Shown: piece after piece, positions 1-64,000 of the stretch
How positions within the stretch are numbered: position 1 is the first letter of the stretch
Layout of the letters: the number at the start of each line of letters is the position of its first letter
Source: a virus
Lineage: Duplodnaviria > Caudoviricetes
Reading direction: 5' to 3' (one strand)
Length of the DNA stretch: 64,000 nucleotides
Virus record (IMG/VR): IMGVR_UViG_3300021408_000001
Location: 32,001 to 96,000 of that record
Translations under genes and position numbers: made by a program
Notes under the pieces: model-generated
Databases searched by the model: none
Told to the model about the DNA's origin: nothing
Seen by the model: the letters and a program-made list of their open reading frames with translations, nothing else

Positions 1-221
1 TCCAGCGCTTCAATCTCAATGTCGCCTGCGTAGTGTAGGTTGCCGGGAACAATACCAACAACACCAGCTAGGTTACGAATAACCCTACGCTCGATGAGTT
101 CGTTATTGGCCTCAAGAGTCTCACTCCTAATAGGAATGTATTTCTGAGGAGCAACATAGGTACCAATGGTTGTCTCACGAGCAATGCCCACGATACCTGC
201 TGCGTTAAGACCTACAGGCAT
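1..221 (-). CDS. Major tail tube protein, N-terminal part (truncated by window edge)
   Basis: Not in the ORF track. Reverse strand from ATG at 221 reads MPVGLNAAGIVGIARETTIGTYVAPQKYIPIRSETLEANNELIERR, matching the typical tail-tube N-terminus (GIA.ETT.GTYVAP). It lies downstream of the neck genes. Confidence 0.7.
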   Translation of the reverse strand, partial: MPVGLNAAGIVGIARETTIGTYVAPQKYIPIRSETLEANNELIERRVIRNLAGVVGIVPGNLHYAGDIEIEAL

Positions 222-227
222 TATTTA

Positions 228-596
228 TCACCTTCCCTCTTCAGTAGGCTGCTCGGTTTTTGGTTTAGCGACTACACCAGCAGTCTTCGGCTCTTCTGAC
301 GGGGCTTCTACAGTGACCCCACCAGGAAGATCGGTGGAACGAATTCCTGAAAATTCACCGGTTGATACGGTGGTAGCACCTGCTGCCTGCGCCCTAGTTT
401 CTGCGTACTTAGCATCCATATCATCTGAATGCTGAAACACAGGAAGCTTCTTACCATTCTCCAAGGGGAATCCTAGGACAACATCCTTGTCCCCAGGAAT
501 TTCGTAAGACTTCATGTTAAGACGTAGGCCGTAAGGGCCACAATCAATTATCTCATCATGGGGCCTGTTCAATACATTTACAGAAAGAGTAGCCAT
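228..596 (-). CDS. Hypothetical virion-module protein
   Basis: Tightly packed in the minus-strand structural operon between the terminator-like gene and the tail tube. Confidence 0.6.
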   Translation of the reverse strand: MATLSVNVLNRPHDEIIDCGPYGLRLNMKSYEIPGDKDVVLGFPLENGKKLPVFQHSDDMDAKYAETRAQAAGATTVSTGEFSGIRSTDLPGGVTVEAPSEEPKTAGVVAKPKTEQPTEEGR

Positions 597-1061
597 TTAC
601 TCCACCAATCGGGTCTTGGTCATGCCAATCCAAATGAGCCTGTTGGCCCTGACAAGCTTATCTCCAAGCATTTTGTAGCCATACTCCGATCGGGACACAT
701 GGCCACTAATAATTATGCCACCAAAACGTGTACCACCAGCGAATTGCACATCAATGCTTTCCTTATTCAAAGCATCTGCTAGAGATTCCGACAGATCGTC
801 GCAAACCTCTTGAATCATCTCAGTGCCCTGAAGACTAGCAAAATACATTAGAATGTTTATTGTAAAAAGGTTGTCAGTTTGGTACGGCATGCCCGACAGC
901 TCTCGTGTGGTTATCGCTGGCTCCACACAAACTGATGGGTATTTCGCAAATGTCTGTTGATCTCCGTAAAAGACTTGCTTGACCCCTAACGAGTCTTTGT
1001 TGAGATCAATAAAATCCTTAATGGCCCTAGCTACTAACGATCCCCTGTAAGTATACGCCAT
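597..1061 (-). CDS. Putative tail terminator/tail completion protein
   Basis: Size 154 aa, synteny after the virion morphogenesis gene, and a YPSVCVEP-like motif. Confidence 0.55.
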   Translation of the reverse strand: MAYTYRGSLVARAIKDFIDLNKDSLGVKQVFYGDQQTFAKYPSVCVEPAITTRELSGMPYQTDNLFTINILMYFASLQGTEMIQEVCDDLSESLADALNKESIDVQFAGGTRFGGIIISGHVSRSEYGYKMLGDKLVRANRLIWIGMTKTRLVE

Positions 1062-1065
1062 CGCA

Positions 1066-1626
1066 TTACCTTCCCCCTGTTAGTACTTTGACAGCGCTAC
1101 CGAATCCTCCAAGCAATGCTGTGATTCCACCACCGATGACGGTTGTGACTATAGCATACTTGAGGATCTTGCCGATACTATCGGCGAGAAAGATTTGCTC
1201 AATTCGTGCTTCATCAGCAGTTTGAATAGTAGACCATGGTCTAGCCGGTAGCCATGGTCCCCCAGCTTCATGTATACCAGCGTAGTACGCACTACCAAGA
1301 CTTGATGCCAGCAAGTATGCCTCGTTATTATTGATAGTCCATGGTTTAATCGACGTTACCATTTCCTTCATTTTTCCAGTTTGCTGGAGAATAGGCATGC
1401 CTGGATATTCTCTACGAGTAATTGTCACCTCAGCCAAAGGCTCCCATGGCGGGATACCTTCAGCTTCGAAGTTAGCGTTGATAGAGGGTATTACGATGCC
1501 TTTAATAGCCTCTTCAATTGGCTGCTTGAAGCTTCTAAAAGCACCCGCAGCGCGATAAAACCCGCCCACAATAATGGCCGGGCTTGGATCTATGTCTATA
1601 TCAATTGACAACATTGGCTTAGCCAT
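1066..1626 (-). CDS. Phage virion morphogenesis protein (Mu gpG / tail completion S-like)
   Basis: Motifs NFEAEG..WEPL..T, ILQQTGKM and YAGIHEAGG..LPARPW are characteristic of the family. Confidence 0.75.
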   Translation of the reverse strand: MAKPMLSIDIDIDPSPAIIVGGFYRAAGAFRSFKQPIEEAIKGIVIPSINANFEAEGIPPWEPLAEVTITRREYPGMPILQQTGKMKEMVTSIKPWTINNNEAYLLASSLGSAYYAGIHEAGGPWLPARPWSTIQTADEARIEQIFLADSIGKILKYAIVTTVIGGGITALLGGFGSAVKVLTGGR

Positions 1627-2096
1627 TAGAATACAACCTGGCTAGTAAACCAACGAGCAGCACCACCCTCAGCAGTAGGATCATCCAACCAAATCTGTGT
1701 AGCTGCATCGGTTGGATAGAACCCTATTGATGCAGATGCTGGAGCATTAGGGTCCGGGTCAACCCCTGGAAGGTCAATCGCGCCAGAGACTAACCCTTCC
1801 AGGAGTTCCTGGACACGCCTCTCCAACCATGTGGAGTAGGCAGTCTCTCCATCATCTTCTGATATGGCCTTGCGTAGAGTGAATGCTGCGACCAGCATTG
1901 CAACCATACGCAAGACCATGCCAGGAGTATTAGTACCATTGGTCCATGTAGACGTGTCGTAACGTTGCTCTAGGTACGACAGGATTATATCACTGGCCAT
2001 GTGTTCAAGTTCGGCATTGACTCCCTCAGCAGGGAGAATGTCCCACTTGTCAACGTTAAGCCAGGATTGTACCTGTGCCGGAGTGACGTAGCTCAC
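1626..2096 (-). CDS. Head-to-tail adaptor (Mu gp36/DUF1320-like)
   Basis: MSYVT start, I.SYL..RY, and C-terminal LLEGLVSGAIDL. Follows the capsid genes. Confidence 0.65.
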   Translation of the reverse strand: MSYVTPAQVQSWLNVDKWDILPAEGVNAELEHMASDIILSYLEQRYDTSTWTNGTNTPGMVLRMVAMLVAAFTLRKAISEDDGETAYSTWLERRVQELLEGLVSGAIDLPGVDPDPNAPASASIGFYPTDAATQIWLDDPTAEGGAARWFTSQVVF

Positions 2097-2110
2097 GACT
2101 ACGGCCTATG

Positions 2111-2446
2111 TTACTTACTAGTTGTAGCAGAACCTGAAGACTTGGCAGTCCCAGTCGTTGGGCCAGAGGACTTAGAATCATCGGTCTTAGGCTGCTCCTT
2201 AGAAGCTGCAGCAAGCTGAGCTTCTAGTTCGGCAACCTTTGCCCGTAGTTCGTCAGTCTCTACAAGAGCATCCTGTACCTGCTCACCAGTAGACTTAGTA
2301 CGGTCGTAGTTTGAGGCCGCACCAATCTCTAGTAGGTGAGCAATACGCTCCTGGCTCAGACCTTCCAGCTTATCTCCAGCATGGAAGACCTTGATCTTAC
2401 CATCGTCTTGAAGCTCTTTGATATCACTGAATGCATAAGCAGGCAT
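2111..2446 (-). CDS. Capsid-associated hypothetical protein with coiled coil and Ser/Thr-rich tail
   Basis: Directly downstream of the capsid gene; C-terminus SKSSGPTTGTAKSSGSATTSK. Confidence 0.55.
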   Translation of the reverse strand: MPAYAFSDIKELQDDGKIKVFHAGDKLEGLSQERIAHLLEIGAASNYDRTKSTGEQVQDALVETDELRAKVAELEAQLAAASKEQPKTDDSKSSGPTTGTAKSSGSATTSK

Positions 2447-2459
2447 TAAAGAACTCCAA

Positions 2460-3449
2460 TCAAGAGTCAGGCGACAGGACGTCAGTGATCAAGTAACCAG
2501 CGATAGAGTCGTTGCTGCTATCGACAGCAATCATTCGATACTCGTACCGGCGACTAACTTCCACGATGTCCGAACGACGCCGCTGTTCACGCCAACGCTG
2601 AACAACCTGTGACTCTCCACCTGGGTAGACCCAAGTGAACTCATATGCGAACGCAGGAATCCTTAGACCAGGACGCTGCGGCACATAAGCGATTACAACG
2701 TTCTCACCCCATAGATAGGCAAGCGACTCTGTCGTGCCCATAGGAGCGGTGTTGTAACCCATGCCAGGCACGGTGATGTTGTTCAGGTTGAACAGTGAGG
2801 AGATTAGATCCTGAGAAACCACACCGGTCTGAGAGTACTTAATACGCTCAATGAAGTCCGGGTGATCCTCTAGGTAAACCATAACCTGCCACGGAATAAC
2901 CGCGTAGTTAGGCTCTAGGAAGATCTTGCTGTGGATGGTAGTCCTAGCAGTCTTCACGTCCGCAATGGGATTAGATGTTGCGTAGGTATCCCACTGTAGG
3001 CCAGAGCCAAGGTTTACCGAGTGGCCTGATGCATAGTTAGCAGTAGTGGTAACGAGGTTCTTAAGAATCAGCTCTCGCTGCAACAGCACCTTCGCTGTAA
3101 CAAGCTCGGTACCATCACGGTCAGGAGAAAGAGGAGAATCAGCGTTCTCTCGCTCTTCGTCTGTGACCGCAATACGTAGCGCGTGCTCGACTGCGAAGTA
3201 TGGAGTTGTCGCAACGGTCAAGCCCGGGATCTCGTTAGCTTCACCACCAGGTGAACGAACATCAGAGCCAGGCTCAAGAACCCAACCTTCACGACCGAAC
3301 ACATAGTACTTGTCCGACTGCTTACGCACACGGACAGACGGAGCTAGTTGCTCACCAACGCCAGCGACGTTAGGCCAAGCAACAGAAATCTGGGTTAGAA
3401 CCTGATCAACGTGGACGTCGCCGCCGCCGCGTGGGTCATAAACAGCCAT
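2460..3449 (-). CDS. Major capsid protein (HK97 fold)
   Basis: 329 aa with HVDQVLTQISVAW, V.KQSDKYYVFG and W....SNPIADV motifs. Sits after protease, scaffold and decoration genes. Confidence 0.85.
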   Translation of the reverse strand: MAVYDPRGGGDVHVDQVLTQISVAWPNVAGVGEQLAPSVRVRKQSDKYYVFGREGWVLEPGSDVRSPGGEANEIPGLTVATTPYFAVEHALRIAVTDEERENADSPLSPDRDGTELVTAKVLLQRELILKNLVTTTANYASGHSVNLGSGLQWDTYATSNPIADVKTARTTIHSKIFLEPNYAVIPWQVMVYLEDHPDFIERIKYSQTGVVSQDLISSLFNLNNITVPGMGYNTAPMGTTESLAYLWGENVVIAYVPQRPGLRIPAFAYEFTWVYPGGESQVVQRWREQRRRSDIVEVSRRYEYRMIAVDSSNDSIAGYLITDVLSPDS

Positions 3450-3826
3450 CAGACAGTACCTGCCTGTGTCAATAGGACGTCGACATGCTGTCCAGTAATA
3501 GTCGCCGGAGTTAGCAAAATACCAACTACAGCACTGGAAGAAGCAACGACACGTCCAGACGCATCCGTGCTAATCTGGACACCAGAAGTACCAAGAATAG
3601 ATCCAGCGATAGCTCTAGTAATACCCATCAGAGCAACATTGACAACACGACCACTAGTCGCATCACCAGCACTGATCTCTTCTTGAGCTACACCGATAAC
3701 AGGCTCACCCGGGGCGTTAGCCTGTGTAACAGAGGTGCCGGCAGCATTAAGCTCTACGAAGCGGAACTTCGTAATGGCGCCACCTGCAACCCATCCTTTA
3801 GATAGAACGTAGTTCGGTCCAGCCAT
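3449..3826 (-). CDS. Capsid decoration/cement protein (DUF2190-like)
   Basis: 125 aa Gly/Ala/Val-rich (AGGAITKFRFV, IGVAQE, TDASGRVV) immediately upstream of the capsid gene. Confidence 0.75.
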   Translation of the reverse strand: MAGPNYVLSKGWVAGGAITKFRFVELNAAGTSVTQANAPGEPVIGVAQEEISAGDATSGRVVNVALMGITRAIAGSILGTSGVQISTDASGRVVASSSAVVGILLTPATITGQHVDVLLTQAGTV

Positions 3827-3831
3827 CTAGC

Positions 3832-4485
3832 TCACCTCCATTCCGAGGTAGCAGACTCGCGGTAAGCCTCGAACAGCTCTGGATTCGCAGCAGAAACTCG
3901 CGTAACAGCATCTGCGTAGCCCATGTTCTCATCAGATTCCATGAGCTTCTGAACCTCAGAATTGAAGCGAGTACCAGCGTCTCGCATGCTGCCAGCAGCA
4001 GCACGGCCACGCTCGCCAAGCTCCACTGTGCCGCTATCGGTGAGAACTTCCTTGACAAGGTCAACAACTAGGTTGCCGGCCTTAGGAGGCATAGCAGCAA
4101 TAAGCTCGCTAAGCTTCTCACTAACGTGCGGTGCGAGGATGCGCCGGGCGTTACCAACTTCGCTCATCTTGCGACGAACTTCTTGCAGACGATTAGCTGT
4201 TTCTAGCTCAGCAATCTTCTGCCTATTATCCTGAAGTTCAGCAAGTACAGCCTTAACGTACTCGTTGTCCTCAGCCATCTTCTGTAGCGCCTGCTGCATT
4301 GGTGCAGTAATAGGCGCTGGAGGTGCAACCGGGGGAGTAACTGGTGCTCCACCGCTACCCTCACCGCTAGAACCTAGGTTCTTAACAGCTTCGGATAGCT
4401 TACTCTGCAAATCCTCATCTGTGGTGTTAGTGTCGAACTTAACACCATGAAGAGTGGCCAAGAACTCAAGAGCTTCTCGCCCCAT
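3832..4485 (-). CDS. Capsid scaffolding protein
   Basis: Pro-rich linker plus coiled coil, ending in Y.DAV..V....PEL...Y as in scaffold C-termini. Lies between protease and decoration genes. Confidence 0.65.
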   Translation of the reverse strand: MGREALEFLATLHGVKFDTNTTDEDLQSKLSEAVKNLGSSGEGSGGAPVTPPVAPPAPITAPMQQALQKMAEDNEYVKAVLAELQDNRQKIAELETANRLQEVRRKMSEVGNARRILAPHVSEKLSELIAAMPPKAGNLVVDLVKEVLTDSGTVELGERGRAAAGSMRDAGTRFNSEVQKLMESDENMGYADAVTRVSAANPELFEAYRESATSEWR

Positions 4486-5311
4486 AAGGGTTACCCTCCG
4501 TCCTGGTAGACTCTGTTATAGCTATGGTAAAAGGCTCCCAATCTGCTTCCTTAAAGGAGAACAGAATAGATCCGTGAGTAACCTCTGGATCTACCTTGGG
4601 AGCCGGTGGCTTTGCAGCCGTCTTCTTCGATTCATTGAATTTCGTAATTATCTGTGTCTTAAGTGAGTCATCTGTGGTTGAATCGTCGAACTTGATGCTG
4701 CATAGCTCAGCATAAGTCTCCATAAGACTACGGATCGCAGTCTTTTCGACCTGCTCCGGAACCGTAATGTGTTCGGCCAGGTTAAGAGGAAGAATGCCCT
4801 TTAGATGAGGCATGTTTGTTAGTGCCCCACCGAAGAAGACATCCTTAAAAGTTTGCCCGTTAGCTGGGTGTTTCCACTCATTTGCATATTCAGGCGAGAA
4901 ATACTTGTAACCCTTGTCCTTAATTCTCTGGAAAGCTTCTCGCGTCCAGTCGACTAGGACCCACAGACCATCCGGGCGGGTATCAGCTCGCTGAATCCAG
5001 CCAGCAGCATCTTTACGCTGCTCACCATGGTCGTAGTTAATGGGTAGATCCTGGTCACGTACACCTTGATTGATGCCGGCAGCCATACGTGCTGCTCTTT
5101 CGGCATTCATAATGATCTTGCCGTACTGTGGATGCGACCATTCTCCATATGGGAAGGCTTGAATCCAACGACTCGTGCCTTCACCTTCGCCTAGAGAGTA
5201 CTTCTGTAGATCAACAAGATAGCCAAAATGCACGTCGGCTTCCGCGACAGAAGACTCTGACAAGGCGAACATGTTGATGGCCTCATTCGTGCTTCGGCTC
5301 ATATCAGACAT
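4466..5311 (-). CDS. Prohead protease (Mu gpI-like)
   Basis: Motifs LPINYDH, AAGWI, GLW..VDWT..A...I....YKYFSPE and GGALTN.P. Confidence 0.85.
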   Translation of the reverse strand: MSDMSRSTNEAINMFALSESSVAEADVHFGYLVDLQKYSLGEGEGTSRWIQAFPYGEWSHPQYGKIIMNAERAARMAAGINQGVRDQDLPINYDHGEQRKDAAGWIQRADTRPDGLWVLVDWTREAFQRIKDKGYKYFSPEYANEWKHPANGQTFKDVFFGGALTNMPHLKGILPLNLAEHITVPEQVEKTAIRSLMETYAELCSIKFDDSTTDDSLKTQIITKFNESKKTAAKPPAPKVDPEVTHGSILFSFKEADWEPFTIAITESTRTEGNPYGARSS

Positions 5312-5412
5312 GAGGCTACCTCCTTGCTCAAACTATGTCAACTATATTGGAAACTTTTATGTTTAAGCGATCTACACGCTCTACAAAACCAAAACGGTTT
5401 TATAAACGTTAA

Positions 5413-5940
5413 TCACCTGTGTGCTCTTATAACCGTTTCCTGACCATAGATACTCTCAGCGTCAATAGTGACGACAGAGGCACTACAATCTAAACGTTCC
5501 AAGATATCGTTGATATTAAATGCTATGTCAGGTACACCCATGCCGCATACGTCATCATCGATTACAACAGTCTCTTTAGTAAGAGGTGTAAATAAAATTA
5601 TACAGATCTTGTCAACGAAGGATGCAACTGCATTATCTAGAATCTTTTCCCACTCGTGATTGTGCTCTAACACATGTCTCAAGAGTATTCCGGAAACATT
5701 AGATCTATAGGTTGTTAGATCTTCGACGGCATCGCACCATAGGCTGTGCGTCCCATCGATGCCCCTGTAACCGCCTACATGAACATTTCTAAACCATCCA
5801 TACCCACATCCCCAATCCTCTACGTAGAGCCCCCTCAGCCATTCCTCGGCCATTGAATAGGTAGTAGGATCACCATAAGGTATTTGCTGCGCAGCTCTTG
5901 CATACCAATTAGACCAGCGGCCAAGATTAGTCTGCATCAC
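5413..5940 (-). CDS. Class I SAM-dependent methyltransferase-like protein
   Basis: VEDWGCGYG motif I, YRGIDG, and LLRHVLEHN. Confidence 0.7.
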   Translation of the reverse strand: MMQTNLGRWSNWYARAAQQIPYGDPTTYSMAEEWLRGLYVEDWGCGYGWFRNVHVGGYRGIDGTHSLWCDAVEDLTTYRSNVSGILLRHVLEHNHEWEKILDNAVASFVDKICIILFTPLTKETVVIDDDVCGMGVPDIAFNINDILERLDCSASVVTIDAESIYGQETVIRAHR

Positions 5941-6232
5941 GAACAGTCTTTTGTACTACAGACAGTTCCCAAGTACACTTGAGGCCAGTCTCCTCTTCCC
6001 ATATCTCTACATAGCATTGTGGGCATAGAATAATTTCAGGACCAGACTCACTGAAATGTGACGAAGTAACTAGATTCCATTCAATGTTATCAGTACTCCA
6101 GGATTGTATATTCCTAGTTCCACAATTGTGACAATAGTCCTCTGGATGAAAATCTACCCAGCCTACATCTCTCTGACGATCAATATCTTCGACATCAATG
6201 TGGGTTAGTCTTACTGCCAATTTGGTGACCAC
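5927..6232 (-). CDS. Small Cys-rich (CxxC...CxxC) protein
   Basis: CHNCG and LCPQCY motifs. Confidence 0.5.
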   Translation of the reverse strand: MVTKLAVRLTHIDVEDIDRQRDVGWVDFHPEDYCHNCGTRNIQSWSTDNIEWNLVTSSHFSESGPEIILCPQCYVEIWEEETGLKCTWELSVVQKTVRDAD

Positions 6233-7011
6233 CAGTACTCAGGGACATTAAAGTCATTGGATACTATAGGATCTGGCCAACGCATATTATCGAATTGTTC
6301 TTTGGTGAGCTTTATAAGTTCTTCACCGTTAGCATGATAACCATTATTAGAGCAAGCATCTAGGTCAAGCGACTTGAGTTCTCCGTGAGAGAACCAACTC
6401 AACTTTCTCTCTTTAGTACTAGAATTGCCCAACCATGACAAGTGCCAACCAAATCCGCATTGTAGGAACCCATATCTAGAGTTCCTTTGCTTCTGCGGAC
6501 TCAGGTCTTTATACTTGCAAGATACAGTGTGCAGTAGTTGACTGGGGTACAAATAGTCCAGGGCAAAACCGTGCATACGCATCGGCACGGCTACGACACC
6601 ATACAGATTAGTGCATCCCACAATTTCTGGTATGAAGATGGGATCTACGATTTCGTCCATGTCAGACAACATGACGATGTCGTCAGGGGCAATATTAATG
6701 CCCTTTGCCTCCAATATCTCCGGAAGCATATCAGTAATTTTGTCGCGATGCTGATACTCGATCCAGCCCCAATGCTGTCCTCCCCACTCAGACTTCTCAC
6801 CTTCCGGGAACGGATCAGCTTTAACTGTTGCCCAAATGATATCTAAATCCTCAGGAGGTGCTTCATTAGGAGATGCATCACCCTGGTAAGTGAGATCACA
6901 GGAGATTGCGACCATGGCATCAACATGATCACGCATCGTCATGTGCCTAAGGCGCACCATATCATGCTCGTGTGCACCAGAATACAGAAACACATCAATA
7001 ATTTTACTCAT
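6211..7011 (-). CDS. Glycosyltransferase family 17-like (GlcNAc transferase)
   Basis: IIDVFLY..E..M..LR, E..HRD, DDIVMLSDMDEI and GWHLSW..K...FSH.E motifs. Confidence 0.8.
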   Translation of the reverse strand: MSKIIDVFLYSGAHEHDMVRLRHMTMRDHVDAMVAISCDLTYQGDASPNEAPPEDLDIIWATVKADPFPEGEKSEWGGQHWGWIEYQHRDKITDMLPEILEAKGINIAPDDIVMLSDMDEIVDPIFIPEIVGCTNLYGVVAVPMRMHGFALDYLYPSQLLHTVSCKYKDLSPQKQRNSRYGFLQCGFGWHLSWLGNSSTKERKLSWFSHGELKSLDLDACSNNGYHANGEELIKLTKEQFDNMRWPDPIVSNDFNVPEYWWSPNWQ

Positions 7012-7698
7012 TTATGCACACTTCCTAAGCCACCCAGCAGGGTCCATAGTTATTGGATAAAGACTTTCAACGTTCTCATCTCGCATAAACTCTTTGTGAT
7101 TAGGAAGAAACGTTTCTATAGCCTCCAGCGGCCCATGACCACCCGGCCATTGCTTATCTGGATCATGCGGTAACCATCGGAAGACACCATCTTCAACTAC
7201 CATATAACATTCGGGAGTAACTATATCATGATATAGTTTCATCTCTGCTAGAACATGGCATGCATGGTGATCGCTATCCAGAATTACCATGCACTTCTTG
7301 TTAGCTGCAAAATCCCTAATTTGTTTTTCTATATTAGAATCTATGGAACTACCGATTAGCCACTTAACCTTGCTTCCGCATCTAAGTCTTCTACTACTAT
7401 CAACAGAGTCGTACACATCAACTGTTATAACATCTGGCCCAAAGTTTGAAAACCACTCTGCCGAAGCACCAGTCGCTGTGCCGCACTCAACAATTACTTC
7501 CGGTTCAGTGTCCTCAATAACGTATCTATACCTCTCGACATCTTCATCGATCTTGATCATGCCATGAGGTGGATACCATGAGCTGGAAAATACATCAACG
7601 CTACCTTCAATGTTGATGATGGTAGGTAATCCAATCTTGGGCGTGAGCAAGTACTCTTGAACTAAGTTCATAGCTCTCGACTCACACTTATGATTCAT
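7012..7698 (-). CDS. CmcI/cephalosporin-hydroxylase-family (sugar O-)methyltransferase
   Basis: K...D..RY..I....PEVIVECGT..G.SA, MVILDSDH...HVLAE, YMVVEDG and T..PAGWL motifs. Confidence 0.8.
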   Translation of the reverse strand: MNHKCESRAMNLVQEYLLTPKIGLPTIINIEGSVDVFSSSWYPPHGMIKIDEDVERYRYVIEDTEPEVIVECGTATGASAEWFSNFGPDVITVDVYDSVDSSRRLRCGSKVKWLIGSSIDSNIEKQIRDFAANKKCMVILDSDHHACHVLAEMKLYHDIVTPECYMVVEDGVFRWLPHDPDKQWPGGHGPLEAIETFLPNHKEFMRDENVESLYPITMDPAGWLRKCA

Positions 7699-9974
7699 GT
7701 CTTCCTCAGGAATCCAGCGGGATGCATGGTCACTGGGAACATCGTTTCGGTATTTTTGTCTCGTTCAAATTCTTTGTGTCGCGACAGGTAGGCTTCGATA
7801 GCTTGCATAGGACCATGGTTGATCAGTGACCTGTGCTCATCCACAGGAATCCAGCGTACAAGGCCGTCCTCAACAACCATGTAGCAATCGTCACTAACTA
7901 GCTGGCCATATATTTCCATCTCGGCAAGCACATGACATGTGTGATGATCACTGTCCAGAATTACCATGCACTTCTTATCACCAACATACTCTTTGACCGT
8001 TGCGACGATGTCTGCGTCTACGGAACTTCCGTACAGCCAATGTATATTTTCTCCATTTTTGATCTTGCGCTCGGGATCGACGTGGTTTTCTACGTCTATC
8101 GTCACTACTTCCAGTCCCAAGCTCGCTAGCCATTCAGCGGACCCACCTTGCCAAGTACCGCATTCGATCACTATCTCCGCTTGAGTCTTAGCAATAATTT
8201 CATGGTATCGTTCAATATCCTCACTAATCTTCACCATACTAGGGAAGTTATATTCTTCGCCATCTTTTACTCTTACCTTTGCAATATTAGCCCATTGCCG
8301 TGGGAATGCCTTGACACTAGCCTCAATATCGGCAATGAAGGAGAGGCGATCAGCAGAGATTCTATCCATATATCCGGATATGGTTTCCACGGTGCTGGGG
8401 GCACAGGTGTGGACTTGGGTCGCCTGTTGAGCAGTTTGCAATCTCTGCATATGCTGCTCGTGGATCTTCTCGTAAGCGATTCGATCCTTCTCCAACTGCT
8501 CGCTAAAGGCAGACCACAGGGGATCGCCTGAGGTTTGTCCACCACCATCCAGATGCTCAACGTAAGCATTAAGGACTATCGCAGCCTTCCGTGGAATATC
8601 CTTTGTAACGACATTCCCGATCTCAATGGAAGTGATTAGATCATTATCTCCGTACCACCACATGCACTCTTCGGGGAAGCGATAGCCGCTGGCGAACCAC
8701 TCACCACGTACCATGAATGCAAAGCCAGCAAATCCGCCGGTGCCGTCATAACGAGCGGCGCAGATGTCGTGAACTTCTTGGACCTCAGCGTCAAAGACCC
8801 TGTCGTCATAGTTTCCACAGACGGCTACCAACTCACTGTTCCTAAACAGTGAGAGCGACAGCTTATCTAGGAAGCCAGCTCCCATCTTGATATCATTGTT
8901 CAGGATTGCTACGTGGACCTTGTGACCGTGCTTCTCAAGAGCGTGATCGACAGCCTTATTCCACATGTGGTGGATACCAATTTCTGGACAATCCAGAACA
9001 GTTATATCATCCTGCTCGGCAAGCCAGTCCTTGGTATCTTGCTGCGAACCATTGTCACATATTATGATTTCTGTGAACTTGTCTTCACGAATCTGCTCGA
9101 CAAGATCTTTAGTTAGGTGTAGCTTATCTTTTACAGGAATAACTACTGCAATTGGAGGGCGACGGAAACCTACGCCTTCCTTAATATCCTTTGGGTACCA
9201 GATGCGATCTTCCTTATGATGCCCAATCTCAACACTACAATCTACGAAGATCTGGTAACCTAGAGCCTTAAGTTTCAAACAGAAACTAATGTCCTCTCCA
9301 ACCCAACGCTCCTTAGTTATATAGGAGCCGTCCTTCTGGGCGACGGACATTGATATGGGGTATTCGCTGAACCAGCCGTGGTCCTCTGAAGGAACGCTGA
9401 TGAGGCCGCGGGCATCCATCTCCTCCACGAGCTGGTGACTTCTCTGCGCCGTAAGCCACTTACGGTTTTCTCGTTCTGCGTTCAGAACAGATTGCAGAAC
9501 TTGTCTGTGGACAAGAAGGCAAGCTGCACCAGTAGCGGAAACCTCTAGAAGTGCGTCCGGCGGATAATCCAGCTGGGCACTTAAGAAACGATCACTCTCC
9601 GGATCAAGATGGAAGAGTGTTGGATACGGCCCCATGCCCTCGTCTACGACGACACACAGGCCTCCTACGACCATACAATTGGCTTGTTTAGCAGAGTGTA
9701 ATAGTCGTGGGATCAAGTCCTCCGAAAAAACCATGTCGGAGTCGATCATTAGTAACCACTCGCCATCAGTCTTCAAGAACTGCCTGACTATTTCGTTGCG
9801 CTTGTCAGTTATGTTTACGCCACTTCTACCCCAAAGAACTCCCCTAAAGAATTCCCACTTATTATTTTTGTCAGTGATGACAAGATCTAGTAGCGATCGA
9901 GCAAATTCAGCACTTATGTATCCGTTGCTAACATTACCAATATAAACTCTGGTAGATTGAAGTTCGATCTGCAT
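7695..9974 (-). CDS. Fusion of two GT-A/GT2-like glycosyltransferase domains and a CmcI-family methyltransferase
   Basis: First domain: RNEIVRQFL..WLLMIDSDM..ATGAACLLVHR..GEDISFC. Second domain: VVIPVK..CDNGS..ILNNDI..WWYGDND. The C-terminal domain is paralogous to 7012-7698. Confidence 0.8.
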   Translation of the reverse strand: MQIELQSTRVYIGNVSNGYISAEFARSLLDLVITDKNNKWEFFRGVLWGRSGVNITDKRNEIVRQFLKTDGEWLLMIDSDMVFSEDLIPRLLHSAKQANCMVVGGLCVVVDEGMGPYPTLFHLDPESDRFLSAQLDYPPDALLEVSATGAACLLVHRQVLQSVLNAERENRKWLTAQRSHQLVEEMDARGLISVPSEDHGWFSEYPISMSVAQKDGSYITKERWVGEDISFCLKLKALGYQIFVDCSVEIGHHKEDRIWYPKDIKEGVGFRRPPIAVVIPVKDKLHLTKDLVEQIREDKFTEIIICDNGSQQDTKDWLAEQDDITVLDCPEIGIHHMWNKAVDHALEKHGHKVHVAILNNDIKMGAGFLDKLSLSLFRNSELVAVCGNYDDRVFDAEVQEVHDICAARYDGTGGFAGFAFMVRGEWFASGYRFPEECMWWYGDNDLITSIEIGNVVTKDIPRKAAIVLNAYVEHLDGGGQTSGDPLWSAFSEQLEKDRIAYEKIHEQHMQRLQTAQQATQVHTCAPSTVETISGYMDRISADRLSFIADIEASVKAFPRQWANIAKVRVKDGEEYNFPSMVKISEDIERYHEIIAKTQAEIVIECGTWQGGSAEWLASLGLEVVTIDVENHVDPERKIKNGENIHWLYGSSVDADIVATVKEYVGDKKCMVILDSDHHTCHVLAEMEIYGQLVSDDCYMVVEDGLVRWIPVDEHRSLINHGPMQAIEAYLSRHKEFERDKNTETMFPVTMHPAGFLRKT

Positions 9975-9975
9975 A

Positions 9976-10299
9976 TCATGCCACCGAAGGGAATAGTAGG
10001 AACCAGAATCTCATTTGTCTATCCTTGTTTGAGATGGTCAAGTTGGACCGAAGCTGTGCCTCATACATACCAGCAGGTACTGCATCCAATTCACCAGCAG
10101 CGAATATGATAGTAATGTTAGGCGCTGTAGCAGCCCCCGTTATAAACGCTGTTTTTGTGAGAACGGCTATCTGCTCGGCGTTACCAATCTTAAGCTCAAA
10201 GGTGTAGCCGCTAGAAAAATCTATAATGTTTCCCGAAGTATCTCTCCAGGTCAATGCAATATCTGGATGTTCGGCACCTTTGCTATACTTAACAATCAT
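9976..10299 (-). CDS. Small beta-rich structural protein (BppU-N-like), paralogue of 14307-14633
   Basis: Shares GAE.P....TW.D..G..I.FSSG.TF...IG...Q.A..TKT..ITG....PN with 14307-14633. Confidence 0.55.
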   Translation of the reverse strand: MIVKYSKGAEHPDIALTWRDTSGNIIDFSSGYTFELKIGNAEQIAVLTKTAFITGAATAPNITIIFAAGELDAVPAGMYEAQLRSNLTISNKDRQMRFWFLLFPSVA

Positions 10300-10307
10300 A
10301 CCAACAC

Positions 10308-11627
10308 CTACTCCACGTATGTGTAAGAATATCCAGATTCGCCGAATCCAGAGTTACCGGACTCCGAAAAACTACCTGCGCCAGATTCATTGTTACCTAC
10401 TATGACAGGGTACAGGTCTGGAATGGCAGATGGTATAGAAGCATTGTTGCCCGAGACTATAACTGTACCTACACCTGCTACAGAAGAAACCAGGGATGCT
10501 ACGCTTTGCGCTATACAAGTGGCAATAGCTGGTTGAGCATTAACATTAGTCTCAGCAAGAGAAGTTACAGCGGCATTCTGACCAGCCGTTATTATGACGG
10601 CTACTACTGATGCTACAGACAGCGATGCAGACGAGCTTCCTGCTATAGCATTGGAAATAGCAGGCGATGCACCAGATGTAATAGCTAGATGTGCATTATC
10701 GACTCGAACACTTACAGCAGCAATCCCAGCGTTTGCCGTTGTAAATGTTCCAGTTTGTACAACCGGAGTAACTGCTACAGCATTGACAACACTGGCTATA
10801 GATCCAGATGAAACCGTTGTTGTTGAGTTATTAGCTACTGCACCGACAACGGCACCTTGTGCATCAGCATTCGAGGGAATAGTAGCATTTAAAACAACAG
10901 CACTAACAGATGCTGCTATAGCATTAATGGTTACCGTGGTTGCAGGAGTATTAGAAATTACGCTCGATACAGCAGATGCAATATTAATTCCAGCATTAAT
11001 GTTATTGGCTGCAGATGTAACTACACCAGCCGCAGCATTAATAGTAGCTAGAGTAGATATGTTATTAGATACAACAGTAGAAGTAGCTGCACCAGAGCTA
11101 GCAGATGGTCGAGGATTAGGATTGTTAGCAACTGGTAGAGCTACGGCTGCTATTGCTCCGAATGTGACAGTTGATGATATACCATTCGATATCGCAGAGC
11201 TGGTAGCTGTTTGAGCTACTGCTAGAGCACCTGTAACAGCCGCTGGGTTGTTGCCTACAGCAAGTACAGCAGATTGTGCTGCATTAGGCTGTACATTCGC
11301 AGATGCATTAGCCGCAGCAATCGATATTGCCGCAGCAGCACTAGTAGTTGCTAGTGCGCTAATGTTGTTAGCTACACCTAGGCTGATTGCTTGAGCAGAA
11401 TTTATAGAAACTATTGGTGCTACGTTATTTGCTACAGCAGAGCATGTAGCCACACCGGCATTCACAGAAACACTTGATGTAGGATTATTAGCTACGGCAG
11501 ATACTACGGCCTGTGCTGCATCAACATTTGTTGATGTTGATGCAACAGCCTGAACTGTAAAAATCCTAGTTCTTGGGTATGCTGCAACACCCTGGTTGGA
11601 TGGTATCGGCCAGCGAATTTTACTCAT
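10308..11627 (-). CDS. Ala/Val/Ser/Asn-rich repetitive fibre-like protein
   Basis: ~20-aa repeats, e.g. VDAAQAVVSAVANNPTSSVS / VNAGVATCSAVANNVAPIVS / INSAQAISLGVANNISALAT. Confidence 0.6.
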   Translation of the reverse strand: MSKIRWPIPSNQGVAAYPRTRIFTVQAVASTSTNVDAAQAVVSAVANNPTSSVSVNAGVATCSAVANNVAPIVSINSAQAISLGVANNISALATTSAAAAISIAAANASANVQPNAAQSAVLAVGNNPAAVTGALAVAQTATSSAISNGISSTVTFGAIAAVALPVANNPNPRPSASSGAATSTVVSNNISTLATINAAAGVVTSAANNINAGINIASAVSSVISNTPATTVTINAIAASVSAVVLNATIPSNADAQGAVVGAVANNSTTTVSSGSIASVVNAVAVTPVVQTGTFTTANAGIAAVSVRVDNAHLAITSGASPAISNAIAGSSSASLSVASVVAVIITAGQNAAVTSLAETNVNAQPAIATCIAQSVASLVSSVAGVGTVIVSGNNASIPSAIPDLYPVIVGNNESGAGSFSESGNSGFGESGYSYTYVE

Positions 11628-13009
11628 GGCACAATCCGGGGAGCCATAACTACATCCGGTATAACAGGTAGGTCAGACCTTAGACGTATAAACGCAGCAG
11701 GTCCACACTGGTTCGTACCAGTAGTAAATGCTACAGCAGGGGCGGCGGTCGCGGTACCGCTAAGCACCCGAGCATCAAAAATTTCTATGTTCCCGTCGTT
11801 ACCTGTAGTAACTCCAGCCCCCGTTGTGCGTCTTGTTGTGGTATCGAAAGTAATACCAGCAGCCGTAATAGCTGGGGCAGAAAAAGTTGCCAAGTTAGTA
11901 TCTGTATCAGTAGCCACCACTGCTACTACAACGTCATTAGGAGCAAGGCTAATGGAGGCTGATGCAGTTATGGCCCTATTAGCGCCGTGAGTATTATCAT
12001 CCCCAGAGGCAGTTTCTGTAAGCCACAGGCCTGTGTAGGACTTGTACATTATCATTTCGCCAATACAGCCCCCCGCTGTACCGCCCTGATCAAATGTTAC
12101 AGAACCTGACTCGTTGCCAATCAGGTTCCTAATATCCAGCGCAACTCTCGTCTGGTGGCTGTCAGCTATATTGGTACCTACAAGACCGCCAAGTAAATCT
12201 GTGTGACTGTCCCATCCAGCTTCTGCCGCAGTAGTTACAGCGTTATCCCAAGCTGATCTACCGGCTATCGCCATGTAATTGGTAGCAACACTGGCTGGGT
12301 AAGCAACCGATACTGTGGCAGTGCCCCCAGCAGACTTGGCTCCAAGAGTCACAAATTCAACTAGAGGGGCAGGTCTAATAGCTATGGTTGCTGTACAGAA
12401 TTCTTCCGACCCACTTAGAGTAAATGCACTAGGATCTTCTGAAGCCGTAGCGTTATTTCTAGATGCCCAGCTAATGCTACATCCATCAGCAGCATCACCA
12501 GATCCTAGTGTGCCTGTATCAGTGTAGTTAGTAGGAAATCCAGTAGCAGTTACAGTACCATTGTCGTTGGCCGTAACAACGAGCCATAGAGTATCTTCAA
12601 CATCCCATGTTGCCGGATTAAGTGATGCTGGATCAGCACTAGTTCCAGGAGCTGCGCCCTGAAATATAGCAGCCACAGGAGCAGTGGAAAAAGCGTCGCC
12701 AGAAATTCTATATGTTCTGTGCGCAGACGTTTGGACTACGTCAGTAACTATAGCTTGGCTGGCGCCTTCAGTCCCCGCAGCTCTTTTATAATAAACTCTA
12801 AGGCCTACATTGTCCCCACCATCAGCAGTCGGTGCTAGTGCTATCCAGTTGTCTGGTATAGTACTACTAACAATCGGCCTAGCGTCAAAGGCTATAGCAG
12901 TAATCAACAAATCATTAACACTCACACCAGCAGGCATTACCACAGTGTGAGATGTTGAGTTAGTTGTCTGGGAACTAGACGCAGAAGTAACTGTTAGTGG
13001 GAACGCCAT
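11624..13009 (-). CDS. Thr/Ala/Gly-rich virion structural protein (two beta-sandwich-like halves)
   Basis: Composition and motifs (P.GV...DLLI, VYYKRA.G.E) are typical of phage fibre/decoration domains. Confidence 0.55.
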   Translation of the reverse strand: MAFPLTVTSASSSQTTNSTSHTVVMPAGVSVNDLLITAIAFDARPIVSSTIPDNWIALAPTADGGDNVGLRVYYKRAAGTEGASQAIVTDVVQTSAHRTYRISGDAFSTAPVAAIFQGAAPGTSADPASLNPATWDVEDTLWLVVTANDNGTVTATGFPTNYTDTGTLGSGDAADGCSISWASRNNATASEDPSAFTLSGSEEFCTATIAIRPAPLVEFVTLGAKSAGGTATVSVAYPASVATNYMAIAGRSAWDNAVTTAAEAGWDSHTDLLGGLVGTNIADSHQTRVALDIRNLIGNESGSVTFDQGGTAGGCIGEMIMYKSYTGLWLTETASGDDNTHGANRAITASASISLAPNDVVVAVVATDTDTNLATFSAPAITAAGITFDTTTRRTTGAGVTTGNDGNIEIFDARVLSGTATAAPAVAFTTGTNQCGPAAFIRLRSDLPVIPDVVMAPRIVP

Positions 13010-13012
13010 TTC

Positions 13013-13450
13013 TTATTCATCCCAGACTATGTACGCCTGGCATGCTTGTCCGGTACCGTTTTCAACAATCACCCCAATCCCATTACCAGTACCGACAGTA
13101 GCCCTCAGTCCAGTATCACCAAACGTCCACACGACACCGGAGCCAGCAGCGGCGCCTAGAACGGCTCTATACCCCAAGTCATCGGCAACGGTTGGTCCTA
13201 CCGAGTGCGTGTTCGCCGCGGTGCATGAGGCAGCGACTGCGTCTGGGTCGTGCTTAGCCTCTGTCAACCCAGTTCCTGGGGTGCCAGCAGTAGTTAGCCT
13301 TACCAACCTTAGGGCGACCGCTGTAGTTGTAGTATTGAAGACACCGATCTCCCGGATCTTCGGACCCACAGCAGCAGCGCTATACAAAGAAATAATAGGT
13401 AGGGTAGTCGATCCCGCAGTAGTTAGCGCTCCAGCTGAGTACCTAGCCAT
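13013..13450 (-). CDS. Virion structural protein
   Basis: Likely start MARYSAG at 13450, coupled to the upstream stop. The track ORF starts at 13489. Confidence 0.55.
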   Translation of the reverse strand: MARYSAGALTTAGSTTLPIISLYSAAAVGPKIREIGVFNTTTTAVALRLVRLTTAGTPGTGLTEAKHDPDAVAASCTAANTHSVGPTVADDLGYRAVLGAAAGSGVVWTFGDTGLRATVGTGNGIGVIVENGTGQACQAYIVWDE

Positions 13451-13926
13451 TAGAACTGAAACTCCATAACACCGCTGGTAGAGTTCCAAACAATAGTGAA
13501 GGTACCATCTGTAACTGAGTTGGTGCCACCAAAGTAGTTATAGCAAACACCCTGGTCGTTAGGTGATGTTGACGTATCGTCATACACTAGAGCGCCAAAT
13601 ACGGCAGCTAGAGTTGCAGATGATCCAGACGCGGTGTTTGCCGCTGTCCACCTAAGACGCAATGTAGTTGCAACGTTGATTGCCAAGGTGCCCATAGTCT
13701 GACCACCCTGCGGCCATTCAGCACCATCAAACACTTCGTTGCCCGTGGTTACCCACTGATCAGCGTTGTAGCAAGAGTTTGCTTGAGTTACATCAGAGCT
13801 GGGGGTTATATCGTTGTCATAAAGGGCTGCTTTAAACGTATCGGCATCAAGGTCAAGAGCCTCAGCCGGAACGCTTATGCAAGTCTGTACGAACGCTCTG
13901 AAAACCTTAGAGTTTGACCATGCCAT
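13450..13926 (-). CDS. Virion structural protein, paralogue of 17690-18145
   Basis: DLDADTFKAAL..., and C-terminal TDGTFTIVWN..GV mirrors NGGNIVVQWNASGVF of 17690-18145. Confidence 0.6.
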   Translation of the reverse strand: MAWSNSKVFRAFVQTCISVPAEALDLDADTFKAALYDNDITPSSDVTQANSCYNADQWVTTGNEVFDGAEWPQGGQTMGTLAINVATTLRLRWTAANTASGSSATLAAVFGALVYDDTSTSPNDQGVCYNYFGGTNSVTDGTFTIVWNSTSGVMEFQF

Positions 13927-13929
13927 GCT

Positions 13930-14310
13930 TTATTCTCCTTTAACGGCGGCGCTATGTGCGCCTACTGACACATTCCTACCTGACAGTCCCTTGGAAGGAC
14001 TAACAGAGTCCCCTATAATTTGTGCAGTAGGAGCATAAACTGCGCAGTCCTGCCCATCTTCCCGAGTGGTAACAACAGACATAATAGGTGCGCCTTCACC
14101 GTCAGTCTGTACTATCTCATTGTTGATGTAATCTTCTCTCTCATTAGATTCAATTTTACATTTAATTCCAGCTGGTACAAATGGAGTTGATAGGCCTTTC
14201 ATACCACGACAATTATGAAATGGTGTATGTGGTCGGGCCTCATTAGTTACATGAGTAGAGACGCAGTTAGGGCATTCCCAGCGATGTTCCGGTGTAAGAG
14301 AGATGGTCAT
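13930..14310 (-). CDS. Hypothetical protein (CPNC...H.C motif)
   Basis: Overlapping start/stop packing within the operon. Confidence 0.55.
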   Translation of the reverse strand: MTISLTPEHRWECPNCVSTHVTNEARPHTPFHNCRGMKGLSTPFVPAGIKCKIESNEREDYINNEIVQTDGEGAPIMSVVTTREDGQDCAVYAPTAQIIGDSVSPSKGLSGRNVSVGAHSAAVKGE

Positions 14311-14633
14311 GCTGCCACCGCAGAGAATATTGTAAGGACAGTAGATTGAATACGATCCTTGTTGGTTGCTGTTTCTCTGGCTATGACATCCATGGCATAA
14401 GTATCTGGTGTGAGAGTATCTAGCTCGTCAGCACTCCATGAGACAACAAGATTAGGCGCAACCGCGCCACCAGTTATTCCCGTGGTTTTAGTAACTATCG
14501 CTGCCTGTCCTGCCTGACCAATTCTTACTGTGAATGTCCAGCCACTGGAAAAGTTTATAACTGCACCATCTGAGTCAAGCCAAGTCACTTCCACATTTGG
14601 GTACTCGGCCCCTTCATAATACTCTATAGCCAT
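14307..14633 (-). CDS. Small beta-rich structural protein (BppU-N-like), paralogue of 9976-10299
   Basis: See 9976-10299. Confidence 0.55.
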   Translation of the reverse strand: MAIEYYEGAEYPNVEVTWLDSDGAVINFSSGWTFTVRIGQAGQAAIVTKTTGITGGAVAPNLVVSWSADELDTLTPDTYAMDVIARETATNKDRIQSTVLTIFSAVAA

Positions 14634-14636
14634 GAG

Positions 14637-17216
14637 CTACTCCTGGAAAGTAACAGTATGGGACTCGGCAAATGTAGCCGTGGTCAGGGGGTCTATAAAC
14701 CTAGTGGAGCTATCTGGATCTATAAATCCAGCCGCATTGATAGGATCCCTAAACGTGACCGATATGCCCGCAGCTACACTTGCATTAACAACTGTGGGTG
14801 CGAATAGAAACGCTCCAGCATCAATCTTCGATAGTAATATATCCTGCAAACTTTTCAACAGAGCCGGCGTCTGCATGGATGTTACAACTGTAATTACTCC
14901 AGGGTCAATAACAGCCGCAATGCTAGGTGCATTCATTGTAGCGATTGCAGTTATTGATGCTGGAGTAAGTACTGTAGCAGACGATAGATAATTAACAGTT
15001 AGTTTAGGTGCATCATATGTAACATTCTCAAAGCTGGCGAATTGCAATTTATCGACAGCGCTATTGTGGTCATAGATAAGAACTAGGCTGTTACCAGAAG
15101 TCCACCCAGGACGAGCTATTATTTCCTCTACAATAAGTGAAAGATCTGAGGATGTAACAACAGCCCCAAGACCACCTAGGTCATTATCAGTCCATAGCGC
15201 GGATGCATTGGTAGTGACCCTGTTGTCTAGGTTGCCATCGGTTGTTGTAAATGTTAGAGCGTTATCGACATCTTCACCGTACCAGATGCCCTCAGCATCG
15301 TTCTTACTTGTACCCTGACTTAGTACCAAATCAACCGTTGATGTAACAACATTAGCCCCCATAGGTATCTGTACGTCATTAAATCTAAGTCCTACTCGCA
15401 TACCAACAATATTAGCGACTATATCTATGTTGTTTATAACAGGTGCATGTCCCGGCTCTTCATAAGCATCATCACTTATCGCAGCCGTACTTCTAATGAG
15501 TGTTATAACATTAAAGACACTAGGACTATATAGAATAGCAGCAGCATTAATTACATTAGGACTTATAGTAGCCTGATTAAGTGTGATAGTCGGTGACTGT
15601 ACTGTTGCAGTTGCAGTTATAGAGGGTACAGTAAAAAGTACAGTTAGTAGATGAGTAGGCTCTTGGATCAATGCAGGTATTGTAATAACTGGCATCTGCA
15701 CATTTTGGATTACGAGCTGGACCTGCACAGGGGGATTGAGTGTGGCAGGAGCGCTAATTACCGGAGGATTTATATCAAACCCTGGTTCAGGTACTGCTAA
15801 GAAATAAGAAGTACCACCATCGAGAATGTGTCGACCTGGTGTAGCAGCAGACAATGGAGCAGCCATAGTCATTACATGACCATCGGGCGCTGGAAAGTCT
15901 GGATGTATCTTGGTGTGAAGTTGTCCTCTATGTTCGCCAACACCAAAATAATTTAACCCAAATGGTGGAGCCGGTATAGTGATGTAGTGATCCCAAGGGC
16001 CTTCTGGAATTGTTGACCTATAGCAACGCTTTTCTCGTTCAAGATAATCTTGGGCTACCAAGATATAATTATTAGTTCCTAGCTTAGCTACACCAGCATC
16101 CCCGGCTATATCATTACCATTAGTGTCTTTAAGTCGAGCTAGGCTGGCTATAGAACTAATCCATGCTGTACCATTCCAGAATTGGTAGGTAGAGAACACT
16201 CCACCGACATGGGCTGTTGACATCAATGAGCCATGTGGTGTCCTAGCAACTGTCATATATGACGTTATCGTAGCTTCATCTTCAAAGTAGTTGGGAGTGA
16301 AGTTACCAAACTTAGGTACGAACTCCCGCCCATACACATAATCAAACGATGTATCTTCAACAATATCACATATATAAAAATTGCTGCCAGGGCCTACATT
16401 GAAGGTAGCTGTCTCGCTAACAGTGCCAAACCCATTGATATGCAGAATGTGCGAATCTTCAACTTGATGGTCCAGCGCACCCCCACCACCAGGGAACGTG
16501 GTGAGCCAGGCTCCTACATACAGCACTCGGCTGGGTGCGAGAGATGGCGATACAGCTAAGTTCCAATACAAGGTATTGGGATAGGTAGTCTGGTTAGGTC
16601 TAAATGCTGGAGTGAGGTTAGGACCAGCCATGGTCCTAAATCCCGCACCCAACGCATCAGCCGACCTAGTTGCACCCCACTTATCAACCTCACCGTTCTT
16701 GAATTCGTTAGTCATATGGTTGCGGTTGGGCAACGCTCCACTAATGAATTCGTTGGTAGCTAGATCGACAGCATTCGGCCCATTGATGTAATAGTCAGAG
16801 CCTACCCAGAATCTACGACCGTTATCGAAGCCAGATTGGGTTACTACGCATGTGTCGAGCGTATCTCCACCCAGGTAGTTAAGATAAAAGCTACCACTAC
16901 CAGCCGGATCCTCATGATCAGACGATTGCCTAATCCACTGTACAAATCGTTCGGTCAGAAGGATTTCATTGAAGCATTGTGCATAGGGCTTACCCCACCA
17001 AGCTAGACAAAATGCATCTTTAGTACGAGGCCCAGACGGGTCCAGTAGTGACATGAAGCCATCAGCATCTGTTCCATAGTGGTCAGAAGCAACAGCAGCA
17101 ATATCACCAGCATCAGGACTATTGACAGCATACACCGACCCAGGAATGGGATGTACTTCCAGCAGCTTCATTAGAGCTGCGGCGTTAATCGTACTCGGTG
17201 TAGCGAACTGAGTCAT
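14637..17216 (-). CDS. Large multidomain virion protein (possible propeller/carbohydrate-active N-domain, repeat stalk, C-terminal beta domain)
   Basis: 859 aa with PSI.A.A.V..P repeats. The C-terminal GLRF..V.IP.GA....(W.SGN.L.L)..PKL.V.Y domain is a type seen in surface proteins. Confidence 0.5.
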   Translation of the reverse strand: MTQFATPSTINAAALMKLLEVHPIPGSVYAVNSPDAGDIAAVASDHYGTDADGFMSLLDPSGPRTKDAFCLAWWGKPYAQCFNEILLTERFVQWIRQSSDHEDPAGSGSFYLNYLGGDTLDTCVVTQSGFDNGRRFWVGSDYYINGPNAVDLATNEFISGALPNRNHMTNEFKNGEVDKWGATRSADALGAGFRTMAGPNLTPAFRPNQTTYPNTLYWNLAVSPSLAPSRVLYVGAWLTTFPGGGGALDHQVEDSHILHINGFGTVSETATFNVGPGSNFYICDIVEDTSFDYVYGREFVPKFGNFTPNYFEDEATITSYMTVARTPHGSLMSTAHVGGVFSTYQFWNGTAWISSIASLARLKDTNGNDIAGDAGVAKLGTNNYILVAQDYLEREKRCYRSTIPEGPWDHYITIPAPPFGLNYFGVGEHRGQLHTKIHPDFPAPDGHVMTMAAPLSAATPGRHILDGGTSYFLAVPEPGFDINPPVISAPATLNPPVQVQLVIQNVQMPVITIPALIQEPTHLLTVLFTVPSITATATVQSPTITLNQATISPNVINAAAILYSPSVFNVITLIRSTAAISDDAYEEPGHAPVINNIDIVANIVGMRVGLRFNDVQIPMGANVVTSTVDLVLSQGTSKNDAEGIWYGEDVDNALTFTTTDGNLDNRVTTNASALWTDNDLGGLGAVVTSSDLSLIVEEIIARPGWTSGNSLVLIYDHNSAVDKLQFASFENVTYDAPKLTVNYLSSATVLTPASITAIATMNAPSIAAVIDPGVITVVTSMQTPALLKSLQDILLSKIDAGAFLFAPTVVNASVAAGISVTFRDPINAAGFIDPDSSTRFIDPLTTATFAESHTVTFQE

Positions 17217-17689
17217 GGCTTCTTGTAAGTCACAATCTGGTCGTCGCCATCTATGCCCAACTCACAACCATCAATGAAATTTATCATAAAGTTACGAATA
17301 TCTGTATTAGAAACTCTGCCCCATAGCCATCCATACTTCTCTACAGCAATATCTCCCATAGAGGAATATATATCTGACATTTCTTCAGGCGGCAGATCCT
17401 TTAGGCCAATCCACCTGCAATAGCAGCCGCCGTACTTTCTATCACGATCGTCCGTGCATATTAGATACCCAACAACCTCATCACCATCATGGGCGACAAC
17501 TACCAAAGCGTCACGATCAACGAATTCTCTAATCATTGAAAATGACGGATACGTAAGATCCCACTTCTGTCGAGCTACGGCAGCAGCATTACATCTCAGC
17601 TCAACATCTAAGCTCTTCGAGAAATCGCGTACCGGTTGACACCACTGATCTAAATTAGTTGCATCAACCTCTGTATAGTTGACCGCCAT
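17213..17689 (-). CDS. Hypothetical protein, possible GNAT-like fold
   Basis: LVVVAHDGDEVVGYLIC strand-pair motif. Confidence 0.35.
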   Translation of the reverse strand: MAVNYTEVDATNLDQWCQPVRDFSKSLDVELRCNAAAVARQKWDLTYPSFSMIREFVDRDALVVVAHDGDEVVGYLICTDDRDRKYGGCYCRWIGLKDLPPEEMSDIYSSMGDIAVEKYGWLWGRVSNTDIRNFMINFIDGCELGIDGDDQIVTYKKP

Positions 17690-18145
17690 TTACCACTCAA
17701 ATACGCCAGAGGCGTTCCACTGCACAACGATGTTTCCGCCGTTGGGAGTCACAGGAAGACCTGTGGCAGTGCCAAATTTGCAAATAAGAATGTCCGTGGA
17801 GTCAGCACCAGCCGACTCATTGAATATCAATACCTGCTCAGCCTGGTCACCGGTCACTGACGTGAACGTCACATCATTAGCGTCAAATCGTACAGTTGCA
17901 GAGCTGGGGTTAGTAATAGCTGTACCAGTCATAACAACACCGGTCGAAGGAACGAAAGCGGCAACTACATCAGCTTTATCCTGATGTGTAACCTCACTTA
18001 GATCCACGTCCGTGTTGTCTGTGAGAACACAGGTGATCAGTAGTTCCGAGTCAAGATCGGCCAGTGTTGGACCAGAGATCAAGCTCGTAGTGGCTGATAT
18101 AGCCCGAGCCTTGAACGACATAAACAACGCATTATTGGCGGTCAT
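17690..18145 (-). CDS. Virion structural protein, paralogue of 13450-13926
   Basis: FDANDVTFTSVTG and GLPVTPNGGNIVVQWNASGVF motifs. Confidence 0.6.
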   Translation of the reverse strand: MTANNALFMSFKARAISATTSLISGPTLADLDSELLITCVLTDNTDVDLSEVTHQDKADVVAAFVPSTGVVMTGTAITNPSSATVRFDANDVTFTSVTGDQAEQVLIFNESAGADSTDILICKFGTATGLPVTPNGGNIVVQWNASGVFEW

Positions 18146-18579
18146 TGCTCTCCTTTCTTAGTTGTAATACGAGCCGTGATACCCTTTGGCGCGAATTGTT
18201 GAGCAACAGCCTGTAGATCTGTGTTATAGAATGCTCCTGGTACCTGCTCTTTAGCTGTATGCTTCTGAACAGGCTTCCTCATTCCTGGGCCAGCCACAAT
18301 AGTGGGAGGATCAAGTACTTCATTTAACACAATAAATTCATGAGCTGATAAACCTGATTCCTTAGCCCTGATCAACTCACTCCATACCCCAGAGGACACA
18401 ATAGAATCACCGTTTTCATCCAAGTGAATATATATGTCCTTAGGAGTACCACCAAGCTCAGGAGTTTTGGCGGGTATAGGAATTAGCAGTACAACACTGC
18501 GTGCATTAGGATGATGTATTCTTAACCCTTTAGCCATGGCTCCTGAACCTCTAGCATGTGAGCAGGCAGTCCACCCCAT
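18142..18579 (-). CDS. Hypothetical protein (true start probably the internal MAKG)
   Basis: Operon packing. Confidence 0.5.
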   Translation of the reverse strand: MGWTACSHARGSGAMAKGLRIHHPNARSVVLLIPIPAKTPELGGTPKDIYIHLDENGDSIVSSGVWSELIRAKESGLSAHEFIVLNEVLDPPTIVAGPGMRKPVQKHTAKEQVPGAFYNTDLQAVAQQFAPKGITARITTKKGEQ

Positions 18580-18812
18580 GTGGATAGCCAGATAGTTCCA
18601 CCCTTAGCTAAATGTACCAATTCGATCTCATTAGGCTTCCAAGGAACCCTAACAACTGAGAATTCCCTTCCATCTTCCTGTAACAGGGTTACTATAGCCG
18701 TACAAGGAGTACATCCCGGAGGATCATCAGGAGCAGTAAAGACACTTAGCCTAGAAGGAAAGTCTGACCAATAAGAGACATGTTCATCAGTTATCTCTGT
18801 TACTGGAATCAC
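18522..18812 (-). CDS. Hypothetical phage protein
   Basis: W.P...E...L..GG.IWL motif is common in small phage proteins. Confidence 0.5.
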   Translation of the reverse strand: MIPVTEITDEHVSYWSDFPSRLSVFTAPDDPPGCTPCTAIVTLLQEDGREFSVVRVPWKPNEIELVHLAKGGTIWLSTWGGLPAHMLEVQEPWLKG

Positions 18813-19246
18813 TTATCGGCCTTATCATCAATATCTGATTTCAAATCAGTTATCCTACCTTGTCGGGCTCGATCATCAAGCTGGGCTGCCAATTCATCGA
18901 TCTTAATTTCTGTTAATTGTAGAGCTTCGACAGCTTCAATAGATGGCTCTCTCCCAGCAGCTCTATTTAAAGCAATAACTTCCTTCATCATTGCAAGCTC
19001 TCTAGTTATTGCATCTAATTCTGATTGCATAGCAGCAGTCATGTTAGAGTTAACAAGAATGTGTATACTATCCAGCTTGTAAGTAGTCGTATTATTAACC
19101 TCTTCTAAAAGATCGGCGACCTTATTCTGGCGCCGAAAATCCTCCTCCCTTTCGATTTTGCGCTGCCGATTTTGAATTTTAGACAACACGAAGGGGGAGA
19201 TAATAGAGCCGGCTACCATCGACATCACTATAATTACAAGATCCAT
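18809..19246 (-). CDS. Membrane-anchored coiled-coil protein
   Basis: N-terminal hydrophobic helix and IHILVNSNMT motif. Confidence 0.55.
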   Translation of the reverse strand: MDLVIIVMSMVAGSIISPFVLSKIQNRQRKIEREEDFRRQNKVADLLEEVNNTTTYKLDSIHILVNSNMTAAMQSELDAITRELAMMKEVIALNRAAGREPSIEAVEALQLTEIKIDELAAQLDDRARQGRITDLKSDIDDKADK

Positions 19247-19258
19247 ATTTAGGACCTT

Positions 19259-19693
19259 TCAAGAACGCCGCGCCCTCGATTCCTCGGCACAGTCTCTATC
19301 AGGCACTGCCTCCAACAATCGATCATTAAACTCATCTATAAATTGTGCCGACTCTTCAGGATTACTACTTTGAGATGCTGCCTGGGAAAGGAGTAATTGA
19401 AATACACCGCGAAGACGAACTCTGTCTTCTTGGTTATTATTACATCCAGTTACCAGTACAGTCTCAAGGTTATTAGCTAAAGCTTCTCTAGAATCCTTGG
19501 CATTATCCCAAACATAAACACTCAAAAGAAGCATAGCACCAACAAGCACGCCAAGAATAGTGGTAGAAACTTTACCAGCCTTAGAGCGATCTAATCTCTT
19601 AAGTTCCTCTAGAATCTTGTCTAGGGATTCCTTAGTGCTGTCAATGGTTTCACGTAACTCAGTCATCTCTTGTTCAGTTGCCATTACCCGCAC
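19259..19693 (-). CDS. Single-TM membrane protein
   Basis: Hydrophobic segment ILGVLVGAMLLLSVYVW and a Cys pair. Confidence 0.55.
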   Translation of the reverse strand: MRVMATEQEMTELRETIDSTKESLDKILEELKRLDRSKAGKVSTTILGVLVGAMLLLSVYVWDNAKDSREALANNLETVLVTGCNNNQEDRVRLRGVFQLLLSQAASQSSNPEESAQFIDEFNDRLLEAVPDRDCAEESRARRS

Positions 19694-19828
19694 TCGCCTT
19701 CATTTGTTTCTCCGCTAGGTCTAGGGATTTACGGAGATCGTTTATAGCCACTTTTAGCCGCTGTCTAACTTGTTCAGTTTCATCGACTTCCCTTTTACGC
19801 TCCTCTTTAGAGCGTTCCCAAGGCCATC

Positions 19829-20152
19829 TCATGGCAGCCTATCCCAACGCCGCTTGATCTCTCTAAGTACCTCATAGACATCAATCATGAGAGCGTGATT
19901 TTGCTCGTCAAACGTTTTACGTTGTTGTATGATTTCTGAAGATCGTTTGATCAAAGGTACTAGTTCAACAAGCGTAACAATCATGTCTGACCGTTGGGCG
20001 GCTAACTCATCTCGTTCTTTTATGAGCCGCTTAAAGAAGAATATAACAACCCAGCCTAAAATTAGTACAGCTAGGCCTAAAATTCCTCTTTCCAGCAACA
20101 TTGATTCTGGAGAAGCTGCCTGGGCAAAGTTACATATATACGCAAACATCAA
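19829..20152 (-). CDS. Holin-like membrane protein
   Basis: GILGLAVLILGWVVIFFF followed by a charged coiled coil. Confidence 0.45.
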   Translation of the reverse strand: MMFAYICNFAQAASPESMLLERGILGLAVLILGWVVIFFFKRLIKERDELAAQRSDMIVTLVELVPLIKRSSEIIQQRKTFDEQNHALMIDVYEVLREIKRRWDRLP

Positions 20153-21882
20153 CCTCCCCCACTTTGATCCATTCCCGAATTAGACCTGCCAGCACTCTTA
20201 CCTTGCTGCATTCCGCCTGCCGCTGGAGCCTGCCGAGGGGGGCCTACGCGGGCTTGTGTGGGCTGCGCAGTGCCTCCGGCTGGCCCACCCCCACCTGCTG
20301 CTTGCTTGGCAGGCTGGGGCCTGTAGGTGGACGGGTTGTGCTTGGGAGCGTCCATGAGATCGCGGAACCACTCCTCTAGATCATCGTCTACACGAATGAT
20401 TCCAGCACCTACAGCATTACGCAGAGCAAAGGATACAGTCCTAGCTTCCTTAGTATCTCCAAGTCTACGAATCTTAAGTTCTGGGTAATCCTCGATTCCC
20501 CAGTTAGGCTGTACAATTTGCGGTATAACAAATTTGTTGAAAACAGAGCGTACCATATCCGCAAGATGTCTAGTTGACTTGTAGAACAGCGTCATAACAT
20601 CAGTATCACTACCAGTCACATTTTCGTACAGTGCTTGTGCCATAACATTATGCCAAATCATCTTCTGATGATGTTGGGCAGATTCCATTGGGGATACAGG
20701 TTGACCTTCTAGCTTGGCGAACATAACTTCCCAATAAGGAGGCAGTACTACGTGCGCCTTTTCATTGGTACGTAAGTTCTCTCCAAGTTCCTGCGCCAAA
20801 TTACGGTCATTAACCGTAAATCCGGGTGGTAGCTTTATAACAGGAATACCAATACCATGGCGCTCTTTTTGAATCGCATCAATCTTAAAGAAGTTCTCAG
20901 CGAAGTACCAGTGCTTGTAAGCAGAGCGAAGTACAGATATACCCCGCATGTCCCCAGCTTCACTATCATAGCTAAAGATAGCTAGTTTATCAATGGGAAC
21001 ACGCACATGATCCAAAGCCCCAGGAGAATTGTAAAAGTCAACAGCAGCTGGGCCACCATTGGCGTCATAAATCCAATCAACTACATCCATGGGATGTCGA
21101 GGAGCCATCTTCTTTAGGTAGACTCTACTCTTCCTACCAAACTGACGCTCATCCCAGACCTTCTCGAACATATAAAATCCGAAGTCCAGCATGAGAAGAG
21201 CTTCCGAAATAACTTGGTTAAACGGATAGCTCATGTATTGCGTAAAATTACGATGAACGAAAGTAGCTATCTCTCTGCTTCTAGGCTTGTCATCGTAAGG
21301 TTGCAAATACCACGTAGCACCCAGAATAGGTGTCTTAAGAGTCTTTAGCGCGCTTCTAGTCGCTGCATCAGAACGACGCATGCGATCGTACTTTTGTAAG
21401 CCCGCTAGATCTCTAAGCTCGGGATTGTACTCTTCACGTAGGTACTTAGTATACGAAGAAGATGTCCTACCCAGCTCAATACGCATCTGATGATCAGTTG
21501 CATCTGGGTCAGCTAGCTTTTGTAGTAGAGAGTACTCCTGCCTCTCCAAAAGCTGAATAGCGGGAAGGTTACTCTCATGTGTACTAGCCCTATTAGTCCT
21601 AACCTTATTTAGCTCGCGCTCCACGAACTCCTTATCAAACTTAGGAGCACTAACAGTAGGCTTTTGATGCAGTACATGCGAGGGAGCCTCTACCACAACG
21701 ATAGAGCTACCGTTAACATCGACGAGATCGATGCTCTTTGAATCGATAAGCCGATCCAGGTCTACAAGTTGAGGTCGAACCTCATGGCCCTCAGAATTAA
21801 CAATCTTTGGGCCGACCCCTACCGTAGGTACGGAACTTGCCGTATCCCTGGAATGGCCCCTAAATCTGTCTAGCAGACCCAT
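20149..21882 (-). CDS. Portal protein (DUF935/Mu gp29-like)
   Basis: YDRMRRSD, FGFYMFEKVW, G.S.LRSAYKHW and ERHGIGIPV motifs; downstream of terminase. Confidence 0.85.
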   Translation of the reverse strand: MGLLDRFRGHSRDTASSVPTVGVGPKIVNSEGHEVRPQLVDLDRLIDSKSIDLVDVNGSSIVVVEAPSHVLHQKPTVSAPKFDKEFVERELNKVRTNRASTHESNLPAIQLLERQEYSLLQKLADPDATDHQMRIELGRTSSSYTKYLREEYNPELRDLAGLQKYDRMRRSDAATRSALKTLKTPILGATWYLQPYDDKPRSREIATFVHRNFTQYMSYPFNQVISEALLMLDFGFYMFEKVWDERQFGRKSRVYLKKMAPRHPMDVVDWIYDANGGPAAVDFYNSPGALDHVRVPIDKLAIFSYDSEAGDMRGISVLRSAYKHWYFAENFFKIDAIQKERHGIGIPVIKLPPGFTVNDRNLAQELGENLRTNEKAHVVLPPYWEVMFAKLEGQPVSPMESAQHHQKMIWHNVMAQALYENVTGSDTDVMTLFYKSTRHLADMVRSVFNKFVIPQIVQPNWGIEDYPELKIRRLGDTKEARTVSFALRNAVGAGIIRVDDDLEEWFRDLMDAPKHNPSTYRPQPAKQAAGGGGPAGGTAQPTQARVGPPRQAPAAGGMQQGKSAGRSNSGMDQSGGG

Positions 21883-21915
21883 CCAGGGACATCCATCTCT
21901 CTAGGGGCTAACGTT

Positions 21916-22503
21916 TTAGATCCTGCGGTACTCGTATTTGCCTGTCTCACCCACGGATGTAGCGGGGCCAGCAACTATTGCTCGTCCCGGCCAGCCTCGG
22001 GCTGCACCAATAGAAGGCATGTTAGGAATACGCAGAACCACTGTGGCAGTGCTTATCGCGCCAGAAGGCTTAGCGCCAGAAGCTGTAATAGCTCCAGTAT
22101 CGCTGGCCACAGTTGTGCTCACACCTGTGTCAACCGTCATAATGAACGCCTCAGTACCACTGGTGCGTCCGTAAACGTTATATAGGTTGACTCCTGCTAC
22201 AGTAGCGAGAGTAAGAGTGACCCTGTTAGTAGAGCCGGCACCAGTAGTGATTGTAGCCGCAGCAGATGGCAGCGACTCAAGAGCATTAAGAACCGAGGTC
22301 ACCACATAACTAAGGGCTGTGGTACCCAATATCGATCCACCAGCAGTAGTGGTTGTGATCGCAGGGGCAGCGGGAGCAGCCGGACGAGTCGTGGCAAAAG
22401 AATCAACGTATGCTCCATAGGTCCTTCCAGACCCATCAGCAGCGTTGTATACTACTGTAGGCTTACGAGCAGCCTCAGCAGCAGTCAGTGAAAATAGCGG
22501 CAC
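21916..22503 (-). CDS. Ig/Fn3-like virion accessory protein
   Basis: Y.VT......ES.PS...VTLT....G...YNVYGRT pattern. Confidence 0.5.
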   Translation of the reverse strand: MPLFSLTAAEAARKPTVVYNAADGSGRTYGAYVDSFATTRPAAPAAPAITTTTAGGSILGTTALSYVVTSVLNALESLPSAAATITTGAGSTNRVTLTLATVAGVNLYNVYGRTSGTEAFIMTVDTGVSTTVASDTGAITASGAKPSGAISTATVVLRIPNMPSIGAARGWPGRAIVAGPATSVGETGKYEYRRI

Positions 22504-22550
22504 GCTAAATCCTCCAGAAACGGCCTAAAAATCCATAGAATCGGATTAGA

Positions 22551-23966
22551 CTAAAAGTTTAGGTCGCCAGCCCTAAAGATGGTGTTTGAACCACGAGAAG
22601 CGCCAGTTAGCGCAGGCATAGTATCCTGCAAATGATGCTGCGCACCTAGTTTGTACATGTGCATAAGACCGTATCTAATAGCATCAAGTGCATGATTATC
22701 GTAGTTCTGTGCTTCATCCCTAGGATTAGATCTATTACGTGCGTTACGTGGTGCTTCTTTAGCTTTATAGTTGTTGAACTCGCGAATAACATTCATACAT
22801 GAATGATCAACAAAGAATTTAGGTACCATGACTGGTGTCCCAAACTCATCATGTTGACCAGTCTCATACTCTTTTAAGAAGGACTTTACAAGCTCAATAC
22901 CCTCGCGCCAATTCGTCTTAGCAGCCGGATCGGCCCAGCAAGTAGTATAATGCTGCGTAACATACATCGCCGCCTCGGGATCAGCAGCATCCCCAAAAGA
23001 CATGTCGATTTTGTATCCGGGTGGTTGTTCCCGACTAGAAATCTCTTGTATATGTTGTTCTAACGTTTTGTAACCACCGTAATGCTCGCGCCAGATGTAG
23101 ATGTTATCCCATGCATCGATCTGCATCTCGATGCACGCGAGAGGGTTGCTGAATCCCCAGTCCCAGACCATGATGTTGGTCCACTCTGGGTTGTATTCAA
23201 GCTTCTTTACGTGGGTAGATTCTTGGAATTCGCCAAAGATACGGCCTACGAAAGCCGTAAAGTCGGCACCGATTTCCTGATCAAACCACTCTGGTGATGT
23301 GGTTCTCTCAATGGCTATGATTTCTGAATCTTCTCTACCACCTGGGTAAAGAATCCTGTTCTCCCATGAGGGGAATCTCCACGAGTCGTAATCAGCAAAG
23401 TCAGGATCTCTCCCGTATTGCCACAACTTATGGAAGAAGTTCATCCCCTCCGGAGTGCTACAGAACGATGCCCAGCCCCTATAGTCAGATAGAGCTGGTC
23501 GTATGTATCGTTCCCACGTATCCTCAGCGTGCTTGGCCGCCTCAGCCATAATCACGCCATGAAGGCCTTCACCAACAAGACTTTCAGGGTGTGAAGCAGA
23601 CCTAACTTCTAGGCGCGTTCTCCAAGGGAACTCAATGTACATGTCCCCCTGCTTGACGTTGTACGCCCTCTTGACCTGCTTGTTCAATCCGAGTTTCTGC
23701 CCAATAATCAAATCGTCCCATATAACACGGAACTCTTTTTCGCCTAACGAGTACTGAGGCCCAACGATCCAGTAGCGCCGATTAGGCATAAACAACTCAG
23801 GCTCCATATCCCTGGCAGCCATAGTTGTTTTGCCAAATCGCCTCCCACAGGAGGCGATGCGGAATCTAGCTTTTGATTGGTGATAAAGCCACTGCCTCTT
23901 GTGAGGCTCATACCCTATCTCCGCAAAAAGCTTCTCTTTATCGATGTAGGTATCAGTAACAGGCAT
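22551..23966 (-). CDS. terL: Terminase large subunit
   Basis: Walker A GRRFGKT, Walker B-like VIMAEAA, STPEG, nuclease WDWGF, and NHALDAIRY. Confidence 0.92.
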   Translation of the reverse strand: MPVTDTYIDKEKLFAEIGYEPHKRQWLYHQSKARFRIASCGRRFGKTTMAARDMEPELFMPNRRYWIVGPQYSLGEKEFRVIWDDLIIGQKLGLNKQVKRAYNVKQGDMYIEFPWRTRLEVRSASHPESLVGEGLHGVIMAEAAKHAEDTWERYIRPALSDYRGWASFCSTPEGMNFFHKLWQYGRDPDFADYDSWRFPSWENRILYPGGREDSEIIAIERTTSPEWFDQEIGADFTAFVGRIFGEFQESTHVKKLEYNPEWTNIMVWDWGFSNPLACIEMQIDAWDNIYIWREHYGGYKTLEQHIQEISSREQPPGYKIDMSFGDAADPEAAMYVTQHYTTCWADPAAKTNWREGIELVKSFLKEYETGQHDEFGTPVMVPKFFVDHSCMNVIREFNNYKAKEAPRNARNRSNPRDEAQNYDNHALDAIRYGLMHMYKLGAQHHLQDTMPALTGASRGSNTIFRAGDLNF

Positions 23967-23972
23967 AGGCCA

Positions 23973-24200
23973 TCAAGTGGGCCGAGCCGAATTTCTAAAC
24001 CTTGGCTCATGGCCGGACATGGGACACCGAATGAGCTTCTGACCTGTAGCACTAGTCACTATGCGCTCATCTAGCACCTGCTTACCAGCAGTGTCCTCTA
24101 CCAACTCATGGTAACTGTTGCAAGCGAAGCAGTTAATCTTGTTCTTGGTCATCAGTGTCCTTAGCAATCTTGCTTGTTGGTTGAGAGAAATAAGACTCAA
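23973..24200 (-). CDS. Small Zn-finger-like hypothetical protein
   Basis: CFAC...CP..GH. Confidence 0.4.
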   Translation of the reverse strand: MSLISLNQQARLLRTLMTKNKINCFACNSYHELVEDTAGKQVLDERIVTSATGQKLIRCPMSGHEPRFRNSARPT

Positions 24201-24268
24201 CCAAGACAGAGGAAGCCGGCTTACGACGCAAAACCGTATTTCTACCGGTACCTTTAAAATCCCGCATG

Positions 24269-24463
24269 TCAGTCCATACCGTCATCGTCACCGTCTTCGT
24301 AGAATTCTTCTAGCTCTGCTATGGCACCTAAACTAGAAATACTTTCAAGCGCTTCCATCATGCCGGCAACATCACCAGCATCACGAGCAGCCAGGTATTT
24401 CTGTCTTAGTTGCTCATAATGAGCCATCCAGCGACTTTTCTTCCGCTTCTTCTTACCCGCCAC
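24269..24463 (-). CDS. Hypothetical protein (basic N-terminus, acidic C-terminus)
   Basis: Same strand as the operon. Confidence 0.45.
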   Translation of the reverse strand: MAGKKKRKKSRWMAHYEQLRQKYLAARDAGDVAGMMEALESISSLGAIAELEEFYEDGDDDGMD

Positions 24464-24781
24464 GATTTGGCCAACCAGTGAGTGAGATGGGGAGCGCGAA
24501 ATGAAGCGCTAGTAAACCTAGCGCTAAGGGCAAATATTTAATATCCCCTGTGTCATGTATGACACCAAGGGACATGAGAAAGAACACTACTGCTGATGCT
24601 AGAGCAAACATTACTTACTCCAGTCGTTACTTAAACTCCCAGTCGACGTAACTGGTAGTAATAAGAGCGGTGTTACCAGTGCTTCGATCGGCGGGTGATA
24701 AATCTCCACACTGGTAGCACCGCGCGGATACAACATTACTTACAGAGAAGTGCTCGCACCTAAGCGTCATAGACTGAATGC

Positions 24782-25036
24782 TCATCCCGGCCTCCACTTA
24801 TCAAGGTCCGACCTAGCTTCTCCAGGATTGGGACCATCGACAGCTTGACCTGGCATATCAGCACCAGAGCGCCTATCTACAGACGTATACGTCTCTCCAT
24901 GGTGACCAACTCGTAAGTCTGCTGTATCGTCATCTATTCTTGCTGTAATAACAGCAGGTCTCCACCTGACTACACCACCAATTTCAACTTTGTGGTGTAC
25001 AGTCCGGTTAACCTTAGCAGGATAAACATTCGGCAT
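24782..25036 (-). CDS. Hypothetical phage protein
   Basis: R.VH.....RPAVIT......DL.V motif; operon position. Confidence 0.5.
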   Translation of the reverse strand: MPNVYPAKVNRTVHHKVEIGGVVRWRPAVITARIDDDTADLRVGHHGETYTSVDRRSGADMPGQAVDGPNPGEARSDLDKWRPG

Positions 25037-25047
25037 CAGCAGGTCAC

Positions 25048-25416
25048 TTACTTTTCGATGCTGTTAGCGACCTTGCCAAGGAAATCGTATAGTGGATCAG
25101 CCTCGGCCTCACGGTGACGGCCAGTAGATGGGCTAGTGCTACCGAACGCACGATCAAGAATGTACTTAGCCGCAGCATATCGCAGCTTGTCATCCTCGCT
25201 CATGTGAACAATCTGCACCATCGCCTCTACGGCGTCAGTTAGTGCTTCATCAAGGCGTCTCTTAGCAAAGTCAACAGGTGACTCTGCAAACATCTTTTGT
25301 TCATCAAGCTCGCCATGAGCAGCGTTCATCATCTGCTCTTCGAGCTGACGTTCTTGCTCGCGCCGCTTGCTTGAGTCCATGGGCTTATTATGCCCTAAAA
25401 TACCTGCTTGTTGCAA
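25048..25416 (-). CDS. Putative terminase small subunit
   Basis: Helical protein with RYAAAKYILDRAFG, first gene of the packaging operon. Confidence 0.5.
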   Translation of the reverse strand: MQQAGILGHNKPMDSSKRREQERQLEEQMMNAAHGELDEQKMFAESPVDFAKRRLDEALTDAVEAMVQIVHMSEDDKLRYAAAKYILDRAFGSTSPSTGRHREAEADPLYDFLGKVANSIEK

Positions 25417-25495
25417 GCTCTCTAGCCAAATTTCTTTTACCGGCGCAATAGTTGTGTAAAGCGTACAGAGGTCGACTGATCCTAAAAAGTAACTA

Positions 25496-25509
25496 CGAAC
25501 GTGTGTTCG
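25496..25509. promoter_or_regulatory. LexA/SOS box (Gram-positive type)
   Basis: CGAACGTGTGTTCG is a perfect CGAAC-N4-GTTCG upstream of the packaging operon. Confidence 0.55.
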
Positions 25510-25523
25510 GAGGCCAAGACGCG

Positions 25524-25553
25524 AAAAAGGCCCCTTCCGTGAGGAAGGGGCCT
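25524..25553 (-). terminator. Rho-independent terminator ending the tRNA/guide-array transcript
   Basis: Minus strand GGCCCCTTCC-TCAC-GGAAGGGGCC-TTTTT. Confidence 0.8.
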
Positions 25554-25569
25554 CTGTTCGTAGGCTTTG

Positions 25570-25770
25570 TTAAGCGTTCAGCCTAGCGTGCTCACCATCA
25601 ACGAACATCTTGTACGCTACATTCTTAATTTGCACTACTTGGCTGGGATCTTCGGTGTCTCTAACCAAGGTGTAGTCACCAATTACCTGTGCCTCTGGAC
25701 AGTTGCCCTGAGGTTCACTGTAGGTAATTTTGGGGGCACTATCATTCCAAGAATGAGCTGTTCTAGACAT
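25570..25770 (-). CDS. DUF397/BldB-like small protein
   Basis: YS...GNCPEA......LVRDTEDP........Y..FV matches the actinomycete DUF397 pattern (SYS..GNCVEVA...VRDSKDP...W.AF). Confidence 0.65.
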   Translation of the reverse strand: MSRTAHSWNDSAPKITYSEPQGNCPEAQVIGDYTLVRDTEDPSQVVQIKNVAYKMFVDGEHARLNA

Positions 25771-25879
25771 AACTCTTTCACGGTGCTAGACAAACCCGAG
25801 AATTTCGGGACGGTAGAGTATAGCACGTTGGAGGTTTGGGCTTCGTGTCAAAAGATGGTGACATATAGCACGTTTGATG

Positions 25880-26106
25880 GCGTCTCACGGTGCTGGATAC
25901 CGAGTCAGGCTTGGCCATTAATAGTTGCTAGCGTTTTTCCGCTGGGTAACGTGTGGGATTAGGCTAGCGTTTGCCAATTGGATATAGTCATCATACGTGG
26001 CTAGCGTGTTTTCACTGGAAAGCGTATGGGATTAGGCTAGCGTTTGCCAGTTGGAAATCGTGTGCGGTATGGCGTAACATATCTGGATATCGTTCGGGGT
26101 ATGGCC
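25880..26106 (-). repeat. TIGR-type dual-spacer guide array, block A
   Basis: Plus strand TAGCG-N9-TGGRWAWCG-N9-WGGC repeated with ~36-nt period, e.g. tagcg tttttccgc tgggtaacg tgtgggatt aggc tagcg tttgccaat tggatatag. Confidence 0.8.
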
Positions 26107-26314
26107 GACATAGTGTGTGGATGAGAACCTTGGCTGAAGATTACAATTCACCATACGGCACGTCCAATACCTAGGAAAACAGAATTGCAACCGACCCATC
26201 TGGGGTAAGCCCCCATCCACACACATCTTTTGTATATGGCCGGTACACCCTGTGAATCCCACGTCAGACGTGTATGCGGTTAACTCCGCAAGTGTGCCGA
26301 CCATATACGACCTA

Positions 26315-26896
26315 CTACGGCTTTAGAATGTTGCGCCAGAGATCAGCGTCTAGATCGCCGAGGCGATCAACATCGTTCGCCCGCATCACCTGAGCCAGCT
26401 TCTCGTGCCGCTGAGCGTCTTCCAGGATCGAACCAGCTCGACCACGCTGCCACTTGGCGCGCTGCTCATGATCCTCTGGGCTTGAGTCCTCGTAAGTAAC
26501 CCATCGGCCATTCGGCAGATTGAACTTGCGACGAATAAGCTGCTTTTGAGCCTCAGCCCAGTCAACCGGCTCATCGTCAAGGTCAATAATCTGACCGGAA
26601 ACCATGTCGATCCTACGGATCACAAGAGGAGTATCAAGGAAAACCTTGTTCTCTAGCGCTCTTGTATGGTTCCTATAGATCCTCTTAGCCTTGTCCATAA
26701 TGAGTGGACGGACCAGGCCGAACAGCTTATCAACTAGGCCCTGATCAGTGATCGGACCGAAAGCTAGCTCGAAATCAACGATAACCTGGTCGGTAGCCTT
26801 CTCTGCATCAAGACCCTCAGCTACGATTTTCTGGTAGAGGATCTTTTGTACAGATTCATGGACAGTTGCTGTATCCTTTACGGACTCCTGATTCAT
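26315..26896 (-). CDS. Hypothetical protein embedded in guide array (candidate Tas accessory)
   Basis: 193 aa, flanked on both sides by guide blocks; C-terminal F.LPNG..V.Y....DH..R......A.RH motif. Confidence 0.7.
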   Translation of the reverse strand: MNQESVKDTATVHESVQKILYQKIVAEGLDAEKATDQVIVDFELAFGPITDQGLVDKLFGLVRPLIMDKAKRIYRNHTRALENKVFLDTPLVIRRIDMVSGQIIDLDDEPVDWAEAQKQLIRRKFNLPNGRWVTYEDSSPEDHEQRAKWQRGRAGSILEDAQRHEKLAQVMRANDVDRLGDLDADLWRNILKP

Positions 26897-26927
26897 TATT
26901 GCCCTTCCTTATTTGTCCTTCTTGGTA

Positions 26928-27190
26928 TCGCGTTATATGCGATGGGCATCGTTAGGCGCAACAGTCGAGGGCATCGTGGTGACAAAGGCCTAAAATGGTT
27001 TAACGTGAGGCTTGTGGGTATCGGTGCATGCTTGGTTAAGCGATGGTTCCATGGTTATCGTGTAGTACATTGGCTAAGCGTAGTTCGGCATGGGAATCGT
27101 GACTTCTACGGCTAAAGCGTTTCTCCCATGGGAATCGTTTCTTGTTTGGCTAAGCGGCTGATGCATGGGTATCGTTGCTTGTGCTGGCTT
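26928..27190 (-). repeat. TIGR-type guide array, block B (directly 3' of tRNA-Gly)
   Basis: e.g. aagcg tttctccca tgggaatcg tttcttgtt tggct aagcg gctgatgca tgggtatcg ttgcttgtgc tggct. Confidence 0.85.
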
Positions 27191-27194
27191 AGAG

Positions 27195-27267
27195 AGCGGA
27201 CGAAGGGACTCGAACCCTCAACACCCTGCTTGGAAGGCAGGCACTCTACCAATTGAGTTACGTCCGC
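27195..27267 (-). tRNA. tRNA-Gly(TCC)
   Basis: GCGGACG acceptor stem, anticodon arm CCTGC-CTTCCAA-GCAGG, T-loop GTTCGAGT; no encoded CCA. Confidence 0.93.
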
Positions 27268-27271
27268 AAGA

Positions 27272-27526
27272 TTACACTACAGGTTCAGAGAACCATAAAT
27301 TGTTCTTCTCAAAGAATCCACTGCCCATACCCATGTAGGTATGCGGCCCAAAAATCTCCATCAGATTCCAGATATGGAATCTTTGGTATCCTTCTGGTCC
27401 CTTCTCAATAAGTAGTCGGTACTTTGCTGAGTCAAGTCCTAACGAAGAATGGTAGGCGTCATAAATTTCCCATCCAGCCCCTGTCAATTGTACCCACACG
27501 TAGTTGTTGAGATTGATTGGTGTCAT
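27272..27526 (-). CDS. Hypothetical phage protein
   Basis: INLN..V.V.LT..G and W.LM..FG motifs; coupled to neighbours. Confidence 0.6.
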   Translation of the reverse strand: MTPINLNNYVWVQLTGAGWEIYDAYHSSLGLDSAKYRLLIEKGPEGYQRFHIWNLMEIFGPHTYMGMGSGFFEKNNLWFSEPVV

Positions 27527-27726
27527 AGTTTGTAGCCATCATAACGATGGTCTTCGATCTCTGGCAATTCCAGGATCAAATCACCCTCATCATCTATGTA
27601 AGCCTTCACCACGTCATGATAAACACCATAACGATCATCCTCGATTGGCTGATATACATAGACATCGAAGTTGTTGTTATTGTCGGCATGTACGTATAAC
27701 ATCCTCTTAAGATCAGTTATTTTCAA
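27523..27726 (-). CDS. Hypothetical protein
   Basis: Translationally coupled ORFs. Confidence 0.5.
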   Translation of the reverse strand: MKITDLKRMLYVHADNNNNFDVYVYQPIEDDRYGVYHDVVKAYIDDEGDLILELPEIEDHRYDGYKL

Positions 27727-27920
27727 AAGTCGTCCTCCGCCGGAGTTGTGTACTGTTCTAATACCTCTAATGTACCAGTGAAGAATTCAACGTTACCCAG
27801 ATCATCGCGGGCAACAACCCAGTCGGCGCCTATAGCTTCTATTCTCTTATCCCTGTAACTATCACGACCAAAGTAACTACCACAATAGCCATACAATAGT
27901 GTTCCTACTCTTAGTGTCAT
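27723..27920 (-). CDS. Hypothetical phage protein
   Basis: LYGYCG.YFGRDSY.DKRIEAIG.DWVVAR motif typical of small phage proteins. Confidence 0.6.
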   Translation of the reverse strand: MTLRVGTLLYGYCGSYFGRDSYRDKRIEAIGADWVVARDDLGNVEFFTGTLEVLEQYTTPAEDDF

Positions 27921-28388
27921 GGCCTCGTGGTCACGTGCCAGACAACTGTTATTAGTGCCCCAACCCCAAAGGTTGTCATGGCTACTCCGGTAATTGGGTA
28001 CGTTCTAGTGATTACCATCAATGTTCCAATAACAGCGACAATGTCTCCTATCAGAATCGCACCTGTAATAACTTTTGTTTCCATAGTAAACGGCCAGGAC
28101 TGGACTCCACCCGCTTAACGAGGCAAGTGAAATCCACTAGTTGGGTAGAACTAGGCGATCCACTACCGCAACCCCTACCCGAGTCCGATAGCTTCCCGCA
28201 TCCTGACCAAACTTAGTCAGCTAGTTCTTCTCTAAGCTTGTTTACCTTCTCAGCTAGCTTAGAAAGTCTGCGCCTAAAGTCAGAATTTTCTTCTTCGAGC
28301 GAATATGCTAGCTTGTAGTAACTTATGATATCATCAAATATATCGATCTGGTCTTCGGTAAATCATACTCTGATCGACTTGGTCATTG

Positions 28389-28462
28389 TGCCCACGAGAG
28401 GAGTCGAACCTCCAACCTCCAGGACCTAAACCTGGCGCCTCTGCCAATTGGGCTACGTGGGC
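28389..28462 (-). tRNA. tRNA-Leu(TAG), short variable loop
   Basis: GCCCACG acceptor, anticodon arm CCAGG-TTTAGGT-CCTGG, T-loop GTTCGACT. Confidence 0.85.
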
Positions 28463-28499
28463 TAACTCTTATAAACTACCCAGTGGAACTATCATTGTC

Positions 28500-28927
28500 A
28501 AGCGAGATGGGCTTGGGCTTCGGTGGTCATGGGGCCTGACAGAGAACCCTTCACACGTGACGAGCGCGGGGATCGTTTCTACTATGGCGTGTGGGTTCTG
28601 GGTATCGCGACATACATTTGGCCACTTAATAGCGTGCGTTATTTGGGTATCGCGAACGGTATGGCTAAATAAGCGCGTGGGAAAATTTTGGGTATCGGGC
28701 GTTGATTGGCGCGAACAAGTTTTGGTTGGGAGGTAGATCATCGTGATGATCTACCTCCCGGATTCTAGGCGACGTGATGTTGGATTATCGTCATCATATG
28801 CTTTGGCCTAGATTGTTCGACGTGTTCCTCTTGGATATCGACCGAAGTATGGTCGAGTCGGTTATGGGCATCGTTGATCTAATTGGACCTAACCGTTTCA
28901 CCTCTGGGTATCGTATGCCAAGTTGGG
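28500..28927 (-). repeat. TIGR-type guide array, block C (immediately downstream of Nop-domain gene)
   Basis: About 10 units, e.g. agcg tgcgttatt tgggtatcg cgaacggta tggct; contains a perfect hairpin at 28728-28759. Confidence 0.8.
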
Positions 28928-38602: not shown

Positions 38603-39115
38603 TTACAATAGGCCATGCTCTTGCTTATATGCCCATGTATCCTTATATGCGTCATCGAATGTGGTACTCATAGTACTACTAGGGGTAGTACGTCTAGCAC
38701 TACTAGTACTGTACATACTATCAAATACAGCCTTATCTACTATCTCTATAGTAGTACCATACTTAGCCTCTAGTTCTGTATGTGGCATGGGGTTATCATT
38801 AATATCATCTATCATATACCCTATCTTGGTAGGCCCATATCTAGCCTGCCACCTAGCATTAACCCGTACATAGCAGGTACCGGTGTATAGCCATGCACCC
38901 ATGTCGTTAGGCCCATGCTTAGCGGCTATCTCCTCGCGTACCATTTCGCTATACCCACTGTACTCATCTACAACATGTTGCATACCCCTACGTATTAGTT
39001 CCGCCATAGATACGAATAGATCACCCATATCTACTAGTTCCCTAGCTTGGTCGTATAGCTCTTCCGATATCCATACATGTATTTGCTTGCTCTTATGCCT
39101 ATCCGTACTAGCCAT
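38603..39115 (-). CDS. Ribbon-helix-helix (CopG/Arc-like) DNA-binding protein
   Basis: KQIHVWISEELYDQARELV..GD.FVSMAELIRRGM; RBS GGAGG upstream. Confidence 0.65.
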   Translation of the reverse strand: MASTDRHKSKQIHVWISEELYDQARELVDMGDLFVSMAELIRRGMQHVVDEYSGYSEMVREEIAAKHGPNDMGAWLYTGTCYVRVNARWQARYGPTKIGYMIDDINDNPMPHTELEAKYGTTIEIVDKAVFDSMYSTSSARRTTPSSTMSTTFDDAYKDTWAYKQEHGLL

Positions 39116-39313
39116 ATGTACCCCTCCGTACCTTAGTTATAGGTGTAAGTTTGTATCCCACAATACGTATAATAGCCCTGACCAGGGGTTATATGGGCGT
39201 TATCTTAGCCCTAACGCATGCCCTAAGTTTCGCCCCCAAGGGGTTACCGGGGGTAAGAACACCCTTGTTTATACATATCATAGTGCTTATGAGCGCGGGT
39301 ACTCGGGTGCATG

Positions 39314-39322
39314 TTATCCACA
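39314..39322 (+). promoter_or_regulatory. DnaA box
   Basis: Perfect TTATCCACA near the skew switch; single copy. Confidence 0.35.
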
Positions 39323-39473
39323 CCGAAATGCGCGTGTGGGTATAGCATCCACTAACACAAGCCCCCCCCCCCCCTATACTTCGCTTTATACGTATATGGA
39401 AATTCGCCTCCTCCAATATGTATGTAACTTTATTGTACTAATTGAGGGGAGTTATAAGAAGAGAGTGGATGCA

Positions 39474-39538
39474 CAGACGTATGTTCGTACGAACATATGT
39501 TGGGGGTACAAATGTTCCCAAAATCGAACAAATGTTCG
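39474..39538. promoter_or_regulatory. Cluster of four LexA/SOS-box-like palindromes
   Basis: CAGACGTATGTTCG, CGAACATATGTTGG, GGTACAAATGTTCC and perfect CGAACAAATGTTCG (39525-39538). Confidence 0.55.
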
Positions 39539-39801
39539 CTCGTATAAAGTCGTTTCCTCGCATACCGTGCATCCCACTGATCTCGGTACATATGAGAGTT
39601 GCGTTCTAAGCCTCAGAATCCCCGCTTGGGTAGCGAGTCGCTCGGGAAGGGTTTCCTCCCCTCAGAACGTCGTTTGGGCGGCTCTCAGAGAACAGGGGTC
39701 ACTTCCCTCGCGTTCCCAGGACCCAATTCCGCCGAATCCGCAAGGGGGTCGCCAGCGGGGAAAGTTACCGGCGGTAGGTAAACACTGTTTACCTGGGCTC
39801 G

Positions 39802-39839
39802 AATCGGTCGGTAAATCGGTCGGTAAGTCGGCGGGTAAG
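39802..39839 (+). repeat. 12-bp tandem repeat x3 (iteron-like)
   Basis: AATCGGTCGGTA AATCGGTCGGTA AGTCGGCGGGTA. Confidence 0.6.
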
Positions 39840-40199
39840 CCCTAAGGCCCAGATTTGGGCACCCAAGAATCGGACTAAAGGCCAGGTCAGGACCTACAAA
39901 CCACGACTTAAAGCCAGGCCCAAACCAGCCGATTACGGACCCTAAATTTGGGAGCTGGCGCCGCGCGAAAGCCCAGCTCACGCCCAACCACCCACGGACT
40001 CACGCCCACAAGCCCCGGAGAGCCGCACCAGGAGTTGAGCGCGAGCTGGCGCCTGGAAAGCCAGGCCAGGGCGGCTACGGGCCGCACAGGGGCCTGTGCT
40101 GGCTTGCGCGGCCGAGTGCCAGCCACCAGGGCGCGCCCTGGGACGATAACAGTCGTTATGACTGTTACTTGGTGGGTGCAGGCGAGGCGTTGTTCGCAG

Positions 40200-41150
40200 T
40201 GACAAACAACAACCCACTAAGCCAGCACGGAATGCGAGCGATGGATGGCCTGTGCGCACGAAGACTGTTCGCGGACGCAAACAAGTGAGATAATGCGGAT
40301 TATTAAGCCAGTAGGGTTGCCAGGTACTAACGCGGTCTGTAAGTTGGTGGGTGCCCGAGCAGTACGAATCGGGCGCAGGCATGGCACTGGATCGGGTTAG
40401 TCGCTTTCCAGCTCCCAGCCGAAATCGGGCAAACAGCCTGCTAGCGGTGCGAACCGCGGGGCGGGCGAACGACCAGGGTGCGACCTGGTCAGTAAGCGGT
40501 TTAGCCCTAGCGCTAAGGCGATATCCCAACCGGATTACCGGTAATGCGGTTTCCAAGCGAGCACGTGATGGTGAGAGACGTGCGGTTGCGAATCCCCTAA
40601 CTTAGCAGCGCTTAAAGCTGAAACTCTCTATGGGAGTCCTACAAAGGTCCTGGTCACGGTACGTACCGTAGCTAAGCTAAGCGAACGGTCCAATGGGGTT
40701 AGGTATTAGTGCTAACCCGGGCGGAACAAGTAGTAAGGCGATGGGTAAATACAGTCAAACCAGAATCCGGGCACAGGGTAGGTCAATTAGAGAGTGTTGC
40801 TTAAACCCTTTCTTTCCCTAAAGGTGAGAATAACGGGGGATGGCATCGCCTAGGGGGTCACTTAGAAACCCGAACGGTGCCATCCCCTGCTCACTAACGA
40901 TTTGAATACGCACAAGGGGTAGCTAGTTGTACTCATTGAAACCGCTTATGCCTAATCGTGCATAGGTATGGAACGTGGGCACTAGCTACCCCCTGTGTTT
41001 ATTCAAGTCTAAGAGGCGGGTAGCACGTGAACGGTCACCTTAATAAGTGAAAGCTTGTGACCGAACACCTTAAAGTGCACAAACCCACTCTTGCTAGGCG
41101 TTAGCACTTACCGGTGAATAACAACCTGGTGGGTAGCTAGCGCCTAGCGG
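40200..41150 (+). ncRNA. Candidate long structured non-coding RNA / leader
   Basis: No credible ORF; many hairpins, several with GCGA-type loops (GACCAGG-GTGCGA-CCTGGTC, GCGGT-GCGA-ACCGC, GGGGATGGCATCG...CGGTGCCATCCCC). Confidence 0.4.
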
Positions 41151-41399
41151 CTATCGCAAAGCACAGGGGGAGACATGAATACACCAAACGAAAGCGCTTA
41201 TGACTTCTACTACGCACAAGCGATGATGGAAGGCGTGAATGCCAAAGAGGCAAGCGAGTACGCAATTCAGCGCGCCAGCAACCCAGGGCGTGACTTCTAC
41301 AGCCATATGTTGGCGCAGGCTCGTTAGTGATACTGAGACGTTAGGACTTAGGCCCTAACGTTGATTGTAATACTAACAATGGGAAAGGGAGCTAGTTAA

Positions 41400-41738
41400 A
41401 TGAATAAGTTCGGAATCAAGGTCATCGTGGGTCTGTTCATCTTCGTGATCGGTTACGGTGCTAACGCACTGGATACCGCGAACGCGACGAACACCCCTGT
41501 GAGCAAGAGCGTCAACCTGGTGGCCAATACCGATAACCCTGACGTAGTGGTTACGTGGGGTACTGGTAACGAGGACGAGGATAATCTAGTGATTACGGTT
41601 GACGGCGCGGAAGTGCTTCGCACCCACGTTGACCAGCTCGCTAGTGGTAAGCGTCTGGTCGTGGTTGATGCCGATTGGTTCAACGGTTACGTGACCTGGT
41701 ATGACGCCAACGGTGCAGAGTTCACCAAGAGCCGATAG
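41400..41738 (+). CDS. Secreted/membrane-anchored protein
   Basis: Signal peptide-like N-terminus; preceded by the cassette element and RBS. Confidence 0.65.
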   Translation: MNKFGIKVIVGLFIFVIGYGANALDTANATNTPVSKSVNLVANTDNPDVVVTWGTGNEDEDNLVITVDGAEVLRTHVDQLASGKRLVVVDADWFNGYVTWYDANGAEFTKSR

Positions 41739-41851
41739 CGGTTGCGGTTAGCCAACTACGGTTGGCTAACCAATTATCCTTATCGGATATGGGATTCTAG
41801 AGAGTTACTTTCGTAACTCTCTGGGTTGACCAATGGGAAAGGGAAGAAACA

Positions 41852-42124
41852 ATGCGCAAGGGTGGGGATTCCCGCGGTTCGTCCGCTAGCCGCCGTGCTC
41901 GCAAAGTTTGGATGTTAAATCACTTTGGCAATGGGCTTAACGTCAATTGCGTTCATTGTGGTAAGGAACTTGATTACACCACAGTGGAGAGTGATCGAAT
42001 CATTCCGGGTAACTTGGGTGGTTCTTATAGGCGAGACAATGTGCAACCCGCGTGCCGATGCTGCAACGCACGGCGCGCCGATGACATGAGCTGGACTTAC
42101 ACTCCAGTTATGGCAATGGCTTAG
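41852..42124 (+). CDS. HNH endonuclease-like protein
   Basis: CVHCG...DRIIPG..GGSY.RDNVQPAC..CN. Confidence 0.8.
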   Translation: MRKGGDSRGSSASRRARKVWMLNHFGNGLNVNCVHCGKELDYTTVESDRIIPGNLGGSYRRDNVQPACRCCNARRADDMSWTYTPVMAMA

Positions 42125-42457
42125 CACTTACTGAGTCGGGGTAATGCAAATTACCCCGACAATTGTAAATACTAAGTTAGGGAGAGGGATTATGGCTATC
42201 AAGCATACGCAACGTGGCATGGGTGGTGGTAAGACTCATGGTGTTGTTAGTGAAGCGCACCAAGTGTTGCATCATCGCAAGCGTGAGACGACCGAGCGCA
42301 TCATTTGGGCTAAGCGCGTCCTTTACCGTCACAAGGTGATTGGTTGGGACGACTTGACCCCAATCGAGCAAATGGGACTGACCAAGCACTAGTGATACTG
42401 AGAGCTAACGACATCGTCGTTAGTTCAATTGCATTACTAGAGATAGGGGAAAGGGAT

Positions 42458-42766
42458 ATGAGTGAGTATCGCACAGACGGTGCGGGCGCGGAAGCGCTTG
42501 CATTGCAACTAGACGCGGACGAACGTTTGCAACCTGGTGATGCCGGTTACTGGCAGCATTGGGGAGCACGTACGTTTGACGTCAAGGCTGGTGACATCAT
42601 CGCTACTCTTGATAATGGCGTCATCGTTCTAGACGAAATCGCTAGTGCTCGTGACAACACTGTTCAAATGGTCTACACCACGGTTAGTGGTAAGACGTTC
42701 TCGCTTGGACATTTGTTCAAAGGATTTCAAGTGTTCCGTTCGGGAACGCATAACACGCTCGCCTAG
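42458..42766 (+). CDS. Hypothetical protein (start corrected to the ATG after GGGAAAGGG)
   Basis: RBS position. Confidence 0.6.
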   Translation: MSEYRTDGAGAEALALQLDADERLQPGDAGYWQHWGARTFDVKAGDIIATLDNGVIVLDEIASARDNTVQMVYTTVSGKTFSLGHLFKGFQVFRSGTHNTLA

Positions 42767-43252
42767 TGGTACTGACCTAGTACTAGCAATAGTGCTAGGG
42801 ATTGCATTACTAGACAATGGGAAAGGGAAGACAACATGCGCACCTACACCACTACCGATTCCAGTGGTAACAAGGTCCGAGTCATGGCCGATTCGCAGGC
42901 TGCCGCGGCCGGTTGGGCAGAAGTTGAGCGCAAGCTTGCCGCGATGCGTGCCATCGCCTACAACCTGCGCGTTTGGTTCTAGTCGTTACTGACCTGGCAC
43001 TAGCAATAGTGCCAGGGATTGTAATTACTAGTAAATGGGAAAGGGATTATGACTACTTTCAATTTCAACCATGTTCCGACCGGTCAGAGTGGCAAGGTCA
43101 TGGCGCGTAACCACGTCGCCGCGGTCAAGATGGTCCGTGAGGCTTACGGACCTGGTGACGTTGAGATTCACGCGGTCTAGTCGCTACTGAGAGGTTAGGA
43201 CTTAGGTCCTAACCTCAATTGTAGTTACTGGTTAAGGGGAAAGGGATAGACA

Positions 43253-43642
43253 ATGCTGGACATTATGGGCAACGAATACGAGCAACTCCCGATGTTCATC
43301 AATCCCACTACCATCATCGATAAGACGATTGATGGTAGGTGGGATAGTATAGACCATGTCACAAGTGAAGATGCTTGGAATGGAAAGCTTCAGAATTCAC
43401 TGCGTGGTGGACATACCGGCTCGGACTTCAATAATATCACTAAGTGGCAAGCGTTCGGACCAATCACGCTGACAGTTCATCACGACAACGTGATTATGGG
43501 TAATGGTCATCACCGAGTCGCCATGAGCGCAAATCAGGGAATGCAATTGATTCCTTGCTTGTGGAGTCATACTTCCTTCGCGGAAGACGAGTACAAATCA
43601 AAGGAACGGGTACTAGGTTCCGAGGAAAGTGAGTATTACTAG
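43253..43642 (+). CDS. ParB/Srx-like N-terminal domain protein, paralogue of 54207-54557
   Basis: QLPMF N-terminus, PI.L, GNGHHR motif, IP..W. Confidence 0.6.
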   Translation: MLDIMGNEYEQLPMFINPTTIIDKTIDGRWDSIDHVTSEDAWNGKLQNSLRGGHTGSDFNNITKWQAFGPITLTVHHDNVIMGNGHHRVAMSANQGMQLIPCLWSHTSFAEDEYKSKERVLGSEESEYY

Positions 43643-43711
43643 CAACGGTTGACCACTGATTAGCAGTAGTCAGTGGGATTGCAGTTACTAGAACAGGGAA
43701 AGGGATAGCCA

Positions 43712-44023
43712 ATGGCAAAGCTAACCGCTAATGGCAAGCACAAGGTTGCTAGCGTGAGCTATACGACCAAGCCGCGGACGGAAATGCCCAATGGTGGCAG
43801 TGAGGAGCACTACACAACGTTTGCGCTTAGGAGCGATGGTGCAGTGCTGGAAGCGCATACGAGCGTCTATCGTCATAAGAGCGATGGTGGCAAGTACCCG
43901 CATCGTATGGGTGGCAATTACACCATCGTTGGCACCTTGCGTACTGGCCTACCGATCACGGAAGAGACCTTGCGCAACTTGCGAGTAGTCAAGGCCTACT
44001 CAAACAAGTACAACGAACGCTAG
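43712..44023 (+). CDS. Hypothetical protein
   Basis: Cassette element plus RBS. Confidence 0.6.
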   Translation: MAKLTANGKHKVASVSYTTKPRTEMPNGGSEEHYTTFALRSDGAVLEAHTSVYRHKSDGGKYPHRMGGNYTIVGTLRTGLPITEETLRNLRVVKAYSNKYNER

Positions 44024-44640
44024 TAGTACTGAGAGAGCACAAGCTAGCTTGTGCTCTTGATTGCATTACTAGAACAGGGAAAGGGATAGCTAATGGGATG
44101 GTATACACTCATTAGGGTCGTTCAACGCACCGTTTGGAACTATGTTCTCTTCGATAGCGACAATCTCGTTGTCGCTAGTGCTTTGCGAGCGTCGTGGTTA
44201 GCAGTATGATCGCGCACAGTGTGTTTGAAATCATAGGCGGCGGCGTCTTGGGTGTTACAACCCTAGCGTTCTTTGTATGGGTCGCATGGTTTCTTTGGTT
44301 AGCTAGTTAACTCTGAGAGTGCACTAGGTTTCCCTAGTGTGCTCGATTGAGCTAATTAGAAGGGAAAGGGATTATGGTAACACGTCGCAAGGATGGCACT
44401 GAGGTTAAGTCTGGTGACATCGTTGATGATTTCCGAGGCGCGCCCTGGGAATTCAAGCGTGCTGTTAGAGCACAAACTACCGCTAAGTCTGGCAAGGTGC
44501 TGGTTAGCGATGGGGCATGGGTGCAAGAGTTCTACGATTTAGTCTTTGACCTTACGGTCACGGATAGTTGATTCTGAGAGTGCTTAGCGAAAGCTGAGTG
44601 CTCGATTGAATTAACTGTTAAAGGGAAAGGGAAGGCGGCA

Positions 44641-45456
44641 ATGAGGAAGAAATTTGATTACAAATTTGAGTTTCGCCATTGTCCTCTTTGCCTTAGCGAT
44701 GACATAGAAGTTGTGTTTGGGCATGATTGCCCATATGACCCTAGTAAGCTTGATAACGGAGCTATGTTCCCTGGTGTCAATATTGATGCTAAGGAGCGTG
44801 GTAACGGTAGTGGCAAGGGGTCGGGCGGTAATAGCCCACCTAAGGCATCTCCTAAGCAAATCGCATATGCGATAGCGCTAGGGCTACCAGAACACATTGC
44901 TAACGCAATGACTGCCGCGAGTGCTAGGGATCATATTCCTAGGCTCTTGGAAGAGCGTAAGCGCAAGGGTGTTGATGCTCCTGTGAGTGGCGCTAGCCCT
45001 AAGCAGATTGACTTTATCACTAGTCTGCTTAGAGATAGGCCCGGGGCATGGGATGGTGACGTTAATACACTGTCTAGCAGTGATGCTAGTGCGCTTATCA
45101 AGCGCTTGCTCGCTACACCTAAGAGTCAAGCGCCTAAGGTGGCAACGGAAATCGTTACTGACGGTTTCTATGTGGATGACAGTGATGTCATTTACAAGGT
45201 GCAACGCGCTGTGCATGGTAGCGGGAATCTTTATGCTAAGGTTCTCGATACCGACACTGGCGTGTTTGAATATGCACAAGGTGCTATTCGCACGCTTGGT
45301 ACGATGGTGTCTAAGGGTACTGCTCACAAGCTCACGCTTGAAAGAGCTAAGGCTCTTGGTCACCTTTACGGGCGTTGCATCATTTGCGGTAAGACGCTTA
45401 CAGACGAAACGTCAATCGCTAACGGCATTGGGCCGGTGTGTGCAAAGCGTTTCTAG
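44641..45456 (+). CDS. Protein with ASPKQI repeats and C-terminal DUF6011-like Zn finger
   Basis: Two ASPKQI motifs; C-terminal CIICGKTLTDETSIANGIGPVC. Confidence 0.7.
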   Translation: MRKKFDYKFEFRHCPLCLSDDIEVVFGHDCPYDPSKLDNGAMFPGVNIDAKERGNGSGKGSGGNSPPKASPKQIAYAIALGLPEHIANAMTAASARDHIPRLLEERKRKGVDAPVSGASPKQIDFITSLLRDRPGAWDGDVNTLSSSDASALIKRLLATPKSQAPKVATEIVTDGFYVDDSDVIYKVQRAVHGSGNLYAKVLDTDTGVFEYAQGAIRTLGTMVSKGTAHKLTLERAKALGHLYGRCIICGKTLTDETSIANGIGPVCAKRF

Positions 45457-45525
45457 TTGATACTGCGGGGTAGCTAGTGATAGTTGCCCCAATTGAATTA
45501 ACTAGTAAGGGAAAGGGAAGAGCAA

Positions 45526-48500
45526 ATGGCATTCAAGCGCCATATTTGGCCTATGCGTGCTAACGAAGTGCGTGAGGATGACTACCTAATCCTTTGGTTG
45601 GATTACGCTTCAACGATGGTCATGCGTGTTGATGTTATCATTAGTCGTCGGCCGGGTGATTACAAGTTCAGTGGTGATATTCGTTGGAATTATCACGATG
45701 GTTCTAGTCGAGTGTTAAATGGTTGGTCGCCCTGGTATGAGCACACCCAGTGGATACAAGTTGCTCGTTATCAGTAGCTACTGAGGATAGACGATAAGTC
45801 GTCTATCCAATTGTAGTTATTGGATTAGGGAAAGGGAAGAGCAAATGGCTAAGGTCAATTCTAGGCTAAAGCCTAAGACTATCAAGGGTAGAGTGTTTAC
45901 GTCATTGGTGACGTTCTCTGATGACAACGAACACGTTGCACTTGAGGCTTACGACGATAACGGTCGTCGTCATTTCGTCAAGTTCACGCCAACTGAACTA
46001 GTCAAGCTACACGGTGTGCTAGAGACCGTTGCGCAACGCGGCTGGTTCAAGGAAATGTTGTCAAAGGAAACCAGCGATTCGGTTTAGTGGTTCTGACCTA
46101 GCACTATAGATAGTGCTAGGAATTGAATTACTAAATAGGGAAAGGGAAGAGCAATGGGTTTCTTTGAGGGTAAGTTCAAGATCACGCATCATAAGCGTGA
46201 TCGGGAAGTAAGCGTACGTATGGATTTGCGCACGCTGGAAGACCTTTATCACCAGCTCGTTCATGCTGAGATCAATTGGGAGCAGCAAGTACTCACCAAT
46301 GGTGAGTACGTCAACGAATCCCGAGAGATTCTTGCTGAGGTTAAGAACTACCGCAAGGAGCTACGTGAGGCTTATGCCAAAGCTACTGGCCGCGAGGTTT
46401 AGTTAGCAACGGTTGACCTAGTGCTAGCGATAGCACTAGGGATTGTCGTTACTAATCAATGGGAAAGGGATTAATGATGACTCAGTACCGTTGCCCGAAT
46501 TGTGGGCACACTGAAAGTCAGTTCTTCGCCAACATCGAAGTTTGGCATGCATGCCCTAAGACAATGGGTCATGCTGCTGTGAGGCTTAAGGTCGTTAGCC
46601 CTGTCAAAGAGGCTAACCGAGTGCGTGACCTGTTGAAGTTGTAGTTGCTGAGAGCACAGGAGATCGCTCTCCTGTGCTCAATTGCAATATCAACATGGGA
46701 GTCTAGGGACGTTACGAAAGTAACTCTCTAGGTTGACCCTAAATGGGAAAGGGAATAACAATGGATTGCTTCGATTATCCGCTTAGTGATGATGAAATCG
46801 ACCGCGATGCATGGGATACCGACAACTACGATGGTGACGCTTTCTATGAGCGTCGTCCGTCCCAGCGTGGTAGTACTATCGACGCTGTTCTCGCTTCCTA
46901 GTCGCTACTGAGGGCTAAGGACTACGGTCCTTAGTCCAATTGTAGTTACTAAGGTGAAGGGTAGAATGATGCTCACTAAGGAAAGCGGTTGCAAGCATTG
47001 TGGTAAGCAAATTGCCCGCAATGCTGATGGTGTATGGGTGACTATTATTATTCAAGACGCCGAGTGCGTATGGAATTTCGCGGATTTGGTACATGTGCCA
47101 GCCTATGGCAATTGGAGCTAGCAACGATTGAGGGTAGCCAATAACTATATTGGCTACCCGATTGTCGTTACTAAATAGGGAAAGGGATTGCAATGGAAAT
47201 CTTTAGTCTTGTGCTCGTTGAGGTTTCTCGTCCGCGTGGTGGTAGCAAGTGGGCGCGGTTCCTGCGCTCGTTGGTGCGCTAGTCATGGATGATAACAAGC
47301 TTTGGGTTGACGCCTACCAGATTGCTTACATTGGTGGGAGCAATAAGCGAGCAATCGCTAATGCACTCATCAATTACACCAAGCAATTAGGTAGCAAGCA
47401 TGTCGCGGTTCGTGCTATCGCTGGTCACCTACTGTACCTTTACGGGTACGATTTGGGTCCGGAGATCACGGACCTTAACAAGGTGCTTGCTAAGGCTGTT
47501 GAACTTGGTATTGCCTAGTGCAAGCTGAGAGCACAGGGGAGTGATCCCCTGTGCTCGATTGTTAGTACTAGACAGGGGAAGGGAAGAGCAATGGCAAGAA
47601 TCACAAACAAAGAAGTGATGCGCGAGCGTTATAACAACGCTTGGTATTACGCTCTTGGTCGACTGACGGAACGCGGATTCGGTAATAGCGGTAGCGTTGA
47701 TGATTTCGTTGACTATCTTCGTGCTCTTGACGATTACGAAGTTATGAGCAAGTCTCTTGCTCAACACTTTGAGAATTGGAGTCATTGATGGCGGCTATTG
47801 ACGTACTGCGCGAGCGACTGGAAGAACAACGAAATTGGACGTCGGTAGTGTTTCCCTCTGGTGATTACGTCTACGAAGAGGGTAAGGCAGAAGGCATGCG
47901 CATTGCACTTAAGTTGATGGAAGAGGCTGAGAATGCGGTTTGAAGATCCTAGTTGGGCTGAAATACAGCGTGTCAGAGAGCGTGAGGCTGCTTATAGGGA
48001 TAAGGCACTTCCTGTTGTAAGCAAGCTCGATACGACGCTTAGTAACTACCGCAAGGGTACGCTTACCTTTGGCGAGTTGCTCCTTAGCGTCAATAACTCT
48101 CTACACCAGCTAGATCAAATCTAGTCGTTACTGACCTAGCACTAGAGATAGTGCTAGGGACTGTAATTACTGGTAAGGGAAAGGGAGAAAGCAATGGCAC
48201 ATAGAAAGACAATCCATGTCGCTCGCGTCAGGGAGTTGGGCAATACGTACTTGAGATTGTCCAGTACTGGCGATAAGGAAGGCCGCTACGGAGTTGTTGG
48301 TTTACTTGAGCAAGTGCTCATGGAGACTGACAACTACCACGGATTTAATTATCTGGATTCGGAATTTGTCGCTGATCCCAGCGAAGTTGATCCGAATGCA
48401 AGGTCGCTCCGCGACGACTACGACGATAGCCGTAGGAAGTACTACTAATGCCTACTGACGAATTTGGCGAGCCTCTGGAATGCCTTAACGGTCCGGAGGA

Positions 48501-48939
48501 TTGCGTAGGCCCTGTGGACTATCGGCTAGCTCCTGGTGGTAAGGCGTGGCCACGTTGTGAGTACCACGCTAATAAGCGCTGGGACGACTACGACGATGAG
48601 AATAGCGTTGAGCGCTATGCGGATAGCGACGCTGTTCCCGAGTGGTTTGATCCGTCCTACGCTGGTGAAAGTTGGGATGATTAGTCGTTACTGAGAGCGT
48701 AGGGCTTAGGTCCTACGCTTGATTGTAGTTACTAAATGGGAAAGGGAAGAGCAATGCTTGTGCCGGATGATAATATCATGGCTGACGATCACACATTCAG
48801 TACCGTTGCTATGTGGTATAACGAATCTGTTGATGTGTTGCAGCGAGTTGGTAATAGTTACCTTATTCGTAGGCCTTCTGGTATCACTATCACAGTGAGC
48901 CAGCGTGAACTTAGTGGTATTCGTCACACTTCACGTTAA
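45526..48939 (+). CDS. Run of small hypothetical early-type genes (45526-45777, 45845-46087, 46154-46402, 46459-46644, 47249-47518, 47591-47788, 47933-48124, 48194-48448, 48448-48684, 48736-48939 plus <60-aa ORFs)
   Basis: Most start just after GGGAAAGGG and end at a TAG that opens the next hairpin element. Confidence 0.6.
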
Positions 48940-49057
48940 CAAGTAGCTGAGAGCACAGGACGTTAGATTTACTAACCACTGAGATACTGTTTGGTGGTAG
49001 ACAATGTCCTGTGCTCAATTGCTAGTTGTTAGTGCAAATTGGGAAAGGGAGAAGCAA

Positions 49058-49504
49058 ATGAATGTGTTCAAGCTGATTAATGCAATCAACGATGTCGTTG
49101 CATTCAAGCCTGGGTACAAGCTGAGTGCCATTGATTGGAGTCGTCGTCACGCTGGGTCAATTCTTGTGCGAGTTACGTACAGGACCTTTGACTACAGCGC
49201 GGCATACGCTCCCAACTACGGTAACTTTACCGAGTTGGAAATTTCGTGGTACTTCTGCATTGTTCCCGAGCACTACGACAACGAGCGTGGTTTCTGGCGA
49301 GGGTTCTTCGATAATCTCATGAGACTAGAGACTCATGAGAACCGTGAGGCTTTCCGTATCTTCAATCCTGATACGGATAAGTGGGAGGGGCCATTTAACC
49401 CCCATGAGCCGAGTGGGCAGAAGAGCTTTGGCAGCATCGCTGAGGATATCCAGTTCGGCGATCTTGTCATCAACCCGGAAGACGTTGAGGTTCTGTTCGA
49501 CTAG
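49058..49504 (+). CDS. Hypothetical protein (HExRE motif)
   Basis: Start set by RBS; ETHENREAF...PF.PH. Confidence 0.6.
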   Translation: MNVFKLINAINDVVAFKPGYKLSAIDWSRRHAGSILVRVTYRTFDYSAAYAPNYGNFTELEISWYFCIVPEHYDNERGFWRGFFDNLMRLETHENREAFRIFNPDTDKWEGPFNPHEPSGQKSFGSIAEDIQFGDLVINPEDVEVLFD

Positions 49505-49575
49505 TGCTAGCTGAGAGTAGCCAACAGTGTTGGCTACTCGATTGTTAGTATTGGTACGGGGAAAGGGAGAAAGCA

Positions 49576-50028
49576 ATGAGACAAGATTTCCAAGTGCTAG
49601 GTAATTTGTATATCCCCAATGTCGATATCAGTCTTAGGTACCCCTTGTTTGAGGGGCCGCATTGGGGTCATCGTGTTCCTAGACAAGTGTTGAGTATCGC
49701 TAATCGTGGTCCTAGCAGTGCTGCGAATCATTGGCATCACGATCAACCATTAGATATTGGTTTGATCCTGTGGTCAAACATGTTTCCAACAGAAATTAGG
49801 TTGTCGGATGGCAGAATTGTTACTGCTAAGCCATTTGATGTGGTGTTGCTGGACAATGCCAACGTTCACCATAGGACGCCAGAGTATGTCGTTAAGTTGG
49901 CGCAAAGAGGCGCTAGCATTAATCGTTATCTCATTCGTGGGATCTACGATGGCTATCCGTCCGATGATGTTATCAGTGAGTGGAAGAATCAACTAGCACG
50001 TAAGAAGACGCTTGTCAGTGCAAGCTGA
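49576..50028 (+). CDS. Putative 2OG-Fe(II) oxygenase-like protein
   Basis: WHHD (HxD) and DNANVHHRTP (distal His) pattern. Confidence 0.45.
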   Translation: MRQDFQVLGNLYIPNVDISLRYPLFEGPHWGHRVPRQVLSIANRGPSSAANHWHHDQPLDIGLILWSNMFPTEIRLSDGRIVTAKPFDVVLLDNANVHHRTPEYVVKLAQRGASINRYLIRGIYDGYPSDDVISEWKNQLARKKTLVSAS

Positions 50029-50090
50029 GGGTAAGCGGGCGGTTGCTCGCTTATCCAATTGTTAGTACTGAAAGGGAAAGGGAGAAAGCA

Positions 50091-53000
50091 ATGGGTGCAC
50101 TACTACTCATCGGCACAGTGGTCGTCATGACTGCAGTGCTACTAATCGTCGGCGCCGTATTGGCATCAATCGCAAGGGAAGACAATGGAAATCATCGCAG
50201 CAATCGTCATCGTGGTGCTGATTCTGGCAGCAACACCCACAAGCAAGCCTCGCGAGAAGACGAATATCGTAGGGCAGGCAACGGGTCAAATGACGCCGGA
50301 GCAGCGCAGGTTGCGTTACGAGATATTGAGAGCATCATCAACGGCCGTCGCACATGGGTCAACACGTCGGACCAAGTGAGGGAAGTTCTTAGGTCGGTCG
50401 ATTACTAATTGACTCTGAGGGTATAGGGCTTAGGTCCTATACCCAATTGAGCTAATTAGAAAGGGAAAGGGAGAAAGCAAATGAAAGTAACCACTACTAC
50501 AGTGCGGTGGACGCTAGCACTGATCGTAGTGCTGGGATTCGCAGTCGCAGCACTAGTGCTTAATGACATCGCGGTACTCATCGGCGGTGCTATTGGCACT
50601 CTCGCTGTTACTGCGTTTCATGAGGTGCTGGACTACTTGGGGTATTAGTTAGTGTTGAGAGAACACAGGACTCCTGTGTTCTCAATTGCACTAATTGATT
50701 AAGGGAAAGGGAGAAAGTAATGATCTTTATTTACTTTGTGAAGAAGGTCATTGAGGCTGTCAAGGAGTATAAGAAGGCAAAGAGCAATGGTTGATTACGT
50801 CAAGCGGACCAACGGTGGCTATTACATCCTCTACCTGAATCAGAAGCTTGGGCACATTGTGCCTATTGGGGATGGCTATTGGGCTGCTGTTGATAACGCT
50901 GGGTTCCGGGTATGGAACCCTACGACTAGTGCTGAGACTGCCGCGCAACTTCTATTTGTGAGTCAGGCGGTTTAGGACCATGGCACTTCGATATGAAATC
51001 AAGGACACGTATAACCCTACGTGGCGCGGCCAGCGTTTCAGTACTAAGGAACGAGGTAAGCGTGAGCTTGCTCATGCGTTTCCGCCGGGTAGGTGGGAGC
51101 TAATTGACCGTGAGACCAAAGAGGTTATCGCAGTAAGCGAGTAGTGATTGCGGCAACACAGGGTCCTCCTGTGTTGCCAATTGTCATTACTGGTAAATGG
51201 GAAAGGGAGAAAGCAAATGCAAATCACTCATGAGTACAAGCTGACCCGTACGGATCATATCAAGTACAAGCACAGTCCGGCCGGGCATTACGACAACGCT
51301 GTTGTTGAGCTGACACGCAAGGATGTTGAGGATCTCGTTAGCGCACTGCCTGCGCGTAGTGCTGTTCGCGGTAACCTCTCTGCCATTCGTGCGAAGCTGG
51401 TCACAGTGCTTGACACTGAGGGTTAATGCTTACTTACGAGAAGATGTCAGGTAAGGACATTCGCCCCGGTGATTACGTCATTCTTCATCTAACCCCATAT
51501 GAAATTGAAGTCATGTATGTGGAGTCATTATCTGTTAGCAATGACCTTGATTTCAGGTACAGCGCAGATGGTCCACAGCGATACATGAATAACTTGTACG
51601 ACGACGAGTTTACTACAGGCTCTCGTTATAGGAATTACTACGCTATTTGGAAGCATTCCTCTTACAAGGTAATTAGGTTTCCCGACTGAGTAGTAATTGA
51701 GACAGCACAGGAGTAAATCATGGCTGATGTACTGTTCTTTGTGAACTGCATTGCTATGTTCGCATCAATCGATAGAGAAATAGCACTCTTTCTAGCTGGT
51801 GGTGCGGCTGGCATTGCTGATTCTTAGTAGTAATTGAGAGCATGCACCAATGGTGCATGCTCGATTGTTACTATTAGCAATAGGGGAAAGGGAAGAGCAC
51901 AAAATGGATACCCGCACGGTTACTGTTACCATTGGCCGAAACGTAGGGGACGACCCGCTTAGCGCTAGCTCTTGGAATGACTATTTCCGAGAGACGCGCG
52001 ATGCGGTGGAAGCGTCTAGCGCTGCGCTGCTCACGGTTGCCCCTTACCGGGGCGCCTGGGAAGGCGTTAAGGAAGACGCTGGTATCTTCTACGGTTTGGG
52101 CGTTGACGACGACGACCTAGCGTCGCTGCGTGCGCGGCTGGAAACGCTCGCTAGCAAGTACGGACAGGCCGCTATCGGCCTGTCCGTTGGCGAGAACGAG
52201 CTTGTCCGGCCTTTCGCTACCGCGGCTCCGCTGGTCAGTACGGTTTAGTAGTTACTGAGAGCACAGGGCTTATGTCCTGTGCTCAATTGCAATTACTAGA
52301 TAGGGGAAGGGAGAAAGCAATGATCTATACAAATGGACTGCCCGATTTCGATAGGGGTGTGCTCGCTGGTTACAACGACCATGCCACGAATAAGGGTCTA
52401 GATCCTGATCTAGAGCACTATCGTAAGGCGTACGCTACCGGCTACAGTGTCGGGTATTCGCTTTACGGTACCCTACTGCTAGCTCGCGCTGGTGAATTGC
52501 ATTGAGCAATGACTCTACTCATTGTCTCAGTGGTGTTATGGGTTAGTGTCATAGGGGTACTGGCATACGACCAGAGTAGGGAAGAGGCGTAGTGCAAATC
52601 AATATTAATATCACGTTTCCGGCCCTACTGTTTATCGTAGGGCTGATCGCTCTTGTGGTATTCCTAGTACTGCAAGTGCCGAACATCCTTTGGGGTATGG
52701 GTACCGTCGCGATCTATCTATTGGTCGCGTGGGTACTTTGGCCCAATAGGTACTGAGGGGTCTAATGTCTCACATTAAAGTAGTAAGAAACGAGGGTGAC
52801 TCCCTAACTATAAAGGACTCAAGAGGACGTGAGTACTTGCTCGTTGATATGGGCACAGGACTAGCGATATCGACAGAGTCGCTTGTTGAAATTGTCGCAG
52901 CGAATAGGGAACAGTCAGTTACACTAAATGGTGCCGATGTTATCGTCTATAGGGCTTAGTAGCTGCTGAGGATAGACGACAATGTCGTCTATCCAATTGC

Positions 53001-54203
53001 AATTACTAAAAAAGGGAAAGGGATTATGCACGAGTGGTTTGAGAACCTTGTCATGCTCGTTAAGCCTCACATTGAGGATATCGCCGGTGACTTGAGCAAT
53101 ACTACCGATTTCATGTTTGGCTATTTCGTCGGTACCGACACTGCCACGCTTGTCATTGATGCTCCTGATATTGATGGCGAGTATAAGTATTCGTTTACTT
53201 ATACCACGTACGGTTAGTAGCTGCTGAGGATACACAGGTTCTCCTGTGTATCCAATTGCAATTACTAAATAGGGAAAGGGAGAAAGCAAATGGACGGTAT
53301 TTACGTTAACATTGATGGCAAGGGGTGGGTTCGCCCTAAGTCCAAGAAAGAGATCAAGGAAATCGTTAGTACCAACCCGGAAGGTGTGAAGGTTGAATAC
53401 ACTTCACTCTTCAACATCGCTGAGGTTGAGGATAACGTAGCAGAGCTGCGTGTTGGGGCTAAGATCAACTTTGTTGGTCCTGACCCTTACACGCGTCGCA
53501 ACTTCTACGGAACCATTACCGTTAGCGAAGATGCTGATGGTAACAAGCGAATCGTGGTTAAGTGATGAGTTATCAAGAAGGATCAGCTTATTGGCACAAA
53601 GAGCAGGCTGAGAAGCAACTTGCTATTGCTGAGGATATCCTCACGAAAGACAAAGGCTTTAATCAGCATCACTCTGATAGGGCAAGCGCTCATGCGGCTA
53701 TCGCTGATGCCCATGCGCGCATCTTTGCTGCCATGCTACCTACTCTTTAAGTAGTTGGCGAAGTACGTAGCTGAGTCCGGTGATCACGTGATACCTGGTA
53801 GTTACGATAGAGTTAGTGGATTCGTTCGCTACCGACTATCTAGTGAGCACAGGGCGGACGTGACCTATAGCGTTTATCGAATTGACTCACAAGAAAGATT
53901 CGTAGGCCATTGGGTTAATGGTGGCTGGATCTAGTGCTAGCTGAGGATACACAGGTCCTCCTGTGTATCCGACTGTTAGTATTGATCAATAGGGAAAGGG
54001 AAGGCACTATGAGCAAGTACGAGGTTGCTCAATTTGATGGTGGGTGGTGGGTGTTGAGGGAAGAGCGTAGGGATAGCGATAATAGGTATATCCAATCGTC
54101 TGATACCTATTATGTTCCCCACGCTACTACCGGAGGTGACGAAGATACAGCGTTTGAAATCGCTAATACGCTTAACACTTCTTATTACAACCTAGAGACT
54201 TGA
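50091..54203 (+). CDS. Run of small hypothetical genes in cassettes (e.g. 51217-51426, 51426-51689, 51904-52248, 52320-52505, 52765-52959, 53026-53217, 53290-53565, 53562-53750, 54009-54203)
   Basis: Cassette element plus RBS; starts corrected to the RBS where the track ORF begins inside the hairpin. Confidence 0.55.
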
Positions 54204-54206
54204 TTA

Positions 54207-54557
54207 GTGGAGATGTATACGCAGCTGCCTATGTTCATGTCTGGCAAAGAGATATGGGATAACATCTTTGCTGGTAGTTGGGTAACTGCTGACCATTACG
54301 GACAGTATCCACCAGAGGAAGTCTATGACATGAAGCTAAGAGCTACTCGGCATCTGCGATCTAGTGTTGCAGAACACGGTGTCAAAAGACCAATTGTTCT
54401 CATGTCCGATTATATCGAAGGCTTTGTCACTATAGGCAATGGTCACCACCGCAGTGTTCTAGCTAATGAGCTGGACCTAATCGTTCCGGTCGTATGGACT
54501 ACTGATGATGTCCATGCTGTCGATTATCTAGGTCACGATGATTCTTGGACATGGTAG
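54207..54557 (+). CDS. ParB/Srx-like N-terminal domain protein
   Basis: QLPMF, SV...GVKRPIVL, GNGHHR, VPVVW. Confidence 0.6.
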   Translation: MEMYTQLPMFMSGKEIWDNIFAGSWVTADHYGQYPPEEVYDMKLRATRHLRSSVAEHGVKRPIVLMSDYIEGFVTIGNGHHRSVLANELDLIVPVVWTTDDVHAVDYLGHDDSWTW

Positions 54558-54625
54558 CTACTGAGACTAGACATCATTGATGTCTAGTCAATTGTAGTTA
54601 TTTGACTAGGGAAAGGGAATAGCAA

Positions 54626-57600
54626 ATGGCATTCACACAGGAGCACTTTGAGTTTGTGGCGGCCCTGATTCGTGATAGCGAGGAGCACTTCAAATCAAAC
54701 AAGGCACATGCCGAGTTTGCTAAGAAGGCAGCGCGGCGACTTGGTAGTACCAACCCACGCTTTGATTTCAAGCGCTTTATCAGTGCCTCTATGCCTCGAT
54801 GGCTAGTTGGCGCTCGTGGTGAAATTGCTTGGAACAAGGTTAGTCGTGAGCTGATTGAGGAGAACAAGGAAGGCGTTTGAAGATGGCAACTACTAGAATG
54901 AGTGGTGCGGCTGAACGTGGCCGGGCGATTGTTGATATGGCCAACGGCTATGACGACATCGTCTCTATGCTTGCTGACATTGACGCCTTTCTTCTAGCTG
55001 ATGGGAGACAACCAATTGATGTAGTGAGCACGTATGCTCGCACTATGTCATTGGAACGCATGCGCTTAGATGAAGTGTGGGATAGACGACATAGCTAATG
55101 CAAGCTGAGGGTAGGCGAGAAATCGCCTATCCAATTGTTTGTGTTGGACAAGGGAAAGGAATAAAGTTGCAAATCAAGGGGTTGAGTACCCAAGAGCGCG
55201 TTGCCAACGGTATTGCTCTGTTCAATGAGCACGTACCGGACTGGCGCGAACGCATTGACACCAACATGCTTGACGTTGGTGACCTGCTGTCGTGCCCTGT
55301 TACACAAGTGATTGGCGGTTTCACGGCTGGACTCAAGAGGTTGGGTCTAGAGATGGACCGTAGTGGCATCTACGTGGATGCTTACAAGTATGGATTCGAT
55401 GTTCCTGTAGATAGTGGGGACTATGGTGATGAATACGAGGATCTTACTAACGAGTGGTATTTCCAATTGACCGGTAAGGTTCGTTCCTAGTCGTTACTGA
55501 GGATAGGCGAGAAATTGCCTATCCAATTGTAGTTACTAGATAGGGGAAGGGAAAGCAATATGGAAGATAGAATCTGGGCATACGCTGAATCACCTTATCA
55601 ACATTGGTTCGATGGTTTATGTGATGGAATGCTTGACGCTCCTGAGGGTATTCGACGCGTCCCTCATCACAAAATGATTATTGATGATAATTTGGAGGCT
55701 GTTCATCTGTTTTCAGACGGCTATACAATTGGGTTTAACCTGGTGACAAACCTTCTAGATCAGGGTATCATCAATGATGATGGCGCAATCACTGAATACG
55801 AATAGCACCTACCGGGTGACACTAGCCTTAGTTAGTGTCATTCCGCATGGCTGCTAATTGGTAGCAGTTATGGGAAAGGGATAAAATCAACATGTGTGGT
55901 TCCTATGAGGACGATAACACTGACGTCAACGACTACGACGATGAGGTCTACGAGACTGACGTTGTCGCGGCCGATGAGTCCGAGTGGTTGACGCGCGTGC
56001 GTGATGCGCAGCGCGACGACCGAGAGGCTGCTGAGCTGGAAGTGGTTAAGGCCGAGGGTGGCAATGAGATTGACGCCATCCTTGCGGCTCTTGCTGATCG
56101 GCATCCGGCCTTCGCTCGGTAATCGTTAGCACACACTGAGGGCACCTATCATTGATAGGTGCTCAAATGTTTGTACTAACGACAGGGAGAGGTAATGGCG
56201 TACGATTACGGTGATGACGAGCGCGAGATGTGGGTTAGTAACGATCTAAGTCTTTATCTTGCCTGGCAGAATTCTGGCATTCCAATTGAGGATTATGTTA
56301 GAGATAATCGAACCCAGCTCGATGAGTACATCGATCGGCATATTCGATGAGTAGTATTGATACGCTTTATGTAGTTCGTGCCGATATGAATGACGGTTCC
56401 GTAAAGACGTTTGGGACATTCACAGAACTAGAGGCTTACCAATTCGCTGATAGCCTAGATGATCTAGGTCTTCCAGCCTTAGCGGTGCCTCTTACTCATG
56501 TGCCTAAGTGGTGGAAGTATGTTGAGTGAATTTCTTCACTGACGATTTAAGCGGTTTGCCGTACAAGCTGAGAGATACTGTTAGTCTCAATGGATTAGCT
56601 GGTACCGTAGATGGTATAGGAATTCGCCACATTGAATTCCGGGGTACATACCATCCCTACTTAGTGCTACTAATTCGCTGGAAGGACGGTACGCGCTCTG
56701 AGTTGGGCGGCAACGAACTATACCAATTGTTGGAAGAGGATGATTAGTACTAGCTGAGGGTGCACAGAACTTCTGTGCATCCGATTGCTGTTACTAAAAG
56801 CAGGGAAAGGGAATATGGACAAAGATGTGTTCGCGCAAGCCATTGGCTTTGCTGATATCCTTGATGCCTCGCAGGCTCTTATCGATGTGATTGAGACGCC
56901 GCATGCTACGCAAAGAGATATCATCAACTTCAAGGATAAGTTGAAGCGAGCTATTGCTGATAACGGGTTTGGTCCTCAGGGATGAAAGACCAAATCAAAC
57001 TCGATAGAATGGTGCTTTCATCTAGCACGCTGCCAGGTTATCGTGCAGTTTGGGAGCCTGCCGAAAGCGAGTTGACGATTGAGCATGGTGATGATGACTT
57101 ATGGGAGCCAGTTGAGGTTGTACAAGTAGAGCGCTTAGGTTCTAAGTACACCATTATGATTGCCCAATCAAGGCTACAGAAGATCTACGATAGTTTCTAG
57201 TACTAGCTGAGGATACACAGGTCCCCCTGTGTATCCGATTGTTAGTGTTAGCCAAATGGGAAAGGGAGAAAGCAAATGAATACGTTTACTGTTGACCGTA
57301 AGGTTCGTACTGGTCATGGATCTAGTGAGAGCGAGCACGTGGACTACACTGTGCTCGCTCTCACCGGCCCTGAGGCTGCCAGGGTGGCCGACCACGCGAA
57401 GGCCACTGAGGAGGCTCGTAGGGGCCTTGTGAAGGCCCCTGACGACGTGCCCAGTAGGCTCACGCAGCGTATCCCCCGGGTGACGCTCTACAGGGGCAAG
57501 CTTAAGATTGCTAGCAATTACTAATGCGACTTGAGGTTGCAACCTTTACGTACTGGTCGCATGCTAACTTGCCTAGTAGGTATTACGTCGTTAGGCGTGA

Positions 57601-60600
57601 TGCTGAGGGCAAGGAACCGCGAGGGTACGTCTACATCTATGCAAACAAGTCAGATGTCAAGACGTTTCGCAAGCCGCTAGAAATTCGTGAATTTCTTAGT
57701 GCTGCTGACGCTATGACGTTTGCACTTGTGGATAACGGTTGGGGTGAGGTAGTTTCTAGTTAGCACTGAGAGTGCACAGGGTTCCTGTGCACTCGATTGA
57801 GCTAATTGGATAAGGGAAGGGGACATATGCGAACAGATAACGGCAACGTCATCATGACCAGCAAGGAATATGATGACGAGTATCTAGGCAACCTGGTTAA
57901 GGGCTATGCTCGCGGCCGTCTAGATGCTGATAATGTTGAGGCTCATAAGGCAATGTTGATTATAGGATTTCATGAATTCTTTATGAAGCGGCGATACGAC
58001 TACCCACGAAACAGTGATTGGGCCACTGCGTGGGATCATTACGTCATGAGTCTAGAGTTGCTAAGGGCTATGAAATACCGCTAGTGTAATCTGAGAACAT
58101 TCATCGTTGATGAATGTTCGATTGTTTGCACTGGGCAAACGTGTAATAGGGAAAGGGAAAAAGTAAATGAATAGTGTTAGCCCGGAGGAACTGACGGCCA
58201 ATACCTTTGCTGCTGTTAAGGCGCAGTGGCCTGGTATTACGGAGAAAAGTCTTCGTATTAGTCCTTTCGAGGATAATACTCTCCTCCTGCTGATCGGCAG
58301 TCCGTATTCTCTCTACTCGTTCACTACGCAGGATCGGATTGATAGTGCCGAGTTGAGTGGTGCTATTCCTGAGCAGTTGGGGGTTATCATCAACGATAGT
58401 ACTGGTGAGATTGAAGTCTTCGCTGACTTTGACGCTTTCCAGGAGCGCTTTGAAGCTATTGTTCGGGGCGCGACTATCACCAACACTGACAATGGGATTA
58501 TGTCCGTCTAGTACAAGCTGAGGGCACACAGGAATAACCCTGTGTGTCCAATTGCTCGTAATTGGACGATCACAGGGAAAGGAATGATGCACGAAGATAA
58601 TGATTACACCTGGGCGGATAATTCAACCCAGTATGAGGAAGCTGAATTCTCGCAAGCAACCGCGTATGTCCATGATTTGGCTATATCGTTTGCTGATGAG
58701 CATGTCGGATCATCGGACGATCTAGGTCGATATCACCTTGTTTATCTTGATTTGCGTCAAATTGACAAGGTAGTAGAGCTTGGTTGGAAGAGGGACGCAG
58801 ACGCGGCCCCTGAGTCAAAGCCTACTGCTGTTATCGTTGTGGAGCATCCACAAGGTAACGTTACTGCGGCTTTCTATGACTCAGAAGAACCAATCCAATT
58901 GGATTGGGACGAGATCCTAGACATGTATGAGGGTTACGACGTAAAGAATTCACCCGGGGAGATCCACTAATGGACGCAAATCCATTTAGTATTGGTCAAA
59001 TCATCGCATACGAGCAAGGTGAGCTAGACGACGAAGCAACTATAGAACTGTTTCAAGGTCTAGTCGATAGTGGCATGGCTTGGCAGTTGCAGGGGCACTA
59101 CGGCCGAACGGCTACGGCTCTGATTGATGCGGGACTAGTAAATGGATGACGCATCACTTATGCGATCCTACAAGGCAGAGATTGATATGTATAGGAACTC
59201 GGTCGTTCAGATACTAAATCTAACTCATGGTCGTAAGCGGATTGATGCTGACGAAGTGCGTAGGCTCGCAGAGCAAGCGCATGAGGAAAGTAACCGGTTA
59301 TCACGACTCCGAAGGCAAGGTTAGTACCTATTGAGGACACTCAGGCTAACTGAGTGTCCGATTGTAGCTATTAAACAAAGGGAAAGGGAATATAAGTGAG
59401 TATGTTTCCAGGTCCGGGCGCTCGCGTTGATTACAACGAGGCGGGTGAGCCTATCGGTTGGGACTATCCATCGGAAGATGACGATATCTATCCGGGATAT
59501 GATGTTGCATACGATCGTGACGACGATGATGACGACATCTGGGAGACTAGATGGGCGCGTCAGGAGCTAGAGCGTCAGCGAGAAGAGGGCAATTAGCACT
59601 TGCTGAGAGTACCTATCAATGATAGGTACTCAATTGTTAGTACTAATACAAAGGGAAAGGGTTAAGATAATGGCACGCAAGGTATTTAAGGCAGCTTACG
59701 TACTTCCTATGGCCGCCGGCCACAGCTACGGCGAGCTTTACACAGATATTGCTATTGATAAGGCTCTCTTGGGGTATCAAAGGGAGCATGGCCACATTGA
59801 TTACGACAGTCTTGTCGTGACATTGCGGTTCACTCCTACTGATATTCTCGTTGATGTTGATAGCGAGGAGGAGAAAGTTGGCGCGTAATGGATTCCCCCT
59901 ACCCAATGACTACCTTCTCTTAGAGCGTAATGTTGGCAATGAGATGGTTCTTAGTGGTCTAGTGGTTGCCTCTGTGCACTACGATGATAACAATGATTCC
60001 GCTACGATTCTAGTACTTAACCCTATCTCACCGTACTTTACGGTGATGAATGTTAAGTACCGGTATTCTCATGATAAGGATTCTGCATTTGAAATCGTTC
60101 AGGTTTTCCATGCGGAGAATCATCTAAACATCGTCACTGCGGTGGAGAGTTATCAGGAGTGGGGAGGCGATATCTAGTGGCCAGGATTTGGATTGGTAAG
60201 GCGTTTCTTGGCGATAAGCAAATCACTGAGACAACCTTTACCGAGGATGAAGATAGCCAACGGTGGTTGGAACACTTCATAAGTGATGCTCGCAATAACC
60301 ATCATCCCGCATTTAGTTATGTGGTTGCTGAGTATGAACTTCTCAATACTGAGACGATCGTTCCAGCGCACCCCATGACTCTTAAAGAATTGGGGCTTTA
60401 GTGGCAGTGATTCGTCAGACGCGAGTCTACGATCTTAGGCAGGGCGATGAGTTCTCCTTTGACGCTGATATCTACAAGTCAACTCGTTATACGATTGACG
60501 AGATCACACCTGACCATCGCTCTAGACCATTCAATCACCTCGTAACGAAGATTGTTACTACTAGAAAGAATGTGGCGCAGGTTCGGCTAGACTTTGATGT

Positions 60601-61588
60601 CTGGGAAATTTCTGACAATCAAACTCTAGTCTGGGTCATAGGCTAGTACATACTGAGGATGCTTAGCTAAGCTAAGCATCCAATTGTCTGTATTAGAAAG
60701 GGAAAGGAATATGGCTACAGGAAACGTTCAAGTGGTAATCAAGGTCGTTCGTACTCCCGAATTTAAGCTATGGATGCAACGATTGCGCTTTGATGCTGCA
60801 ATTGATGCCATTCTCCGTAAGAGGTCATAGATGTGTTAGGTCCCATCGTTGGATGGTCGATCATTATCGCATGTGTCTCATTGATCTTGTGGATCATCAT
60901 CCAGAATGTTAGTGACCATAGGCATCATAAGCAGATAGGTAAGTGGCTCAACGATAGAGCTGCTGAGGAGAAGAAAAAGCGTGGATAAGTTCTATGTTGG
61001 CAAGAATCTAACGGAAGCTAGAATGCGTGTGCCATTTGATTCCAATCAAGCGGCTCATGCTTATGCTTCGCAACTTGGGTTGAATGTGTATACCCATGGT
61101 GAAGCGTTTCCGCATGATGACTCTGATAGTTATGAGAATCGTCATGATCCCGGACCTAGCATGATCGAAGTGGAGCATGTAGCACTAGCTATTGCTGAGG
61201 CACCACATGCGTTTGCTGGTACTGAGGGTATCAAGCTCTTTGTTGATAACCTCATCCATGTGCTGAGTCAAGATGGCGCTTTGCGTGATCGTGATCGAAT
61301 GCACGATGAACTGATGCACTACATGATTAGGCAGTAGTAATTGAGAATGCACAGTAGGCCTGTGCATTCAATTGTTATTACTGATTGAAGGGAAAGGGAA
61401 GCATGACACTTAAGCATAAGTCGGTTAAAAAGACGTTCAATAAACCAGGGGCGAACTTTGGCCAAGTCAAAGAGTTTCTTAATTCTATTGATGACGCTCC
61501 TGATGATGCGTACGTAAGTATCCAAAGCTATTACTGGTCTAGTACACGCATCAAGTGGGTTGAAGTTTCTTGGGATGTAGATGAATGA
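54626..61588 (+). CDS. Run of about 25 small hypothetical early-type genes in cassettes
   Basis: Plus-strand ORFs with GGGAAAGGG RBS or translational coupling; several are very acidic (55892-56122, 59396-59596). Confidence 0.55.
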
Positions 61589-62013
61589 ATCTCGGTGATG
61601 CTGCCATTTTGGCTAGAGACCTAATGAATTACCATGGACTCATTGATTGGAATCTTGATTTCGATCGAGCTAAGAGGCGTTTCGGGCAAGCTAAATTCGA
61701 TACCAAGACCATTAGTCTCAGTGTACCACTTGTTATTAGGAACAATGAGATTGATGTTGGCGAAACTATTAGGCATGAGATTGCTCATGCTTTAGTTGGT
61801 CATAGTCATGGTCACGATGACGTGTGGCGTGACAAGGCTCTTAGCATTGGGTCTAATGGTAAGGTTACTTACGACGGGAATAAGATAGAAACTCCTGTAG
61901 GTAAGTGGATTGGTGTCTGCGAACTTGGCCATAGAACTAGGCCTAGGCACCGGCGAGGTAATCTAGTGTGTAAGAAGGACCTAACGTCAATCAGGTGGGT
62001 TGAGAACAAATGA
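61585..62013 (+). CDS. SprT-like zinc metalloprotease domain protein
   Basis: AKRRFG, I.LS, TIRHEIAHAL...HGHD..W...A..IG. Confidence 0.8.
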   Translation: MNLGDAAILARDLMNYHGLIDWNLDFDRAKRRFGQAKFDTKTISLSVPLVIRNNEIDVGETIRHEIAHALVGHSHGHDDVWRDKALSIGSNGKVTYDGNKIETPVGKWIGVCELGHRTRPRHRRGNLVCKKDLTSIRWVENK

Positions 62014-62246
62014 AGACATATGTCATTAACTATATTCTAGAAAGTGTGCCTGAGCGAGTGGTTGAGGCTGAGTTTATGGAATATAGTAGGGATGGGTTCA
62101 CGTTCTTTAATAATGGAGTGGAGCCTGGTCCTTTCTTGTTTATTCATAAGTCGGCTATCAAATCGCTAGAGCGCGAGTAGTACTAGCTGAGGGTACACAG
62201 GACTCCTGTATACCCAATTGTTAATACTGCCGGGAAGGGGAATAGC

Positions 62247-62486
62247 ATGACCAAAGCACAAGACGAACGTCACTATGACAAATTCCAACGAACCATGGCT
62301 AGGTTCTATGCCTATGGTCGTATGGATGAGGCTATGATGGGAGATAGCCTAGACGGTATCAATGTCGTTGATAGGTTTGTAGAATTCTTCCTAAATAGCA
62401 CGACACCATCAGTAAGACTTGCGTGGATTATGTATCACGCGACACTAGTTGAACTACAGGAAGCTGGATACACGTCTCATACGTAG
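62247..62486 (+). CDS. Hypothetical protein (YA.GR.D family, cf. 47591 and 57806)
   Basis: FYAYGRMD vs YYALGRLT vs GYARGRLD. Confidence 0.5.
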   Translation: MTKAQDERHYDKFQRTMARFYAYGRMDEAMMGDSLDGINVVDRFVEFFLNSTTPSVRLAWIMYHATLVELQEAGYTSHT

Positions 62487-62778
62487 TGATAGCTAAGAGC
62501 TAGCAATCTTGAGATTGCTAGCTCGACTGTTAGCACTGCACGATGTCAGGGCTAGCCGGGCAGGTTGGAATCCAGCCTGACCACGATAGAATCCAGTACA
62601 GCCAGTACAACCCGGGAATAACAGACCATAGGTTGTGGTTGTACGGGTTAGGCGCTACACTAGTTGGTGCCTGAGAGGGTACGGAATTCAACCCCGCACT
62701 CTCAACTGGCGCAAGCTAGCGTCAAGAGAAGTAATACCAACCAACAACGAAACCCAAAAGGGAAGGGAATAACACAAA

Positions 62779-63051
62779 ATGGCAAACACGACTGAGAAGA
62801 CGAGTAAGGCCAACGAGGCTAAGGACGCCGAGGCGACCGAGGTTGAGGCCAGCGAGACGAACGACAGCGCCGATCTGGTGCCCGTTCTTTTCAAGGTCAC
62901 CCCGGCCCAGCGTGCGTCGCTGAAGCTGGTCGCCGCGGCTGAGGACAGCACCCTTCAGGGCCTGTTCGCCCGGCTGACCGAGGCTGTCATCGCTGAGAAC
63001 AAGGTGTGGCTGGACGTGGTCAACGCCCGCCGCACGCAGGCTGCCGCCTAA
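62779..63051 (+). CDS. Putative ribbon-helix-helix DNA-binding protein with host-like high-GC codons
   Basis: VPVLFKVTPAQRASLKLVAAAEDSTLQGLF; strong G/C third positions. Confidence 0.5.
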   Translation: MANTTEKTSKANEAKDAEATEVEASETNDSADLVPVLFKVTPAQRASLKLVAAAEDSTLQGLFARLTEAVIAENKVWLDVVNARRTQAAA

Positions 63052-63317
63052 CCAAAGGGTGTAGCTACTGCGGGGATAGGGACTTAGGTCCCTATCCCCA
63101 ATTGTAGTTAAAGCTAGGATGCTAAGAGACTCAAGCTTATTAGAAGTCTTTGAGAGCATTTCTTACAGTCTGGGTCCCTAATACGGATGTCAGGCCATCC
63201 TTGTAACTACATAATATAAGGGTATATTTATAGGTAGCTAGAGTGAGCAAGCCTATATAAATTAGGAGGGGATTAGCTTAGCTAATCCCCTCCTATTCGC
63301 ATACAGAAAAGGGAAAG

Positions 63318-63692
63318 ATGGATACGATTACAGTGTATCGGGTACTCGAAGTCGCTAAAGAATTAGTGGCTGAGAATCCCGATGCTATTAATCCTCGTGT
63401 TGCTATGGATATGGCTTGTGCTTATGTTCGTAGGGATGATATCGAAAACCCTGCTAACGCAGCGCCCAACTGTTTCGGTGGAGCTATTCTCCTCCGACTC
63501 GGCCTAGGTTTACCAAAAGAGGGACATTTAGTAGATAAGAGTCCCGATGTAGACAGGTTATCAGACAATGCTATGAAGCTGCTTATGTATATGCAGTGGC
63601 ATGCTGATACTAGCTTAGTCTGGTCAGAAGCCTTGCCTAAGGCGGTTGCTGAGTATAACCGGAACCATGAGGATGAGAGAATCAGCCTTTGA
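63318..63692 (+). CDS. Hypothetical protein; a paralogue follows at ~63689 to window end
   Basis: VA.E.VAENPDA.NP..C.Y.R...ANAAP.C.GG..L.RLGL.LP is repeated in the next ORF. Confidence 0.6.
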   Translation: MDTITVYRVLEVAKELVAENPDAINPRVAMDMACAYVRRDDIENPANAAPNCFGGAILLRLGLGLPKEGHLVDKSPDVDRLSDNAMKLLMYMQWHADTSLVWSEALPKAVAEYNRNHEDERISL

Positions 63693-64000
63693 CTGACACA
63701 CTGATCACCATGGAACGTGTCAGGGAAGTAGCACAAGAGATTGTTGCTGAAACCCCTGACGCGACCAATCCTCGTGAGCATGGGGTTACAGGTACGTGCC
63801 TTTACACTAGGCTTGATGGTGTTAATAATCCACCTAATGCTGCACCTAGGTGTCTTGGTGGTGAGGTTCTAGTTCGTCTAGGACTTAGACTTCCAGAGGA
63901 GGATCAGCTAGTCAGTACCTCTCTAGATAAAGATAAGTTAGATATGTTCGCTATGGACTATCTATGGAGTTTACAGAATATTGCTGACCAGTCCTTTGGG

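Follow-up and report, generated by a model that had tools for sequence, protein, structure and literature searches.

Among the closest described systems are the RNase III sites of T7 (R0.3, R0.5, R1, R1.1 and R1.3), intercistronic hairpins spaced along a long early transcript at roughly one site per 1–2 early genes, each following a stop codon and preceding the next ribosome-binding site. They consist of two helices of about 10 bp around an asymmetric internal loop, some with GNRA apical loops. When folded, R1.1 gave helices of 9 bp (basal) and 10 bp (apical, capped by a GCAA loop) around an asymmetric internal loop; that internal loop holds the mapped cut site, the known cut being on its 3′ side. 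Folds from the T7 genome showed that these sites share loop sequences among themselves. Work on SP82/SPO1 describes conserved hairpins in early RNA with a purine-rich ribosome-binding site downstream, cutting of SP82 early RNA by B. subtilis RNase III (PMC4838370, refs 19 and 20), and stabilization of the message by the strong downstream ribosome-binding site (PMC4838370; PMC7509114, citing Hue et al. 1995). According to the latter source, ribosome-binding-site or polypurine sequences stabilize both SP82 mRNA and processed mycobacterial katG mRNA (PMC7509114, citing Hue 1995, Sala 2008). Cluster K mycobacteriophages carry the SAS, a one-orientation repeat with a ribosome-binding site, 3–7 bp before non-structural start codons; the upstream stop codon is sometimes inside the motif, and about half of the copies have in front of them an inverted repeat (extended SAS) whose spacer varies (PMC3203893). 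Departures in the extended-SAS arms generally do not support RNA pairing, and DNA-binding sites were favoured by the authors (PMC3203893). In the PeSL cassettes of T4-like phages, small non-essential genes located in variable regions are bordered by short repeated regulatory modules with a stem-loop, which can mediate gene shuffling (PMC2839356, PMC4122927).

In the 133-kb uncultivated phage genome analysed here, nearly all the small early genes are separated by the same folded RNA hairpin with a strong ribosome-binding site behind it, about 55 hairpin copies in total. The density of sites is similar to that in T7, though T7 has 5 early sites (10 in all) against at least 53 copies here. SP82 has only a few cut sites (three). 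Unlike T7, whose copies share stem sequence, this phage has stems that differ and covary; its elements also incorporate the stop codon in the basal helix and are followed by a fixed polypurine ribosome-binding site. The elements resemble the SAS in being repeated in one orientation and in including a ribosome-binding site. However, the SAS consensus GGGATAGGAGCCC was absent from this phage, pairing covaries strongly, unlike that of the extended SAS, and Cluster K genomes hold 11–19 SAS copies each. With PeSL the elements share repeated regulatory stem-loop modules flanking small genes, but PeSL combines a strong sigma-70-type early promoter with a terminator stem-loop, whereas here there was no promoter, no U-tract, and an internal loop within the hairpin; PeSL membership was rejected. 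REP/BIME and attC are likewise structure-conserved, sequence-variable, one-orientation hairpins at gene or cassette 3′ ends. The elements differ from these in a G-U bias that points to RNA, not single-stranded DNA, and in being fused to translation signals.

An array of hairpins and ribosome-binding sites

A covariance model trained on 30 copies picked by eye and regex matched 47 sites in the window (the whole 64,000-nt stretch analysed), with scores of 32.9–70.4 bits (E = 8 × 10−6 to 7 × 10−16; Table 1). Six further copies were found just past the window, from genome position 96438, and all copies were on the gene strand. No match came from the remaining 100 kb of the genome (1–73 kb and 105–133 kb) or, at E ≤ 0.1, from unrelated viral, metagenome and distant-relative loci totalling about 1.8 Mb. 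Reverse complements of the same sites scored 22.8 bits or less. At least two more copies, carrying large apical insertions, were missed by the model. These searches confirmed the repeated hairpin, which an earlier sequence-only reading had placed at about 50 copies across 41324–63112. Median spacing between elements was 359 nt, splitting the small-gene region into units of 1–3 genes, as expected from the claim that the elements punctuate it into gene cassettes. The layout was cassette-like, with unrelated small genes and few paralogues, and most of the encoded proteins were without family assignment.

Each element was framed by translation signals. The upstream stop codon lay inside the 5′ basal arm and was UAG in 43/53 elements, compared with 18/116 for long ORFs in the rest of the genome; 36 of the 53 elements had a stop in each of the three frames. 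The sequence 3′ of the hairpin, GGGAAAGGG, is a purine-rich ribosome-binding site (Shine-Dalgarno, SD). Exact occurrences in the window numbered 36, all on the plus strand, where 0.29 would be expected by chance, and the motif was almost restricted to the hairpin array. With up to one mismatch, it was found behind 46 of the 53 copies, beginning 0–5 nt past the helix in 43 of these 46, with a start codon 3–11 nt downstream. Both an element beginning at the upstream stop, mostly TAG, and a motif and start codon following it had been proposed earlier, and both held for most copies. The last copy in the window likely precedes an operon boundary, as judged from the fold of 63105–63320.

Table 1. 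Positions of the array and its elements in window coordinates, with covariance-model scores in bits
Feature	Position	Strand	Basis
Array, 47 hairpin-plus-SD modules between small ORFs	41323..63110	+	model searches, copy spacing
Array continuation, 6 more copies	to genome 105231, beyond window	+	model
36 exact GGGAAAGGG SD motifs	41381..61398	+	motif search
Element	41323..41377	+	41.4
Element, divergent, second hairpin type behind	41731..41787	+	33.9
Element	42120..42176	+	52.1
Element	42388..42441	+	56.5
Element	42762..42814	+	45.5
Element	42978..43032	+	60.1
Element	43176..43232	+	65.0
Element	43638..43692	+	36.3
Element	44019..44073	+	52.7
Element	44302..44360	+	54.4
Element	44563..44619	+	54.4
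Element	45452..45506	+	52.8
Element	45770..45824	+	63.0
Element	46083..46135	+	48.5
Element	46402..46456	+	37.5
Element, second hairpin type behind	46637..46695	+	41.7
Element	46897..46953	+	59.8
Element	47117..47175	+	44.3
Element	47514..47572	+	61.7
Element	48120..48174	+	50.6
Element	48680..48736	+	62.7
Degenerate/expanded copy, GGGAAAGGG at 49041	48945..49040	+	17.3 (weak match); fold
Element	49500..49555	+	62.0
Element	50014..50072	+	53.1
Element	50404..50460	+	62.0
Element	50644..50699	+	52.8
Element	51137..51194	+	39.9
Element	51823..51878	+	47.7
Element	52244..52300	+	65.2
Element, best match	52955..53010	+	70.4
Element	53213..53269	+	69.6
Element	53930..53986	+	50.0
Element	54550..54605	+	57.9
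Element	55094..55148	+	52.1
Element	55486..55540	+	63.4
Element	56125..56180	+	43.1
Element	56743..56798	+	61.0
Element	57196..57252	+	56.2
Element	57755..57810	+	62.2
Element	58080..58135	+	55.8
Element	58507..58565	+	55.2
Element	59320..59375	+	48.8
Element	59592..59647	+	60.7
Element	60642..60697	+	64.0
Element	61330..61385	+	49.2
Element	62176..62231	+	59.4
Element, loop variant CUAAG / GACUG, without SD	62482..62540	+	32.9
Element, basal helix truncated, without SD	63062..63110	+	34.7

Pairing and conservation of the RNA fold

From 5′ to 3′, the element comprised a basal helix, a 3 × 4 internal loop (UGA / RAUU), an apical helix and the ribosome-binding site. The basal helix was 9–11 bp in 46/53 copies and the apical helix 10–12 bp in 50/53, in agreement with the lower stem of about 10 bp and upper stem of 10–13 bp described previously. 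The internal loop, previously called nearly invariant, was strongly conserved but not invariant, reading UGA on its 5′ side in 45/53 copies and RAUUG on its 3′ side in 45/53. Where the 5′ side had G changed to A, the 3′ side tended to have U changed to C, a coupling that hints at structure within the loop. Apical loops were tetraloops in 30 copies and triloops of varied sequence in 16, and the GNRA or UNCG loops ascribed to the elements accounted for only 13 of the 53. The apical end accepted insertions of 30 nt and 129 nt that left the basal helix and the loop intact, along with at least the first 10 bp. This suggests that recognition is independent of the apical loop.

Both helices were recovered by RNAalifold on a sequence-only MAFFT alignment, with compensatory changes in 16/18 predicted pairs. 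Across the 53-copy alignment, 94.4% of cells were paired, falling to 26–48% when the partner was slid by 1–3 columns. The apical helix was variable in sequence, yet 99.6% of its cells were paired and 10/10 of its pairs covaried; the observed covariation score was reached by none of 500 shuffles. G-U and U-G cells outnumbered A-C and C-A cells (119 versus 20), indicating selection on the plus-strand RNA. The plus-strand fold was better than that of the reverse complement in 47/53 copies (mean −27.5 versus −21.8 kcal/mol, Wilcoxon p = 1 × 10−8). Covariation, G-U bias and strand asymmetry together support selection on RNA structure on the coding strand, as the sequence-only reading had argued from stems that differ while keeping their pairing and from plus-strand G-U wobbles. 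The covariance model and Rfam search, suggested earlier as a check, thus gave strong covariation and no Rfam family matching the hairpin.

A speculative likeness of the CUGA/GAU loop to the tandem G-A pairing of box C/D K-turns did not hold up. The 5′-side CUGA does resemble a D box, with GA opposite (G/A)A. However, the RUGAUGA box C was found in 0/53 copies, a 3-nt bulge followed by GA was absent from the loop on the required strand, and the helices on either side are long, regular Watson-Crick stems. A tandem G-A/A-G pair would be possible in only 24/53 copies, those with G first on the 3′ side.

Counterparts in related phages

The hairpin-SD module was also present in phage contigs L230 and L231 (DUF3987 protein identity 58% and 54%), with the internal-loop sequence kept. 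One copy occupied an orthologous junction, with an apical helix unrelated in sequence. Such retention with compensatory change indicates purifying selection, not selfish spread. In L231, a homologous cassette had a tRNA gene in the hairpin's place, immediately upstream of the cassette's ribosome-binding site; a tRNA gene is itself an RNA-processing signal. The same contig carried the homologue of one element-flanked cassette at a different relative position, and one synteny breakpoint coincided with an element.

Proposed RNA processing and its alternatives

The constant helix lengths around a conserved asymmetric loop match the size and layout of T7 R1.1, R0.3 and R0.5. Of the proposal that the elements are T7-like RNase III signals, the anatomy stood, R1.1 folding alike, while the sequence did not: the best score of the covariance model on T7 sites was 9.3 bits (E = 1.3), and the likeness is therefore architectural only. 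A scan of the array showed no excess of sigma-70-type promoters and no phage RNA polymerase was found among the larger ORFs scanned with Pfam, which fits one long host-made transcript. The phage genome itself lacks an RNase III gene.

Because RNase III requires little in the way of sequence specificity, a sequence-specific protein could instead account for how strongly the loop is conserved. The element would then be bound or cut by a dedicated protein other than RNase III, such as an endoribonuclease or translational repressor encoded among the roughly 100 phage proteins that have no assigned function, or the TasA-like protein, although a link to TasA is speculative. By reading the internal loop and basal helix, it might switch all cassette mRNAs together, for example in early-gene shut-off. 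We consider this possible but unlikely. The UGA / RAUUG loop is conserved far beyond the need of a plain double-stranded RNA substrate, in the relatives as well, its coupled changes hint at structure, and the many unassigned array proteins leave room for such a factor; yet no candidate emerged, and the proteins scanned included no member of a known RNA-binding or Cas6-like family. Loop sequences are also shared among T7 RNase III sites, and loop conservation alone therefore does not exclude RNase III. It is also rather doubtful that the element is a passive, uncut intercistronic insulator, its hairpin blocking 3′-to-5′ exonucleases as REP elements do. Here, a terminating ribosome would melt the basal helix and free, or be handed over to, the next start, since the stop at the 5′ base adjoins the ribosome-binding site at the 3′ base. 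The position of the stop codon as the first part of the basal helix, a ribosome-binding site within a few nt of the helix end, the stability of the hairpins and the frequent three-frame stops all suit this arrangement. However, any stable hairpin would suffice as a barrier, whatever its helix lengths and with no need for a conserved internal loop.

The cassette-like array, the relocated homologue and breakpoint in L231, and conserved flanks that could provide microhomology would suit an element acting mainly on DNA, as a recombination joint or mobile boundary (PeSL-, attC- or REP-like) that moves cassettes, the RNA role being secondary. This is very unlikely, as the excess of G-U over A-C cells and the strand asymmetry argue for RNA, retention at the orthologous junction indicates purifying selection, and stem variation shortens the homology common to copies. 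The genome contains no tyrosine (IntI-type) recombinase, which counts against a DNA-level role and, with the G-U bias, against attC membership. The earlier suggestion of recombination joints is weakly hinted at by the L231 observations and is otherwise speculative. Atypical intrinsic terminators or attenuators, lowering transcription stepwise along the array without a proper U-tract, are highly improbable because, as first noted, no U-tract follows the full hairpin; the sequence there is purine-rich, not U-rich. A permissive scan did mark 20 apical hairpins plus RAUUGUWRUU as terminator-like, and terminators lacking a U-tail were claimed for an actinophage early region, according to a passage in PMC3993855 that cites the work. 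That source nonetheless reports that purified mycobacterial RNA polymerase required a U-tract, and raises nuclease contamination as one possible explanation of earlier U-less termination reports (PMC3993855). Termination would also have no use for the conserved 5′ side of the loop or for a covarying basal helix, and 53 terminators in series without promoters would silence distal genes. Almost no weight can be given to a reading as promoters or operators, bound by a transcription factor of host or phage. The apical helix is indeed flanked on both sides by conserved blocks of about 14 nt, but their spacing varies with helix length, the apical end can hold the 129-nt insert, the two blocks covary as a helix, sigma-70-like sites were not in excess, and a G-U bias is meaningless for a duplex DNA site. 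The interpretation given by the sequence-only reading, against which behaviour as ordinary terminators or promoters would have counted, was partly supported overall.

Most likely, the hairpins cut one long transcript into separate stable messages, and we see roughly even chances that they do so through host RNase III cutting with mRNA stabilization. On this reading, host RNA polymerase would transcribe the small, presumably early genes into a long polycistronic RNA in which the elements act in cis as structured modules. Each module begins at one unit's stop codon and ends immediately upstream of the purine-rich ribosome-binding site that serves the following unit. The double-strand-specific host RNase III would recognize roughly 22 bp of helix and nick the RNA at its conserved internal loop, in the way known from the early R sites of T7. 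A 3′ hairpin that blocks 3′ exonucleases would remain on the upstream message, and the downstream message would begin about 10–15 nt before a very strong ribosome-binding site, a possible 5′ stabilizer. Every unit of 1–3 genes would thereby become an independent mRNA, with its stability and translation insulated from those of its neighbours.

Structure, strand and junctions of the repeated hairpin

Alignment with MAFFT of 30 copies collected by a loose regular expression, folded by RNAalifold with no prior structure, produced two helices with compensatory changes in 16 of 18 pairs. The covariance model built from these copies (R1) matched 47 plus-strand sites at window positions 41323-63110 and six at genome positions 96438-105231, and found no element in the remaining 100 kb of the genome. 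This confirms the sequence-only reading, which had described about 50 conserved RNA elements punctuating the region. Read on the reverse strand, these sites scored no more than 22.8 bits, compared with up to 70.4 bits on the forward strand, and no match at E ≤ 0.1 arose in ~1.8 Mb of DNA from unrelated sources or distant relatives.

Individual folding gave the same shape in every copy. The basal helix spans 9–11 bp in 46/53 copies and the apical helix 10–12 bp in 50/53, with a 3 × 4 internal loop between them, of which the 5′ side is UGA in 45/53 and the 3′ side is RAUU followed by G, also in 45/53. Apical loops of 3–4 nt were found in 46/53; the prevalence of GNRA and UNCG loops had been overstated, as these occur in only 13/53. 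In the 53-copy alignment, 94.4% of cells were paired, as against 26–48% with the 3′ partner slid, and changes on both sides were seen in 20 of 21 pairs. The apical helix was 99.6% paired, with covariation in all 10 pairs. The covariation was significant, the observed score being reached by none of 500 shuffles. G-U and U-G cells numbered 119, compared with 20 A-C and C-A cells, and the plus-strand RNA was more stable than its complement in 47/53 copies (mean −27.5 versus −21.8 kcal/mol, p = 1 × 10−8). The excess of G over C on the plus strand (GC skew ~+0.15) explains only a modest part of the six-fold G-U excess. The G-U bias and plus-strand stability indicate, as had been proposed, that selection acts at the RNA level and not on duplex DNA. 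One further copy, missed by R1, has normal basal arms and loop and a long apical insertion (see table). A second, unrelated type of hairpin, seen by eye, consists of GAGAGTTAC, a tetraloop and GTAACTCTCT, followed by TTGACC.

The upstream ORF ends within the element, its stop codon forming part of the basal helix on the 5′ side. UAG serves as this stop in 43/53 elements, compared with 18/116 among long ORFs in the rest of the genome. It also forms the next in-frame stop in 26/53, and stops occur in all three frames in 36/53. Past the helix lies a purine motif, GGGAAAGGG, with 36 exact copies, all on the plus strand, where 0.29 would be expected by chance. The motif is almost restricted to the array. 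With one mismatch allowed, it comes after 46/53 copies, starting 0–5 nt past the helix in 43 of these 46, and the start codon follows 3–11 nt later, often past AGAAAGCAA or AAGAGCAA. The GAAAGG core of GGGAAAGGG is complementary to the CCUUUC tail at the 3′ end of 16S rRNA in many Gram-positive bacteria. Outside the window, a tRNA with a CUA anticodon (amber-suppressor type, ARAGORN) is encoded at genome positions 1201-1275 (L009:1201-1275 on a stretch of the same record, plus strand). If this tRNA were active later in infection, ribosomes would be driven on into the early-cassette hairpins.

The record comprises 132,904 bp in IMG/VR and is 94% complete (CheckV), the window being its positions 32001-96000. 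The protein database holds a 155,744-bp contig with proteins of this phage; ~23 kb may be absent from the examined record. Logan contigs of run SRR7011997 include one of 1,380 bp with full-length identity to the record. Structural genes (portal and terminase) lie on the minus strand at the left side. From window position 41.2 kb on, all genes are on the plus strand, mostly small and without family assignment, and this block runs on through a tRNA-rich region to the replication genes (family A DNA polymerase, primase-helicase and PD-(D/E)XK nuclease). The best-matching isolated phages, those of Arthrobacter and Bacillus, share no more than 32% identity in portal and DNA polymerase, and 8 kb of the array gave no megablast match among 50,697 phage records. 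The median element spacing of 359 nt implies units of 1–3 small genes. Paralogy among cassettes is almost nil, comprising one pair and one triplet just past the array, so that there is no sign of recent duplication between elements. Three tandem paralogues (124–135 aa, 37–51% identical) extend from window positions 63318-64000 onward to genome position 96445; their family is represented by two tandem copies in L231, a contig of a related phage, and is otherwise nearly absent from a set of 5.8 billion proteins. The AT-rich stretch and GC-rich hairpin near the end of the window probably form an operon boundary; past it, elements are sparse. Two ORF-free stretches, neither of which contained an Rfam family at gathering score, may house the array promoter or structured RNAs.

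Features of the hairpin array, its flanks and the tRNA junctions
Feature	Position	Remark
ORF-free stretch, ~620 nt	window 40557-41175	head of array
Second hairpin type, after a normal element in two places	window ~41797-41830 and ~46703-46735	
ORF-free stretch, ~240 nt	window 62541-62778	near array end
AT-rich stretch, then 15-bp GC-rich hairpin at 63262-63296	window 63110-63310	fold z-score −3.2
Element with 129-nt multi-helix apical insertion	genome 99423-99612 (L011:3524-3713, same record), beyond window	missed by R1
tRNA-Phe end 120511, ORF 120514-120918	genome	
tRNA-Val end 125621, ORF 125626-126123	genome	
Short hairpin and tRNA gene (4923-4996)	L231:4885-5022	directly 5′ of purine-rich ribosome-binding site

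Relation to known RNA classes and phage processing signals

Analysis of the whole window with Rfam 15 at gathering score identified tRNAs only, and no family matched at E ≤ 1 in positions 41300-54000. Among actinobacteriophages, the nearest described analogue is the SAS/ESAS system of Cluster K mycobacteriophages. There, the 13-bp SAS consensus GGGATAGGAGCCC precedes start codons, whereas this phage uses a different purine motif, GGGAAAGGG; GGGATAGGAGCCC had 0 matches at ≤2 mismatches. The 17-bp inverted repeats of ESAS show departures that do not generally support RNA pairing (PMC3203893), unlike the present element with 94.4% of its cells paired and both-side changes in 20/21 pairs. An intrinsic terminator, taken to need a U-tract of 7–9 nt right after the hairpin, is very unlikely, as purine-rich sequence follows the basal helix; the U-tract is indeed absent, as had been noted from the sequence. 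The apical helix is followed by RAUUG and the basal arm, and at least 5 U in 8 nt were found there in only ~20 copies. The resemblance to box C/D-type pairing did not survive: RUGAUGA (box C, the partner of box D, CUGA) occurs in 0/53 elements, and the loop geometry, judged from sequence, is wrong for a K-turn, in which tandem sheared G-A pairs come after a 3-nt bulge. The loop sets UGA against RAUU, and the 3′-strand GA, which exists only where R = G, abuts the apical helix without a 3-nt bulge.

The five early RNase III sites of T7, folded at the positions of Dunn and Studier, match the element in layout, size and intergenic placement. In the fold of R1.1, basal and apical helices of 9 and 10 bp, the latter closed by a GCAA loop, flank an asymmetric internal loop in which the cut falls (UAU^GAUUG); R0.3 and R0.5 have loop and stem sequence in common with it. 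The element likewise presents about two turns of double-stranded RNA in an internal-loop hairpin, as a T7-type RNase III signal requires. Such signals are intercistronic, and the element is placed between a stop codon and a ribosome-binding site. The T7 sites and the element both have GAUUG where the internal loop meets the basal helix on the 3′ strand, which may be due to chance. R1 applied to T7 positions 800-7000 gave a best score of 9.3 bits (E = 1.3), indicating no sequence homology. The previously suggested likeness to T7 is one of architecture, not of sequence. According to PMC4838370, SP82 early RNA is cut by B. subtilis RNase III, and PMC7509114 describes ribosome-binding-site or polypurine sequences as stabilising SP82 mRNA and processed mycobacterial katG mRNA.

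Related phages and tRNA junctions

A DUF3987 protein encoded between two elements has homologues of 59–50% identity on short metagenome contigs. Two of these contigs, L230 (58% identity) and L231 (54%), contained four R1 matches (E = 7 × 10−10 to 3 × 10−5) and one (E = 3 × 10−10), respectively, all on the gene strand and beginning at stop codons; L230 is present in JGI sample 3300062131 and L231 in run SRR31245171. Inspection by eye and folding showed a hairpin and then a GGGAAAGG-type motif in 6/6 L230 intergenic spacers >20 nt, with a smaller loop (UC / CUG) in two of the six. A second copy in L231 has a 30-nt apical expansion and lies 3′ of the orthologue of the ORF at genome positions 96038-96445; an element likewise comes after that ORF. 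Between the two genomes, this copy retains the basal helix and 5′ loop side but has a wholly different, though still paired, apical helix. The copies in L230 and L231 indicate that the element family predates each single genome and that selection maintains it. It constitutes a new structured RNA family, absent from Rfam, with unusually strong covariation and present in at least three uncultivated phages.

Relatives identified via the portal (45–49% identity) or a DUF6011 protein were without the element, as were DUF3987 relatives at ≤48% identity, including IMG/VR loci. A pattern scan of IMG/VR for the 3′ arm and ribosome-binding-site motif picked out 76 contigs, all with a single match; R1 matched nothing in these contigs, and the pattern matches are thus attributed to chance. 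Among the matches listed, a metagenome pattern scan gave chance singletons only and no R1 match.

In L231, one junction is occupied by a tRNA gene (see table). The ORF after it is a homologue of the window ORF at 49576-50028, and in the window's genome an element takes that position. This genome has 15 tRNA genes among ORFs at 107–127 kb (L011:11470-13259 and L012:1487-10857, stretches of the same record), several with the ATG of a real ORF within 1–5 nt downstream. The tRNA genes here seem to act as punctuation, which would leave the mRNAs leaderless. Both the exchange of hairpin for tRNA in L231 and the adjacency of tRNAs to start codons fit a processing-based design. With tRNA genes placed immediately before start codons, RNA processing may be a general means by which the phage delimits its messages.

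Proposed processing of the array and alternative readings

The observation made in the sequence-only reading is confirmed, and its interpretation is partly supported. That the element might be a promoter or operator is scarcely credible: its two conserved blocks covary like the strands of a helix and can be separated by a 129-nt insertion, properties that exclude a promoter. PeSL cassettes require a sigma-70-type promoter (PMC2839356); 25 promoter-like sites were found where 24 were expected, none tied to elements. A permissive scan for PeSL-type terminator stem-loops flagged apical hairpins, with purine-rich sequence after the full hairpin. A recombination joint acting at the DNA level is very unlikely, hinted at only by a cassette homologue that has moved and a breakpoint that coincides with an element, each seen once, in L231. 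An integron attC array, which would come with an adjacent IntI-type tyrosine recombinase, was rejected, as no tyrosine recombinase (PF00589) was found in the 132.9-kb record, while control genomes all matched.

A hairpin so placed between genes might also act passively, as a stabiliser or in translational coupling, and this we consider rather unlikely. The loop is conserved beyond the need of a plain double-stranded RNA substrate, which would favour a dedicated sequence-specific protein reading the element; even so, such a reader seems unlikely. It is likewise unlikely that a dedicated phage endoribonuclease or RNA-binding protein reads a genome-wide code to time ~55 cassette mRNAs, with the same joints serving to swap cassettes. 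The candidate for such a system is possibly a TasA-like Nop/IS110-type protein encoded 12 kb away. The 261-aa ORF at window positions 28928-29713 (minus strand) matches PDB 9mty_A, an IS110-family C-terminal-domain protein (E = 3.9 × 10−11), with no Pfam match even at E = 10; this is compatible with a TasA-type protein, and nothing was found connecting it to the hairpins. The genome has no RNase III gene of its own. If a dedicated system did operate, it would be a natural RNA-level analogue of synthetic intercistronic insulators and integron cassette arrays.

The reading that we prefer, by analogy with T7 and with belief and doubt evenly balanced, is that a transcript of host RNA polymerase is nicked by RNase III into stable, independent cassette mRNAs. 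As no promoters were found in the array, we infer a single polycistronic transcript. Host RNA polymerase would produce long transcripts across the array, and host RNase III would bind the ~22 bp of helix and nick at the internal loop. The upstream mRNA would be left with a protective 3′ hairpin, and the 5′ end of the downstream mRNA would be shielded by the very strong ribosome-binding site shortly after it. Each cassette would then behave independently. By its modelled fold, the family has phage RNase III-signal architecture; its copies are unusually dense and joined to the signals of translation.

Should the elements be processing sites, they would offer operon design ~55 natural insulators of diverse sequence, and the phage would follow the T7 strategy of cutting early polycistronic RNA on a roughly ten-fold larger scale. 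Small genes would be made mutually independent by a modular junction in which a stop codon, a hairpin and a ribosome-binding site are combined. This would explain how many unrelated accessory genes can be kept and swapped without retuning of their expression.
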